From Carpediemonas membranifera BICM (taxonomy: Eukaryota; Protista; Fornicata): a stretch of 64,000 bases of DNA. This document shows positions 1-64,000 of the stretch, one piece after another. The notes under the pieces are model-generated. The model saw only the letters and a list, made by a program, of their open reading frames with translations. It did no database searches and was not told the DNA's origin. Positions within the stretch are counted from its first letter, which is position 1. Every line of letters begins with the position of its first letter. The stretch is from the NCBI GenBank assembly GCA_019828565.1, contig JAHDYR010000005.1, positions 1,741,408 to 1,805,407 of the forward strand, written 5' to 3'. Position numbers and translations under genes: made by a program.

Positions 1-1253
1 AATGGCTCTCGATTATGGATGATTACGGGCTCCCGCATGCCAATCTCATCACTCGTCTGGAAATGCGCATTTTTGGGCACGGAACACCAGCTGCACCAGC
101 TGCTTCCGGACCGGTCTGTGCACCTAGACGAGGGCCCTGTTTACCGTTGAAGGCGCCGAAGAGTGGCCTAGGACCAAGGACGAACTCTATGAGATGGAGG
201 CCAAAAAGCCTCAGAAACAACTCACAAAGTACCATAGAGACGCCTGGACAGTCCAGCACCGCCCATCAACGCCGTCTGACTTCAACTTGGACCGCAATGC
301 GGCCACTCAGGCCCTGAACGACTCCTCCCAGCGCGCTGCCCCGGCGGCTGGAATTCTCCGGCAAGAGGCCGCACTCACCCCAATTGAGCTAGAATCGAAG
401 CCTGTTGGCTCAATATTTGTCCCAATTGCCAGGGCACACCTGGATGTCGCCCCGTTCGAAGAGTGGCCCGAGACTTGCCCCCTGTGTCAGGCCCAGCGCT
501 GCACCTGGCAGCATGCCCTCTCGTGCCCACACACCAAGGGAACCGCCCACACCGAGCGTCACAACCATGTTAGAGACGCTGTGAGCGCCGTGTTGACCGA
601 CGACGACGTTAGAGGTCGACCCATGGCCCGTTGCCAGGCCGAGGTCGCGCTCACCTCTCGTCACCCCCGCTACCAGCAGGCCGATACCGAAGCGCCCAGA
701 CGCAAGGGTGGCCGACCTCATGGTGGCAGGCGAGAGAGACGTGGTCGGGAACCGTGTCCACGAGGAAGTCTATGTCGACTTCGTGGTCAGCCTGCACCCG
801 CGGGAGGCTGAGCTAGAGAAGCTCCGCGAGTACCGCAACTGGCAGGTCACCTTCGTGCCTGCTGCCTGCACGGTTCTGGGCGAGACTGAGTCCCGTCTGA
901 CCGAGTGCTGGGTCGCCCGCCTCTGTGCCGCGATTCGCAGGCCGGCCCTCGTGGGCGCCATCCGTGACCGGGTATTCTGGTCCATCTGGGCGGACAACCA
1001 GACCGTCTGGTCGGACTATGTCTCCCAGTGCAAGGCCCGTTGGGCCGAGCACCACCAATAATCTGCCCTCCCCACAAAATGCCGGAGTCGCGACTCGGCT
1101 GACTCGGCCACTCTAGGCTGCGTCGTCCCCGAGCCCCCCTGCGCCTCCCGCCCCATCGCCGCATCGCACAACAAGCTCCCTGCCCCTGCGCGAGAGTAGT
1201 TGCTCGAAATTCCGCGGAGTCGCGTGTCGTTCGGACAACCTGGGAAAGTAAAT
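1..1253 (+). mobile_element. Unit U0, 3' part only (body type Z, same as U2); CDS ends at 1061
   Basis: Near-identical to 8880-10129; encodes the CCHC knuckle and RLE, ending WAEHHQ*; several single-base indels. Confidence 0.9.
1084..1253 (+). repeat. About 170-bp 3' block shared by all units regardless of body type
   Basis: Starts at the palindrome GAGTCGCGACTC (1085-1096) and ends GGGAAAGTAAAT; recurs almost unchanged before each junction and before the intact tRNA-Glu. Confidence 0.9.
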
Positions 1254-1266
1254 TCGGCCATGGTAT
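1254..1266 (+). repeat. Duplicated tRNA-Glu nt 1-13 (TCGGCCATGGTAT), minimal target-site duplication; also at 5895, 10130, 14522, 19261, 23854, 28498 and 33053
   Basis: Exact match to 37792-37804; the junction copies continue CCAGAGG (element 5' end) whereas the tRNA continues AGCTGG. Confidence 0.92.
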
Positions 1267-4200
1267 CCAGAGGAAAGTTGCTCGATTCGCCGCCGCAAGG
1301 CGACGAATCCTGCCATACATCCGATGAAGGACCTGGTACGTCTATTGACAAGCGATTAGCGCTGTTCGCTGCTCTTCTGCGGTGGATTAACGATTTCCAT
1401 CCATCCAGCTCGAAGAACTCTTGGCCGAAGGATACTGAGGCCTTTATTGAGATCTGCATGAACAAAGAACGTCTATTGAGCCTTATTTCGGATTACAAGC
1501 GTTTCTTCACGGTGAGCAACTTGGTTTGGATAACCAACTACGTTCACGCGGCGACAAATCGCTTCGGCCCCGGCCACAAGGTGAAAGCTTCCCGCCGCGA
1601 CGATCACGTCGCAAATGCTGTCGCCATTCTGCACGCTGCAGCCACTGATCAGGCGTTCACATCAACGCTCACCATCGAACGTGCGAACGAGGCTCTTGAG
1701 CGTATGATCGAGCACGCCATCGACCCAGTGAAAGCGAGAAGGATGAACCTCCTTCAGACTGTCCGAGGCCCTCAGAGGACGACGTCTGTAACCGCCTTGG
1801 TGAAGCGGGTCCAGCATGCGCCCCGCCCAGCCAGCCCACCGAATGCGGGCATCGCCCGCGAGTATGCGAGGGCCGATGCCTTCGCCCGACGCCAGGGTGA
1901 CCGGCCCCCGAGCCCCACCCCCTGCCGATACTGCCCTCACCGACTCCGCTGCCGCCCTAACTGGGCCGCAGCCTGCAGCCACACAGCAGGGAGACCGGCC
2001 CCCGAGCCCCACCCCTGCCGATACTGCCCTCACCGACTCCGCTGTCGCCCCTAACTGGGCCGCAGCCTGCAGCCACACAGCAGGGAGACCGGCCCCCGAG
2101 CCCCACCCCTGCCGATACTGCCCTCACCGACTCCGCTGCCGCCCTAACTGGGCCGCAGCCCGCAGCCGCCCCGCAGGGTGACAGGCCCCCGAGCCCCACC
2201 CCTGCCGATGCTGCCCCCACCGACTCCGCTGCCGCCCTAACTGGGCCGCAGCCCGCTGCCGCCCCGCAGGGTGACAGGCCCCCGAGCCCCACCCCTGCCG
2301 ATGCTGCCCCCACCGACTCCGCTGCCGCCCTAACTGGGCCGCAGCCCGCTGCCGCCCCGCAGGGTGACAGGCCCACGCGCCAGACCCCCGCCCAGGTTGC
2401 CCCCCACCCAGCCAGAGGAGAGGAACATCGACGACACCGCAGTGTCCGAGTTCCTCTCCCTGGCGGGCGTCGAAGGCGGGGAAGGGGAGAGAGCTGAGCC
2501 AGAGACCGGGCACGAAGCCCGTGGTGACTCAGCCAACCCTCCCCTTCGCCCGCCGCCGCAGGCAAGCCAAGGCCCTGAACCACGTACATTTGTGTACACA
2601 GGACCTCCTGGCGCTCTCAACCAGATCACGGAGGCGCACCCTGGGCCAGCATCATCCACGCCTACCCAGGGGTGGCTGAGCCTGCCAAGCTGGATCGACT
2701 CCGGCATAGGTTCACCGCAAACATCCCGACCCACCTGGTCGAGTCTCATTGGGGCTCGGCCGAGCAGGTAAGGTCCACACTCACGACAGCAGTCCGGGTC
2801 GGAGAAGTGTCCGGCGGGCAGAATGGCGTCCACAGGATGTCACGCGAACGCTGGACACAGCTTCTCGAGGGCCTCTTCGCGGACGAGCCGGACAGGCGGC
2901 CACCCTACAGCTTCCCCAAAGGGTTCAGGCAGTTCACGCCGAGGTTTGTGTTCTTCATGAGAGAGGCATGCGGTCTTCCGCCGGACCCTAGTGCTGAGGC
3001 CCCGCCCCATGCCGGGCCCAGCCAGCCCCCACGGAGACCGAGAGCAGCGCTCCTGCCCCTGCCGCCGGCCGACCCTCTCGCGGGCGACCTGCCGATCGAG
3101 CTGTCATATCTGCCTCACCCCGCGGAAGCCGGACGCATCGGCCGGGCGAAGCCCTCACGGAAGGCTGCCGCGGGATTCGTGAACGGGCTGATCCGGCTGC
3201 TCGTGACCCTGGCGAACGCGCCGCAGAACCGGAAGCGGGAGGCGCTAGCCGCCGTCCTTCGGCACGCGCGGACAGTATATCGCCCTGGGAAGAAGGGGAT
3301 CTCCCTCCGCACCCGCTCCCCAGAGCGAGCTGCATACTCGAAGGCCGCCGCCGGGTATTACTCCAGCGCCATGAAGGTCCTGCTCTCTGAGGAGATGACA
3401 CTCACGCCGGGTCAGATCGACCAGAAGCTGGAGGAGATGCAGGCCGCCCCGCTGAGAGATCCCCAGACGCCGGCTCTCACACGCCGCGCCGACGCGCTCA
3501 CGTCCTTTGAGGTCACCTTCGAGGCCGTAGACGAGGCGCTGGGGAAGATGAGAGCGGACTCGGCCCCCGGCCCATCCGGGCTGAGCTTCTTGCATCTGAA
3601 ACTCGCTCATCGACTCCGGAAGGGCCAGTTGGTGCAGGCACTCCTGCCCCTTGTGCGCGACATCATTGCCGGCGAGGAGTACACGGGTATCCTCGCTCAC
3701 GCACGGCTCATCGCACTGCCGAAGGGCGAAGATCGGGTCAGACCCATCGCCATGGGCGAGGCGCTCCGGCGCCTGGCCGCGAAGGTCCTCGCCTCGGCCG
3801 TCTCGTCGCGTCTCCGTAATGACGGCGTCTGCCCTGAGCAGTACGGGCTCGGCGAGAGCTGCGGCCTGGACGTTATGACCGCGAAAATTGCGGAAGCGTA
3901 CGACGAAGGGCTCAAGGTCTGTGCTGTTGACATGACTAACGCCTACGGAACCGTGTCCCGCGCCCACCTCCGTGTGGTGCTCGAGGCGCACGCCCCAGCC
4001 GCCCTCCCCTATTTCTCCACCATGTATGGCGAGGGCAAGCTGCTGACCCCGACCGGGCACGTCATAGCCAGCCGAGAGGGCATCCACCAGGGGGACCCCC
4101 TGTCCCCAGCCCTCTTCACGCTGGCTATGACGCCCTCCTCGGCAGCCTCCGGTCGCAACTTCCCAGTACGACCATCCTCGGCTACCAGGACGACGTGTAC

Positions 4201-5702
4201 GGGCTGCTGCCCCGGCAGGCAGACCAGCGGACGATCGATACATTCTACGCGCGTGTGGAGGCGGCGTGTGGAGCCGTCGGTATGCGGGTGAACCGACTGA
4301 AGTGCCTCGTCCTGGCGAAGACGGGGACACTGGGCCAAAAAAAGCGGACGGGTGCTCGGTATCCCCGTAGGCGACGACGCGGGCGTTGCCAACGCTGTGG
4401 ACGCGGCCTTCTCGCGCATGGAGGACGCGCTCGTGCGGGTGGCCGAGATGACCGAGGCAGTGGGGCCGAAAGCGGCCTCGGTGGCGGTCAATCTGATCAG
4501 GTCTTGCGTTCTTCCGATGCCTTCGGCAATCTTTCGCAACGTGAGCCCAATTGGCCACGAATGCCGCACAAAAAGCCTGGAGCGGAAGCTGAGAGCTGCC
4601 ATCGCACGCATCCTTCAGGTATCCGACGTCACAAAGATACCCGAAGAGCGTCTAGCGCTCGATTTCGCCGACTACGGGCTCCGTATCCCTCTTCCGTCGC
4701 TCATCTGGAAGTGTGCATTTTTGGGCGCAGCCCACCAGCTGCACGCCCTAGGCATCACCCGGGACATGGAGGCGGCGCTGTTCTCTCCAGAAGAGTGCCA
4801 GGAGTGGCCCAAAACCATCCAGGAACTGTTTAGCATCGAGGCTGAAAAGCCGCAGAAGACACTCACTACGATGCTTGCAAAAGCCTGGACGGCCAAGTAC
4901 CGCCCCAAGACACCCGCCGACTTCGGCCTAGACCCCGAGGAGGTCTCCCAGGGCCTCTCTGACTGCAGCTCCCTCGAGGCCCCCGCCGCCGGACTCCTCC
5001 GCAAAGAAGCCGCGCTGAGCCCCCTCGACCTCGAGCAGACCTCCTGCGACAGCGTGTTCGTCCCCGTCACCCGGGCGCACCTCAACATCGCCCCATTCCG
5101 CGAGATGCCGGTCACCTGCCCCCTCTGTGGCCAGCAGGACATCACGTGGCGCCACGCCCTCGGCTGCTCCTACCTGAAGGATGGCGCGACCAACGCACGC
5201 CACGACAGCATCAAGATGGCTGTGCACGATCTCGTGACCCAGGACGACCTCCGCGGGCGCCCCATCCCCCACTGCAAGCCCGAGTTCGATCTGCTCGACA
5301 CCCACCCTAGGTTCCGCGTCACGAGCGCCGACGCCCCCACACACAAGCGGGCCGACCTCAAGGTCTGGGGCGAGCGCGACGTGGTCGGAAACGCGGTACA
5401 CGATGATGTATACGTGGACTTCTACTGCGGTCTTCACCCCCGCGACGCCGAGACCGAGAAGACCCGGGAGTACGCCAACTGGGACGTCACCTTCCTGGTC
5501 GCCGCCACCACCGTCGGCGGCGCCACGGGAGTCCCGCCTGACCGCGGACTGGGCGGTGCAGTTTTGCGACGCCATTGCACGGCCGCACCTGGCGGGAACC
5601 ATGCGCGACACGGCCTTCCTGAAGGCCTGGGAGGGCAACCTCAGCATCTGGAGTGACTATGTCAGCCAGTGCAAGGCCCGCTGGGCCGAGCTCAACCTAT
5701 AA
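1260..5702 (+). CDS. Retrotransposon RT-CCHC-RLE polyprotein (U1), interrupted by single-base indels
   Basis: Track ORFs 1200-2054, 2364-2771, 2672-4291, 4352-5656 and the 3' end of 5403-5702 reconstruct one frame by comparison with U5 and U7. Confidence 0.8.
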
Positions 5703-5894
5703 CCAGGTCCCTGCACAGAAATCTGGAGTCGCGACTCGGCTGACTTGGCCACTCTAGGCTGCGTCGTCCCCGAGCCCCCCTGCGCCTCCCGCCCCATCGC
5801 CGCATCGCATAACGCATCCCCTGCCCCTGCGCGAGAGTAGTTGCTCGAAATTCCGCGGAGTCGCGTGTCGTTCGGACAACCTGGGAAAGTAAAT
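1267..5894 (+). mobile_element. Unit U1: N-module alpha + about 5 linker repeats + body X
   Basis: N-terminus TSIDKRLALFAALLRW; body HRFTANIPTH...WAELNL*. Confidence 0.92.
1892..2358 (+). repeat. 93-bp tandem repeat (31 aa, QGDRPPSPTPADAAPTDSAAALTGPQPAAAP), about 5 copies in U1; 1-6 copies in other units
   Basis: Repeat starts near 1892, 1987, 2081, 2174 and 2267; approximate copy numbers U2 1, U3 2, U4 6, U5 4, U6 5, U7 4, U8 6. Confidence 0.9.
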
Positions 5895-5900
5895 TCGGCC

Positions 5901-8900
5901 ATGGTATCCAGAGGAAAGTTGCTCGATTCGCCGCCGCAAGGCGACGAATCCTGCCATACATCCGATGACGGACCAGGTGACACGAATTACCTGAAACTAG
6001 CGCTGTTCGCTGCGCTCCTGCGCGTAATGGACGAAATTCGTCAGCACTACCCGAAAGGCTCGTGGCCGAAGAACGCTGAGGCCTTCATCGAGGTTTGTAT
6101 GAACAAAGATCGTTTATTGCGCCTTGTGACGGACAACAAACGCTTCTTCACGATCAACAACCTTTCTTTGATCACGGACTACGTTCATGCGGCCACAAAC
6201 CGCTTCGGGCCAGGCCATAAGCCGAAGGCATCCCGCCGTGATGACCACATCGCCAATGCCACTTCACTTCTCCACGCCGCAGCCACCAACCAGGTGTTCA
6301 CTGCTACGATCTCGATTGATCGTGCCAACGAGGCCCTCGAGCGCGTGATACGGGGCAGAAGGACCGATGAGCAGCTCATGAGGGAGCACCCTCGTCCGCT
6401 CCGCCCGTCCGAGATCGCCGCTCGCCGCGCCAAGACCGGGCGTCAGTCATACGCCCAACTGATCAGCCGTGTCGAGGAGGCCCGCCCGGCAAGCCCTGCG
6501 CGAGACCGCACTGCCTTCCTCGAGGCAGAAGCATACGCGTGTCGCGTAGCTGCTGGCCGCGCAGACCGTCAACAGCAGGGTGATAGGCCCCCGAGCCCCA
6601 CCCCTGCCGATGCTGCCCCCACCGACTCCGCTGTCGCCCTAACTGGGCCGCAGTCCGCAGCCGCCCCGCAGGGAGACCGGCCCACGCGCCAGACCCCCGC
6701 CCAGGTTGCCCCCACCCAGCCAGAGGAGAGGAACATCGACGACACCGCAGTGTCCGAGTTCCTCTCCCTGGCGGGCGTCGAAGGCGGGGAAGGGGAGAGA
6801 GCTGAGCCAGAGACCGAGCACGAAGCCCGTGGTGACTCAGCCAACTCCCCCCTTCGCCCGCCGCCGCAGGTTGACCCCGCCCACCGGCTCACAGGGTGGC
6901 TCGACCGCACGACCATCGACGCTGTTCGCCGCAGCTTTGACGCACATGTACCGCGGGAAGACAGAGACATGTGGTCGACCAACGACCAGGTCGTCGCGAC
7001 GCTGACGTCTGTCGACGCCGTCCGCTGGCTCTCCCGGGGGCAAAATGGCCAGAACCGCATGTCCAGAGCACGCTGGACGGCTCTCCTCGAGCAGGTCTTT
7101 GCGGCTCACCCGAGGAACCGGCCTTCGTATGCGTTCCCGCAAGGCCTGAAGTCGTTCGCACCCAGGTTCGTGGCGTTCATGAGGGAAGGGTTGGGTATGC
7201 CAGTCGACCCCGCTCTCCCAGCTGTCCCGCAGCCAAGGACGGCCCAGCCAGCCAGAAGAAGGCTCACTGCTCCCCGCCCGCAGCCGGAGACCATCCTTCC
7301 AGAGCTCCCAGAGGACCTCAAGTTCCTCCCCTCCCCGACGGAGGCCGGCAGGATTGGGAAGTCGAAGCCTTCAAGGAAGGGTGCGGTCTCATTCGTGAAG
7401 GGTCTCATCAACCTGTTGGAGGCCCTGAACGAGGTGCCTGCCCAGCAGAAACGGCGTGGCCTTATTGCCATCATGACCCATGGTCAGACGGTGTACAAGC
7501 CCGCCAAGAAGCAGGTGACACTGCGGACCCGGACCAAGGAGCGCTCGGCCTTCACCAAGGCCTCGGCCGGCTACTACTCCAGTGGCCTGAAGATCCTCCT
7601 GTCTGAGGACATGGACCTCAGCCCGACCGAGGTTGACGAGAAGCTGGTGGAGCTGCAGGCCGAGCCAATGGCAGACCCACGTCTCTTCCACCCACAGCAA
7701 CGGGCGGGTGCGCTGGAGTCATATGAGGTCACCCCGGAGTCTGTGACATGGGCCCTGGACAGGCTCAAAGCAGACTCGGCACCGGGACCCTCGGGCCTGA
7801 GTTTCCTTCACTTGAAGCTGGCCTACCGCCTACGCAAACACAAGTTTGTTGCTGCTGTCACGCCTCTGATCAACGACATCATCAACGGGGAGCCCTACAC
7901 TGAGATCCTGTCGCACTCGAGGCTCGTTGCCCTGCCTAAGGGAGACTCCAAGGTCCGGCCCATTGCAATGGGCGAGAGCCTGAGACGCCTCGCAGGCAAG
8001 GTCCTAGCCCACGATGTCGGGCTGAGGATTATTGGCGATGGTGTGTGCGAGGGGCAGTTCGGACTGGGCGAGAGCTGCGGCCTGGACTGCATGGGTGACA
8101 TTCTGAAGGCAGCGTACGCCGGCGGTGCGCAGCTGTGCGCCGTTGACATGTCCAATGCGTACGGAACCGTCAGTCGGCAGCATCTGTCTGAGGTCGCACA
8201 GGCGTGGGCCCCGGTCTTGCTACCGTACCTGCACACGATGTATGCCGGGGGCAAGATGATCACACCAACAGGCCTTGTCATCCCGTCCCGGGAGGGCATC
8301 CAGCAAGGGGACCCCATATCTCCGCTGCTGTTCACCCTGGCGATGAAGCCGGTCCTGGACCAGATCAGAGGTGAGTTCCAGGAGTGCAGGATGGTCTCCC
8401 TATCAGGACGATGCTTACTTGATCGCGCCAGCGTCCATGCCGGCCTCACGAGTTGATCGGTTCTACGACCGGATGGCTGAGGTTTGTGGCCGCATCGGCA
8501 TGCGCGTGAACACGGCTAAGTGTATGGTGATCAGCGCTGCTGGCTCCCCGGGTGCCATTCAGCGGGTAGTCAACGGTAGAGCCGTTGGAATCCCTGTTGG
8601 TGACGCTCATGGTGAGGCAAGAGCTGTCGATGATGTCTTCTCGGAGATGGAGATGGCGACTGCTCGCGTCGTGGAAATGGTGGAGACTGTAGGGCCTTCT
8701 GCGGCCAGCGTTGCGCTGAATATGATTCGTTCATGCATTCTTGCGATGCCATCCGCAATCTACAGAGCTGTGTCGCCGATTAGGCACGAAAGCAGGACAT
8801 CCCGCTTCGAGCAGATGCTTAGCCGCAGCGTAGAGCACATTCTGCAACTAAGAGATGGTCTGGAAGACAAAACTCGTAGAATGGCTCTCGATTATGGAGA

Positions 8901-9937
8901 TTACGGGCTCCGCATGCCAATCCCATCACTCGTCTGGAAATGCGCATTTTTGGGCACGGAACACCAGCTGCACCAGCTGCTTCCGGACCGGTCTGTGCAC
9001 CTAGACGAGGCCCTGTTTACCGTTGAAGGCGCCGAAGAGTGGCCTAGGACCAAGGACGAACTCTATGAGATGGAGGCCAAAAAGCCTCAGAAACAACTCA
9101 CAAAGTACCATAGAGACGCCTGGACAGTCCAGCACCGCCCATCAACGCCGTCTGACTTCAACTTGGACCGCAATGCGGCCACTCAGGCCCTGAACGACTC
9201 CTCCCAGCGCGCTGCCCCGGCGGCTGGAATTCTCCGGCAAGAGGCCGCACTCACCCCAATTGAGCTAGAATCGAAGCCTGTTGGCTCAATATTTGTCCCA
9301 ATTGCCAGGGCACACCTGGATGTCGCCCCGTTCGAAGAGTGGCCCGAGACTTGCCCCCTGTGTCAGGCCCAGCGCTGCACCTGGCAGCATGCCCTCTCGT
9401 GCCCACACACCAAGGGAACCGCCCACACCGAGCGTCACAACCATGTTAGAGACGCTGTGAGCGCCGTGTTGACCGACGACGACGTTAGAGGTCGACCCAT
9501 GGCCCGTTGCCAGGCCGAGGTCGCGCTCACCTCTCGTCACCCCCGCTACCAGCAGGCCGATACCGAAGCGCCCAGACGCAAGGTGGCCGACCCTCATGGT
9601 GGCAGGCGAGAGAGACGTGGTCGGGAACCGTGTCCACGAGGAAGTCTATGTCGACTTCGTGGTCAGCCTGCACCCGCGGGAGGCTGAGCTAGAGAAGCTC
9701 CGCGAGTACCGCAACTGGCAGGTCACCTTCGTGCCTGCTGCCTGCACGGTTCTGGGCGAGACTGAGTCCCGTCTGACCGAGTGCTGGGTCGCCCGCCTCT
9801 GTGCCGCGATTCGCAGGCCGGCCCTCGTGGGCGCCATCCGTGACCGGGTATTCTGGTCCATCTGGGCGGACAACCAGACCGTCTGGTCGGACTATGTCTC
9901 CCAGTGCAAGGCCCGTTGGGCCGAGCACCACCAATAA
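5901..9937 (+). CDS. Retrotransposon polyprotein (U2), about 1340 aa after correcting two +1 indels (near 8400 and 9591)
   Basis: Frame is open from ATG 5901 through the N-module, linker and RT up to just before YQDD (track ORF 5841-8456), which shows the single-ORF architecture. Confidence 0.85.
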
Positions 9938-10129
9938 TCTGCCCTCCCCACAAAATGCCGGAGTCGCGACTCGGCTGACTCGGCCACTCTAGGCTGCGTC
10001 GTCCCCGAGCCCCCCTGCGCCTCCCGCCCCATCGCCGCATCGCACAACGCATCCCCTGCCCCTGCGCGAGAGTAGTTGCTCGAAATTCCGCGGAGTCGCG
10101 TGTCGTTCGGACAACCTGGGAAAGTAAAT
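5908..10129 (+). mobile_element. Unit U2: N-module beta + 1 linker repeat + body Z
   Basis: N-terminus DTNYLKLALFAALLRV; body VDPAHRLTGWLDR...WAEHHQ*. Confidence 0.92.
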
Positions 10130-10135
10130 TCGGCC

Positions 10136-13100
10136 ATGGTATCCAGAGGAAAGTTGCTCGATTCGCCGCCGCAAGGCGACGAATCCTGCCATACATCCGA
10201 TGAAGGACCAGGTGACACGAATTACCTGAAACTAGCGCTGTTCGCTGCGCTCCTGCGCGTAATGGACGAAATTCGTCAGCACTGCCCGAAAGGCTCGTGG
10301 CCGAAGAACGCTGAGGCCTTCATCGAGGTTTGTATGAACAAAGATCGTTTATTGCGCCTTGTGACGGACAACAAACGCTTCTTCACGATCAACAACCTTT
10401 CTTTGATCACGGACTACGTTCATGCGGCCACAAACCGCTTCGGGCCAGGCCATAAGCCGAAGGCATCCCGCCGTGATGACCACATCGCCAATGCCACTTC
10501 ACTTCTTCACGCCGCAGCCACCAACCAGGTGTTCACTGCTACGATCTCGATTGATCGTGCCAACGAGGCCCTCGAGCGCGTGATACGGGGCAGAAGGACC
10601 GATGAGCAGCTCATGAGGGAGCACCCTCGTCCGCTCCGCCCGTCCGAGATCGCCGCTCGCCGCGCCAAGACCGGGCGTCAGTCATACGCCCAACTGATCA
10701 GCCGTGTCGAGGAGGCCCGCCCGGCAAGCCCTGCGCGAGACCGCACTGCCTTCCTCGAGGCAGAAGCATACGCGTGTCGCGTAGCTGCTGGCCGCGCAGA
10801 CCGTCAACAGCAGGGTGATAGGCCCCCGAGCCCCACCCCTGCCGATGCTGCCCCACCGACTCCGCTGCCGCCCTAACTGGGCCGCAGCCGCCAGCGGGAT
10901 GACCGGTCTACCGACCCCACCCCTGCCCAGGCTGCCCCCACCGACTCCGCTGCCGCCCTAACTGGGCCGCAGCCCGCAACCGCCCCGCAGGGTGACAGGC
11001 CCACGCGCCAGACCCCCGCCCAGGTTGCCCCCACCCAGCCAGAGGAGAGGAACATCGACGACACCGCAGTGTCCGAGTTCCTCTCCCTGGCGGGCGTCGA
11101 AGGCGGGGAAGGGGAGAGAGCTGAGCCAGAGACCAGGCACGAAGCCCGTGGTGACTCAGCCAACCCTCCCCTTCGCCCGCCGCCGCAGGCAAGCCAAGGC
11201 CCTGAACCACGTACATTTGTGTACACAGGCCCTCCTGGCGCTCTTAACCAGATCACGGAGGCGCACCCTGGGCCAGCATCATCCACGCCTACCCAGGGGT
11301 GGCTGAGCCTTGCCAAGCTGGATCGACTCCGGCATAGGTTCACCGCAAACATCCCGACCCACCTGGTCGAGTCTCATTGGGGCTCGGCCGAGCAGGTAAG
11401 GTCCACACTCACGACAGCAGTCCGGGTCGGAGAAGTGTCCGGCGGGCAGAATGGCGTCCACAGGATGTCACGTGAACGCTGGACACAGCTTCTCGAGGGC
11501 CTCTTCGCGGACGAGCCGGACAGGCGGCCACCCTACAGCTTCCCCGAAAGGGTTCCGCGAGTTCACACCAAGGTTGGTCTACTTCATGAGGGAGGCCTGC
11601 GGACTCCGGCAGGACCCCACAACCGGTGGTCCACCGCACACCAGACCCAGTCTGACCCAGCGGAGACCGAGAGCCGCACTCCTCCCCATGCCACCAACTG
11701 ACCCCATCGCAGGCGACTTGCCCCTCGAACTGGCGTTCCTTCCCCATCCAGCTGAAGCCGGCCGTATCGGCCGATCAAAGCCATCGCGAAAGGCGGCAGC
11801 CAGGTTTGTGAACGGGCTGATCCAGCTGCTCGTGGCCCTTGCCAACGCCCCGGAGAGTCGGAAGCGAGAGGCGCTAGCCGCCGTCCTTCGGCACGCGCGG
11901 ACCGTATACCGCCCTGGGAAGAAGGGCGTTTCTCTCCGGGCCCGCTCTCCGGAGCGAGCTGCATACTCGAAGGCCGCCGCAGGGTACTATTCAAGCGCCA
12001 TGAAGGTCCTGCTCTCTGAGGAGATGACACTCACGCCGGGTCAGATCGACCAGAAGCTGGAGGAAATGCAGGCCACCCCACTTCACGATCCCCAGACACC
12101 GGCACTCACACCCCACACCGACGCACTGACGTCCTTTGAGATCACGTTCGAGGCGGTTGACGAAGCCCTAGGAAGGATGAGGGCGGACTCGGCACCGGGC
12201 CCATCCGGGCTGAGCTTCTTGCATCTCAAACTGGCCCACAGACTGCGGAAAGGCAAGCTTGTCCAGGCGCTGCTACCTCTCGTGAGAGATATCATCGCAG
12301 GAGAGGAGTACACAAGCATCCTCGCGCACGCACGGCTCATCGCGCTACCAAAGGGCCAAGATCGCGTCAGACCCATCGCTATGGGCGAGTCTCTCCGACG
12401 CCTTGCCGCGAAGGTCCTTGCCTCAGCCGTCTCGGCCCGCCTCCGGGACGATGGGGTCTGCCCAGAGCAGTATGGGCTGGGTGAGAGCTGCGGCCTGGAC
12501 ATCATGACCAACAAGATCGCCGAGGCCTACGAGTCGGGCCACAAGGTCTGTGCTGTGGACATGTCCAATGCGTATGGCACAGTGTCCCGGGCTCACCTTC
12601 ATGCAGTACTGCAGGCCTATGCCCCAGCCGCACTCCCATACTTCACTACGATGTACAGGAGAGGGCAAGCTGCTTACGCCGACTGGCAAGGTCATTGACA
12701 GCCGCGAGGGCATCCACCAGGGTGACCCGCTCTCGCCCGCACTCTTCACGCTGGCAATGATGCCCATCCTGAAGAGCCTCCGGTCTCAGCTCCCGAGCGC
12801 CACCATTCTCGGGTACCAAGATGACTTGTACGGTCTCTTGCCCGCCCACGCGGACCAACGCTCGATAGAGACGTTCTACGTGCGAGTGGAAGCAGCATGC
12901 AAGGCCGTTGGTATGCGCGTCAACAGGCAGAAGTGCCTCATCCTGACGAAGGCCGGATCACTTGGCAGACGGAGCGGACGCGCGTTGGGAATCCCCGTAG
13001 GAGACGACGCCGGCATCTCCCAGGCAGTGGATGATATCTTCACGCGCATGGAGGAGGCGCTCGAACGCGTCGCTGAAATGACGGAGACCGTGGGGCCAAA

Positions 13101-14331
13101 AGCAGCCGCCGTAGCGATCAACATGATCAGGTCATGCGTTCTACCGATGGCTTCAGCAGTATTTCGCAACGTGAGCCCGATCGGGCACGAATGCCGAACC
13201 AAAAGGCTCGAACACACGCTGAGAACCGTTATCGGCCGCATACTTCAAGAAACGGACGTTTCAAATATCCCAAAAGAGCGCCTTGCACTTGATTATGATG
13301 ACTACGGGCTTCGGATTCCACTTCCCTCTCTCATTTGGCAATGTGCGTTTTTAGGAGCAGCGCACCAGCTGCACGCCCTAGGCATCACAAGGGCCATGGA
13401 GGAGGAGCTATTCGCTCCCAATGGGTGCCAGAGGTGGCCCAAGACCACCCAGGACCTGTTCGACATCGAGGCTGAAAAGCCGCAGAAGACACTCACAACG
13501 ATGTTGGCAGAGACCTGGACGGCCAATTACCGCCCCAAGACACCCCACGACTTCAGTCTAGACCCCGAGGAGGTCTCCCAGGGCCTCACCGACTGCAGCT
13601 CCCTCACCGCACCCGCCGCCAGACTCCTCCGCAAAGAAGCCGCGCTGAGCCCCCTCGACCTCGAGCAGACCTCCTGCGACAGCGTGTTCGTCCCCGTCAC
13701 CCGGGCGCACCTCAACATCGCCCCATTCCGCGAGATGCCGGTCACCTGCCCCCTCTGTGGCCAGCAGGACATCACGTGGCGCCACGCCCTCGGCTGCTCC
13801 TACCTGAAGGATGGCGCGACCAACGCACGCCACGACAGCATCAAGATGGCTGTGCACGATCTCGTGACCCAGGACGACCTACGCGGGCGGCCCATTCCCC
13901 GTTGCCGTCCAGAGGTCGACCTCCGCGACACACACCCACAGTTCCGCGTCACGAGCGCCGCAGCGCCCCACACACAAGCGGGCCGACCTCAAGGTCTGGG
14001 GCGAGCGCGACGTGGTCGGAAACGTCGTCCACGACGACGTCTACGTCGACTTCTACTGCGGGCTGCACCCCCGCGACGCCGAGCTCGAGAAGACCAAGGA
14101 GTACGCCAACTGGGACGTCACCTTCCTGGTCGCCGCCACCACCGTCGGCGGCGCCACGGAGTCCCGCCTGACCGCGGACTGGGCGGTGCAGTTTTGCGAC
14201 GCCATTGCACGGCCGCACCTGGCGGGAACCATGCGCGACCTGGTCTTCCTCAAGACCTGGGAGGGCAACCTCGCGTCTGGAGTGACTATGTCACTCAGTG
14301 CAAGGCCCGCTGGGCCGAGCACCACCCATAA
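10136..14331 (+). CDS. Retrotransposon polyprotein (U3), interrupted by single-base indels
   Basis: Track ORFs 10076-10876, 11069-11701, 11451-12698, 12550-14331 and 14012-14467 carry consecutive RT/RLE motifs. Confidence 0.8.
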
Positions 14332-14521
14332 TCGCCCTCACCAGAAATGCCGGAGTCGCGACTCGGCTGACTCGGCCACTCTAGGCTGCGTCGTCCCCGA
14401 GCCCCCCTGCGCCTCCCGCCCCATCGCCGCATCGCATAACGCATCCCCTGCCCCTGCGCGAGAGTAGTTGCTCGAAATTCCGCGGAGTCGCGTGTCGTTC
14501 GGACAACCTGGGAAAGTAAAT
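10143..14521 (+). mobile_element. Unit U3: N-module beta + about 2 linker repeats + body W (X-related mosaic)
   Basis: Body begins as X, diverges after about 11545 (FREFTPRLVYFMREACGLRQDP) and ends WAEHHP*. Confidence 0.92.
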
Positions 14522-14527
14522 TCGGCC

Positions 14528-17500
14528 ATGGTATCCAGAGGAAAGTTGCTCGATTCGCCGCCGCAAGGCGACGAATCCTGCCATACATCCGATGAAGGAC
14601 CTGGTACGTCTATTGACAAGCGATTAGCGCTGTTCGCTGCTCTTCTGCGGTGGATTAACGATTTCCATCCCTCCAGCTCGAAGAACTCTTGGCCGAAGGA
14701 TACTGAGGCCTTTATTGAGATCTGCATGAACAAAGAACGTCTATTGAGCCTTATTTCGGATTACAAGCGTTTCTTCACGGTGAGCAACTTGGTTTGGATA
14801 ACCAACTACGTTCACGCGGCGACAAATCGCTTCGGCCCCGGCCACAAGGTGAAAGCTTCCCGCCGCGACGATCACGTCGCAAATGCTGTCGCCATTCTGC
14901 ACGCTGCAGCCACTGATCAGGCGTTCACATCAACGCTCACCATCGAACGTGCGAACGAGGCTCTTGAGCGTATGATCGAGCACGCCATCGACCCAGTGAA
15001 AGCGAGAAGGATGAACCTCCTTCAGACTGTCCGAGGCCCTCAGAGGACGACGTCTGTAACCGCCTTGGTGAAGCGGGTCCAGCATGCGCCCCGCCCAGCC
15101 AGCCCACCGAATGCGGGCATCGCCCGCGAGTATGCGAGGGCCGATGCCTTCGCCCGACGCCAGGGTGACCGGCCCCCGAGCCCCACCCCTGCCGATGCTG
15201 CCCTCACCGACTCCGCTGTCGCCCTAACTGGGCCGCAGCCCGCAGCCGCCCCGCAGGGTGACAGGCCCACGCGCCAGATCCCCGCCCAGGTTGCCCCCAC
15301 CGACTCCGCTGCCGCCCTAACTGGGCCGCAGCCCGCAGCCGCCCCGCAGGGTGACAGGCCCCCGAGCCCCACCCCTGCCCAGGCTGCCCCCACCGACTCC
15401 GCTGCCGCCCTAACTGGGCCGCAGCCCGCAGCCGCCCAGCGGGATGACCGGTCTACCGACCCCACCCCTGCCCAGGCTGCCCCCACCGACTCCGCTGCCG
15501 CCCTAACTGGGCCGCAGCCCGCAGCCGCCCAGCGGGATGACCGGTCTACCGACCCCACCCCTGCCCAGGCTGCCCCCACCGACTCCGCTGCCGCCCCAAC
15601 TGGGCCGCAGCCCGCAGCCGCCCCGCAGGGTGACAGGCCCACGCGCCAGATCCCCGCCCAGGTTGCCCCCACCGACTCCGCTGCTCGCCCTAACTGGGCC
15701 GCAGCCCGCAGCCGCCCCGCAGGGTGACAGGCCCACGCGCCAGACCCCCGCCCAGGTTGCCCCCACCCAGCCAGAGGAGAGGAACATCGACGACACCGCA
15801 GTGTCCGAGTTCCTCTCCCTGGCGGGCGTCGAAGGCGGGGAAGGGGAGAGAGCTGAGTCAGAGACCGGGCACGATGCCCGTGGTGACTCAGCCAACCCTC
15901 CCCTTCGCCCGCCGCCGCAGGCAAGCCAAGGCCCTGAACCACGTACATTCGTATACACAGGACCTGACGCTCTGGTTGCCGCTCATCAGCAGGTTGCGCC
16001 TGGGGGGTGGCTAGACCTTGCCACGATTGATGGGATCCGCCGCACATTCGTTGAACATGTCCCCAGAGAGGACCGCAGCGGCATGTGGTCCACTAATGAC
16101 CAAGTCAGATCGACGCTGACGTCAGTCGAGGCCGTCCGCTGGCTCTCCAGGGGGCAGAACGGGCAGAACCGCATGTCCAGAGCACGCTGGACGGCTCTCC
16201 TCGAGCAGGTCTTTGCGGCTCACCCGAGGAACCGGCCGACGTATGCGTTCCCGCAAGGCCTGAAGTCGTTCGCACCCAGGTTCGTGGCATTCATCCGCGA
16301 GGGACTTGGATTGCCACCTGACCCGGCCATCCCCGCGGTTCCAGGACAGTCGTCGAGTCGACCCACTGCCCGTCGTGCGCCGTTGGTCCCGGCTCGGCCC
16401 CAGGCACAGCCGCACGCAACCTCCTCCCAGCAGCTGCCGGAGGAGCTCCGATTCCTGCCCTCGCCGACTGAGGCAGGAAGGATTGGGAAGGCCAAGCCGT
16501 CAAAGAAGGGCGCACTGCCGTTCGTGAAGGGCCTGATCAACCGCTTCGTAGCTCTCAACGAGGCTCCCGCCTCGCGGAAGCGAGCTGCCCTCATTGCTGT
16601 CCTACAGCATCCGCGCACGGTGTACAGGCCCTCAAAGGAGCCGGTCGGGCTCAGAAGCCGGACACCTGAGTTTGCGGCGTATACCAAAGCAGCGGCCGGC
16701 TACTATTCGAGTGCGTTGAAGGTGCTCCTTGCGGAAGACCTCACACTGGCCCCGGCTGAAGTTGACGAGCAGTTGGAGGCGCTGCAGGAGGAGCCGGTGC
16801 TCAACCCGACCCTGTTCCACCCACCCAGGATGCCGGGTGCGCTTGAGTCGTTTGAGCTGACAGAGGAGGTCGTCACGCATGTCCTCGATCGACTGAAGAC
16901 TGACTCGGCACCTGGGCCATCGGGCCTCAGTTTTCTACATCTGAAGCTGGCCTATAGACTGCGGAAAGGCCAGTTCGTCAGGGCAATAACGCCGCTTTTG
17001 CTCGACATCATCAGTGGCGAAAGGTACACTGAGATCCTCTCCCATGCCCGGCTAGTTGCGCTACCGAAGGGGGCGGGCAACGTGCGCCCCATCGCCATGG
17101 GCGAGTGTCTACGCCGCGTGGCCGGGAAGGCTTTGGCCCGCGTGGTTGGCCTGCGCCTTGCCGCGGACGGGGTCTGCTCTGGCCAGTATGGACTGGGCGA
17201 GCCCTGTGGTCTTGACTGTATGGCTGACCTTCTGGCAGAGAGGTATGCAGCAGGCGACCAGGTATGTGCCGTCGACATGACTAACGCATATGGAACGGTG
17301 TCCAGGCAGCACCTCCGGGACGTCGCAGAGGCCTGGGTTCCCGCCCTGCTGCCGTACCTTGAGGTCATGTACCGTCAGGGTCGTCTGATCACCCCTACAG
17401 GACTCGTCATTCCGTCCAGGGAAGGGGGTACAGCAGGGGGATCCCATCTCTCCTGTCCTCTTCTCCCTGGCCATGAAACCTGTGCTAGACCAGCTGCGGT

Positions 17501-19068
17501 CTGAATTCCCGGACTGCGACCTGGTTGCATACCAGGATGATGCATACCTTGTCGCCCCCCGCGACACACCAAGCACACGTATTGATGCCTTCTTTGCTCG
17601 ATGCGCCGCACTGGCGAACGGCGTGGGTATGAAGGTCAACGCGGCCAAGTGTGTTGTCATCTCGAAGTTCGGGGTTTCGGGGAACATCCGGCGCGCTGTG
17701 TGCGGAAAGGCGGTCGGTGTCCCCATTGGGGATGCTGATGGCGAGGCTGCGGTAGTCGATGAAGTGTTCTGTGGCATGGAAGCGGCCATCGAAAGAATCG
17801 TTGCGATGGTGGAAGCAGTTGGTCCTGTTTCGGCCGGTGTTGCCATCAATATGCTGAGATCGTGTGTTTTGGCAATGCCTTCGGCAATCTATCGGTCTGT
17901 CTCTCCAGTTCCCCACCAATCCAGGACAATTCAGCTGGAAAGGAAAATCCTTCGAGCGATTGGCGACATCCTGCAGAAAATGGGCAGATTGCAAGTTCCT
18001 ACGCAGCGTATTGCGCTTGATTACGATGATTTCGGTCTTCGTATGCCTTTGCCATCGCTCGTGTGGAAGTGTGCATTTTTGGGCACAACACACCAACTGC
18101 ACACACTACGCCCCAACAGGACCGTCCCTCACCTTGACGAGTCGCTTTTCAAGCTCGATGGCAGCGCTGTATGGCCTGAAAGTGTCGAGGCTCTCTATGA
18201 GATCGAGGCCATGAAGCCTCAGAAGAAGCTAACCAAATTCCATAGAGATGCATGGGTGCTTGAGTTCCGCCCCAATCAGCCTGCTGACTTCGAGTTATGC
18301 CCAGATGCCGCCGTTCAGGCTCTACCGGAGTCAGCTGGCCGCCCCGCCCCCGCTGCCGGAGCACTCCGCAAGGAGGCCTCCCTCACGCCCTTGGAGCTCG
18401 ATCCGGCTCCACTGGGGTCCCTCTTTGTTCCCATTGTGCGGGCGCACCTCGACACGGCCCCATTCGAGGAGCTGCCTGAGGTCTGCCCGCTGTGCAACGC
18501 GCAAGCCATCACGTGGAAGCACGCCCTCTCGTGCCCCAACCAGACCGGAGGTGCCGACGATGCCCGCCATGACCACATTCGGGACGTTGTACAGGCCGTT
18601 GTCAGTGACGATGACATATCTGGCCGTCCAATGGCTGACGTGAAGCCCGAGCGCTGGCTCACCCGGGCCCACCCCAGGTTCCGGCAGGTGTCTGCCAGAG
18701 CGCCCACCCGCAAGAGGGCCGACCTCAAGGTCTCTGGTGAGCGTGACGTGGTTGGCAACGTGGTCCATGACGACGTCTATGTCGATTTTTACTGTGGAGT
18801 CAACCCGCGCGCGGCTGAGCTGGAGAAGGCCAGGGAGTACCAGAACTGGGCTATTACATTTATCCCAGCCGCCACCACCGTCCTGGGTGAGACTGAGTCC
18901 CGCATCACCGAGTGCTGGGCCGTGAAGCTCTGTGAGGCGATCGCCCGCCCCCACCTGGTCCCCAGGGTCAAGCACCGCACCTTCCTCTCGGTCTGGGCAG
19001 ACAACATCCGCGTCTGGTCGGACTATGTCTCCCAGTGCAAGGCCCGTTGGGCCGAGCACCACCAATAA
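14528..19068 (+). CDS. Retrotransposon polyprotein (U4), two single-base indels
   Basis: Track ORFs 14468-15727, 15537-17504 and 17473-19068. Confidence 0.82.
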
Positions 19069-19260
19069 TCTGCCCTCCCCACAAAATGCCGGAGTCGCGA
19101 CTCGGCTGACTCGGCCACTCTAGGCTGCGTCGTCCCCGAGCCCCCCTGCGCCTCCCGCCCCATCGCCGCATCGCATAACGCATCCCCTGCCCCTGCGCGA
19201 GAGTAGTTGCTCGAAATTCCGCGGAGTCGCGTGTCGTTCGGACAACCTGGGAAAGTAAAT
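14535..19260 (+). mobile_element. Unit U4: N-module alpha + about 6 linker repeats + body Y
   Basis: Body DALVAAHQQVAPGGWLDL...WAEHHQ*; near-identical to U6 and U8. Confidence 0.92.
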
Positions 19261-19266
19261 TCGGCC

Positions 19267-22200
19267 ATGGTATCCAGAGGAAAGTTGCTCGATTCGCCGC
19301 CGCAAGGCGACGAATCCTGCCATACATCCGATGACGGACCAGGTGACACGAATTACCAGAAACTAGCGCTGTTCGCTGCGCTCCTGCGCGTAATGGACGA
19401 AATTCGTCAGCACTGCCCGAAAGGCTCGTGGCCGAAGAACGCTGAGGCCTTCATCGAGGTTTGTATGAACAAAGATCGTTTATTGCGCCTTGTGACGGAC
19501 AACAAACGCTTCTTCACGATCAACAACCTTTCTTTGATCACGGACTACGTTCATGCGGCCACAAACCGCTTCGGGCCAGGCCATAAGCCGAAGGCATCCC
19601 GCCGTGATGACCACATCGCCAATGCCACTTCACTTCTTCACGCCGCAGCCACCAACCAGGTGTTCACTGCTACGATCTCGATTGATCGTGCCAACGAGGC
19701 CCTCGAGCGCGTGATACGGGGCAGAAGGACCGATGAGCAGCTCATGAGGGAGCACCCTCGTCCGCTCCGCCCGTCCGAGATCGCCGCTCGCCGCGCCAAG
19801 ACCGGGCGTCAGTCATACGCCCAACTGATCAGCCGTGTCGAGGAGGCCCGCCCGGCAAGCCCTGCGCGAGACCGCACTGCCTTCCTCGAGGCAGAAGCAT
19901 ACGCGTGTCGCGTAGCTGCTGGCCGCGCAGACCGTCAACAGCAGGGTGATAGGCCCCCGAGCCCCACCCCTGCCGATGCTGCCCCCCACCGACTCCGCTG
20001 CCGCCCTAACTGGGCCGCAGCCCGCAGCCGCCCCGCAGGGTGACAGGCCCCACGAGCCCCACCCCTGCCCAGTGCTGCCCCCCACCGACTCCGCTGTCGC
20101 CCTAACTGGGCCGCAGCCCGCAGCCGCCCAGCAGGATGACCGGCCCCCGAGCCCCACCCCTGCCCCAGGCTGCCCCCACCGACTCCGCTGCCGCCCCTAA
20201 CTGGGCCGCAGCCCGCAGCCGCCCCGCAGGGTGACCGGCCCCCGAGCCCCACCCCTGCCGATGCTGCCCCCCACCGACTCCGCTGCCGCCCTAACTGGGC
20301 CGCAGCCCGCAACCGCCCCGCAGGGTGACAGGCCCACGCGCCAGACCCCCGCCCAGGTTGCCCCCACCCAGCCAGAGGAGAGGAACATCGACGACACCGC
20401 AGTGTCCGAGTTCCTCTCCCTGGCGGGCGTCGAAGACGGGGAAGGGGAGAGAGCTGAGTCAGAGACCGGGCACGAAGCCCGTGGTGACTCAGCCAACCCT
20501 CCCCTTCGCCCGCCGCCGCAGGCAAGCCAAGGCCCTGAACCACGTACATTTGTGTACACAGGACCTCCTGGCGCTCTTAACCAGATCACGGAGGCGCACC
20601 CTGGGCCAGCATCATCCACGCCTACCCAGGGGTGGCTGAGCCTTGCCAAGCTGGATCGACTCCGGCATAGGTTCACCGCAAACATCCCGACCCACCTGGT
20701 CGAGTCTCATTGGGGCTCGGCCGAGCAGGTAAGGTCCACACTCACGACAGCAGTCCGGGTCGGAGAAGTGTCCGGCGGGCAGAATGGCGTCCACAGGATG
20801 TCACGTGAACGCTGGACACAGCTTCTCGAGGGCCTCTTCGCGGACGAGCCGGACAGGCGGCCACCCTACAGCTTCCCCAAAGGGTTCAGGCAGTTCACGC
20901 CGAGGTTTGTGTTCTTCATGAGAGAGGCATGCGGTCTTCCGCCGGACCCTAGTGCTGAGGCCCCGCCCCATGCCGGGCCCAGCCAGCCCCCACGGAGACC
21001 GAGAGCAGCGCTCCTGCCCCTGCCGCCGGCCGACCCTCTCGCGGGCGACCTGCCGATCGAGCTGTCATATCTGCCTCACCCCGCGGAAGCCGGACGCATC
21101 GGCCGGGCGAAGCCCTCACGGAAGGCTGCCGCGGGATTCGTGAACGGGCTGATCCGGCTGCTCGTGACCCTGGCGAACGCGCCGCAGAACCGGAAGCGGG
21201 AGGCGCTAGCCGCCGTCCTTCGGCACGCGCGGACAGTATATCGCCCTGGGAAGAAGGGGATCTCCCTCCGCACCCGCTCCCCAGAGCGAGCTGCATACTC
21301 GAAGGCCGCCGCCGGGTATTACTCCAGCGCCATGAAGGTCCTGCTCTCTGAGGAGATGACACTCACGCCGGGTCAGATCGACCAGAAGCTGGAGGAGATG
21401 CAGGCCGCCCCGCTGAGAGATCCCCAGACGCCGGCTCTCACACGCCGCGCCGACGCGCTCACGTCCTTTGAGGTCACCTTCGAGGCCGTAGACGAGGCGC
21501 TGGGGAAGATGAGAGCGGACTCGGCCCCCGGCCCATCCGGGCTGAGCTTCTTGCATCTGAAACTCGCTCATCGACTCCGGAAGGGCCAGTTGGTGCAGGC
21601 ACTCCTGCCCCTTGTGCGCGACATCATTGCCGGCGAGGAGTACACGGGTATCCTCGCTCACGCACGGCTCATCGCACTGCCGAAGGGCGAAGATCGGGTC
21701 AGACCCATCGCCATGGGCGAGGCGCTCCGGCGCCTGGCCGCGAAGGTCCTCGCCTCGGCCGTCTCGTCGCGTCTCCGTAATGACGGCGTCTGCCCTGAGC
21801 AGTACGGGCTCGGCGAGAGCTGCGGCCTGGACGTTATGACCGCGAAAATTGCGGAAGCGTACGACGAAGGGCTCAAGGTCTGTGCTGTTGACATGACTAA
21901 CGCCTACGGAACCGTGTCCCGCGCCCACCTCCGTGTGGTGCTCGAGGCGCACGCCCCAGCCGCCCTCCCCTATTTCTCCACCATGTATGGCGAGGGCAAG
22001 CTGCTGACCCCGACCGGGCACGTCATAGCCAGCCGAGAGGGCATCCACCAGGGGGACCCCCTGTCCCCAGCCCTCTTCACGCTGGCTATGACGCCCCTCC
22101 TCGGCAGCCTCCGGTCGCAACTTCCCAGTACGACCATCCTCGGCTACCAGGACGACGTGTACGGGCTGCTGCCCCGGCAGGCAGACCAGCGGACGATCGA

Positions 22201-23661
22201 TACATTCTACGCGCGTGTGGAGGCGGCGTGTGGAGCCGTCGGTATGCGGGTGAACCGACTGAAGTGCCTCGTCCTGGCGAAGACGGGGACACTGGGCCAA
22301 AAAAGCGGACGGGTGCTCGGTATCCCCGTAGGCGACGACGCGGGCGTTGCCAACGCTGTGGACGCGGCCTTCTCGCGCATGGAGGACGCGCTCGTGCGGG
22401 TGGCCGAGATGACCGAGGCAGTGGGGCCGAAAGCGGCCTCGGTGGCGGTCAATCTGATCAGGTCTTGCGTTCTTCCGATGCCTTCGGCAATCTTTCGCAA
22501 CGTGAGCCCGATTGGCCACGAATGCCGCACAAAAAGCCTGGAGCGGAAGCTGAGAGCTGCCATCGCACGCATCCTTCAGGTATCCGACGTCACAAAGATA
22601 CCCGAAGAGCGTCTAGCGCTCGATTTCGCCGACTACGGGCTCCGTATCCCTCTTCCGTCGCTCATCTGGAAGTGTGCATTTTTGGGCGCAGCCCACCAGC
22701 TGCACGCCCTAGGCATCACCCGGGACATGGAGGCGGCGCTGTTCTCTCCAGAAGAGTGCCAGGAGTGGCCCAAAACCATCCAGGAACTGTTTAGCATCGA
22801 GGCTGAAAAGCCGCAGAAGACACTCACTACGATGCTTGCAAAAGCCTGGACGGCCAAGTACCGCCCCAAGACACCCGCCGACTTCGGCCTAGACCCCGAG
22901 GAGGTCTCCCAGGGCCTCTCTGACTGCAGCTCCCTCGAGGCCCCCGCCGCCGGACTCCTCCGCAAAGAAGCCGCGCTGAGCCCCCTCGACCTCGAGCAGA
23001 CCTCCTGCGACAGCGTGTTCGTCCCCGTCACCCGGGCGCACCTCAACATCGCCCCATTCCGCGAGATGCCGGTCACCTGCCCCCTCTGTGGCCAGCAGGA
23101 CATCACGTGGCGCCACGCCCTCGGCTGCTCCTACCTGAAGGATGGCGCGACCAACGCACGCCACGACAGCATCAAGATGGCTGTGCACGATCTCGTGACC
23201 CAGGACGACCTCCGCGGGCGCCCCATCCCCACTGCAAGCCCGAGTTCGATCTGCTCGACACCCACCCTAGGTTCCGCGTCACGAGCGCCGACGCCCCCAC
23301 ACACAAGCGGGCTGACCTCAAGGTCTGGGGCGAGCGCGACGTGGTCGGAAACGTCGTCCACGACGACGTCTACGTCGACTTCTACTGCGGTCTTCACCCC
23401 CGCGACGCCGAGACCGAGAAGACCCGGGAGTACGCCAACTGGGACGTCACCTTCCTGGTCGCCGCCACCACCGTCGGCGGCGCCACGGAGTCCCGCCTGA
23501 CCGCGGACTGGGCGGTGCAGTTTTGCGACGCCATTGCACGGCCGCACCTGGCGGGAACCATGCGCGACACGGCCTTCCTGAAGGCCTGGGAGGGCAACCT
23601 CAGCATCTGGAGTGACTATGTCAGCCAGTGCAAGGCCCGCTGGGCCGAGCTCAACCTATAA
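19267..23661 (+). CDS. Retrotransposon polyprotein (U5), indels in C-runs
   Basis: Track ORF 20231-23500 (1089 aa) holds the complete RT with YQDD and the CCHC knuckle; the RLE is in 23107-23661. Confidence 0.85.
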
Positions 23662-23853
23662 CCAGGTCCCTGCACAGAAATCTGGAGTCGCGACTCGGCT
23701 GACTTGGCCACTCTAGGCTGCGTCGTCCCCGAGCCCCCCTGCGCCTCCCGCCCCATCGCCGCATCGCATAACGCATCCCCTGCCCCTGCGCGAGAGTAGT
23801 TGCTCGAAATTCCGCGGAGTCGCGTGTCGTTCGGACAACCTGGGAAAGTAAAT
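19274..23853 (+). mobile_element. Unit U5: N-module beta + about 4 linker repeats + body X
   Basis: Beta N-terminus joined to the same X body as U1 and U7. Confidence 0.92.
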
Positions 23854-23859
23854 TCGGCC

Positions 23860-26800
23860 ATGGTATCCAGAGGAAAGTTGCTCGATTCGCCGCCGCAAGG
23901 CGACGAATCCTGCCATACATCCGATGAAGGACCTGGTACGTCTATTGACAAGCGATTAGCGCTGTTCGCTGCTCTTCTGCGGTGGATTAACGATTTCCAT
24001 CCCTCCAGCTCGAAGAACTCTTGGCCGAAGGATACTGAGGCCTTTATTGAGATCTGCATGAACAAAGAACGTCTATTGAGCCTTATTTCGGATTACAAGC
24101 GTTTCTTCACGGTGAGCAACTTGGTTTGGATAACCAACTACGTTCACGCGGCGACAAATCGCTTCGGCCCCGGCCACAAGGTGAAAGCTTCCCGCCGCGA
24201 CGATCACGTCGCAAATGCTGTCGCCATTCTGCACGCTGCAGCCACTGATCAGGCGTTCACATCAACGCTCACCATCGAACGTGCGAACGAGGCTCTTGAG
24301 CGTATGATCGAGCACGCCATCGACCCAGTGAAAGCGAGAAGGATGAACCTCCTTCAGACTGTCCGAGGCCCTCAGAGGACGACGTCTGTAACCGCCTTGG
24401 TGAAGCGGGTCCAGCATGCGCCCCGCCCAGCCAGCCCACCGAATGCGGGCATCGCCCGCGAGTATGCGAGGGCCGATGCCTTCGCCCGACGCCAGGGTGA
24501 CCGGCCCCCGAGCCCCACCCCTGCCGATGCTGCCCTCACCGACTCCGCTGTCGCCCTAACTGGGCCGCAGCCCGCAGCCGCCCCGCAGGGTGACAGGCCC
24601 CCGAGCCCCACCCCTGCCCGATGCTGCCCCCACCGACTCCGCTGCCGCCCTAACTGGGCCGCAGCCCGCAGCCGCCCCGCAGGGTGACAGGCCCACGCGC
24701 CAGATCCCCGCCCAGGTTGCCCCCACCGACTCCGCTGTCGCCCTAACTGGGCCGCAGCCCGCAGCCGCCCAGCGGGATGACCGGTCTACCGACCCCACCC
24801 CTGCCCCGGCTGCCCCCACCGACTCCGCTGCCGCCCACACTGGGCCGCAGCCCGCAGCTGCCCCGCAGGGTGACAGGCCCCCGAGCCCCACCCCTGCCGA
24901 TGCTGCCCCCACCGACTCCGCTGCTGCCCCAACTGGGCCGCAGCCCGCAGCCGCCCCGCAGGGTGACAGGCCCACGCGCCAGACCCCCGCCCAGGTTGCC
25001 CCCACCCAGCCAGAGGAGAGGAACATCGACGACACCGCAGTGTCCGAGTTCCTCTCCCTGGCGGGCGTCGAAGGCGGGGAAGGGGAGAGAGCTGAGTCAG
25101 AGACCGGGCACGATGCCCGTGGTGACTCAGCCAACCCTCCCCTTCGCCCGCCGCCGCAGGCAAGCCAAGGCCCTGAACCACGTACATTCGTATACACAGG
25201 ACCTGACGCTCTGGTTGCCGCTCATCAGCAGGTTGCGCCTGGGGGTGGCTAGACCTTGCCACGATTGATGGGATCCGCCGCACATTCGTTGAACATGTCC
25301 CCAGAGAGGACCGCAGCGGCATGTGGTCCACTAATGACCAAGTCAGATCGACGCTGACGTCAGTCGAGGCCGTCCGCTGGCTCTCCAGGGGGCAGAACGG
25401 GCAGAACCGCATGTCCAGAGCACGCTGGACGGCTCTCCTCGAGCAGGTCTTTGCGGCTCACCCGAGGAACCGGCCGACGTATGCGTTCCCGCAAGGCCTG
25501 AAGTCGTTCGCACCCAGGTTCGTGGCATTCATCCGCGAGGGACTTGGATTGCCACCTGACCCGGCCATCCCCGCGGTTCCAGGACAGTCGTCGAGTCGAC
25601 CCACTGCCCGTCGTGCGCCGTTGGTCCCGGCTCGGCCCCAGGCACAGCCGCACGCAACCTCCTCCCAGCAGCTGCCGGAGGAGCTCCGATTCCTGCCCTC
25701 GCCGACTGAGGCAGGAAGGATTGGGAAGGCCAAGCCGTCAAAGAAGGGCGCACTGCCGTTCGTGAAGGGCCTGATCAACCGCTTCGTAGCTCTCAACGAG
25801 GCTCCCGCCTCGCGGAAGCGAGCTGCCCTCATTGCTGTCCTACAGCATCCGCGCACGGTGTACAGGCCCTCAAAGGAGCCGGTCGGGCTCAGAAGCCGGA
25901 CACCTGAGTTTGCGGCGTATACCAAAGCAGCGGCCGGCTACTATTCGAGTGCGTTGAAGGTGCTCCTTGCGGAAGACCTCACACTGGCCCCGGCTGAAGT
26001 TGACGAGCAGTTGGAGGCGCTGCAGGAGGAGCCGGTGCTCAACCCGACCCTGTTCCACCCACCCAGGATGCCGGGTGCGCTTGAGTCGTTTGAGCTGACA
26101 GAGGAGGTCGTCACGCATGTCCTCGATCGACTGAAGACTGACTCGGCACCTGGGCCATCGGGCCTCAGTTTTCTACATCTGAAGCTGGCCTATAGACTGC
26201 GGAAAGGCCAGTTCGTCAGGGCAATAACGCCGCTTTTGCTCGACATCATCAGTGGCGAAAGGTACACTGAGATCCTCTCCCATGCCCGGCTAGTTGCGCT
26301 ACCGAAGGGGGCGGGCAACGTGCGCCCCATCGCCATGGGCGAGTGTCTACGCCGCGTGGCCGGGAAGGCTTTGGCCCGCGTGGTTGGCCTGCGCCTTGCC
26401 GCGGACGGGGTCTGCTCTGGCCAGTATGGACTGGGCGAGCCCTGTGGTCTTGACTGTATGGCTGACCTTCTGGCAGAGAGGTATGCAGCAGGCGACCAGG
26501 TATGTGCCGTCGACATGACTAACGCATATGGAACGGTGTCCAGGCAGCACCTCCGGGACGTCGCAGAGGCCTGGGTTCCCGCCCTGCTGCCGTACCTTGA
26601 GGTCATGTACCGTCAGGGGTCGTCTGATCACCCCTACAGGACTCGTCATTCCGTCCAGGGAAGGGGTACAGCAGGGGGATCCCATCTCTCCTGTCCTCTT
26701 CTCCCTGGCCATGAAACCTGTGCTAGACCAGCTGCGGTCTGAATTCCCGGACTGCGACCTGGTTGCATACCAGGATGATGCATACCTTGTCGCCCCCCGC

Positions 26801-28306
26801 GACACACCAAGCACACGTATTGATGCCTTCTTTGCTCGATGCGCCGCACTGGCGAACGGCGTGGGTATGAAGGTCAACGCGGCCAAGTGTGTTGTCATCT
26901 CGAAGTTCGGGGTTTCGGGGAACATCCGGCGCGCTGTGTGCGGAAAGGCGGTCGGTGTCCCCATTGGGGATGCTGATGGCGAGGCTGCGGTAGTCGATGA
27001 AGTGTTCTGTGGCATGGAAGCGGCCATCGAAAGAATCGTTGCGATGGTGGAAGCAGTTGGTCCTGTTTCGGCCGGTGTTGCCATCAATATGCTGAGATCG
27101 TGTGTTTTGGCAATGCCTTCGGCAATCTATCGGTCTGTCTCTCCAGTTCCCCACCAATCCAGGACAATTCAGCTGGAAAGGAAAATCCTTCGAGCGATTG
27201 GCGACATCCTGCAGAAAATGGGCAGATTGCAAGTTCCTACGCAGCGTATTGCGCTTGATTACGATGATTTCGGTCTTCGTATGCCTTTGCCATCGCTCGT
27301 GTGGAAGTGTGCATTTTTGGGCACAACACACCAACTGCACACACTACGCCCCAACAGGACCGTCCCTCACCTTGACGAGTCGCTTTTCAAGCTCGATGGC
27401 AGCGCTGTATGGCCTGAAAGTGTCGAGGCTCTCTATGAGATCGAGGCCATGAAGCCTCAGAAGAAGCTAACCAAATTCCATAGAGATGCATGGGTGCTTG
27501 AGTTCCGCCCCAATCAGCCTGCTGACTTCGAGTTATGCCCAGATGCCGCCGTTCAGGCTCTACCGGAGTCAGCTGGCCGCCCCGCCCCCGCTGCCGGAGC
27601 ACTCCGCAAGGAGGCCTCCCTCACGCCCTTGGAGCTCGATCCGGCTCCACTGGGGTCCCTCTTTGTTCCCATTGTGCGGGCGCACCTCGACACGGCCCCA
27701 TTCGAGGAGCTGCCTGAGGTCTGCCCGCTGTGCAACGCGCAAGCCATCACGTGGAAGCACGCCCTCTCGTGCCCCAACCAGACCGGAGGTGCCGACGATG
27801 CCCGCCATGACCACATTCGGGACGTTGTACAGGCCGTTGTCAGTGACGATGACATATCTGGCCGTCCAATGGCTGACGTGAAGCCCGAGCGCTGGCTCAC
27901 CCGGGCCCACCCCAGGTTCCGGCAGGTGTCTGCCAGAGCGCCCACCCGCAAGAGGGCCGACCTCAAGGTCTCTGGTGAGCGTGACGTGGTTGGCAACGTG
28001 GTCCATGACGACGTCTATGTCGATTTTTACTGTGGAGTCAACCCGCGCGCGGCTGAGCTGGAGAAGGCCAGGGAGTACCAGAACTGGGCTATTACATTTA
28101 TCCCAGCCGCCACCACCGTCCTGGGTGAGACTGAGTCCCGCATCACCGAGTGCTGGGCCGTGAAGCTCTGTGAGGCGATCGCCCGCCCCCACCTGGTCCC
28201 CAGGGTCAAGCACCGCACCTTCCTCTCGGTCTGGGCAGACAACATCCGCGTCTGGTCGGACTATGTCTCCCAGTGCAAGGCCCGTTGGGCCGAGCACCAC
28301 CAATAA
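23860..28306 (+). CDS. Retrotransposon polyprotein (U6), indels in homopolymer runs
   Basis: Track ORFs 23800-24687, 24590-25252, 25321-26742 and 26528-28306. Confidence 0.82.
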
Positions 28307-28497
28307 TCTGCCCTCCCCACAAAATGCCGGAGTCGCGACTCGGCTGACTCGGCCACTCTAGGCTGCGTCGTCCCCGAGCCCCCTGCGCCTCCCGCCCCAT
28401 CGCCGCATCGCATAACGCATCCCCTGCCCCTGCGCGAGAGTAGTTGCTCGAAATTCCGCGGAGTCGCGTGTCGTTCGGACAACCTGGGAAAGTAAAT
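23867..28497 (+). mobile_element. Unit U6: N-module alpha + about 5 linker repeats + body Y
   Basis: Same body as U4 and U8. Confidence 0.92.
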
Positions 28498-28503
28498 TCG
28501 GCC

Positions 28504-31500
28504 ATGGTATCCAGAGGAAAGTTGCTCGATTCGCCGCCGCAAGGCGACGAATCCTGCCATACATCCGATGAAGGACCTGGTACGTCTATTGACAAGCGAT
28601 TAGCGCTGTTCGCTGCTCTTCTGCGGTGGATTAACGATTTCCATCCCTCCAGCTCGAAGAACTCTTGGCCGAAGGATACTGAGGCCTTTATTGAGATCTG
28701 CATGAACAAAGAACGTCTATTGAGCCTTATTTCGGATTACAAGCGTTTCTTCACGGTGAGCAACTTGGTTTGGATAACCAACTACGTTCACGCGGCGACA
28801 AATCGCTTCGGCCCCGGCCACAAGGTGAAAGCTTCCCGCCGCGACGATCACGTCGCAAATGCTGTCGCCATTCTGCACGCTGCAGCCACTGATCAGGCGT
28901 TCACATCAACGCTCACCATCGAACGTGCGAACGAGGCTCTTGAGCGTATGATCGAGCACGCCATCGACCCAGTGAAAGCGAGAAGGATGAACCTCCTTCA
29001 GACTGTCCGAGGCCCTCAGAGGACGACGTCTGTAACCGCCTTGGTGAAGCGGGTCCAGCATGCGCCCCGCCCAGCCAGCCCACCGAATGCGGGCATCGCC
29101 CGCGAGTATGCGAGGGCCGATGCCTTCGCCCGACGCCAGGGAGACCGGCCCCCGAGCCCCACCCCCTGCCGATGCTGCCCCTCACCGACTCCGCTGTCGC
29201 CCTAACTGGGCCGCAGCCCGCAGCCGCCCCGCAGGGTGACAGGCCCCGAGCCCCACCCCCTGCCGATGCTGCCCCTCACCGACTCCGCTGTCGCCCTAAC
29301 TGGGCCGCAGCCCGCAGCCGCCCAGCGGGATGACCGGCCCCCCGAGCCCCACCCCCTGCCCAGGCTGCCCCCACCGACTCCGCTGCCGCCCTAACTGGGC
29401 CGCAGCCCGCAGCCGCCCCAGCAGGGATGACCGGCCCCGAGCCCCACCCCTGCCCAGGCTGCCCCCACCGACTCCGCTGCCGCCCCTAACTGGGCCGCAG
29501 CCCGCAGCCGCCCCGCAGGGTGACAGGCCCACGCGCCAGACCCCCGCCCAGGTTGCCCCCACCCAGCCAGAGGAGAGGAACATCGACGACACCGCAGTGT
29601 CCGAGTTCCTCTCCCTGGCGGGCGTCGAAGGCGGGGAAGGGGAGAGAGCTGAGTCAGAGACCGGGCACGAAGCCCGTGGTGACTCAGCCAACCCTCCCCT
29701 TCGCCCGCCGCCGCAGGCAAGCCAAGGCCCTGAACCACGTACATTTGTGTACACAGGACCTCCTGGCGCTCTTAACCAGATCACGGAGGCGCACCCTGGG
29801 CCAGCATCATCCACGCCTACCCAGGGGTGGCTGAGCCTTGCCAAGCTGGATCGACTCCGGCATAGGTTCACCGCAAACATCCCGACCCACCTGGTCGAGT
29901 CTCATTGGGGCTCGGCCGAGCAGGTAAGGTCCACACTCACGACAGCAGTCCGGGTCGGAGAAGTGTCCGGCGGGCAGAATGGCGTCCACAGGATGTCACG
30001 TGAACGCTGGACACAGCTTCTCGAGGGCCTCTTCGCGGACGAGCCGGACAGGCGGCCACCCTACAGCTTCCCCAAAGGGTTCAGGCAGTTCACGCCGAGG
30101 TTTGTGTTCTTCATGAGAGAGGCATGCGGTCTTCCGCCGGACCCTAGTGCTGAGGCCCCGCCCCATGCCGGGCCCAGCCAGCCCCCACGGAGACCGAGAG
30201 CAGCGCTCCTGCCCCTGCCGCCGGCCGACCCTCTCGCGGGCGACCTGCCGATCGAGCTGTCATATCTGCCTCACCCCGCGGAAGCCGGACGCATCGGCCG
30301 GGCGAAGCCCTCACGGAAGGCTGCCGCGGGATTCGTGAACGGGCTGATCCGGCTGCTCGTGACCCTGGCGAACGCGCCGCAGAACCGGAAGCGGGAGGCG
30401 CTAGCCGCCGTCCTTCGGCACGCGCGGACAGTATATCGCCCTGGGAAGAAGGGGATCTCCCTCCGCACCCGCTCCCCAGAGCGAGCTGCATACTCGAAGG
30501 CCGCCGCCGGGTATTACTCCAGCGCCATGAAGGTCCTGCTCTCTGAGGAGATGACACTCACGCCGGGTCAGATCGACCAGAAGCTGGAGGAGATGCAGGC
30601 CGCCCCGCTGAGAGATCCCCAGACGCCGGCTCTCACACGCCGCGCCGACGCGCTCACGTCCTTTGAGGTCACCTTCGAGGGCCGTAGACGAGGCGCTGGG
30701 GAAGATGAGAGCGGACTCGGCCCCCGGCCCATCCGGGCTGAGCTTCTTGCATCTGAAACTCGCTCATCGACTCCGGAAGGGCCAGTTGGTGCAGGCACTC
30801 CTGCCCCTTGTGCGCGACATCATTGCCGGCGAGGAGTACACGGGTATCCTCGCTCACGCACGGCTCATCGCACTGCCGAAGGGCGAAGATCGGGTCAGAC
30901 CCATCGCCATGGGCGAGGCGCTCCGGCGCCTGGCCGCGAAGGTCCTCGCCTCGGCCGTCTCGTCGCGTCTCCGTAATGACGGCGTCTGCCCTGAGCAGTA
31001 CGGGCTCGGCGAGAGCTGCGGCCTGGACGTTATGACCGCGAAAATTGCGGAAGCGTACGACGAAGGGCTCAAGGTCTGTGCTGTTGACATGACTAACGCC
31101 TACGGAACCGTGTCCCGCGCCCACCTCCGTGTGGTGCTCGAGGCGCACGCCCCAGCCGCCCTCCCCTATTTCTCCACCATGTATGGCGAGGGCAAGCTGC
31201 TGACCCCGACCGGGCACGTCATAGCCAGCCGAGAGGGCATCCACCAGGGGGACCCCCTGTCCCCAGCCCTCTTCACGCTGGCTATGACGCCCCTCCTCGG
31301 CAGCCTCCGGTCGCAACTTCCCAGTACGACCATCCTCGGCTACCAGGACGACGTGTACGGGCTGCTGCCCCGGCAGGCAGACCAGCGGACGATCGATACA
31401 TTCTACGCGCGTGTGGAGGCGGCGTGTGGAGCCGTCGGTATGCGGGTGAACCGACTGAAGTGCCTCGTCCTGGCGAAGACGGGGACACTGGGCCAAAAAA

Positions 31501-32860
31501 AGCGGACGGGTGCTCGGTATCCCCGTAGGCGACGACGCGGGCGTTGCCAACGCTGTGGACGCGGCCTTCTCGCGCATGGAGGACGCGCTCGTGCGGGTGG
31601 CCGAGATGACCGAGGCAGTGGGGCCGAAAGCGGCCTCGGTGGCGGTCAATCTGATCAGGTCTTGCGTTCTTCCGATGCCTTCGGCAATCTTTCGCAACGT
31701 GAGCCCGATTGGCCACGAATGCCGCACAAAAAAGCCTGGAGCGGAAGCTGAGAGCTGCCATCGCACGCATCCTTCAGGTATCCGACGTCACAAAGATACC
31801 CGAAGAGCGTCTAGCGCTCGATTTCGCCGACTACGGGCTCCGTATCCCTCTTCCGTCGCTCATCTGGAAGTGTGCATTTTTGGGCGCAGCCCACCAGCTG
31901 CACGCCCTAGGCATCACCCGGGACATGGAGGCGGCGCTGTTCTCTCCAGAAGAGTGCCAGGAGTGGCCCAAAACCATCCAGGAACTGTTTAGCATCGAGG
32001 CTGAAAAGCCGCAGAAGACACTCACTACGATGCTTGCAAAAGCCTGGACGGCCAAGTACCGCCCCAAGACACCCGCCGACTTCGGCCTAGACCCCGAGGA
32101 GGTCTCCCAGGGCCTCTCTGACTGCAGCTCCCTCGAGGCCCCCGCCGCCGGACTCCTCCGCAAAGAAGCCGCGCTGAGCCCCCTCGACCTCGAGCAGACC
32201 TCCTGCGACAGCGTGTTCGTCCCCGTCACCCGGGCGCACCTCAACATCGCCCCATTCCGCGAGATGCCGGTCACCTGCCCCCTCTGTGGCCAGCAGGACA
32301 TCACGTGGCGCCACGCCCTCGGCTGCTCCTACCTGAAGGATGGCGCGACCAACGCACGCCACGACAGCATCAAGATGGCTGTGCACGATCTCGTGACCCA
32401 GGACGACCTCCGCGGGCGCCCCATCCCCCACTGCAAGCCCGAGTTCGATCTGCTCGACACCCACCCTAGGTTCCGCGTCACGAGCGCCGACGCCCCCACA
32501 CACAAGCGGGCTGACCTCAAGGTCTGGGGCGAGCGCGACGTGGTCGGAAACGTCGTCCACGACGACGTCTACGTCGACTTCTACTGCGGTCTTCACCCCC
32601 GCGACGCCGAGACCGAGAAGACCCGGGAGTACGCCAACTGGGACGTCACCTTCCTGGTCGCCGCCACCACCGTCGGCGGCGCCACGGAGTCCCGCCTGAC
32701 CGCGGACTGGGCGGTGCAGTTTTGCGACGCCATTGCACGGCCGCACCTGGCGGGAACCATGCGCGACACGGCCTTCCTGAAGGCCTGGGAGGGCAACCTC
32801 AGCATCTGGAGTGACTATGTCAGCCAGTGCAAGGCCCGCTGGGCCGAGCTCAACCTATAA
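28504..32860 (+). CDS. Retrotransposon polyprotein (U7), indels in homopolymer runs
   Basis: Track ORFs 28444-29205, 29330-30976, 30663-31751, 31510-31992 and 31709-32860. Confidence 0.82.
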
Positions 32861-33052
32861 CCAGGTCCCTGCACAGAAATCTGGAGTCGCGACTCGGCTG
32901 ACTTGGCCACTCTAGGCTGCGTCGTCCCCGAGCCCCCCTGCGCCTCCCGCCCCATCGCCGCATCGCATAACGCATCCCCTGCCCCTGCGCGAGAGTAGTT
33001 GCTCGAAATTCCGCGGAGTCGCGTGTCGTTCGGACAACCTGGGAAAGTAAAT
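28511..33052 (+). mobile_element. Unit U7: N-module alpha + about 4 linker repeats + body X
   Basis: Same body as U1 and U5. Confidence 0.92.
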
Positions 33053-33058
33053 TCGGCC

Positions 33059-36000
33059 ATGGTATCCAGAGGAAAGTTGCTCGATTCGCCGCCGCAAGGC
33101 GACGAATCCTGCCATACATCCGATGAAGGACCTGGTACGTCTATTGACAAGCGATTAGCGCTGTTCGCTGCTCTTCTGCGGTGGATTAACGATTTCCATC
33201 CCTCCAGCTCGAAGAACTCTTGGCCGAAGGATACTGAGGCCTTTATTGAGATCTGCATGAACAAAGAACGTCTATTGAGCCTTATTTCGGATTACAAGCG
33301 TTTCTTCACGGTGAGCAACTTGGTTTGGATAACCAACTACGTTCACGCGGCGACAAATCGCTTCGGCCCCGGCCACAAGGTGAAAGCTTCCCGCCGCGAC
33401 GATCACGTCGCAAATGCTGTCGCCATTCTGCACGCTGCAGCCACTGATCAGGCGTTCACATCAACGCTCACCATCGAACGTGCGAACGAGGCTCTTGAGC
33501 GTATGATCGAGCACGCCATCGACCCAGTGAAAGCGAGAAGGATGAACCTCCTTCAGACTGTCCGAGGCCCTCAGAGGACGACGTCTGTAACCGCCTTGGT
33601 GAAGCGGGTCCAGCATGCGCCCCGCCCAGCCAGCCCACCGAATGCGGGCATCGCCCGCGAGTATGCGAGGGCCGATGCCTTCGCCCGACGCCAGGGTGAC
33701 CGGCCCCCGAGCCCCACCCCTGCCGATGCTGCCCTCACCGACTCCGCTGTCGCCCTAACTGGGCCGCAGCCCGCAGCCGCCCCGCAGGGTGACAGGCCCA
33801 CGCGCCAGATCCCCGCCCAGGTTGCCCCCACCGACTCCGCTGCCGCCCTAACTGGGCCGCAGCCCGCAGCCGCCCCGCAGGGTGACAGGCCCCCCGAGCC
33901 CCACCCCTGCCCAGGCTGCCCCCACCGACTCCGCTGCCGCCCTAACTGGGCCGCAGCCCGCAGCCGCCCAGCGGGATGACCGGTCTACCGACCCCACCCC
34001 TGCCCAGGCTGCCCCCACCGACTCCGCTGCCGCCCCTAACTGGGCCGCAGCCCGCAGCCGCCCCGCAGGGTGACAGGCCCACGCGCCAGATCCCCGCCCA
34101 GGCTGCCCCCACCGACTCCGCTGCCGCCCACACTGGGCCGCAGCCCGCAGCTGCCCCGCAGGGTGACAGGCCCCCGAGCCCCACCCCTGCCGATGCTGCC
34201 CCCACCGACTCCGCTGCCGCCCTAACTGGGCCGCAGCCCGCAGCCGCCCCGCAGGGTGACAGGCCCACGCGCCAGACCCCCGCCCAGGTTGCCCCCACCC
34301 AGCCAGAGGAGAGGAACATCGACGACACCGCAGTGTCCGAGTTCCTCTCCCTGGCGGGCGTCGAAGGCGGGGAAGGGGAGAGAGCTGAGTCAGAGACCGG
34401 GCACGATGCCCGTGGTGACTCAGCCAACCCTCCCCTTCGCCCGCCGCCGCAGGCAAGCCAAGGCCCTGAACCACGTACATTCGTATACACAGGACCTGAC
34501 GCTCTGGTTGCCGCTCATCAGCAGGTTGCGCCTGGGGGGTGGCTAGACCTTGCCACGATTGATGGGATCCGCCGCACATTCGTTGAACATGTCCCCAGAG
34601 AGGACCGCAGCGGCATGTGGTCCACTAATGACCAAGTCAGATCGACGCTGACGTCAGTCGAGGCCGTCCGCTGGCTCTCCAGGGGGCAGAACGGGCAGAA
34701 CCGCATGTCCAGAGCACGCTGGACGGCTCTCCTCGAGCAGGTCTTTGCGGCTCACCCGAGGAACCGGCCGACGTATGCGTTCCCGCAAGGCCTGAAGTCG
34801 TTCGCACCCAGGTTCGTGGCATTCATCCGCGAGGGACTTGGATTGCCACCTGACCCGGCCATCCCCGCGGTTCCAGGACAGTCGTCGAGTCGACCCACTG
34901 CCCGTCGTGCGCCGTTGGTCCCGGCTCGGCCCCAGGCACAGCCGCACGCAACCTCCTCCCAGCAGCTGCCGGAGGAGCTCCGATTCCTGCCCTCGCCGAC
35001 TGAGGCAGGAAGGATTGGGAAGGCCAAGCCGTCAAAGAAGGGCGCACTGCCGTTCGTGAAGGGCCTGATCAACCGCTTCGTAGCTCTCAACGAGGCTCCC
35101 GCCTCGCGGAAGCGAGCTGCCCTCATTGCTGTCCTACAGCATCCGCGCACGGTGTACAGGCCCTCAAAGGAGCCGGTCGGGCTCAGAAGCCGGACACCTG
35201 AGTTTGCGGCGTATACCAAAGCAGCGGCCGGCTACTATTCGAGTGCGTTGAAGGTGCTCCTTGCGGAAGACCTCACACTGGCCCCGGCTGAAGTTGACGA
35301 GCAGTTGGAGGCGCTGCAGGAGGAGCCGGTGCTCAACCCGACCCTGTTCCACCCACCCAGGATGCCGGGTGCGCTTGAGTCGTTTGAGCTGACAGAGGAG
35401 GTCGTCACGCATGTCCTCGATCGACTGAAGACTGACTCGGCACCTGGGCCATCGGGCCTCAGTTTTCTACATCTGAAGCTGGCCTATAGACTGCGGAAAG
35501 GCCAGTTCGTCAGGGCAATAACGCCGCTTTTGCTCGACATCATCAGTGGCGAAAGGTACACTGAGATCCTCTCCCATGCCCGGCTAGTTGCGCTACCGAA
35601 GGGGGCGGGCAACGTGCGCCCCATCGCCATGGGCGAGTGTCTACGCCGCGTGGCCGGGAAGGCTTTGGCCCGCGTGGTTGGCCTGCGCCTTGCCGCGGAC
35701 GGGGTCTGCTCTGGCCAGTATGGACTGGGCGAGCCCTGTGGTCTTGACTGTATGGCTGACCTTCTGGCAGAGAGGTATGCAGCAGGCGACCAGGTATGTG
35801 CCGTCGACATGACTAACGCATATGGAACGGTGTCCAGGCAGCACCTCCGGGACGTCGCAGAGGCCTGGGTTCCCGCCCTGCTGCCGTACCTTGAGGTCAT
35901 GTACCGTCAGGGTCGTCTGATCACCCCTACAGGACTCGTCATTCCGTCCAGGGAAGGGGTACAGCAGGGGGATCCCATCTCTCCTGTCCTCTTCTCCCTG

Positions 36001-37599
36001 GCCATGAAACCTGTGCTAGACCAGCTGCGGTCTGAATTCCCGGACTGCGACCTGGTTGCATACCAGGATGATGCATACCTTGTCGCCCCCCGCGACACAC
36101 CAAGCACACGTATTGATGCCTTCTTTGCTCGATGCGCCGCACTGGCGAACGGCGTGGGTATGAAGGTCAACGCGGCCAAGTGTGTTGTCATCTCGAAGTT
36201 CGGGGTTTCGGGGAACATCCGGCGCGCTGTGTGCGGAAAGGCGGTCGGTGTCCCCATTGGGGATGCTGATGGCGAGGCTGCGGTAGTCGATGAAGTGTTC
36301 TGTGGCATGGAAGCGGCCATCGAAAGAATCGTTGCGATGGTGGAAGCAGTTGGTCCTGTTTCGGCCGGTGTTGCCATCAATATGCTGAGATCGTGTGTTT
36401 TGGCAATGCCTTCGGCAATCTATCGGTCTGTCTCTCCAGTTCCCCACCAATCCAGGACAATTCAGCTGGAAAGGAAAATCCTTCGAGCGATTGGCGACAT
36501 CCTGCAGAAAATGGGCAGATTGCAAGTTCCTACGCAGCGTATTGCGCTTGATTACGATGATTTCGGTCTTCGTATGCCTTTGCCATCGCTCGTGTGGAAG
36601 TGTGCATTTTTGGGCACAACACACCAACTGCACACACTACGCCCCAACAGGACCGTCCCTCACCTTGACGAGTCGCTTTTCAAGCTCGATGGCAGCGCTG
36701 TATGGCCTGAAAGTGTCGAGGCTCTCTATGAGATCGAGGCCATGAAGCCTCAGAAGAAGCTAACCAAATTCCATAGAGATGCATGGGTGCTTGAGTTCCG
36801 CCCCAATCAGCCTGCTGACTTCGAGTTATGCCCAGATGCCGCCGTTCAGGCTCTACCGGAGTCAGCTGGCCGCCCCGCCCCCGCTGCCGGAGCACTCCGC
36901 AAGGAGGCCTCCCTCACGCCCTTGGAGCTCGATCCGGCTCCACTGGGGTCCCTCTTTGTTCCCATTGTGCGGGCGCACCTCGACACGGCCCCATTCGAGG
37001 AGCTGCCTGAGGTCTGCCCGCTGTGCAACGCGCAAGCCATCACGTGGAAGCACGCCCTCTCGTGCCCCAACCAGACCGGAGGTGCCGACGATGCCCGCCA
37101 TGACCACATTCGGGACGTTGTACAGGCCGTTGTCAGTGACGATGACATATCTGGCCGTCCAATGGCTGACGTGAAGCCCGAGCGCTGGCTCACCCGGGCC
37201 CACCCCAGGTTCCGGCAGGTGTCTGCCAGAGCGCCCACCCGCAAGAGGGCCGACCTCAAGGTCTCTGGTGAGCGTGACGTGGTTGGCAACGTGGTCCATG
37301 ACGACGTCTATGTCGATTTTTACTGTGGAGTCAACCCGCGCGCGGCTGAGCTGGAGAAGGCCAGGGAGTACCAGAACTGGGCTATTACATTTATCCCAGC
37401 CGCCACCACCGTCCTGGGTGAGACTGAGTCCCGCATCACCGAGTGCTGGGCCGTGAAGCTCTGTGAGGCGATCGCCCGCCCCCACCTGGTCCCCAGGGTC
37501 AAGCACCGCACCTTCCTCTCGGTCTGGGCAGACAACATCCGCGTCTGGTCGGACTATGTCTCCCAGTGCAAGGCCCGTTGGGCCGAGCACCACCAATAA
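33059..37599 (+). CDS. Retrotransposon polyprotein (U8), about 1510 aa; RT-CCHC-RLE body uninterrupted
   Basis: Track ORF 33976-37599 (1207 aa) has all RT motifs, CPLCNAQAITWKHALSC, RHD, RADL, VYVDF and EKAREY; the only breaks are two extra C in the linker repeats. Confidence 0.9.
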
Positions 37600-37791
37600 T
37601 CTGCCCTCCCCACAAAATGCCGGAGTCGCGACTCGGCTGACTCGGCCACTCTAGGCTGCGTCGTCCCCGAGCCCCCCTGCGCCTCCCGCCCCATCGCCGC
37701 ATCGCATAACGCATCCCCTGCCCCCGCGCGAGAGTAGTTGCTCGAAATTCCGCGGAGTCGCGTGTCGTTCGGACAACCTGGGAAAGTAAAT
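33066..37791 (+). mobile_element. Unit U8 (tRNA-proximal): N-module alpha + about 6 linker repeats + body Y
   Basis: Its 3' block runs directly into the intact tRNA-Glu. Confidence 0.93.
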
Positions 37792-37864
37792 TCGGCCATG
37801 GTATAGCTGGTTAGAACATAAGACTCTCACTCTTAAGACCCGGGTTCGAGTCCCGGTGGCCGAG
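37792..37864 (+). tRNA. tRNA-Glu (CTC)
   Basis: Acceptor TCGGCCA/TGGCCGA, D arm with AGCTGGTTA, anticodon stem TAAGA/TCTTA with loop CT-CTC-AC, T arm CCGGG-TTCGAGT-CCCGG. Confidence 0.95.
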
Positions 37865-37945
37865 AATTTATTCAACAATTTCAGTCGTGTCGATCAGTGT
37901 CGATTAGATTTATTTATATCTATCTCAGCTTTAAAAAATTACTTG

Positions 37946-38027
37946 GCTGTCATGGTCGAGTGGTCGAAGACGGAGGATTTAAGTCCCTCTCCAGCAATGG
38001 GCGTGGGTTCGAACCCCACTGGCAGCA
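37946..38027 (+). tRNA. tRNA-Leu (TAA), long variable arm
   Basis: Acceptor GCTGTCA/TGGCAGC, D arm GTC-GAGTGGTCGAA-GAC, anticodon loop TT-TAA-GT, variable arm, T arm GTGGG-TTCGAAC-CCCAC, discriminator A. Confidence 0.92.
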
Positions 38028-38043
38028 ACGGCCCCTGGGGGCA

Positions 38044-38048
38044 TTTTT
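38044..38048 (+). terminator. Putative Pol III T-tract terminator
   Basis: TTTTT 16 nt after tRNA-Leu. Confidence 0.5.
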
Positions 38049-38529
38049 CAAAAATCTCGAGCAGGATGCCAACCTCAATCCACAAAGTGTGGCTCTATAA
38101 CAGAGAGCCCTCCTCTTAAATCCAACCAAAATGGGGGGGGGCGAGTATTTACTTCGGGTGGCTTCCCCGAGCTCTTATGACAGACCCGGGTAAATCCTCG
38201 TCTCGCGATCCGGTCAGGTCCGAAACGGCTCCGACACCTGCCGATGCGTTTCGAAGTGTGACCTAAAGTGCACATTTATCGGCGCGCGCAGGTGCCAGTG
38301 ATGGTCCTGTGACAGGATCCACAAAGTGTGGCTCTATAACAGAGAGCCCTCCTCTTAAATCCAACCAAAATGGGACAATCCCGCAAGACGTCCCTGTGGG
38401 ACTAAAGCTTTGGGCCGGCGAGTCTATCTCGCCTCGACCAGAGTTAAGAATTAATGATGAATCCAGGCCGGCGAGTCCGTCTCGCCTCGGCCGTTCCCCT
38501 CGAACGCGGATGTTTAATGGAGGGGGTGG

Positions 38530-41247
38530 TTAAAAGTGGGGCCCGAGAAGGCTGAGGTTCATCCTCCTGGTGAGGTCCTCGTTTGTTCTGATGGCGTCAG
38601 CGATATAGCTGCGGAGGGAGGTGACGTCCTTCCATGTGCCCATTGAGAGGATCACCTCCAGCGGGACTCCTGATAGAGCCATCTCCGACGCTGCCCCCTT
38701 ACGGAAGCTGTGGAGACCCGTCCGTGGACCGAACAACGCCTTCACGACTCGTCGGAGGTGTGCGGCTGTGAGCGGTTTGTCTCTGCTCAGGCGCCCGTTG
38801 ACTATGACTCGCCAGATGGGGGTGTCATCAGCCAGGTAGTGTGTGCCCTCGACCCAGCGTCTAAGTGCCAAGGCCGGGTTGAAGGCGGCTGATAGCCATA
38901 CGTATGGTACGCGCTTCTTAACTCCCGTTAGGATGGTCTTGGTCCGCTGAATGTGTAGGAGAATGTCGCCGTTCTTGAGTAGCTCCAGGTCGGCCGGGCA
39001 TAGGGAGAGTATCTCGATGCCTCTGGACACCGTCAGATAGGCGACTGCCCCAAAGAGACATGCCTGATATGACTCAAAGTCGTCACTCCGGCGCCCCAGT
39101 GCCTCGATCATCTCAGCCTTGGTGATGGCGCCCTTAGCCGCCTGCTTAACGATGTACTTGGAGTTGGCGGGCGGATGCCAGTCTTTGAGGAACTCCTGTA
39201 GCTGAACAATCCAGTAGCCCTTCCTCGCCACGTTCGATGGCCCGCAGAAGGAGCCTTCGTCCTTGAGGAAGGCTACAAGCTGGTCTCGATCCGACAGGCT
39301 GCGATCGCGAGAGCCTTCGAACCTGGCCACCCAGCCGGCCACCGTCCGAGCAGACGCGTGATTAAGGTGAATCACTCTGTCCGACCTGAGGACTCTGTGG
39401 AAAACGTCCTGAACGCCATCACATTGAACCGTAGGCGTCCTCTGTCCTGTAGGTGAAGTAGGTGGGCCAGATCTGAGCTCGAAGCCGGGACGGAGAGACG
39501 GAGTTTCCAGGACGTCCAACTCTTGAGGAGTCTCATCTCCGGCGCTTGAACCTCTGGGTAGAGGAGAAAGACTGCTGAGGTCCAAGACCTCGGGTGTCCA
39601 GTCTGAGTCTGAACTCTCGCTGTCGCTATCTTCTGGACTATGGCTGCCATAGACGAATTGGGGGCCCAGAGGACGCGACATCCAAGCCTTACGTCTACGT
39701 CCGTTGAGACTGTCTGGACTGGACCCCACTCCGCGAGGACAGATTCCATGCTGGACTCCAGAGAGGAAGGGAGTCGTGAGAAGCCTCTGGACAGCCGATC
39801 TGCTGCCAGGTTGATGATGCCCGGAGTGTGTAGTCCACGGAGTGTCAGGTTCCGGTCCTCCGCCTCCTTCTGGATCTGGGCTAGAATGTGCAGGGCCTGA
39901 GGTGGAGCCTTCGTAGACCCCGCCTTGTTGAGCCAGGCCAGAGCTGATGTGTTGTCTGAGAAGATCGATAGCTCGCGTTGGGAACTCTGTCTGCCGATCA
40001 GACGGATGCCCTGTAGGATTCCCGCGAGCTCCTTCACGTTGATAGATTCTGCTCTTAGTTCTGGAGTGAACGTGCCCGAGGCTGAGGTCCCATACTCGCC
40101 GTGCACGGCTGCTCCCCACTTGACTCCAGATGCGTCTGTCGATACGACGAGGTCTAAGGAGGGGTGAGCGCCCCAAAGCGACTGAAGTTCTCTGATGTCT
40201 CGGACTGGGCGCTCTCTTAGCAGTAGCAGCCACTCTTGCAGTAGCTCCTTGGAGAGTGGGTCCTGTTGAAGGTGTCTCAGCCGGAGGAAAACCCCGTGGG
40301 CGGTTGTAGCGAAGTAAGTCAGTCTCCCGAGGATCTTGGCCCAAGTCTCCTGATCGATGGTCTTGCCTGCCAGAGCCTGATGAATGTGAGAGGAGTAACG
40401 TTTGGCCTTGTCCGCCGGGAGGCGTATTGTAAAACTCGCGGAGTCTATCACGAGCCCCAGATAGACCAATGACTGAGTCGGTGCCCATTCTGACTTCTCC
40501 TCTGAGGTGAGGACACAGAGGTCGGCTAGAGTCCGCCTGATGCGCGGCACCGCCCTCCTCAGGATTTCTCGGTCGCGGTGAAATAAGAGGAAGTCGTCGA
40601 GGTAGACAACGATGGTAAGACCCGTCCGAAGGGCTAGTATCTTGGCGAGTTGGTTGGTGATCGTCTGAAACACGAACGGCGATGCGCGCCAGCCGAAGCC
40701 TAGCACTCTGTACTGAAACGCTCGTCCGTCTGGAAGATAGACTCCTAGCAGCTTGCGGTCCTCCTTCCGTACTGGTACTTGATGGTACCCGGACTTGAGG
40801 TCGAACTTGACCATCCAGTCGCCCCTCTGGAGAAGGGAGAGAGCTCTGCGCAGACCGTAGAGCCGGAAGGATGAGCGCTCTGCCGAGCAGTCGTTCAGTA
40901 TCGTGAGGTTGTGAATGATCCTCTTCGACTCGCCCTTCGGCACAGTAAACAGCGAGGCGGTGTGTCGCAGGGAAGAGGGATTCACTTGCTCTATGACGCC
41001 TGTCTCTATCAAGGAAGGAATCTGCTGGACAATGAATGGGTCGACTGTCGGCTGTTGCCTTGGTGCTGGTGGTTGACTTCTCAGACGGATCTCGACCCCG
41101 TATCGTAACCAGTTGATCACCCGTTGTGATGCTCCCAACCTCTGCCACTCCCTCCACGCCGCGTTCATGCATGGAAAGAGGGTTAGGTGTGGGCTCTCTT
41201 GCCGGAGGATCCTGTCTGAGTGCGACCTCGGTCCTGAGCGCGGCCAC
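38530..41247 (-). CDS. Tyrosine recombinase (domain in the C-terminal ~280 aa; the ORF overlaps the whole pol ORF, true start uncertain)
   Basis: R(SRGIEILSL)...K(RTKT)...HSFRKG...GTW...Y(LRSY) catalytic set. Confidence 0.9.
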   Translation of the reverse strand: MAALRTEVALRQDPPAREPTPNPLSMHERGVEGVAEVGSITTGDQLVTIRGRDPSEKSTTSTKATADSRPIHCPADSFLDRDRRHRASESLFPATHRLAVYCAEGRVEEDHSQPHDTERLLGRALILPALRSAQSSLPSPEGRLDGQVRPQVRVPSSTSTEGGPQAARSLSSRRTSVSVQSARLRLARIAVRVSDDHQPTRQDTSPSDGSYHRCLPRRLPLISPRPRNPEEGGAAHQADSSRPLCPHLRGEVRMGTDSVIGLSGARDRLREFYNTPPGGQGQTLLLSHSSGSGRQDHRSGDLGQDPRETDLLRYNRPRGFPPAETPSTGPTLQGATARVAATAKRAPSPRHQRTSVALGRSPLLRPRRIDRRIWSQVGSSRARRVWDLSLGHVHSRTKSRIYQREGARGNPTGHPSDRQTEFPTRAIDLLRQHISSGLAQQGGVYEGSTSGPAHSSPDPEGGGGPEPDTPWTTHSGHHQPGSRSAVQRLLTTPFLSGVQHGICPRGVGSSPDSLNGRRRKAWMSRPLGPQFVYGSHSPEDSDSESSDSDWTPEVLDLSSLSPLPRGSSAGDETPQELDVLETPSLRPGFELRSGPPTSPTGQRTPTVQCDGVQDVFHRVLRSDRVIHLNHASARTVAGWVARFEGSRDRSLSDRDQLVAFLKDEGSFCGPSNVARKGYWIVQLQEFLKDWHPPANSKYIVKQAAKGAITKAEMIEALGRRSDDFESYQACLFGAVAYLTVSRGIEILSLCPADLELLKNGDILLHIQRTKTILTGVKKRVPYVWLSAAFNPALALRRWVEGTHYLADDTPIWRVIVNGRLSRDKPLTAAHLRRVVKALFGPRTGLHSFRKGAASEMALSGVPLEVILSMGTWKDVTSLRSYIADAIRTNEDLTRRMNLSLLGPHF
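39372..41168 (-). CDS. Reverse transcriptase-RNase H of the YR retrotransposon
   Basis: FDLKSGYHQV, LGFGWRASPFVF, YLDD, KSEWAPTQSLVYLG; RNase H motifs TDAS, INVKEL, SDN, NLAADRLSR. Confidence 0.93.
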   Translation of the reverse strand: MNAAWREWQRLGASQRVINWLRYGVEIRLRSQPPAPRQQPTVDPFIVQQIPSLIETGVIEQVNPSSLRHTASLFTVPKGESKRIIHNLTILNDCSAERSSFRLYGLRRALSLLQRGDWMVKFDLKSGYHQVPVRKEDRKLLGVYLPDGRAFQYRVLGFGWRASPFVFQTITNQLAKILALRTGLTIVVYLDDFLLFHRDREILRRAVPRIRRTLADLCVLTSEEKSEWAPTQSLVYLGLVIDSASFTIRLPADKAKRYSSHIHQALAGKTIDQETWAKILGRLTYFATTAHGVFLRLRHLQQDPLSKELLQEWLLLLRERPVRDIRELQSLWGAHPSLDLVVSTDASGVKWGAAVHGEYGTSASGTFTPELRAESINVKELAGILQGIRLIGRQSSQRELSIFSDNTSALAWLNKAGSTKAPPQALHILAQIQKEAEDRNLTLRGLHTPGIINLAADRLSRGFSRLPSSLESSMESVLAEWGPVQTVSTDVDVRLGCRVLWAPNSSMAAIVQKIATARVQTQTGHPRSWTSAVFLLYPEVQAPEMRLLKSWTSWKLRLSVPASSSDLAHLLHLQDRGRLRFNVMAFRTFSTESSGRTE

Positions 41248-41665
41248 CGCGGCGAAAATTAGCGTCGCGCTTATCGCCCTTAGACTTGGCGCGGGCCGCC
41301 AGTTCCAGGACCTCGTCGCGATCAGGCACGCCCTTCGCCTTGCAATAGTTCTCGAACCGCTCTGCAGTAGCGTCAGTGTACACGTCCTTGATTAGAAGGT
41401 ACTGGATTCTTGCAAAGAGAATGTTCCCGATCTCCTTCATCTTTGCGCCGTTCTCGATCCTATTCATGGTCTTGTATACGAATCTGGCCTCATCTTCGAG
41501 GCCGAACCTCTTTGGCATCTCCAGGAACAGTGGACGGCGAGCTGCTTCTGCTTGCTGCTCCAAAATTGCTTCCGATTGTATCTTAACCAAGCGCTCCAGC
41601 TTCTCGATACGCTTGTTAAGCTCATCGGGACTGTCTTGCGGCGGCAGGTCTTCGTTATCAGACAT
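41183..41665 (-). CDS. ORF1, gag-like protein of the YR retrotransposon
   Basis: ATG (MSDNEDLPPQ) immediately after repeat A1; coiled-coil-like N-terminus and basic C-terminus; assignment is by position. Confidence 0.7.
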   Translation of the reverse strand: MSDNEDLPPQDSPDELNKRIEKLERLVKIQSEAILEQQAEAARRPLFLEMPKRFGLEDEARFVYKTMNRIENGAKMKEIGNILFARIQYLLIKDVYTDATAERFENYCKAKGVPDRDEVLELAARAKSKGDKRDANFRRGGRAQDRGRTQTGSSGKRAHT

Positions 41666-42267
41666 CCTGCCGATGCGTTTCGAAGTGTGACCTAAAGTGC
41701 ACATTTATCGGCGCGCGCAGGTGCCAGTGATGGTCCTGTGACAGGAGACAATCTGGCGCAGCTAGCTCTCCTAGCCTCATGTCATTCTTTCGAGATAACT
41801 AAACCAACGGGGGGGGGGCACTTATTTACTTGCTTCTCGTTGTAGCGCCACTAACAGTGCTCCTACCTATACTCCTACTCTATTCCAAGGGGAGGCAAGT
41901 ATTAATTCTCTGATTGGAATTCGCAGTTTCCTGCCGCGATCTGTGAATGAGGCAGACGTCCCGTGTCCGAAGTCTCGTCGGCCATTCGAACTGGCCATCC
42001 TGATTCGATCGCACGACATGCCGGAACCGAGGGTCGATTTTGCTTTTGTCCTTGACTTGGCGACTCCGCGCCAAAATCGAGCGACCGAATTTTGCGTCCG
42101 CGCTCCCTGCGCTGGAGTCGCGTCGGCGCATCTACGCGCCCTATCACTCGCAGAGTACTCCTCTCTCCTAAAAGTGCACTTGAAGTTGCCAAAAGCGCCA
42201 ATTCGAGCTGACGCACTCCTTAGCGAAAGTCCCACCATATGTATGCATTTATCAATCCCACAATAAA

Positions 42268-43539
42268 TCAGTGCGAGTGGTAGTTATAGCCGAAGAACTC
42301 GTAGTCCTGCATGAGGACGGGCGCGAGAAGCCCCCATAGGTAGAGCCCCGCGGACACCAGCACAGCGACGAGTACGGCGACGGGGACGTACCAGGCGAAG
42401 GTGCCACTGCCGAGGGTGCCGAATGCGACGGGAATGGAGGCCGCTGCCAGGGCGAGTACGAGGTGGAATCGCCAGTAGGGGTACGAGATGTCGGCGCCGG
42501 ACTCGGGATCGTCGTCCTCGCCGGAGTCGTAGCCCTCGAGGTCGTCAGCCTTGAGGTCGGCCTGTGCGAAGAGAGGCTTGAAGGAGACGGTCGAGACGCA
42601 CGCCGTGATGATGGCGATGATCAGGAAAACGCCGCCCCAGATGGTGTGCACGAACTTGAAGACGGTGTTGAATAGGGAGCCGAAGATGTAGTTCAGCCAG
42701 TAGTTGTTGAACAGAGAACCGAACTGCAGGGGGCAATAGGACAGGTTGTCGACGGCCACCTTACGGAGGAACGGGTTGATGATGTGTCCCCAGAACTCGG
42801 CGTTCGCGGAGATGGCGACGATAACGAGGAAGGTCAAGAAGAGCGAGATCACGGCCGCGACAAAGACGGAGCCGCGGGCGACGACGGCGGAGACGACCAT
42901 GATAGTGATGACCAGGGCGATGCCGAGGGCGTAAAGGACCCAGACTGGGATGCAGAAGAAGTAAAGGACCGCCGATAGCAGGTACTGAAGGCCAGCAATG
43001 ATTAGCAGCACGACGGAGGCGACGAGCAGGGCGGCCGGGGCAGCCCGCTCCATGATGGCGTTGTTGGCCCGGATGGAGAACTCGGCGAGGAGCAGGGTCT
43101 GGCACACGATGAACCCGACAGTCAGGATGAGGGCTACGGCCATCCAAGCGAACCAGGCGGGGTTGGGGATGAAGATGGTGATGATGTAGAGGATGATGAG
43201 GAGGGGGATCTTGAGCCACCACAGGCGTCTGTGGATGTTCTTGAAGCTGTGTGAGTGCTACAGAGGAGAGGGGGGGACGTACATGGTGCTGTTTGCGCTA
43301 AAGTTGGCAGCAAGTGTCAACCACATGAGGATGAAGTGGTAGACGAACAGTGAAAACGATACACGGAGGAGGTGGAAGTATCCAATGGAGCTAGACGTGC
43401 TGAAGTAGCACCATGGCGTATAGATGAGGAATTTCCAGCAGAGCACGCCGCTTATGTGGTCCAGGATGAAGTCTGCGACGACAATCCAAAGAAGGAAGAG
43501 GAAAAACACGATTGTATAAAGAAACCGTGCGTTCTGCAT
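42268..43539 (-). CDS. Serine incorporator (Serinc/TMS1) family membrane protein, spliced (intron 43247-43282)
   Basis: ARFLY, RVSFSLFVYH, spliced IFKNIHRRLWWLK, YPYWRFHLVLALA, LYLWGLLAPVL; intron GTACGT...CTCACACAG (36 nt) restores the frame. Confidence 0.85.
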
Positions 43540-43734
43540 GTTGCTCGGTGCTTTCGAGAAAGATGTTGGGTTTCCTTCGAGTCAAACTCGGCAGCATCCA
43601 ATCAGATGATGCCGGCGCCGGAGCCACGCCCAACAACCCAGCACCATCCAACACTATCCCCTCTCAATTTTACGTCATCGATCAAGCAATACCGAAACCA
43701 AGAACATTGAGAATACTGCAGGCAGACTTGAGAC

Positions 43735-44820
43735 CTACTTCAGACGGCGGCCGACGGGTTCGCGGGGGCCGTCCCGGGCGAACGTCGCGGCCATGATCAT
43801 GGGCCACACGAGCGTCACCTCTGCCGTGACCTTAACGTCCTTGGCGTCGGCCTTGATCTTGCCCCAGGACTTCGCCTCGTCGAGGCTAGCACCGGCGTCA
43901 GAACCGTCGTACTCGCCCGCGGTGTTGATGACGACGGCGTAGTCAGCACCGTTCCGCATGAGGTTAGCGTTAAAGATGTGGTGCTTGACAAGGCCGCCCC
44001 CGAGGATGATCATGCCAGTGTGGGCTGCGTGGACCGCCATGAGGTTGATGCGGCGGATGTCCTCGATGATGTCCAGCTTGAGGCCGGGGTTCTTGAAGGA
44101 GTGGAAGAATAGCATGTCGCCGATGGAGCCGTCTGTCAGGGCAGGGGAGAAGACGGGGATGTTGTTCTTGTAGCACCAGTAGTACACGGAGCGCTCGTCG
44201 TTGATCTCCTTGCCGAGGCGGTGGATCATCTTGCTGGGCGTCCAGTTAATCCCCTGCTCGTTCTGCTCCACCAGCATCTGGTCGAGGATCGGGATGATCC
44301 AGTCCTCGAACAGGCAGTAGTTGTCGTTCGGCACCAGGAGGTTGCCGATGCGGTTAATGCCCTTGTCGCGGAGGTCGGCGCCGTTGAGCTGGAAGTCGCC
44401 CATGTACGTCGGGGCCAGACACTTGATAAAGTCTTCCTCGATGCCGCCCGCAGTCGAAACGACACAGTCGACCATCTGGTGCTGGGCAAGGTAGCGCAGG
44501 GACTCGCGGAGGCCGCAGGAGATGAGGTTGGAGGTGTATCCCAGGAAGATGGTGGTGCGGGACTTGTCCACCTCGCAGTCGTCGTCAGCAGCCTCCTCAT
44601 CGACGGGCTCGGGGTTGCGCCAGGCTCTCATCTCGTTGATGATGTTGATCGCCTTGCCCATGTTGGTGGCCTGATAGCCGCTGTGGACATAGGAGCCGAG
44701 AAGGGCCTGGAGGTCCACGCCGTTGTTGAAATCGTAGCCCTCGCACAGATCGGAGTCGATCGGCATGCTCTCGGACTGAACAAGAACAGCATCAGCCACA
44801 ATCTTCGGGATTTCGCCCAT
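43735..44820 (-). CDS. DHPS: Deoxyhypusine synthase
   Basis: [81 protein letters not shown]. Confidence 0.97.
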
Positions 44821-44966
44821 TTCAAGCAGTCTCGAGCTTTCGACTCGACCGACTCGAAGAAGATTGACTGAAGATTGACTGTGCCAGAGTCAGCTCGAAA
44901 TTCGAAAGCCTCTTTCTGCACCATCCATCATATCTTTATAGTGCTTGCGATTCATCAACCATGCCC

Positions 44967-45731
44967 TCACCTGATGCGGCGAGTGCCAACCATTTGCCGA
45001 GCCATAGCGATGCTCTCGGCACGGCCCCACGACCCCTTCTCCTTCCCCATGGCGGCAATCGTCTGCAGGAACCCGTCTGTGTCTGGTGTTGAGGCCGGCT
45101 GGGTCGAAGGGGCCTCCTGGGAGCAAGAGAGCGTGAGGATCTGGGTAGCCTCGGGGTCCACGGAGGCCAGCGGTGCCAGCAGCAGCTCGGCCCTGGCACT
45201 GGCGGCGCGAGTGTGGATGTCGTCGTCGGGCATGCTCCGGGCATTCGGCCGGACGTCATCGTCATCGTCATCGGCAAGAAGCATTTCAGAGCGGCGCTTG
45301 AGAACGGGCTGGGTTGCTGATACAGGGCGAGAGGGTGCTAGGGCTGTGATGGAGCTGGTGCGGCTGAGACGGGGCGTGGTGCTGCGTCTGACGGAGGGCT
45401 TGGCGGACTTTGACCCGTTGGCTGCGGTGATCTCGCTGAAGAGGGCGTTCACATCGATGCTGGCCGGACGGGAGCTGGATTGGTCCCTTAATGCAACTGA
45501 TGCAGTTCGCGCTGATTGTCTGATCATATCTAGGCGCTTGAGGCGGCGCTTTTCAGCGTTTGCCTTGGTCATCTTGCTGCGATCACGCGCGGACATGGTT
45601 GATTTCTCTTCTGACGGTTCATTTGGCTTCACTGTCGACAGTATATCAGCGAGAACGTCTTGGCTCACCATTTCGTTCGTTTCGCGCAAAGCTTGGTTTC
45701 CGCGCAAAGTCGAACGGTGTGATGGGGTCAA
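44967..45731 (-). CDS. Hypothetical low-complexity protein
   Basis: 254-aa ORF filling the gap between neighbours; no motif recognised. Confidence 0.45.
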   Translation of the reverse strand: MTPSHRSTLRGNQALRETNEMVSQDVLADILSTVKPNEPSEEKSTMSARDRSKMTKANAEKRRLKRLDMIRQSARTASVALRDQSSSRPASIDVNALFSEITAANGSKSAKPSVRRSTTPRLSRTSSITALAPSRPVSATQPVLKRRSEMLLADDDDDDVRPNARSMPDDDIHTRAASARAELLLAPLASVDPEATQILTLSCSQEAPSTQPASTPDTDGFLQTIAAMGKEKGSWGRAESIAMARQMVGTRRIR

Positions 45732-45876
45732 CCCCGAACCCTAGGGACGGCACAGCCCGTCTCACATCCAAGCAAGCGCTACACATCGGCCTCATCACTG
45801 GCTATTTAGCATAAGATGACAAGAGGAAAACAGCGATCACTATCAAAACAACTCATACGAACACCACAAATACACC

Positions 45877-46791
45877 TCAGACATACGTGAACGAGGCCAG
45901 CGCCAGAGTCATCGGCTGGTAGGGGAAGACCTCGCCCTGGCGCTTGGCACGGCGGTTTGCAAGGAACTTGTTCTTGATGTCGATAGGTCGGGCGCGGGCC
46001 TCAAGTCCAAGTCTAAACCCACGCCAGAATACCTGCTCCGGAGTTCCACCCAGAGATACGGTCTGACCGCCGATTGTCACGAACATCGGAACAAGCGGGG
46101 AAAATGTGTCGCCGATCTTCGTTTGGGCGATCGCCTTGTCAGGTACCGGTGCCGTTGAGACAGATGTGGGCATATCATCGGCAGCCTGCTTCATCTTCTT
46201 CTCAATGGCCGCCTGCACGCCTTGTAGCACACCACCCCTCCCCTGGACCTTGGCCTGGGCGATGACACGGCCATACGCGTTCACAATCTCACCGTACTTG
46301 GTCTCAAGCATGGTAGCGACTTTCCCCGCGATCATGGGAGCGTCCGACGAGACCTGGAAGGACCCCGAGAGGATCGACTTGTTGGGGTCCGTTGGATGCG
46401 GCCGGAGTGTCCCCCGGTCGTGAATGTCCGCAAAAGAGCCCGTCTCCTCGCTGTGTGTGTGGAAGGAGAGCCCCTCTGGCGTTACCGTGACCTCTTCCCG
46501 TCCTCTCGCGATCACACCGCCCGGAAGAGCTCGCATTGTCTCCGGGACGAAACGAAGGGCAAAACCAGGCAACTTCCCCGTAAGATCGAAGCAGGATTGT
46601 GAAGTGATGCTCTTCTTGGCAGCGTTGATGTCCGTATGCCTTAGATTGGCGATGAATGGGCTCTTGACCAGATCAATCTTGTTGTAGAAGGCAATACTCG
46701 CCTCACTGAACGGCCTCGGCATCTCGAACTCGTACGGTGTGGTGCGTTCAACAACCTTAGTCATACGCGTGTCGGTCTTCGCGAGTACCAA
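45877..46791 (-). CDS. Hypothetical protein, possible START/SRPBCC-like fold; probably has an upstream exon
   Basis: 304-aa ORF lacking an ATG start, with an AG just upstream; strands followed by a long C-terminal helix (weak pattern). Confidence 0.55.
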   Translation of the reverse strand: MVLAKTDTRMTKVVERTTPYEFEMPRPFSEASIAFYNKIDLVKSPFIANLRHTDINAAKKSITSQSCFDLTGKLPGFALRFVPETMRALPGGVIARGREEVTVTPEGLSFHTHSEETGSFADIHDRGTLRPHPTDPNKSILSGSFQVSSDAPMIAGKVATMLETKYGEIVNAYGRVIAQAKVQGRGGVLQGVQAAIEKKMKQAADDMPTSVSTAPVPDKAIAQTKIGDTFSPLVPMFVTIGGQTVSLGGTPEQVFWRGFRLGLEARARPIDIKNKFLANRRAKRQGEVFPYQPMTLALASFTYV

Positions 46792-47051
46792 TCTACAGTG
46801 GGGACGACAAGCAGTTTAGCCAGTTGCTGGTGCTGCTCATTGAGCACCAAGCCCTCGGACTACACCGTATCACCCTCACTCGCCATGATGCTCCTCGTGT
46901 GAGGCAATAAACAGCGGATGTGGATGTCTGCTGGTCATCTCAGGCGTCACTGGCAGTCATTGACGTTGAACTCACCCAACCGATGGGTCTGCCCATCCTT
47001 CCACCATAATCCTGTCGCATGCTTTATATAGATCGTAAATCACCTCATCCG

Positions 47052-48410
47052 TCACCCAGACCGTCCATAAACGAGCGTCACGGCCATCTGGAATGCCCTG
47101 GCCGTATACATCTCATCCACACTGACCTCCGTCACGTCCCTGTCGCTGCACTTAAACACCCTGCCCGCGGAGACCCTGTACGTGTAGTAGTGCCCCCCCG
47201 CCTCGTTCCCCGCATGACAGACCACCGCCTTGAGGTTGTACCACACCTCGGGCCGGGTGTACCTCGCGATGTCATTCTCAGTGGCCATCACGACTCCGTC
47301 AGGCCCCTCCACGGCCCCGGTCGGTGCGTCCTTGCCGTCGGGCATGCCCACATAGGCGCCCATGTCAAGTTTGTCGGGGTAGATGACCTTGTTCCTCAGC
47401 TTCCTTGCCTGACCCCGCAGCATGGCTACCCTGTTGATGTGAAGCATCAGTGTCTGTGGGAGGGCGGTCAGGTGTGTCGTCTTGGTCGCCCGGGACGGCA
47501 TGGGCCTCAGGGGGACCTGTACTCCCTCGAATATCTTGCCGGTAGACGCTGCTCCGACGTTTGTGGCGTGGATGAACGTCTGTAGGGCGTCCACACCCTT
47601 TGTGAACTCTGCTCCGGCCATGTAGTCGTCAGAGGCGAGGTTGGCCATCATACGCTCCGTCATGAGCGGGAGAAGCTTGACGGCGCCACACTTCATGCAT
47701 GCCACGCCGTCGATGACCTCCTCCTTGAAGAAGTCGTCGAGACACGACTCTAAAGTGCACGACGGCAGGACGTTTGCACCGGTCCCTTGTGCGTCGGACG
47801 GCACGGGAATAGGGAGGAGAAGCGAGTTGAACCGGCTGATGGAGAAGGGGGCCCGTCCACCGCAGTTGATGCAGGTGTACGACGTCGTGCAGGCCCCTGT
47901 GAGCGAGGGGAGGGGGGCCGTCCTCACCGGGTCCATCTCAGGTGTGCCGAGGACCCCAGCAAACGAGCACTTGGGGGATGGGGCCGCAGCCTTTGCCCGG
48001 TGGCCGTCGATGAGATGCATCATGGCCGTCAGGAACTCGTGGGCATCCTGCTCCTGGCTCGTGTCCATGAACGTAGACACGACTGGCTCAGCGTCCAGCA
48101 GGTGCTTGTACGAGGGGATGGTCGCTAGGCGGCGGAGGATGTCCCGAAGCTTGCGGAGGGCGTCGCGACTTTCAACAGTGCCCTTAGATTCCCTGTAGGC
48201 CACTTTAACCACTTCACCAACCTCTGTGGCGAAGGTATCATCGAACGAGAGAGCCTGTAGCATCGAGTTGGCGAAGCAAATGGTAGCTTTCGTGTTCTTA
48301 AGCCCAGGCGGGGAGTCCCGCGGCTTGTGATTGGACATGTACCACTCTTCTAGCGAGTAAAGCCCATACATACTACCTAACAGAATAGCCCCCGTCTTGA
48401 AGAGGCCCAT
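47052..48410 (-). CDS. Ubiquitin-specific protease (peptidase C19), USP30/Ubp16-like architecture
   Basis: Cys box GLKN...CFANSMLQAL, QEQDAHEFL, CxxC pairs, His box HAG...GGHYYTYR...CSD; N-terminal hydrophobic segment. Confidence 0.9.
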   Translation of the reverse strand: MGLFKTGAILLGSMYGLYSLEEWYMSNHKPRDSPPGLKNTKATICFANSMLQALSFDDTFATEVGEVVKVAYRESKGTVESRDALRKLRDILRRLATIPSYKHLLDAEPVVSTFMDTSQEQDAHEFLTAMMHLIDGHRAKAAAPSPKCSFAGVLGTPEMDPVRTAPLPSLTGACTTSYTCINCGGRAPFSISRFNSLLLPIPVPSDAQGTGANVLPSCTLESCLDDFFKEEVIDGVACMKCGAVKLLPLMTERMMANLASDDYMAGAEFTKGVDALQTFIHATNVGAASTGKIFEGVQVPLRPMPSRATKTTHLTALPQTLMLHINRVAMLRGQARKLRNKVIYPDKLDMGAYVGMPDGKDAPTGAVEGPDGVVMATENDIARYTRPEVWYNLKAVVCHAGNEAGGHYYTYRVSAGRVFKCSDRDVTEVSVDEMYTARAFQMAVTLVYGRSG

Positions 48411-48732
48411 TTCAGTTCGGACTGTGTCTTCACGAGTCAATGCCGGTCAACGGCTGTCTCCTCCGGCAGTCTCCTCTGAGCAGCAGGGTCGTAGGGTAGC
48501 GGGCAGACTCTTCATTCGTTGGACCTTTGCCTCGCATCCAACTCTCGTTGGATTGTTTCATCGATGTGCTGTCCTACCAGGCTGACAAGAGTCTTGGCCG
48601 ATCTTGGTGTGATGCCGTGTAATCCCACATAGTCTTTGAAGAAAGTAATTTATGATTCGACACTTAATATTCCGAAACCACGGGTGCGTCAGGCTCCTTG
48701 ACCAGTACAATCCAAGCGATCGCCCACACGAC

Positions 48733-50946
48733 TCAACCCAGCGTTTCAGAGTCCAGCATCCCGGTCGTCATTACAGGACCCCAGGTATAGCCCCAGTTGA
48801 TCACCCCCGCGCCCTCAGGAACGGCATCGGGCCAGCCGGAACCAAACATGGTCTCTGAGCCGAAAGCATGGACCGAGTCTGGGTGCTGGGCGGTAGAGTC
48901 AAGCTCAAGACCCGAGTCAAATGAGTCGTCCTGAAGCGTGGGTTCAAATCCATCAAACAAGACGTCTTCCTGGGTATGCCATGCCGACCGACGCCGCAGC
49001 CGGGAGATGAGGTCGGCCACGACTCCTCCGTCCACTACCACACCATGCTTACCAGCCCAGGCCGTGAGGGCGGGCAGGTTAGTCTCGGTCGGCCCCCACG
49101 GGCGATGGGGCGGGGTACCCAGCGCCTCCAGGAAGACTGTGACCCACGCGATGAGAGTCACGCCGGCACGGAAGCGGCGGAATGTGTAGCCGTCGGCTGT
49201 AAGTAGCTTGTAGAGGCCGGTCGACTCGGCATCGGACAGCTCGAAGGAACGCTCGACCTCAATGCCGGAATCAGTCGGGAGAGTGTCGGAAAGTGGGATA
49301 AATGTCCGGAAAGCAAGGTCGTCCGGCATTGTGGTCGGCGTGAGATTTGCCACGACAGCAGGACTGACCCCAGTCGACTTACTGGTCCGTATCAAATCTC
49401 GGGCAAGATTCGAGTACAATCTCTGCAAAATATTTGCCATAACCGCCAGTGATGCTGGTATAACACTGCCCGCTGTCCCAGACGCCACAGGAAGACACGA
49501 AGCCCACGTGTCCAAGCGGTCAGAGCAGCAGCGGCCCAGCCGGGTCGCCCAAGGCCTCCATGCACCGGTGATGACCCCAACCGCAGTCTCAGGCCCGCAT
49601 CCGTCCGAGAGCATTGACTCCATGCCGGAGTCTTCGTCACCCGCCCTCCTTGGACATAAAAGCAGGTCTGGATGGGCCTCGAGCATCTCTAGCGCCAGGA
49701 CGGCGGGGACACAGTGGTCTTTGCCCTTCATGGCAGCACCCAGAACGTCGACGAGGGCCTCCACAGTGAGAACATGAGCGGCCATGGCGTTCTTTGAGGG
49801 CGACCTGGGCAGTGTCAGGGCATATGTAAGGATGACCACAAGATCGCCTAAGTCAGAGTTACTTAGCACACCGAGTGAGGCTGTGAGTCGGTCCAATGTC
49901 GCGTGTGCCTCTGCGACTCTGCTCTGGCTGATCGCAGCGGCACAAACGGTCACTGCCCGGACAATTTGGAGGACGGTGAGGTCGAGGCCGGACTTCTCAG
50001 CGGCCAGATGTAGTTGCCTGGGTGTGGATTGAGTGGTACGGGCTTTCTTAGGGAGATGAGCGTCTACTGCGGCTTCCAGGCTGGGAAGTGTGGCGATGGC
50101 GTTTGAGAATATGAGTTTCATGTTGTTCGTAGCCATGGGGAATGGAACGTGGCACGCTATGGCTTGTATGTAGTACCGTGTGCCCTCAACCAGCGACGTT
50201 CTCGACAGGAGCACGGCGAGCTGATTAAACGGGGCGCCAGATGCCAGCTGGGGCATGGAAGCACAACGGTTGGTGATCCTGGCCGCACGGTGGTAGGCTG
50301 CGGCCACTATCTCCGTGGGGTATCCGGCGTACCGAAGCATATCGCCAATGTACACGAGAGCTGTCGTCACTGCGGCGAGCGGGGGGACCGGCGAGTCCAG
50401 CGCAGCTAGGTCGGCTGTGGTGATGTCCAGCCGGGTAGGGACCTTAGGCTGGGACGGCATGGGGCAGGCGACGTCGTCTGAGGGAACGGCGACGAGTACG
50501 GGAGGGACGAGGAGGTCCCGGCGCTGACGACTGATCGCCAGACAGAGCTCAGCGAAGTAGCTCACGCCGTCGTACACGATATTTCCGAGAGCAGCGGTCG
50601 GCTGGCCGTTGCGGGTGCGCTGGCGGCATACGTCGATGCGACGATACCAGCAGTTCTTCCAAACACGCTGAAGGAGGATGGAAATGTCAGCATGGGCTGA
50701 GAGATCGAACAATATGAGGTTTTTGAAGGCATCTGCAAGGTCGGAATACATCTTTGAAAGCGAAATCATCGTCTTCTCCAGGTCCGCATTGCCAGCAGCC
50801 TTCCAAGCCGCTTTCAGGTTCTTCTCTCCTGTCACAATGCTTCTATGTAATAGAAATGAATCTTGGTGAACTAACAGAGCCAATGATGAACGAGAAACCC
50901 TCGTAGCCATCATAGCGCCGCTCAGCAACCCCCCCTTAAACTGCAC
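48733..50946 (-). CDS. Est1/SMG5-7 family protein (14-3-3-like domain)
   Basis: WKNCWYRRID, LVYIGDMLRY, YHRAA...GAPFNQLAVL, YYIQAIACHVPFPMATNNM. Confidence 0.8.
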   Translation of the reverse strand: MQFKGGLLSGAMMATRVSRSSLALLVHQDSFLLHRSIVTGEKNLKAAWKAAGNADLEKTMISLSKMYSDLADAFKNLILFDLSAHADISILLQRVWKNCWYRRIDVCRQRTRNGQPTAALGNIVYDGVSYFAELCLAISRQRRDLLVPPVLVAVPSDDVACPMPSQPKVPTRLDITTADLAALDSPVPPLAAVTTALVYIGDMLRYAGYPTEIVAAAYHRAARITNRCASMPQLASGAPFNQLAVLLSRTSLVEGTRYYIQAIACHVPFPMATNNMKLIFSNAIATLPSLEAAVDAHLPKKARTTQSTPRQLHLAAEKSGLDLTVLQIVRAVTVCAAAISQSRVAEAHATLDRLTASLGVLSNSDLGDLVVILTYALTLPRSPSKNAMAAHVLTVEALVDVLGAAMKGKDHCVPAVLALEMLEAHPDLLLCPRRAGDEDSGMESMLSDGCGPETAVGVITGAWRPWATRLGRCCSDRLDTWASCLPVASGTAGSVIPASLAVMANILQRLYSNLARDLIRTSKSTGVSPAVVANLTPTTMPDDLAFRTFIPLSDTLPTDSGIEVERSFELSDAESTGLYKLLTADGYTFRRFRAGVTLIAWVTVFLEALGTPPHRPWGPTETNLPALTAWAGKHGVVVDGGVVADLISRLRRRSAWHTQEDVLFDGFEPTLQDDSFDSGLELDSTAQHPDSVHAFGSETMFGSGWPDAVPEGAGVINWGYTWGPVMTTGMLDSETLG

Positions 50947-51207
50947 ACCGATTGTTTTCGGACTTCGTGAGCAGACAGCTGGTGTTAATTGCCCTCAATG
51001 TGCTGTGTACATCCCCCAGGAGAAGTTCATGCTGAGGGCAGGGTCACCATGACAGATTTGATGCAAGAATGAGACATCATGGCCTAGAGCAGGTCTACTT
51101 CAGCTCCACGACGCACAACTCAGCTACGAAGGCTAGATACAGTCGTTTTTGCAGTCAACACCTCGAGAATTTTTTCGTGCGAAAAGTTAACGCCAGACCG
51201 TGCTTCG

Positions 51208-53238
51208 ATGGAGCAGGACGTTGAAGCGGCCGATATGCCGCTCGTTCCCACAATCGAACAGGAAGAGAACATCATGAACCATGGCATTGTTGATTCGCCC
51301 ACCATTGTGGAGAAAGACTATGCTACGCCCGAAATCCCGCTGCCTACCTCGCCTCTCTCCATTAGCTCAACCGATTCGTTCCCTTTGCGTGTAGATGCCG
51401 CCAAGAACGAGGCGAATACCCGCAGCCAGATCCGCAAAGAGCTTACTGACGAGATGAATCGCCTCGACGACGCCGGGGCCGCCCTCCTCGCCGTCCTCGA
51501 CCTCCCGGCCATCGACACACCGTCCGGGGGCCTTACCGCCGCCCTGCAAGAGATGTCCCGCCCCCTCCCCGCAGTAGAGGCCCTTGCCGCTGACGATGAC
51601 TCACCCAAGCCACTCCACCGGCTGCAAAAGATGGACTCAGACTTCATGAGGGAGGTGAAGCAACGGGGGAAGGAGACCATAGATATGTGGCGCCGTACGT
51701 TCCAGAATAAGCTTGAGGACGCACCCGACTCTGGCGACATCACGCCGAGTACACTTAGCATGACCGAGACCCAGACAGACTTCGAGATCATGGACGAAGA
51801 CTTCGAGGAGTTCGAGATCGAGGAGCCTGAGACTGCCCGACGGGTTGCCCCCCAGCCCCACAGACTGGAAGTGCCGATCCCCTCACCCCTCGCTGAACGG
51901 AACTCTGTGGCAAAGGAGGCCGGGGAGAGCAAGAAGGAGGGCCCCGGTACCAAGCGCAGGACCAAGGAAACGGGCCCATCGCCTTGGGTTGTCCAGCAGG
52001 GTCAGCTCGCCATGTCCCGGCATATCCAGGAGATGCGGCAGATGACAGCCGAGGAGGAGACCCGCGCCGACCGGATTAAGGCAAACATCGCGGCGGTGGA
52101 GGCCAGGGCTAAGGCTGCAGTGAGGGGGATCGTGGTGCCGGAGACTGAACACGAGAGAATGGCGGCAGTCAGGGAGCGACAAGCCCGCAGACAGATGAAG
52201 AGAGAGGCACAGATGGAACAAGCACGAGCACGGGAAGCAGAGAGTCGCCGCAAGTTCAAGCTCGCCCTGCTCGAGCAGGAGAGCAAGGCTGCAAGAGAGC
52301 GGAGCCTCAGGAAGAAGCGGCCGACCACTACCGGGCCCTCTACCAACCCGTCTCGGGCCAGGTCTGCGCCCAGAGGCAGGAGCGTGGCTCTGACTCCCAT
52401 GGATTCGAGGTCTAAACCTGCGAACGCCAGAGATCGGCGAATGCAGACGATCACGAACAGAGAACGGAGACTAAGGGACGAGCTGAACGCCCTGAGTACA
52501 TTCAAGGGCCTCGACCTCAACACTGGCGTCGTCAAGGTCAAGGTCAAGCGAGGGCCCGAGACTCCCATCGGCGTGTCTGCCCGTGACTCCCAGTCCATCC
52601 TGGGGACATTCACGGACGACGGGCAGGCTGGGGACGTCACAGAGGTCAAGGCCGGCGGCACGGTTGTCAGCAGTAATCAAATGATGAAGATCGACGACTC
52701 TGAGGCCGGGGCCGACTTCTCTGGCCTGAGCGACCGCACGGCGGACTTCACGGAGACCGTGCCCTTTGGCCGGATCGGGGACAAGAACTCCGGTCCCGTG
52801 GACATCTCTGACGACGAGGAGGAGGGCGAGGACGATGCCCCTGCCCGGACGCCGCCCGTGGTCCCTGCCGCCGACGACGGGTACAGGCCTCTCTTCCAGG
52901 TCGGGCTCAGGCTTGGTAAGTTTACAAAGGGCGGTCGCGGTAAGGCACACGAGAGAATATTCGTGATTGACCGGTCGTCGAACAAGATCTTCTGGGGCGA
53001 CGCCGACCACATGGTCGGCTGGCCCAAGCAGACCCCGAGCAAGAAGGCCAGGTCTTGCACAATCGTAAGCTTCGTGCCTGACGACCATGTCCTCCGGGTA
53101 GTCAACCCCCGGGCTAAAGTGCCCCGTGGTCGCGCCGTCTTATCGGCCAGCACCCCCACCGGGTGGATTCATTTACTGTGCCCCAGTAATAAGGTCCACG
53201 AGGCCGTGTTGGGGGCGTTCAGTAGGCTCGTGTTGTAG
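51208..53238 (+). CDS. Coiled-coil protein with C-terminal PH-like domain
   Basis: 676-aa ORF; charged helical middle; KFTKGGRGKAHERIFVID...IFWG resembles PH strands 1-3. Confidence 0.7.
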   Translation: MEQDVEAADMPLVPTIEQEENIMNHGIVDSPTIVEKDYATPEIPLPTSPLSISSTDSFPLRVDAAKNEANTRSQIRKELTDEMNRLDDAGAALLAVLDLPAIDTPSGGLTAALQEMSRPLPAVEALAADDDSPKPLHRLQKMDSDFMREVKQRGKETIDMWRRTFQNKLEDAPDSGDITPSTLSMTETQTDFEIMDEDFEEFEIEEPETARRVAPQPHRLEVPIPSPLAERNSVAKEAGESKKEGPGTKRRTKETGPSPWVVQQGQLAMSRHIQEMRQMTAEEETRADRIKANIAAVEARAKAAVRGIVVPETEHERMAAVRERQARRQMKREAQMEQARAREAESRRKFKLALLEQESKAARERSLRKKRPTTTGPSTNPSRARSAPRGRSVALTPMDSRSKPANARDRRMQTITNRERRLRDELNALSTFKGLDLNTGVVKVKVKRGPETPIGVSARDSQSILGTFTDDGQAGDVTEVKAGGTVVSSNQMMKIDDSEAGADFSGLSDRTADFTETVPFGRIGDKNSGPVDISDDEEEGEDDAPARTPPVVPAADDGYRPLFQVGLRLGKFTKGGRGKAHERIFVIDRSSNKIFWGDADHMVGWPKQTPSKKARSCTIVSFVPDDHVLRVVNPRAKVPRGRAVLSASTPTGWIHLLCPSNKVHEAVLGAFSRLVL

Positions 53239-53330
53239 TAGTAGGATAGTTGGTGTTTCTGACTGGTAAATCAATCGTATGTAACATGTAAATCATTTGC
53301 AGTTTATGGTTACATTTGTTGCTGCGTCAG

Positions 53331-53984
53331 TCAGTCGCATGACATGCTATGGGGCGACCCCGCTATCCTCTTCTGGATCAATCTACCCGAGAGAGTGTCT
53401 GCTACTGCCCTCGCTATCCCAGTGGGCACGCTGGGCTTATCGAGACAACTCCGATTCACAAGCCCGACGCCCTCCGGCCCCTTTGCGGCCCTAAGCACGC
53501 AGTTCAGGACCTGTGCGATTTCCTCGATAAGCTCCTCTGAACACCGATCACTGTCCTTTGTAGCAGAGGGGGTGTACACCTTTGCAAGGCCACCACTTCT
53601 TTCATCGGCGATTGCCAAGCGAACACCGAAACGGGACCGGTCACAGGAGAAGAAACCGTAGTGGACGTATGTGATAGAGGATGCGGGGAACCGCTTGTAC
53701 CGGCGTACCTTCCCCGCTCCGTCCTGTGAGAGAATAATGTGATAGACCGCACTCGAGGTGATGATGAGCGCACGCGGGCGTATTTTGGAGTATTGGTTGA
53801 TGCAGTCTAACATATAGCTCTTAATAAACAGTTCATCCGAGTGGCGCGAGAGAATCTGACGCCTTGCGTCGTCACAAGGAGATTTCTTCTCGCTGAGCAA
53901 CTCGGCCATCTTTTCCACGTCTCCTGCGAGCACACACTCTTGTAGAGCCGTGGTTGCTCGTCTCGTATGAGATGCGAGCGGCAT
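53331..53984 (-). CDS. Hypothetical protein, possible PH-like domain
   Basis: 217-aa ORF; INQYSKIRPRALIITSSAVY pattern. Confidence 0.55.
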   Translation of the reverse strand: MPLASHTRRATTALQECVLAGDVEKMAELLSEKKSPCDDARRQILSRHSDELFIKSYMLDCINQYSKIRPRALIITSSAVYHIILSQDGAGKVRRYKRFPASSITYVHYGFFSCDRSRFGVRLAIADERSGGLAKVYTPSATKDSDRCSEELIEEIAQVLNCVLRAAKGPEGVGLVNRSCLDKPSVPTGIARAVADTLSGRLIQKRIAGSPHSMSCD

Positions 53985-54236
53985 TGGGGATAAAATGGGT
54001 TCTTATGCGATCTGACGATACTCTGTCCAGGATTTAGCCTGAATCTGCACAGTATCTCAGGCTTCCACCGCGTATCGGGACACTGTTGAGTCGGACATGC
54101 CGTCGTCTAAGATAGCTAACGAGCTGTATTGTCACTGTGGTCTCCCGGTGTCTCTGGTGTGAGGCACGACTTGCCACGCTGCCCGGCAGCTCACTCACCA
54201 TGTTCTTAAAATCGGTTTAATGTAGGACCAAGCGTC

Positions 54237-54587
54237 TTACTCACTTGGTGTTTTAGGTGGCTTGGCTGGCACTGGCGCTGTTACGATGTCCACAGCAATC
54301 TGGATAGTGTCATCGAAGACATGGCGCGTCTGAACGTACTGGCGTTTGATACGTCGCTTGGTTCGTTTGATTCCGAGAGAATGAAACACCCCTCTGATTT
54401 CTTCAGGCATTAGTGTTCTTATGATCTTCTGCTCGGGCAGGGTTCGCAGCGTCAGAAAATTGCGAAGGCTGGCGGTAGCATGCGACATTGACCCCCCTAT
54501 CATGGCAGACTGCCATGCTTGAGTATAGCGGTGTGCTACACATGCCGCAGGATACCGGCTCGTTGTTGGCATAAACTGCACATTCAT
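54237..54587 (-). CDS. Short hypothetical protein
   Basis: 116-aa ATG ORF divergent from TatD; no motif recognised. Confidence 0.35.
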   Translation of the reverse strand: MNVQFMPTTSRYPAACVAHRYTQAWQSAMIGGSMSHATASLRNFLTLRTLPEQKIIRTLMPEEIRGVFHSLGIKRTKRRIKRQYVQTRHVFDDTIQIAVDIVTAPVPAKPPKTPSE

Positions 54588-54601
54588 TCAGGCGGGAGAC
54601 G

Positions 54602-55492
54602 ATGGAATTCATTGATATTGGAGCAAATCTCACCGATGGCATGTTCTATGGCTCATACCATGGAAAGGAAAAGCACGAGCCTGATCTCGGCCGAGTAATC
54701 GACCGAGCCCGGGAGCATGGCGTCAAGCAGATGATGTTGACAGTAGGTTCTGTCAGCGACATGAAAGATGCGTACGACCTCTGCAAACACCATCCTGGCG
54801 AGCTATTCGCCACTGTTGGTATCCACCCCACTCGGGCAAAGGAGCTCGAGAGCGGAAAGATCACAATCGACAGGTTAAGACAGGTAGCGAATGACAACAA
54901 GGGCACTATTGCTGCATATGGCGAGTTTGGACTTGACTACGACCGGCTTCATTTCTGCCCTGCTGGTGTTCAGAGGAAGTGGTTTGAAAAGCAGTTAGAG
55001 TTGGCAGTAGAGCTCGAGCTACCTCTGTTCTTGCACTGCAGGGCGGCTGCAGACGACTTCCTGGCCATCATCACCCCGTTCATCACCCGGCTGAAGGGAG
55101 GTGTGGTTCATTCATACACTGGCGACGTCGCTGCAATGAGAAAGATGATCGAGATGGGGCTGCACATCGGCGTCAACGGATGCTCTCTCAAGACCGAGGA
55201 GAATCTAGATGTGGTCAAACAGATCCCCCTTGACCGTCTCATGCTTGAGACCGACTGCCCTTATTGTGACATCAGGGCGACACACGCGGGATCAGGACTT
55301 GTGAAGACCAAGTTCAACACAAGGCCCAACCACCGGTATGACCCCAGCTGCCTTGTCAAGGGGCGGTGCGAGCCGTGCCAGATTGTGCAGGTCGCCGAGG
55401 TTGTCAGTGTGGTGTGCGACGTGCCCGTCGAGCAGCTTGCCAAGACTGCGTTTGATAACACTTGTGCCGTGTTTACGATGCTGAGACAGTAA
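54602..55492 (+). CDS. TATDN1: TatD family DNase (TATDN1-like)
   Basis: FIDIGANLTD, TVGIHPT, GEFGLDYDRLHFC, PLFLHCR, GVVHSYTG, GVNGCSLKT, LETDCPYC. Confidence 0.95.
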   Translation: MEFIDIGANLTDGMFYGSYHGKEKHEPDLGRVIDRAREHGVKQMMLTVGSVSDMKDAYDLCKHHPGELFATVGIHPTRAKELESGKITIDRLRQVANDNKGTIAAYGEFGLDYDRLHFCPAGVQRKWFEKQLELAVELELPLFLHCRAAADDFLAIITPFITRLKGGVVHSYTGDVAAMRKMIEMGLHIGVNGCSLKTEENLDVVKQIPLDRLMLETDCPYCDIRATHAGSGLVKTKFNTRPNHRYDPSCLVKGRCEPCQIVQVAEVVSVVCDVPVEQLAKTAFDNTCAVFTMLRQ

Positions 55493-55524
55493 ATGCGTCC
55501 GAGCATGTATTGCCATGTTATGCT

Positions 55525-56085
55525 TTACTCTGCTTGCGGGAAGAGCGTCGGCACTAGCGCCGCGTACGCTGCAATGTCCTGATCAGTGAAAAGTACAAGG
55601 AGGATCTTGTCCACCGCATCGCTGTTATCACCATCTTCAAGCCACGCCTTGATGGTCTCGATCGCGATGCGGGCCGCCTTCTTGTTGTCGAAGCCGAAGA
55701 TGCCCGTTGAAATGCACGGGATGGCAACTGACCGGACGTTTTCCTTCTTACACAGGTCCATGATAGACTTATAGGCCTTCTCTAGCATGGCAGGACTCCC
55801 GTCCGAAGGCCCGACGGCGTGGATTATCCTCATTGGGAGGTTGACGCCACTGGTGATCACGGCAGAGCCAACAGGGCAGAATCCAATCTGATTGCACTCT
55901 TCCTGAAGCACTCTACGGCCTGCTGCCTGGAAAATGGCGCCACAAACGCCACCGCCAGCTAGCAATCTTGTGTTTGCGGCGTTCACAATTGCATCGACGT
56001 CAGTTAGGGCACAGATGTTCTCAAAAGAGAATTGAATCTTTCCAGTCTTCGCTGCGATCAGCGTAGCAGCATTTGTTTGAGCCAT
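55525..56085 (-). CDS. Macro domain protein (MacroD/YmdB-like ADP-ribosylhydrolase)
   Basis: VDAIVNAANTRLLAGGGVCGAIFQAAG, IIHAVGP, SVAIPCISTGIFGF; likely start MAQT. Confidence 0.93.
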   Translation of the reverse strand: MAQTNAATLIAAKTGKIQFSFENICALTDVDAIVNAANTRLLAGGGVCGAIFQAAGRRVLQEECNQIGFCPVGSAVITSGVNLPMRIIHAVGPSDGSPAMLEKAYKSIMDLCKKENVRSVAIPCISTGIFGFDNKKAARIAIETIKAWLEDGDNSDAVDKILLVLFTDQDIAAYAALVPTLFPQAE

Positions 56086-56265
56086 GTCCGAAAAGTCTGT
56101 CAACCACAGATTACTCCATGATCTTGAAGATCCGCCCAGAATCATGGGGCACGCATCGGCGCTGGCTGGCAGTACTCACACAACTATAGCTATCGCATTT
56201 CGTGAAGACAAGTACGTGTATTTTGCAAAGTCCACCCTTCGACGAACCCTCTCTGTCCTTAAAAC

Positions 56266-57039
56266 ATGGTGAGCGAGGAAGTTTATGGCATTATCTGTGC
56301 CGAACAGGGTGAAATCGACAACCTGTCCAAGGACATCAAGGATACTACTGAGACTGAAATCGCCAGCCGTGTTTTCAAGCAGGGCACGCTCTACGGCCGT
56401 CGTGTTGTCCTTGTTCTCTGCCGTCCCGGCAAGGTTGCAGCAGCAGCCACCACTACGCTCCTGATCCACCATTTCAAGGTCAACAAGCTTCTTTTCGTCG
56501 GCGTTGCCGGCTCGACGCACCCTGATGTCCATATTGGCGATATTGTCGTTGGGACCGAGTGCTCTCAGCACGATATGGATGCCAGGCCATGGCGTGAGCG
56601 CTACATCCTCCCCGAGCTTGGCGTCGGCTTCTTTGAGTCAACTCTTGCAGAGCCGTTTGCCAAGGCCGTCTCCGCCTTCCTCGCCGATGGCTTCCAGACA
56701 GAGTTTGCCGAGTCCGACCTCTCTATGTTTGACGTCACTATCCCTGCCATTCATAAGGGCCTCATCGTCTCAGGTGACCAGTTCATCGCCTCCAAAGAGG
56801 TCAAGGCTGGCATCGTGGACGGGTACGCTGAAGCACACAAGAAGACGCCCCTCGCCTGCGAGATGGAGGGCGCCGCTGTGGCACAGGTGGCATATGAGAT
56901 GGGCTGCCCTGCTCTCGTTGTCCGCGTCATCTCGGACGAGGCCAATGATAAGTCCCTCGACGACTTTGGCGCCTTCCTGACCAAGTGCTCTGGCCCTGTC
57001 ATCGGAGCTATCGTTCGCGAGTACTTTATGTCTCTTTAA
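56266..57039 (+). CDS. mtnN: 5'-methylthioadenosine/S-adenosylhomocysteine nucleosidase (MtnN/Pfs family)
   Basis: GIICA..E, GKVAAA, GVAGS, IGDIVV, QHDMD, SGDQFI, EMEGAAVAQV, RVISD.A. Confidence 0.92.
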   Translation: MVSEEVYGIICAEQGEIDNLSKDIKDTTETEIASRVFKQGTLYGRRVVLVLCRPGKVAAAATTTLLIHHFKVNKLLFVGVAGSTHPDVHIGDIVVGTECSQHDMDARPWRERYILPELGVGFFESTLAEPFAKAVSAFLADGFQTEFAESDLSMFDVTIPAIHKGLIVSGDQFIASKEVKAGIVDGYAEAHKKTPLACEMEGAAVAQVAYEMGCPALVVRVISDEANDKSLDDFGAFLTKCSGPVIGAIVREYFMSL

Positions 57040-57392
57040 ACGCATTTTAACGCATTAACCCCACCGGCGCTTAAAACGTGGTTTATGTCATTTACATACT
57101 GCTGCATATCTACATCCGACCAGCCGGGGCCAGCCACTCCTGGGGGAGGACCTCGTCCCACGGCAGCACACTCGCTGACGATTCCACTTTATCTTCCTCC
57201 AAGTTGTTAACAGGGGAAATATGTGCACGACGGCGCGCTACCAGCCTGAAGTCACTCAAGCTGTCAGCCGTCCATGCTACCAAGGCCTTCGTAATGGCCT
57301 GTCTCGCCTCGTCCACGGAGAATATCCTCGACTCTGTCTTACTCTTTATATCACAGTAATAAATCGTTCAACTCATGTATATCGGACAGTGG

Positions 57393-60300
57393 TCACTGAA
57401 TGAGAGCATGAAGACCGTCCAGGACGCCGTCAGAGTCAGGAATCGTCTGCGTCTTCATGGCGAGCTCGAGCTTGCGGTGAACGGACTCGATCGAGACGGG
57501 GAAGTCCGTTCGTCCCATATCTCTTTTGAACCAGGGAATCAGATTTGGCATAACCTGCACCGCGTTCTTCTTGTTGAGTGAATCACTTCCATCGAGCTGC
57601 TTGACGACGAAAGAATAGACCAGTTGACGATGGGCCGAACCAAGACACTCAATGGCACCAGTGAGGGCAGTAATCATGTCTCGGTACTTGTTACCGAGGA
57701 GGATGGCCGAGTGCGGGCCGAACTGAGCGAGTAAACCAGATATAAGAGATCTCAGAAGATCGTGGTGAGATCCGATGAATCTACGGACGATCGTTTTCAC
57801 GCTGCTGACCCCGATTGACCGAATCGTATCGTGATCATTGCAAGCGGCCATCACGACGGCACCGAGAGAAGGAGCTACGACCTCGTCCTCGAACTCGATG
57901 CCCTCGGTCGCCATAAAAGTTACCAAACACCTCAGGGTATTGGCGTGTATCCTCGTCAACTTCTCGACAGACTCGAGCGACGGGTTGACTGACTTGAGCA
58001 AGTCGACCCTGGACCCCTCGACGCCGTGGAGGTCGGACCCGAGTTGACCTAGCAGGGCTTGAGAGGCGGACATCTCCCTGTGTTCAATTAGACCCTTGAA
58101 TATCTCGAGACGTGCCTTTGAAGTCTCGGAGCTGATCCAGTTGGTGAACTCAGCAAGTTTGCCCATAACAGAGGGAATGACGGCGCGAATGACATCTAGC
58201 TCGCATGCTGGGGTGATTCGCCGCATCAGGTCGAGACAAAGCACCGTGGTGTCCGCAGAAAGACCATCCACAGTATCCACGTCCAGCGTTCCCGCCAGAT
58301 TCAACAGCAGCGCCGTAGAGTCGTCCGGGTGCTGCTGGCACAGGGCCCGGAGGAGACCTGTCCGGACGGAGGCGACGCGGACATCAGCTCGGGCTGGGTC
58401 TCCCACAGTCAGCGGAGTCAGGCCGTAAATCTTACACAGCCGTTTGAATGCGTCACTGCTCCTGTAGAGGACGTTGCCGGGGTCGTAGTCGCGCATGGGG
58501 GTCGTAAGCATGCCCGCGTCGGCGTCAGTCTCGGGGTCCTCGTCGGCCTCGTCCACGTCCGGCAAAGTGGATGGGAGTTTCACAGATCGAATCTTTTCTG
58601 CGAGAATCAGATCGGTGACCGCTACTTGCACTGAGGACGCGGGGTCAGCCAGCAGACGAATGGTGGATCCGACAGTGAGGGCGGGCGACAGCGCACCGGA
58701 GAACACCCCGAGACGATGGGCGGCCTCGATGCGCTGCTCGACAGCTCCATTGAGTAGACCTTGCACCTTGACCTCCTGCTGGTTGATGATCCCGCCGCGA
58801 GCGCCATCATCGTCCACGGTGTCGAGCACAGCTGCCAAGGCCCGTTCAATGACGGACTCGAGGGCGGGGTCGGCAGGTTTGGAGAGCACGGCTGTGAAAG
58901 CTGCGACTATGGATCCCACCGTCGAGACCAGGGTGGTGTCAGTGGCCTTGAACTTCTGCAGCGTGGACAGGGCCTCCACGACGAACTGAGCGCTGTACGC
59001 CCTTGCTGATGGGGCCAGTCTGGGCGATTCAATGTACTTGAGCGCCCTCTTGATGAGTGTCTCGATAGTCCCGATGGCCTGGCCAAGTGAACGGAAGAAT
59101 GGCAGCAGTACTGTGAGCGTGATGACGTCACCCTCGGCAAGTAGGGGCAGGGCCGTGATCCTGTCGTACACGAGCTGCATGAGGTCGGGGTACTCGGCGA
59201 CAGCGGCCTTGAGAGCATGTGCGGCCATCTTGATGTCCTTGTCAGTCTCTGGTTTGACCGGTTTTGAGATCGAGTACAGCAAATCATCGATGACGAGTTC
59301 AACGAGAGTAGTGCGATGGGAGGGGTGGAGGACGACGAGAGCAGCCTCAACAGCAGAGATCACGCCGACAGGTGAGACGGCATCAGGCACAGCGCGGCCG
59401 ATGACGGAGGATTGGAGCGTGTAGACGGCTTCGTTCAGCAGGGCAGCGTCGACCGGCCCAATAGCGCGACACACGTCGATTATAAATGTCACGGCCGCCT
59501 CGCCATCAGGCAGGTCTGGGGCAGCCTCGCTCTCTGGCTCAGCTGACTTGGTTCGATCCAGGTTGACTGGTGTGACACCGGCGGGGATCTCGAACGACAA
59601 CACCGTTTCATCCCCGTCCCAGCTCATGGCGTCGGGCATAGCCACGGACTCGTTCGCCCTGATCACTGAGGCCAGCTTAGCGAGGCCAGGGGTCGCGAGG
59701 ACCGGCACAAGAGACCAGAGAAGCATGCGGGGCTTAGCACCGGCCTGACCCTTGATGAGGGCGCACTGCGAGACCAGCGAGCGTACAGCGGCCTCACGAG
59801 TGTTTGCCACGTCCGTCCGGGCGAGAGAATGGGCTAGGAGACAGACCTTGTCGACGTGAGCGGCGCTCCGGTTGAACCCGGCGGAGTAGGCAATGAGCTC
59901 GAGACTCACACTCCTCTGGGCCGGCGTGTACGCAGCTATGGTGGGATCGCCAGCCTTTTGCCATGTCGCGGGTGACCTTAAAATGCTGGCTTCGGCCTCG
60001 AGGTCGGCAATGAGGTCCGTGATGACCGCGGGGGAGCCATGCTCTGTTATAACGGAGATGGCGGCCTTCAGCGTCTCCCTCAGGGCATGTACGGTGAGAT
60101 CTGCGTGTTGCATGCCGCATATAGCGATGATCTGCCGCTTAACCGCGTCTTTGAGCGCTGAAACCTGCCGCAACGCCATGAGGAGGACGGGGCAGGCGTA
60201 CAGACACTCCCTCATCGAGTCAGCGATGACCTCCATGAGCAGGAACACCTCGGGACTGGCGGGGGTTGTGTCCAGCAGCCTGATCAGCTTGGGGAATAGC

Positions 60301-62597
60301 TTGCCGACCAGAGCTCTGGTCACAATGTTCAGCCTGAGTCTGAGCGCTTCTCGTACTACTGCAACGACGAGCACGGTCTTACGCCAGACACCGAGCGAGA
60401 CAGCCTTGGGGGAGTCAGCAAGAGAGGTTGCGATACTCGTGGTAAGAGCCTTGACGTAGATCTGGTCGCCAGAGGGTCGGCTTGACACGAATCCTTTGAC
60501 AATGACCTTAGCACACCGGTCGACCCAAGGCGAGGGAAGGCTGTGGATATATGAGGTGAATTCAGAGATACAGGATGATACACGATCTGTGACCGCACCC
60601 GCGATATCATCAACACAGAGCATTCGTGACAACAGCATAACAGACATCACCATCCTAGAGAAAGTGACCGGCGCGACCGCTGAAGTCGCCGATTGGGCGA
60701 TCGGCAAGGTCATGAGGCAGCTTGTGGTCTCCGGCAGCACGCAGAGGGTGGATTTGGTCAGAAGCGGTAGGACTGGTTCGAGATCTGTTGCAAGCATGCA
60801 TGTCGCGGCTTCCATGTCAGTGGCAACGATCGAAACGTATCTGTTTGCGGCTGTAAGGAGGGCAGATGCGATCTCACCATGAGGGTCGTTCGGCGGCACG
60901 AATTGACCGGCGCTTTTGATGCATTCATAAGCTGCATCGCGTGTGTGTGAGTCAGCCAACCCGAACATGAGTCCTGCCAGAGCCTGACCTGGGGTCCTAA
61001 ATAAAAATACCGGCGATCCCAGCGACCTCACAGCCTGCCTGCGTATATGGGGAGGGGCGTATGACACGGCTATGCGGCATACGTAACCTGTGATATCCTC
61101 GTCGGGCAGGGCCAGCGTCTGGCTGAAAGCTGGGACGATGTCGAGCATGCGAGAGACAGCCGCAGTGGCCGCGTCGCTTGCTTGCTCGCTCTGACGTGAG
61201 GTCGAGATAGCGGCGTATATTCGAGAGAGGATGGCTGAGGCTACCCTGTCTGGGATCTTGGTGCCTAGCGCCTTGTACACCTCCACGGCGGGCTCGAGGG
61301 TCGGCCCGGGGGAGAAGAACGAGAGCATGGCCGCTGCCACACCCGCATCGTCGTCTATGGCGGCGGCTACCGGCGCTGCTAGTGGAAGGACATGCCCCAA
61401 GCCGTGTCTCAGGGCAGTCGCGAGAGTCTGGCCCTTGATACCGTGACCAGAGTCCTGCAGGGTCGCGACAAGGGCCGCGGGTGAGGTCTCGCGGGGCAAA
61501 GGCACGCCGTTCTTCTTCAAGAAGTGCAGGACAAGGTCTCTCGCGGTAGTAGAGGCCGTACGAGAGCCGTCGAACATGGCAAACGCAGCGGCGCCGACGA
61601 GGTCCTTGCCAACGGTGGCGGTGAGAACGGCGCTGCTGCGGCCGATCAAATGTGACAGAATGATTACCCCGTGGACCCTAGCCGATGGTCTGGCCGTCGT
61701 GAGCAGGGGCAGAAGCTTGGGTGCGATGGTCTTGGCGAAGAGCACGACTGCGTTGTCGGCGACTTGTTTCAGGAGGTATCTGGCCGCCTCGCTGATCGTG
61801 GACTCGGGAACCTCGGTAGACGTTGCAGCGACAGTTAGTAGGGCGTTGAAACAAGCGTCGAGTTTGTTCTGGGGGACGGCCATTTTCACGACGGCCTTGA
61901 ATGTGCAGAGGGCTGCCTGAGTGAGCTGGGGACCCGTGGATCGGAACAGTGCCTCTACTATGAAGCTGGTGAGCAGGGGCCCGTTCTCACTTACGATGAG
62001 GGGGGCCACGTCGGGCAGGGTCCCGAGTAGAACGAAGCGCGTGGCCGGGGTGGCCTCCTGAAGCAGGAAATAAAGGTTCCATAGGGAGGTGTAGCGGTCT
62101 TCGGTGGAGAATGACCGCTCGTGCGCCTTGATCACGGCGATGGACGCGAAAACCGCGGCGAGGACGTGCCAGTGGTCATCCGAGCCATACTGCTGCTCAA
62201 ACTCGGCTACTAAAGGCACCGCGATGGGACCTATACCGAGGGATAGCCGGGCTGCGGCCTGGCGGACGAAGTCGGGCAGCGTACCGATGATATTGACAGG
62301 TGTGTCGGATGGGTCGAATGATGGGGCCAGAATTTCGCATAGAGAGTCAAAATGGTCAACCATTTGGGCACGTTTGGTGTAGGAGATGTCTTCCATTGCA
62401 TTGAAAGCCGCTATGAGGGAAAGAATGGCTCTGTTCTCGACGATGTCGTCAAGTTCAGAGTCGATGGCGTGGTCCGGGAATTGTACGGACCAAGACTCCA
62501 ACCAATCCTCTAATTGCGCCAAACTATCAGCAGGCAAGCTTATATCGGTGAAAGCGTGCGGCTGAAGCATGACGGTGCTGTTTTGCATAAACTGCAC
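57393..62597 (-). CDS. Large HEAT/ARM-like alpha-solenoid protein (1734 aa)
   Basis: Long ORF of amphipathic Leu/Ala-rich helices with HEAT-like turns (DHDTIRSIGV, ANTREAAVRSL); exact family not recognised. Confidence 0.75.
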   Translation of the reverse strand: MQFMQNSTVMLQPHAFTDISLPADSLAQLEDWLESWSVQFPDHAIDSELDDIVENRAILSLIAAFNAMEDISYTKRAQMVDHFDSLCEILAPSFDPSDTPVNIIGTLPDFVRQAAARLSLGIGPIAVPLVAEFEQQYGSDDHWHVLAAVFASIAVIKAHERSFSTEDRYTSLWNLYFLLQEATPATRFVLLGTLPDVAPLIVSENGPLLTSFIVEALFRSTGPQLTQAALCTFKAVVKMAVPQNKLDACFNALLTVAATSTEVPESTISEAARYLLKQVADNAVVLFAKTIAPKLLPLLTTARPSARVHGVIILSHLIGRSSAVLTATVGKDLVGAAAFAMFDGSRTASTTARDLVLHFLKKNGVPLPRETSPAALVATLQDSGHGIKGQTLATALRHGLGHVLPLAAPVAAAIDDDAGVAAAMLSFFSPGPTLEPAVEVYKALGTKIPDRVASAILSRIYAAISTSRQSEQASDAATAAVSRMLDIVPAFSQTLALPDEDITGYVCRIAVSYAPPHIRRQAVRSLGSPVFLFRTPGQALAGLMFGLADSHTRDAAYECIKSAGQFVPPNDPHGEIASALLTAANRYVSIVATDMEAATCMLATDLEPVLPLLTKSTLCVLPETTSCLMTLPIAQSATSAVAPVTFSRMVMSVMLLSRMLCVDDIAGAVTDRVSSCISEFTSYIHSLPSPWVDRCAKVIVKGFVSSRPSGDQIYVKALTTSIATSLADSPKAVSLGVWRKTVLVVAVVREALRLRLNIVTRALVGKLFPKLIRLLDTTPASPEVFLLMEVIADSMRECLYACPVLLMALRQVSALKDAVKRQIIAICGMQHADLTVHALRETLKAAISVITEHGSPAVITDLIADLEAEASILRSPATWQKAGDPTIAAYTPAQRSVSLELIAYSAGFNRSAAHVDKVCLLAHSLARTDVANTREAAVRSLVSQCALIKGQAGAKPRMLLWSLVPVLATPGLAKLASVIRANESVAMPDAMSWDGDETVLSFEIPAGVTPVNLDRTKSAEPESEAAPDLPDGEAAVTFIIDVCRAIGPVDAALLNEAVYTLQSSVIGRAVPDAVSPVGVISAVEAALVVLHPSHRTTLVELVIDDLLYSISKPVKPETDKDIKMAAHALKAAVAEYPDLMQLVYDRITALPLLAEGDVITLTVLLPFFRSLGQAIGTIETLIKRALKYIESPRLAPSARAYSAQFVVEALSTLQKFKATDTTLVSTVGSIVAAFTAVLSKPADPALESVIERALAAVLDTVDDDGARGGIINQQEVKVQGLLNGAVEQRIEAAHRLGVFSGALSPALTVGSTIRLLADPASSVQVAVTDLILAEKIRSVKLPSTLPDVDEADEDPETDADAGMLTTPMRDYDPGNVLYRSSDAFKRLCKIYGLTPLTVGDPARADVRVASVRTGLLRALCQQHPDDSTALLLNLAGTLDVDTVDGLSADTTVLCLDLMRRITPACELDVIRAVIPSVMGKLAEFTNWISSETSKARLEIFKGLIEHREMSASQALLGQLGSDLHGVEGSRVDLLKSVNPSLESVEKLTRIHANTLRCLVTFMATEGIEFEDEVVAPSLGAVVMAACNDHDTIRSIGVSSVKTIVRRFIGSHHDLLRSLISGLLAQFGPHSAILLGNKYRDMITALTGAIECLGSAHRQLVYSFVVKQLDGSDSLNKKNAVQVMPNLIPWFKRDMGRTDFPVSIESVHRKLELAMKTQTIPDSDGVLDGLHALIQ

Positions 62598-62706
62598 GTC
62601 ATTTCAAGGGCCAACCCGGGCCTGTGGACCTCAGTGGGAGCTTCTCTGATGACTATATCCTCTCAAAAGGGTTTCTTTCGCATCCGTGCAGTTTATGCGT
62701 CATCGA

Positions 62707-64000
62707 ATGGAGCCGCGACAAACTGAGCAGTCTATTGACGATTTCGTGGTTCCTGAAATTGCATTCAACACACCATTCGTCAAAAATGCTATACTCGCTG
62801 ACGGGGACGAAGCTTCGCCTCTGTTCGCCGTAGGTGAAGAAGATGTGCCCGAGCTCGTCGAGGTTACCGTGGATCAGCTTGATGCCCAGGCAGATACAAT
62901 GGCAAAGCTTACGAGACAGATAGCTGTTCCAGACGAGCTTCGGACGCCTGTACTTACGACGAAAGAGAGCGTTCCTGTGACACCCTCTCATTTCATCAAA
63001 GTTGAGAAGAACATCCCCGAGATAGACCGCATAGAGCGCTATGCAGGTCAGGATGCAGACATGGCCGAGTGGAGAGCCCACAAACACCATGTGATGATCG
63101 TCAGCGAGGCCGGCAAACCGATCTTCACCAGGTATGGCGACACCGACGCGATGAACACGATGATGTGCGTCATCCCCGCCGTCAGCGCCTTCGCAGGCCA
63201 GCTGAACCAAACGCTGAACGCTATCAAAGTCAACGGGACCCTGCACGTTTATGTGAAACACGGCCCCATTTACTTCCTCATCATAACAAAAACCGGCCTG
63301 CCCGAGCTCGTTATCCGCAAGCACACCAAGTACTATTACGACCAGATCACCTCTGCCCTGACACACGTCTTCGAGTTGATGCTAGCCCGTCGGCCATCGT
63401 ATGACATGCGCGAGAACCTGACCGGGGCAGCCCCACTCATATCTGCACTGATACGGCGGTCGATATATGATATCTCGTTCACTCTTGACGCACTCAGGGT
63501 CTGCCCGATGCCGAAGGACCCACGCAGAGATCTGGGCGATTTGATCACTTCAAAACGACCCTCGACCGCCCTGTTCGCGTTTGTCACCGTAGGTCGACAA
63601 CTTGTGACCGCCGGTCGGCCCAAGAACGTCAAGGCGCTCGTCCCCGGCGACATTCTCATTCTCATGAACACACTGGCCGTGCTTGTGCAATCCCAGGACC
63701 CCAACGAGCCTGTGCACCTGAGGTTCCCCATATGCCTGCCGAACTTCAACAGGCGTGGTTTCTTGTATGCTGTGACGAGGGCGCTGGTGCCTGGAATGCT
63801 GTGCACCATGCTCGCTACGAAGGAGGAGGCATGCGACTCGCTGGATGCTGCCCTTCAAGGGATGTTCGTCATCTTGGGCGATCCCACCAGACTCCCGCTC
63901 CGAGCAGCGCTCGTGGAATCCGTGGCCTCGCCGTTTTATCTTGCTGACACCGTCATCGAGGGAAAGCGGCGGGCTCCCCTCCACTTCGTATACGTCGACA
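62707..64000 (+). CDS. MON1: Mon1/SAND vacuolar fusion protein (Rab7 GEF subunit), cut by the window end; absent from the ORF track
   Basis: Read manually: frame open from ATG 62695/62707 through WRAHKHHVMIVSEAGKPIFTRYG, HGPIYFL, YDQITSALT, RPSYDMRENL. Confidence 0.85.
   Translation, partial: MEPRQTEQSIDDFVVPEIAFNTPFVKNAILADGDEASPLFAVGEEDVPELVEVTVDQLDAQADTMAKLTRQIAVPDELRTPVLTTKESVPVTPSHFIKVEKNIPEIDRIERYAGQDADMAEWRAHKHHVMIVSEAGKPIFTRYGDTDAMNTMMCVIPAVSAFAGQLNQTLNAIKVNGTLHVYVKHGPIYFLIITKTGLPELVIRKHTKYYYDQITSALTHVFELMLARRPSYDMRENLTGAAPLISALIRRSIYDISFTLDALRVCPMPKDPRRDLGDLITSKRPSTALFAFVTVGRQLVTAGRPKNVKALVPGDILILMNTLAVLVQSQDPNEPVHLRFPICLPNFNRRGFLYAVTRALVPGMLCTMLATKEEACDSLDAALQGMFVILGDPTRLPLRAALVESVASPFYLADTVIEGKRRAPLHFVYVD

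Follow-up and report, generated by a model that had tools for sequence, protein, structure and literature searches.

How can a retrotransposon enter a tRNA gene again and again and leave that gene complete? The question is raised by a 64,000-nt window of the Carpediemonas membranifera BICM genome (contig JAHDYR010000005.1, positions 1,741,408–1,805,407, forward strand), where positions 1–37790 are filled by eight full units of 4.2–4.7 kb each and one partial unit, a short stub of tRNA-Glu(CTC) sequence follows each of them, and an intact tRNA-Glu(CTC) gene closes the array. We consider it very probable that the units belong to a site-specific RT/RLE retrotransposon whose duplication, starting at tRNA position +1, spares tRNA-Glu and has built head-to-tail arrays of four lineages. 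The window contains the following units:

1–1252, + strand: U0, partial; lineage C, with only its 3' 1.25 kb present, as a 100-N scaffold gap removes the rest on the left
1253–5893, + strand: U1; stub, alpha-type 5' module and lineage-B body, frameshifted
5894–10128, + strand: U2; stub, beta-type 5' module and lineage-C body
10129–14520, + strand: U3; stub, beta 5' module and lineage-D body
14521–19259, + strand: U4; lineage A, 99.4% identical to U8
19260–23852, + strand: U5; lineage-B body behind a beta 5' module; a 1089-aa ORF spans 20231–23500
23853–28496, + strand: U6; lineage A, 98.7% identical to U8
28497–33051, + strand: U7; alpha 5' module and lineage-B body
33052–37790, + strand: U8; lineage A, adjoining the tRNA, the best preserved of the window units

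From U0 to U8 the lineages are interleaved in the order C, B, C, D, A, B, A, B, A. The four RT lineages share 55–65% amino acid identity, their ends are nearly identical and their terminal branches are near zero; the family has been active recently. Since the near-zero branches give no signal of an age gradient along the array, growth at its tRNA-adjacent end is something that we infer. Frameshifts are present in most units, and the 1-nt indels among 99%-identical copies fall mostly within homopolymer runs, so that some of the frameshifts may be assembly errors; U2 retains 851 codons open in a single frame from the stub ATG into the RT. Position 1 of the window adjoins the 100-N scaffold gap, at which the left end of the array is unassembled, and the unit counts therefore depend on the assembly.

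The 13-mer TTCGGCCATGGTA occurs nine times on the + strand of the window, compared with 0.04 copies expected by chance, with starts at 1253, 5894, 10129, 14521, 19260, 23853, 28497, 33052 and 37791. At all eight internal junctions it is followed directly by the element 5' end, TCCAGAGG..., and the ninth copy (37791) opens the intact tRNA-Glu(CTC). On the 5' side of the 13-mer, all nine sites display at least 100 identical bases ending in ...GGGAAAGTAAA, and poly(A) is absent before it at each of the nine. The 3' half of tRNA-Glu has a single occurrence in the window, within the array-closing gene. A preliminary description of this DNA had reported the eight junctions, the single tRNA 3' part and the lack of poly(A), all of which we also observe in the window, but its reading of the 13-mer as tRNA nt 1–13 did not hold: the off-target copy described below assigns the leading T to the element 3' end, and the Rfam tRNA model places the tRNA start at 37792, not 37791. 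As judged from the sequence, the stub corresponds to tRNA nt 1–12, or to 1–13 if the ambiguous T is counted. The two features at the ends of U8 illustrate this arrangement:

33052–33064, + strand: stub of U8; final T of the element before it, then tRNA nt 1–12; the ORF has its first in-frame ATG here, at 33059–33061
37792–37864, + strand: intact tRNA-Glu(CTC) closing the array (Rfam RF00005, 61.3 bits); the target-site duplication has its downstream copy in the first 12–14 nt

The same anatomy recurs throughout the genome, where about 58 units, more than 90% of them full length, are located on 11 contigs and amount to roughly 0.26 Mb, or about 1% of the 24-Mb genome. Every full-length 5' end (52 canonical and five +G variants) stands directly after a stub, and all 3' ends found, with two exceptions, are followed by one. 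Three tRNA-Glu(CTC) genes are intact; all three close arrays and have unrelated downstream flanks, and in each the element 3' end abuts tRNA +1. At a fourth tRNA-Glu(CTC) locus, tRNA nt 1–26 are deleted. Comparison of empty with filled tRNA-Glu(CTC) loci, as the preliminary description had proposed, yielded no empty gene in the genome, and its picture of an intact, reusable tRNA stacked with several lineages is borne out by the occupation of four unrelated tRNA-Glu loci. Given that no tRNA-Glu(CTC) gene is unoccupied, the regenerated tRNAs are presumably expressed and functional. The six copies of tRNA-Asp(GTC), identical to the target at 19 of their first 23 nt, are all free of the element. 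Left ends of arrays had also been called for; that of the window array is lost at the 100-N gap, but native ends were recovered at two other loci, namely on C43, where native tRNA flank is succeeded by the stub and a full-length element, and on C52, where native flank is succeeded by tRNA nt 1–14, two extra nt and a 5'-truncated element. At many loci the arrays stop at N gaps or contig ends, which renders their sizes uncertain.

The coding and untranslated parts of the element can be followed in U8:

33059–33979, + strand: N-terminal part of the ORF; an orphan domain of ~210 aa and then repeats, within which a frameshift in a C-run ends this part
33692–34299, + strand: 6.5 copies of a 93-bp (31-aa, Pro-rich) tandem repeat
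33976–37599, + strand: main ORF of 1207 aa with RT, CCHC and restriction-like endonuclease
about 35596–36192, + strand: RT (Pfam RVT_1, aa 541–739, E=3e-14)
36061–36078, + strand: YQDD motif in the main ORF
37015–37065, + strand: CCHC motif (CPLC-x8-H-x3-C) in the main ORF
37093–37110, + strand: RHD motif in the main ORF
37243–37323, + strand: KRADL...VYVD restriction-like endonuclease motif in the main ORF
37600–37791, + strand: 3' UTR, ending in ...GGGAAAGTAAAT without poly(A)

The motifs quoted in the preliminary description (GVPIG, CPLC-x8-H-x3-C, RHD and RADL...D) are all found within the 1207-aa ORF, and alignment A4 shows no variation at the residues C, C, H, C, H, D and K of the C-terminal motifs. 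Among solved proteins, the best relatives by sequence are those of R2 (phmmer, E=1.5e-6), and a Foldseek search with an AF2 model of the C-terminal 428 aa (pLDDT 74) returned R2 as the seven top matches (E 8e-6 to 2e-4), followed in rank by PD-(D/E)XK nucleases. A Pfam scan of the 1549-aa ORF detected RVT_1 alone, with no APE domain. Footprints of TPRT comprise the invariant 3' end, 5' truncations at q2256 and q2447, the 14-bp duplication and the lack of LTRs. By sequence and predicted structure, the element is an RLE-type (R2-group) non-LTR retrotransposon with an RT, a CCHC motif and a putative PD-(D/E)XK endonuclease.

The N-terminal domain matched no entry in Pfam or Atlas; its AF2 model has a pLDDT below 50, and the best VIA matches (Z up to 7.2) are helical bundles and not informative. 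Across the ~830 residues that precede the RT in alignment A3, no Cys/His finger pattern is present, and Pfam detected no Ulp1 domain in the element protein. We note a W-x19-W-x16-W pattern at 34615–34740 that looks Myb-like (pLDDT 70–83) and returned no match in a fold search. The 93-bp repeats differ in copy number between units and are the site at which 5' modules and bodies recombine. About 170 nt of the 3' UTR are almost invariant across the four lineages, so that a covariation test, in which one of 52 pairs was compensatory, is uninformative. In the 5' region, folding reached only z=-1.96, and an Rfam search for a self-cleaving ribozyme at E<=1 gave tRNAs only.

The origin of the stub is indicated by one of the two exceptions among the 3' ends, a solitary, 5'-truncated copy at a non-tRNA site (C1), which is 99.8% identical, lacks the stub and lies between two exact 14-bp copies of its own target, TCGTACATGCAGTG. 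Copies at non-tRNA sites with the 13-mer as an internal part had been named as the finding that would speak against target duplication; one non-tRNA copy was found, and it is without the 13-mer. Over its first 23 nt the C1 site agrees with the tRNA at 13 positions (P=0.003), and over 40 nt at 21 (P=5e-4); the reconstructed empty site is a 441-codon open frame. Because this copy has its own duplication and no stub, and because two arrays begin with native flank and stub, we conclude that the stub is target-derived. The sequence thereby supports the proposed staggered cleavage of the tRNA 5' end, with a bottom-strand nick at tRNA -1/+1 and a top-strand nick about 14 nt downstream.

According to this model, the endonuclease would nick the bottom strand of tRNA-Glu(CTC) exactly at -1/+1, and reverse transcription of element RNA with the 3' end ...GUAAAU would proceed from the nick. 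The top strand would subsequently be cut about 14 nt downstream, an order of the two nicks that we infer, and repair would duplicate tRNA nt 1–12/14, leaving the stub upstream and a complete tRNA gene downstream of the element, the 3' UTR of which would become the new 5' flank of the rebuilt tRNA. Since the duplication begins exactly at gene +1, the whole gene would be rebuilt, and since the target survives each insertion, any of the four lineages could insert anew and head-to-tail arrays could grow.

For the full-length copies, the stub might instead stem from element RNA that begins in the 3' end of the upstream neighbour, with the cDNA end annealing to the 5' part of the tRNA and copying the donor junction. 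We judge this route somewhat improbable and, if it operates, a supplement to target duplication rather than its replacement. Both 5'-truncated copies keep 14 target nt and the 52+ full-length copies 12–13, as would suit an RNA-borne stub, but nick wobble could explain a contrast provided by two truncated copies only. Further points in its favor are the high proportion of full-length copies, which is unusual for TPRT without homology, and a junction region of ~260 nt that is homogenised between lineages 30% different elsewhere. Moreover, upstream of the conserved coding region the stub holds the sole in-frame ATG, and a translatable RNA must therefore include the stub; however, the stub ATG is shifted out of frame in the five +G copies, including the only intact 1549-aa ORF seen.

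The location of the first in-frame ATG of the ORF inside a tRNA-derived stub is new here, and translation may start at this codon, with the reservation that none of the 36 copies examined has a fully intact ORF from the stub ATG. Tentatively, and with rather low expectation, we suggest that expression depends on both target and neighbour: the long ORF would lack a start codon of its own, the AUG would be supplied by tRNA nt 7–9, a promoter/initiator by the upstream A/T-rich 3' end, and stub RNA would guide homology-assisted joining of full-length 5' ends. The hypothetical promoter would come from the previous element or from the native tRNA flank, comparable to the 'promoting in tandem' of HeT-A. 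If so, occupied tRNA genes would beat empty ones as landing sites and stacking would be self-reinforcing. We also considered whether Pol III transcribes the element beginning at the tRNA start; this appears unlikely, with 2–8 sense-strand T4/T5 runs per unit and a stub without A and B boxes.

An origin of the arrays chiefly from a single insertion at each locus that was then multiplied by unequal crossing-over or tandem duplication is quite unlikely, even though runs of similar lineage-B/D units on C65 may have this source and both recombination at the 93-bp repeats and homogenisation of the UTR would be in keeping with it. Four lineages of 55–65% amino acid identity are interleaved in the window, near-identical members of each lineage are found on separate contigs, unit order and spacing differ from locus to locus, and at least four unrelated loci together with one off-target event point to active transposition. 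An assembly artefact, in which reads from dispersed repeats were collapsed or concatenated, would fit the 100-N gap before the window, further gaps inside arrays, several arrays running off contig ends and homopolymer indels suggestive of long-read errors, but is highly improbable given that the junction is seen about 58 times in constant register, that unique flanks are joined to arrays at native left ends and tRNA right ends, and that a 293-nt contig from an independent run, the sole such contig across a junction, spans 32940–33232 with zero differences.

A repeat ending in ...CAGTATG beside 5'-truncated copies on C6, C11 and C35 was first read as the true target or a template-switch partner; this was rejected, the repeat being a young DNA-transposon-like sequence of about 11 kb with ~48-bp inverted ends, nested in arrays and present in at least 30 near-identical copies.

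Among known systems, the CRE clade (CRE1/CRE2, SLACS and CZAR) inserts near the 5' end of the spliced-leader genes of trypanosomatids. The Carpediemonas element shares with it the single target, the RLE, the location close to the 5' end of a small RNA gene with many copies and the CCHC/RHD/PD..D-type C-terminus. R2 is similar in using TPRT at a single conserved position within a multicopy RNA gene and in that a host may harbour several lineages at once. Unlike the Carpediemonas element, R2 inactivates the rDNA unit that it enters, forms no stacks and usually causes a small deletion where a duplication is seen here. The R2 clade is further marked by an N-terminal ZF and a Myb motif. The 28S rDNA target and 5' HDV-like ribozyme of the R2 clade contrast with the tRNA target and the lack of an Rfam ribozyme here. 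HeT-A/TART at Drosophila telomeres and GilM/GilT in Giardia form head-to-tail arrays by repeated end-directed retrotransposition, although these attach to chromosome ends and the Carpediemonas element to a gene. HeT-A is driven by a promoter in the 3' end of the neighbour upstream, to which the stub-borne start codon may be analogous; a 3'-end promoter of the Carpediemonas element is hypothetical. In all CRE elements the second nick falls downstream of the first and the target site is duplicated (PMC3636483), as is consistent with the 14 bp observed here. However, the insertion lies in tRNA-Glu(CTC) and not in a spliced-leader exon, and, in contrast to the CRE clade, the duplication starts exactly at +1 and the whole gene is rebuilt.

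The preliminary description knew of no comparable tRNA-directed family, yet tRNA-specific insertion by RLE elements is already published: NeSL-group elements are specific for tRNA-Pro, tRNA-Arg and tRNA-Glu (Kojima & Jurka 2015, PMC4640811), namely NeSL-1_TV for tRNA-Pro in Trichomonas vaginalis, a metamonad like Carpediemonas, LIN15_SM for tRNA-Arg and the planarian LIN25_SM for tRNA-Glu-TTC. Like the Carpediemonas element, these families bear an RLE, are site-specific, lie inside tRNA genes and lack poly(A) (PMC4640811). What remains novel is the sparing of the target, since their junctions fall within the tRNA body and interrupt the gene, whereas here the tRNA is rebuilt; tRNA regeneration, stacking and a target-supplied ATG are not reported for them (PMC4640811). 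The N-terminal C2H2 zinc fingers of the NeSL clade and its frequent Ulp1 protease (PMC4640811) are both absent from the Carpediemonas protein. The Carpediemonas family follows, in a non-destructive form, a habit that is already known, and does not constitute a new kind of element.

A site-specific retrotransposon can thus fill every copy of an essential gene and destroy none, and the gene-rebuilding duplication explains how about 58 copies persist in a handful of tRNA loci. Such a site is a natural, reusable and non-destructive 'safe harbour' for RNA-templated insertion, which bears on R2-based gene-insertion tools, and the discrimination between two tRNA genes with 19 of their first 23 bases equal offers a compact system for the study of target recognition.

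The homologue search returned only nine proteins below 1e-30, unnamed or hypothetical and originating from Cafeteria, Closterium and metagenomes, and no tRNA was found on the contigs of the two nearest outside relatives. A distant relative of P0016 carries a Ulp1 domain (PF02902), the only hint towards NeSL, and a 36%-identical relative is present within the genome on C63. Lastly, native flanks, the 3' UTR of the element and two host genes share a CTCGA motif ~50 nt before the tRNA, a lead from a sample too small to weigh.

The first 37,790 nt of the window form a head-to-tail array of eight full units (U1–U8) and one partial unit (U0), with one intact tRNA gene at its end, a reading that rests on the flanks shared at all nine sites of a tRNA-derived 13-mer. 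This 13-mer (TTCGGCCATGGTA) recurs nine times on the forward strand at a spacing of 4235–4739 bp (0.04 occurrences expected by chance in the window), and the 3′ half of tRNA-Glu is present once. In the alignment, every 13-mer is preceded by at least 100 identical bases ending in ...GGGAAAGTAAA, which thus also lie before the intact tRNA-Glu, while the eight internal copies, hereafter stubs, are followed by one common sequence, TCCAGAGG..., the element 5′ end. Poly(A) is absent from the junctions. These observations agree with the preliminary description, which had reported eight junctions with tRNA-Glu nt 1–13 before an element 5′ end, a single tRNA 3′ part and no poly(A). A 100-N scaffold gap directly precedes window position 1, and the left end of this array is therefore unassembled; array sizes generally rest on an assembly containing gaps, and one junction only is backed by a 293-nt contig from an independent run. 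ARAGORN and Rfam place two tRNA genes in the window, the ARAGORN limits of tRNA-Glu being those of Rfam plus one base per side.

Features at the right end of the array (window positions)
37792–37864, + strand: tRNA-Glu(CTC), Rfam, perfect 7-bp acceptor stem
37946–38027: tRNA-Leu(TAA), ARAGORN and Rfam
38530–41247, − strand: 905-aa ORF with a tyrosine-recombinase (Phage_integrase) domain, directly right of tRNA-Leu

Across the assembly (24.2 Mb, 69 contigs), there are 58 joints of stub and element 5′ end, spread over 11 contigs. Each of the 52 canonical 5′ ends is preceded by the stub, and all but two of the 3′ ends found are followed by it. The intact tRNA-Glu(CTC) genes number only three, on contigs C6 (that of the window), C11 and C26, each at an array end, and the sequences downstream of them are mutually unrelated, so that the three loci are independent. 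At a fourth locus, on C54, a deletion has joined the 3′ part of the tRNA to the interior of an element. The genome search found no empty tRNA-Glu(CTC) gene. True left ends are preserved on C43, where native flank passes through the stub into a full-length element, and on C52, where native flank is followed by tRNA nt 1–14, two extra nucleotides and a 5′-truncated element. After the tRNA-Glu gene, C6 has just TTT, with tRNA-Leu beginning 80 bp on (window 37865–37880), compared with TTTT on C11, C26 and C54 (L003 and L002 compared).

Sites elsewhere in the assembly (G000)
L021:4759–6765 (C1, about 1418758–1420764): off-target copy
C6:595219–595291 and five other loci: tRNA-Asp(GTC)
L014:384–410, C15:24815, C43:5326, C54:264250 and C56:41425: variant of the 5′ end with an extra G (AGAGGGAAAG)
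L004:8879–9898 (C6:1740286–1741305), about 100 bp left of the 100-N gap adjoining the window: nested 11-kb repeat
L010:6878–7900 and about 30 other places: nested 11-kb repeat

The origin of the stub is revealed by the off-target copy on C1, a 5′-truncated element of 2 kb that is 99.8% identical to U2, lies at a non-tRNA site and has one of the two exceptional 3′ ends. This copy has no stub; instead, 14 bp of local sequence stand on both sides of it as an exact direct duplication. The T of ...GTAAAT stands just before the downstream duplicate, where the upstream flank has G at the matching place. These junctions show that the element's own sequence terminates in ...GTAAAT and that the target supplies the stub, the two nicks being 14 bp apart. 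The claim that a staggered cut of the target supplies the stub is therefore upheld, and an internal 13-mer, as a copy at a non-tRNA site might have carried, is missing here. At tRNA-Glu, the bottom strand would be nicked between −1 and +1, as marked by the 3′ junction, and the top strand about 14 nt downstream, as placed by the duplication. With a duplication that begins at +1, a complete tRNA gene is left downstream, and the element's 3′ UTR is its new upstream flank. Nick geometry of this kind, the same as that of the Carpediemonas element, has been reported for CRE elements (PMC3636483).

Target specificity is high, with one of about 54 3′ ends at an unrelated site. The reconstructed empty site on C1 is a 441-codon open frame, which makes the off-target insertion damaging; it probably broke a host gene very recently. 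Over 23 positions this site has 13 in common with the tRNA 5′ region (P=0.003), and over 40 positions 21 (P=5e-4). At 19 of the first 23 nt, tRNA-Glu(CTC) agrees with tRNA-Asp(GTC), of which there are six identical genes, and no element was found next to any of the six. G9 and C16 are common to the tRNA-Glu target and the C1 site but missing in tRNA-Asp, and we infer that they are candidate recognition positions.

Units are 4.2–4.7 kb long, and an intact example on C54 (L014:410–5059) contains a single ORF of 1549 aa. In U8, a frameshift in a C-run within 93-bp repeats splits the ORF into a 1207-aa frame and a separate N-terminal piece. The protein comprises, in order, an orphan helical domain (~210 aa), 31-aa Pro-rich repeats of variable copy number, a linker, a W-rich, Myb-like stretch, the reverse transcriptase (RT), a CCHC motif, and the RHD and KRADL...D motifs of a restriction-like endonuclease (RLE). 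Among the matches to an AF2 model covering the C-terminal 428 aa (pLDDT 74), R2 proteins rank first (E 8e-6 to 2e-4) and PD-(D/E)XK nucleases next. A hypothetical protein of Carpediemonas membranifera gives the best protein match, and only 9 proteins among 1.8 billion score below 1e-30; on these comparisons the family is isolated, its candidate clades being CRE and NeSL. No paper on these elements was found in the literature. The tRNA target is not in itself novel, since tRNA-specific RLE elements are published, namely NeSL-1_TV (tRNA-Pro), LIN15_SM (tRNA-Arg) and LIN25_SM (tRNA-Glu-TTC), whose junctions lie within the tRNA body (PMC4640811). In contrast, the Carpediemonas geometry is non-destructive and keeps the tRNA whole; this geometry, the stacking and the occupation of every locus by four lineages are new, as is possibly a start codon supplied by the target.

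The long frame is open from an ATG at tRNA nt 7–9, in the context GCCATGG, in all eight full units of the window and in 47 of the 52 canonical genome copies. Between the two types of 5′ module, alpha and beta, codons 25–210 are under purifying selection (pN/pS 0.38); the first conserved residues lie near codon 32, and the next in-frame ATG of the alpha module is codon 67. An open frame from the stub ATG together with early conserved codons implies that a translatable RNA should carry the stub, and hence that transcription would have to start upstream of the element proper. Such an RNA might bring its AUG from the target and join its 5′ end by homology, a hypothesis that we judge less likely than not. 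Full-length copies retain 12–13 target nucleotides, compared with 14 in truncated ones, and make up more than 90% of copies, both of which would fit. Against it, the extra G in five copies, found with three different body lineages, shifts the stub ATG out of frame, and the only intact ORF seen, of 1549 aa, belongs to one of these copies. If the AUG is supplied by the target and the promoter by the neighbour, the RNA would start a few nucleotides before the stub ATG, in ...AAAGTAAAT. Within the invariant 3′ UTR, at window 37637–37660, stands TCGGCCA, identical to nt 1–7 of the tRNA, and at the ORF end GGCCGAG, a possible pairing partner of the stub; either could be due to chance (about 0.14 expected for the 7-mer).

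The element bodies fall into four RT lineages, A (U4, U6, U8), B (U1, U5, U7), C (U0, U2) and D (U3), which run C, B, C, D, A, B, A, B, A along the window, in keeping with the earlier proposal of several lineages in one array. Lineages B, C and D each share 55–65% protein identity with A. Copies of one lineage on separate contigs are near-identical, and terminal branches close to zero indicate recent activity. Alpha and beta modules are paired with differing bodies, with joints at the 93-bp repeats. Between lineages there is almost no variation in the last ~170 nt and the first ~75 nt, which points to either concerted evolution or strong constraint in the junction region.

The repeat beside truncated copies on C6, C11 and C35 was considered as a target and rejected, being a nested transposon-like sequence with inverted ends. 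It is about 11 kb long and young, has ~48-bp terminal inverted repeats ending in ...CAGTATG, and has at least 30 copies that are 99–100% identical; it is nested in the arrays on C6 and C35, with a related one on C11, and is probably a DNA transposon. Sequence from near window position 38060, on the integrase side, is found again to the right of the tRNA-Glu remnant on C54 (L014:8940–9060), indicating a second, unrelated element class beside tRNA genes. An RT gene (L028:3291–4853) that neighbours the nearest outside relative on its contig (GCA_002919055.1) has a weak Dam methyltransferase match, reminiscent of the retrotransposons with adenine methyltransferases reportedly described in a 2026 preprint. 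The motif CTCGA(G/C/A) lies 30–55 nt before two host-gene ATGs (window 43735–44820, − strand, and 51208, + strand), about 50 nt before native tRNA-Glu genes (L019 and L020 flanks) and, within the element 3′ UTR, at position −51, and may, from these few sites, be a core promoter motif.

Follow-up and report, generated by a model that had tools for sequence, protein, structure and literature searches.

The CRE clade of retrotransposons (SLACS, CZAR, and CRE1/2 of trypanosomatids) combines a reverse transcriptase (RT) and RLE with internal repeats, target-site duplications, and a fixed insertion point close to the beginning of a small-RNA gene present in many copies (PMC12278014), and in these features it resembles the element described here from the fornicate Carpediemonas membranifera. 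Unlike members of that clade, however, the Carpediemonas element targets tRNA-Glu instead of SL RNA, has no poly-A tail and no visible N-terminal zinc finger, and forms head-to-tail arrays; one of its copies is named 'SLACS protein' by NCBI. For R2, which inserts into 28S rDNA, RNA carrying upstream target sequence anneals to the target and yields uniform 5′ junctions, as seen in the present element, whereas RNA without this sequence yields variable junctions; where target sequence is carried, changes in it are propagated (PMC3774820). R2 has a ribozyme of the HDV type and can dispense with an initial Met; here, by contrast, no ribozyme was found, and the piece of target preceding the ORF contains an in-frame ATG. 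tRNA genes are likewise the targets of the RLE families NeSL-1_TV (tRNA-Pro), LIN15_SM (tRNA-Arg), and LIN25_SM (tRNA-Glu), in the description of which the term 'start codon' occurs nowhere (PMC4640811), and the start of translation in site-specific R2-group elements is still called unknown (PMC13580325). Searches of mainly open-access literature brought up no account of a start codon supplied by the target. A retroelement takes its start codon from the gene it has entered in the case of mitochondrial group II introns with in-frame maturases; there, however, the recipient is a protein-coding exon and the arrangement depends on splicing, whereas the donor here is a non-coding tRNA gene. HeT-A of Drosophila is telomeric, lacks its own RT, and has its own start codon. 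In its tandem arrays, transcription initiates at the 3′ end of the preceding copy (PMC1636488), which serves as a model for entry of the ATG into mRNA in the present arrays, where the putative promoter would lie in the 3′ UTR.

The window, a stretch of 64,000 nucleotides, lies on contig 6 of an assembly that comprises 69 contigs and 24.24 Mb, to which all genome-wide counts refer; this genome was assembled from Nanopore and Illumina reads, and repeats were masked prior to gene prediction (PMC8516963). Its array (Table 1) is a mosaic of two N-terminal modules, alpha (units U1, 4, 6, 7, and 8) and beta (U2, 3, and 5), which are ~71% identical at the DNA level and combined in U1-U8 with at least three RT modules (~58-68% identical). 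Top PDB matches of the RT are R2 proteins (E 4e-17), and the motifs CPLC...H...C and RADLKV...D are conserved across alignment A1, although the CCHC/nuclease region was identified by motif, without a profile match. The N-terminal part has no Pfam match (zinc finger or Myb), which, along with the tRNA rather than 28S target and the lack of a ribozyme match, sets the element apart from the R2 clade. Hallmarks of TPRT are present, namely a fixed 3′ end (...GTAAAT), 5′ truncations (loci L034 and L042), and target duplication (14 bp in L042). In one copy the ORF is unbroken over 1557 codons, and in the others examined it is frameshifted. The Carpediemonas families form a 100/100 clade with two outside sequences, P0002 and P0036, in the RT tree, and the element works like one of the CRE/R2 group, the tree having been built without reference CRE sequences. 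It is read here as a tRNA-targeting RLE retrotransposon, R2/CRE-like and probably without a 5′ UTR of its own; the explanation developed below, in which the tRNA-derived ATG is its start codon, is held with slightly better than even confidence. Directly behind a tRNA-Leu, the window also holds a DIRS-like element (38028-41800; tyrosine recombinase 38530-41247, RT on the minus strand), whose end sequence also follows tRNA-Glu on contig C26 (L021).

Table 1. Coordinates of the array, its unit features, and its tRNA target within the window
Feature	Position	Strand	Basis or remark
Head-to-tail array	1..37791	+	One partial and eight whole units, 4235-4739 bp each
13-nt duplication of tRNA-Glu(CTC) nt 1-13	1254..1266	+	Unit junction; likewise at 5895, 10130, 14522, 19261, 23854, 28498, and 33053
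Probable start ATG (tRNA nt 7-9), in the reading frame of the element ORF	1260..1262	+	Junction reading frames
Element head, with hairpin and GCAA tetraloop at 1284-1309	1267..1325	+	Identical in alpha and beta at every site, including ~15 synonymous sites
Out-of-frame ATG at element nt 58, opening a 9-11 codon ORF	1324..1326	+	First AUG if the RNA lacks the tRNA piece
LALFAALLR, codons 33-41	1356..1382	+	4 synonymous, 0 non-synonymous alpha/beta changes
Met67, first internal Met common to alpha and beta	1458..1460	+	Sequence comparison
Met43, beta only	6027	+	Sequence comparison
RVT_1 reverse transcriptase domain, last unit	35596..36192	+	RVT_1 E 3e-14
CCHC knuckle and PD-(D/E)xK-like motif, last unit, 3′ of RT	near 37015-37320	+	Motif in translation
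3′ UTR, last unit (192 nt)	37600..37791	+	Terminal AAAT resembles natural tRNA upstream flank
tRNA-Glu(CTC), intact target gene at array end	37792..37864	+	Kept whole by duplication

The 13-mer TCGGCCATGGTAT occurs exactly at all eight unit junctions and a ninth time at 37792, where it forms the 5′ end of tRNA-Glu(CTC), so that the ATG within it corresponds to tRNA nt 7-9; with up to two mismatches allowed, 10 matches were obtained versus 1.17 expected. Each internal junction is preceded by a block like the 3′ UTR of the last unit. Genome-wide, a head-only search placed the 13-mer, by coordinates, directly before every full-length element head (52/52). Matches to the 13-mer on C13 and C16 were dismissed as chance. 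Junction 33053 is spanned with zero differences by a contig from an independent 2016 run, indicating that it is no assembly artefact. All three intact tRNA-Glu(CTC) genes of the genome, as well as one broken copy, have an element upstream. In tRNA-Glu(TTC) genes, nt 7-9 read GTG, and no element adjoins them. The broken, fourth copy (C54:267848; L024/L031) lacks nt 1-23, in a loss that also took the 3′ end of the last unit.

Apart from those on C43 and C52, most array starts are uninformative, two lying at N runs and several apparently having been cut by other insertions, and the insertion reaction was deduced from three sites. On C43, a unique flank ending in ...CCAAAT is followed by the 13-mer, to which a full-length head is joined. 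The start on C52 (L034) has another flank with the same ending, which leads into the 13-mer, then three bases, the first of which matches tRNA nt 14, and a 5′-truncated unit. These two flanks have a 19-nt motif in common ~50 nt upstream (L034:3929-3947; L038), and they consequently look like natural tRNA-Glu flanks. The third site, on C1 (L042), is an off-target truncated copy with a clean 14-bp duplication, with TCG..CATG at the same register and with the terminal AAAT brought along; the ATG at nt 7-9 is present in this site itself. Together, these junctions point to a bottom-strand nick at tRNA +1 and a top-strand nick near +13/+14, such that the ATG falls within the duplicated target. Nicking at these positions restores the tRNA gene and leaves its nt 1-13 before the ORF. 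Three further observations concern these and other arrays: the first C43 unit changes from alpha to beta inside LALFAALLR, and in the same locus (L038) an opposite-strand ORF seems to begin ~115 nt upstream of the natural tRNA-Glu site; two arrays (C52:9946 and 20979) are directed apart across ~9 kb of other sequence; and C15 holds a 478-bp internally deleted unit with both ends (L046:1105-1583), a possible non-autonomous derivative.

At each of the eight junctions (8/8), the ATG opens the translation MVSRGKLLDSPPQ..., as the initial annotation had claimed in proposing that the start codon is supplied by the tRNA target in frame with the element ORF. Its accompanying statement that no earlier in-frame ATG precedes LALFAALLR also proved correct, the frame being closed by a stop 21 codons upstream with no ATG intervening. 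The coding constraint it had read from synonymous changes in LALFAALLR extends over codons 23-66, where alpha and beta differ with pS 0.56 and pN 0.27 (p=0.004), evidence of purifying selection that was controlled by shifted and reverse frames, which give far smaller or zero excess. Within this interval, selection is supported for codons 43-66 (p=0.007) and for LALFAALLR (p=0.007, for a segment picked post hoc), while codons 23-42 alone show no significant purifying selection (p=0.22). The first Met common to both modules is codon 67, Met43 being found in beta only. With selection acting ahead of codon 67, initiation is very likely to lie upstream of it. A start at internal Met 43 or 67, with the upstream frame a relic, is accordingly the least probable of the alternatives and is given very little credence: residues 1-25 look unstructured in a low-confidence model (N-terminal pLDDT 46, no Atlas match), and NCBI gene models for the family begin internally, although the underlying prediction used masked repeats (PMC8516963); however, codons 33-41 and 43-66 are under purifying selection, Met43 is absent from alpha, and an out-of-frame AUG comes earlier than either Met.

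With no ATG in the final 170 nt of the element 3′ UTR, and with the first AUG internal to the element out of frame, the tRNA-derived ATG is the natural start under scanning. In Giardia, a related fornicate, mRNA leaders measure 0-12 nt and a first-AUG rule applies (PMC4949329). Among 45 ORF starts sampled mechanically, noise was too high for a Kozak-like context to be defined. The balance of the evidence tips toward the target-derived ATG of the tRNA as the start codon.

Codons 1-22 carry no coding signal, being nucleotide-identical between alpha and beta in spite of ~15 synonymous sites and a pS near 0.56 elsewhere; such identity is ascribed to nucleotide-level constraint or exchange, and the invariant head is probably a cis-acting RNA element. 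This head folds (z about -2), and near-cognate codons lie in frame within the element (AAG at codon 6, TTG at codon 7). Initiation could therefore be non-AUG or structure-driven within the element, at TTG codon 7 or by IRES-like use of the hairpin head, as in R2, the tRNA ATG being incidental. This alternative is unlikely but carries more weight than any other considered here: R2 translation is described as independent of a Met (PMC13580325), the head is both nucleotide-invariant and folded, TTG7 is common to the modules, and the one intact 1557-codon copy discussed below would still be readable from codon 6 or 7. On the other side, the head gave no meaningful Rfam match (three chance matches fell far below the gathering score), neither a custom HDV descriptor nor a scan for the hammerhead core, both used without positive-control validation, produced a hit, and non-AUG initiation leaves unexplained the in-frame target ATG of a second lineage, described below.

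For initiation at the tRNA-derived ATG, the mRNA would start upstream of it, in the 3′ UTR of the preceding unit or in the tRNA flank, and the ATG would be reached by ordinary scanning as the first AUG. The same RNA would act as template, its tRNA-like 5′ end annealing to the target and thereby keeping the junction constant and in frame, in line with what has been proposed for R2. Presence of the tRNA piece on the RNA is suggested by the duplication, which is invariant at 13 nt in full-length junctions but comprises 14 nt or untemplated bases in the two 5′-truncated insertions, the pattern known from R2; recombination within arrays may also account for part of this uniformity. The ATG would thus descend from the target and be matched to it anew whenever an insertion takes place, yet be carried along with the RNA. 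Pol III transcription from the tRNA-like head was rejected by reasoning, only part of box A being duplicated and the ORF containing runs of five T. An 11-mer that the 3′ UTR has in common with sequence upstream of a deoxyhypusine-synthase-like gene was rejected as a general promoter motif, having only 3 matches outside elements, and the search for this pattern revealed no promoter for element transcription. A tandem repeat of 123/165-bp units (C7:339429-342446) was met in a pattern search.

The initial annotation had further proposed that only copies inserted on target gain a start codon, coupling expression to targeting. This proposal loses its footing if the ATG is translated: it must then be on the RNA, which is also the template, and full-length cDNA would carry the ATG anywhere, as the R2 precedent indicates (PMC3774820), so that the inference of coupling is weak. 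No full-length off-target copy was found, and the one off-target site keeps an ATG at the same register. Strict coupling could be rescued if the reverse-transcribed RNA lacked the tRNA piece, being trimmed or incompletely copied, so that on-target copies alone acquired a start. No head lacking the 13-mer was encountered, and off-target and truncated copies are without an ORF start, both of which fit such a scheme. However, it requires two RNA forms or a cleavage step, neither of which was found; a +14 nick with simple joining would place the ATG out of frame (n=2 truncated insertions); and the ATG of the off-target copy belongs to that site itself. Strict coupling is hence regarded as improbable, more so than initiation at a non-AUG codon.

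A counter-case to the tRNA-derived start comes from an extra G at element nt 6-8, found in 3/32 distinct heads compared, which puts the ATG out of frame. One of these heads belongs to C54:259384, the only copy with an unbroken 1557-codon frame to the stop, and another lies at C56:41426. The frameshifts found elsewhere in the ORF of the other copies examined are expected of long-read errors in repeats, and the extra G may likewise be an error; in the three heads, it may be either a sequencing error or a real variant.

The only close relatives outside the assembly are P0002, from a Logan contig of SRR31444219 (L047), and P0036, from GCA_002919055.1 (L048), which are 43% identical, their first ~190 residues being unalignable. 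Around the ATG at L047:159 and L048:8058, 23/24 nt are identical, the best-conserved stretch of >20 nt between both contigs. The reverse complement of these 24 nt was read as a tRNA 3′ end, and the adjoining T-arm (22 nt) was predicted and then searched: it matched four places in the Carpediemonas genome with one mismatch and zero in the control, and a sequence predicted for the tRNA 5′ end was present at a distance of 82 nt in all four loci, at which no element junction is indicated. A 12-nt stretch closing with ATGG is thus complementary to the 3′-terminal 12 nt of a class II tRNA, which is presumably Ser-like, given its G discriminator, and the ATG corresponds to CAT of the T stem read in antisense. 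In P0002, no further Met occurs until residue 254, beyond the start of the conserved region, while L048 has an additional in-frame ATG 19 codons upstream, in presumed flank. These distant relatives thus seem, from their 5′ ends, to begin their ORFs in another tRNA and on the opposite strand. The chance of an in-frame ATG in a 12-14 nt duplication is 0.056-0.067, and P0002 and P0036 count as one independent event (~0.06 chance), the contigs showing the 5′ junction alone, without a 3′ junction or host tRNA; an in-frame target ATG outside Carpediemonas was accordingly found in one lineage, by 5′ junction only. Ten bases with AATAAA upstream of the antisense tRNA piece are common to L047 (141-150) and L048 (before 8050) and may be either tRNA trailer or an element-borne end; in L048, a DIRS-like element with Dam precedes the junction. 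Besides PPCM01001310, 80 metagenome loci held only distant relatives; a scan of 60 of them for tRNAs yielded none, and inspection by eye showed no start resembling a tRNA.

Sibling families within Carpediemonas are also placed near tRNA genes. By coordinates, one lies 1449-1453 nt upstream of four equal-score tRNAs in the same orientation, as compared to 1492 for the window family, and others are antisense, just beyond tRNA 3′ ends. Sibling arrays precede tRNAs at C6:11625, C8:223792, C26:99624, and C63:891380, antisense arrays are located at C39:29299, C68:11455, C3:492376, and C44:85914, and sibling elements also occupy C39:755-795 kb. It is conceivable, if doubtful, that a clade of Carpediemonas-type RLE elements repeatedly chose tRNA sites, on either strand, that give an in-frame ATG, only in-register copies being translated; if true, this would amount to a built-in link between targeting and expression across the clade.

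Targeting of tRNA-Glu by RLE elements was already known. A start codon probably arising from the target duplication has no precedent in the literature searched, and its apparent occurrence in two distant outside relatives is new. Elements of this group probably begin translation at an ordinary AUG that a non-coding target gene has lent them, and they do so in at least two lineages that use different tRNAs and strands. A tRNA-derived start gives the protein a definite, testable N-terminus, and for RNA-templated gene insertion the short target of 13 bp and its uniform junctions are of interest. Such a start may also restrict the target sites open to these elements.
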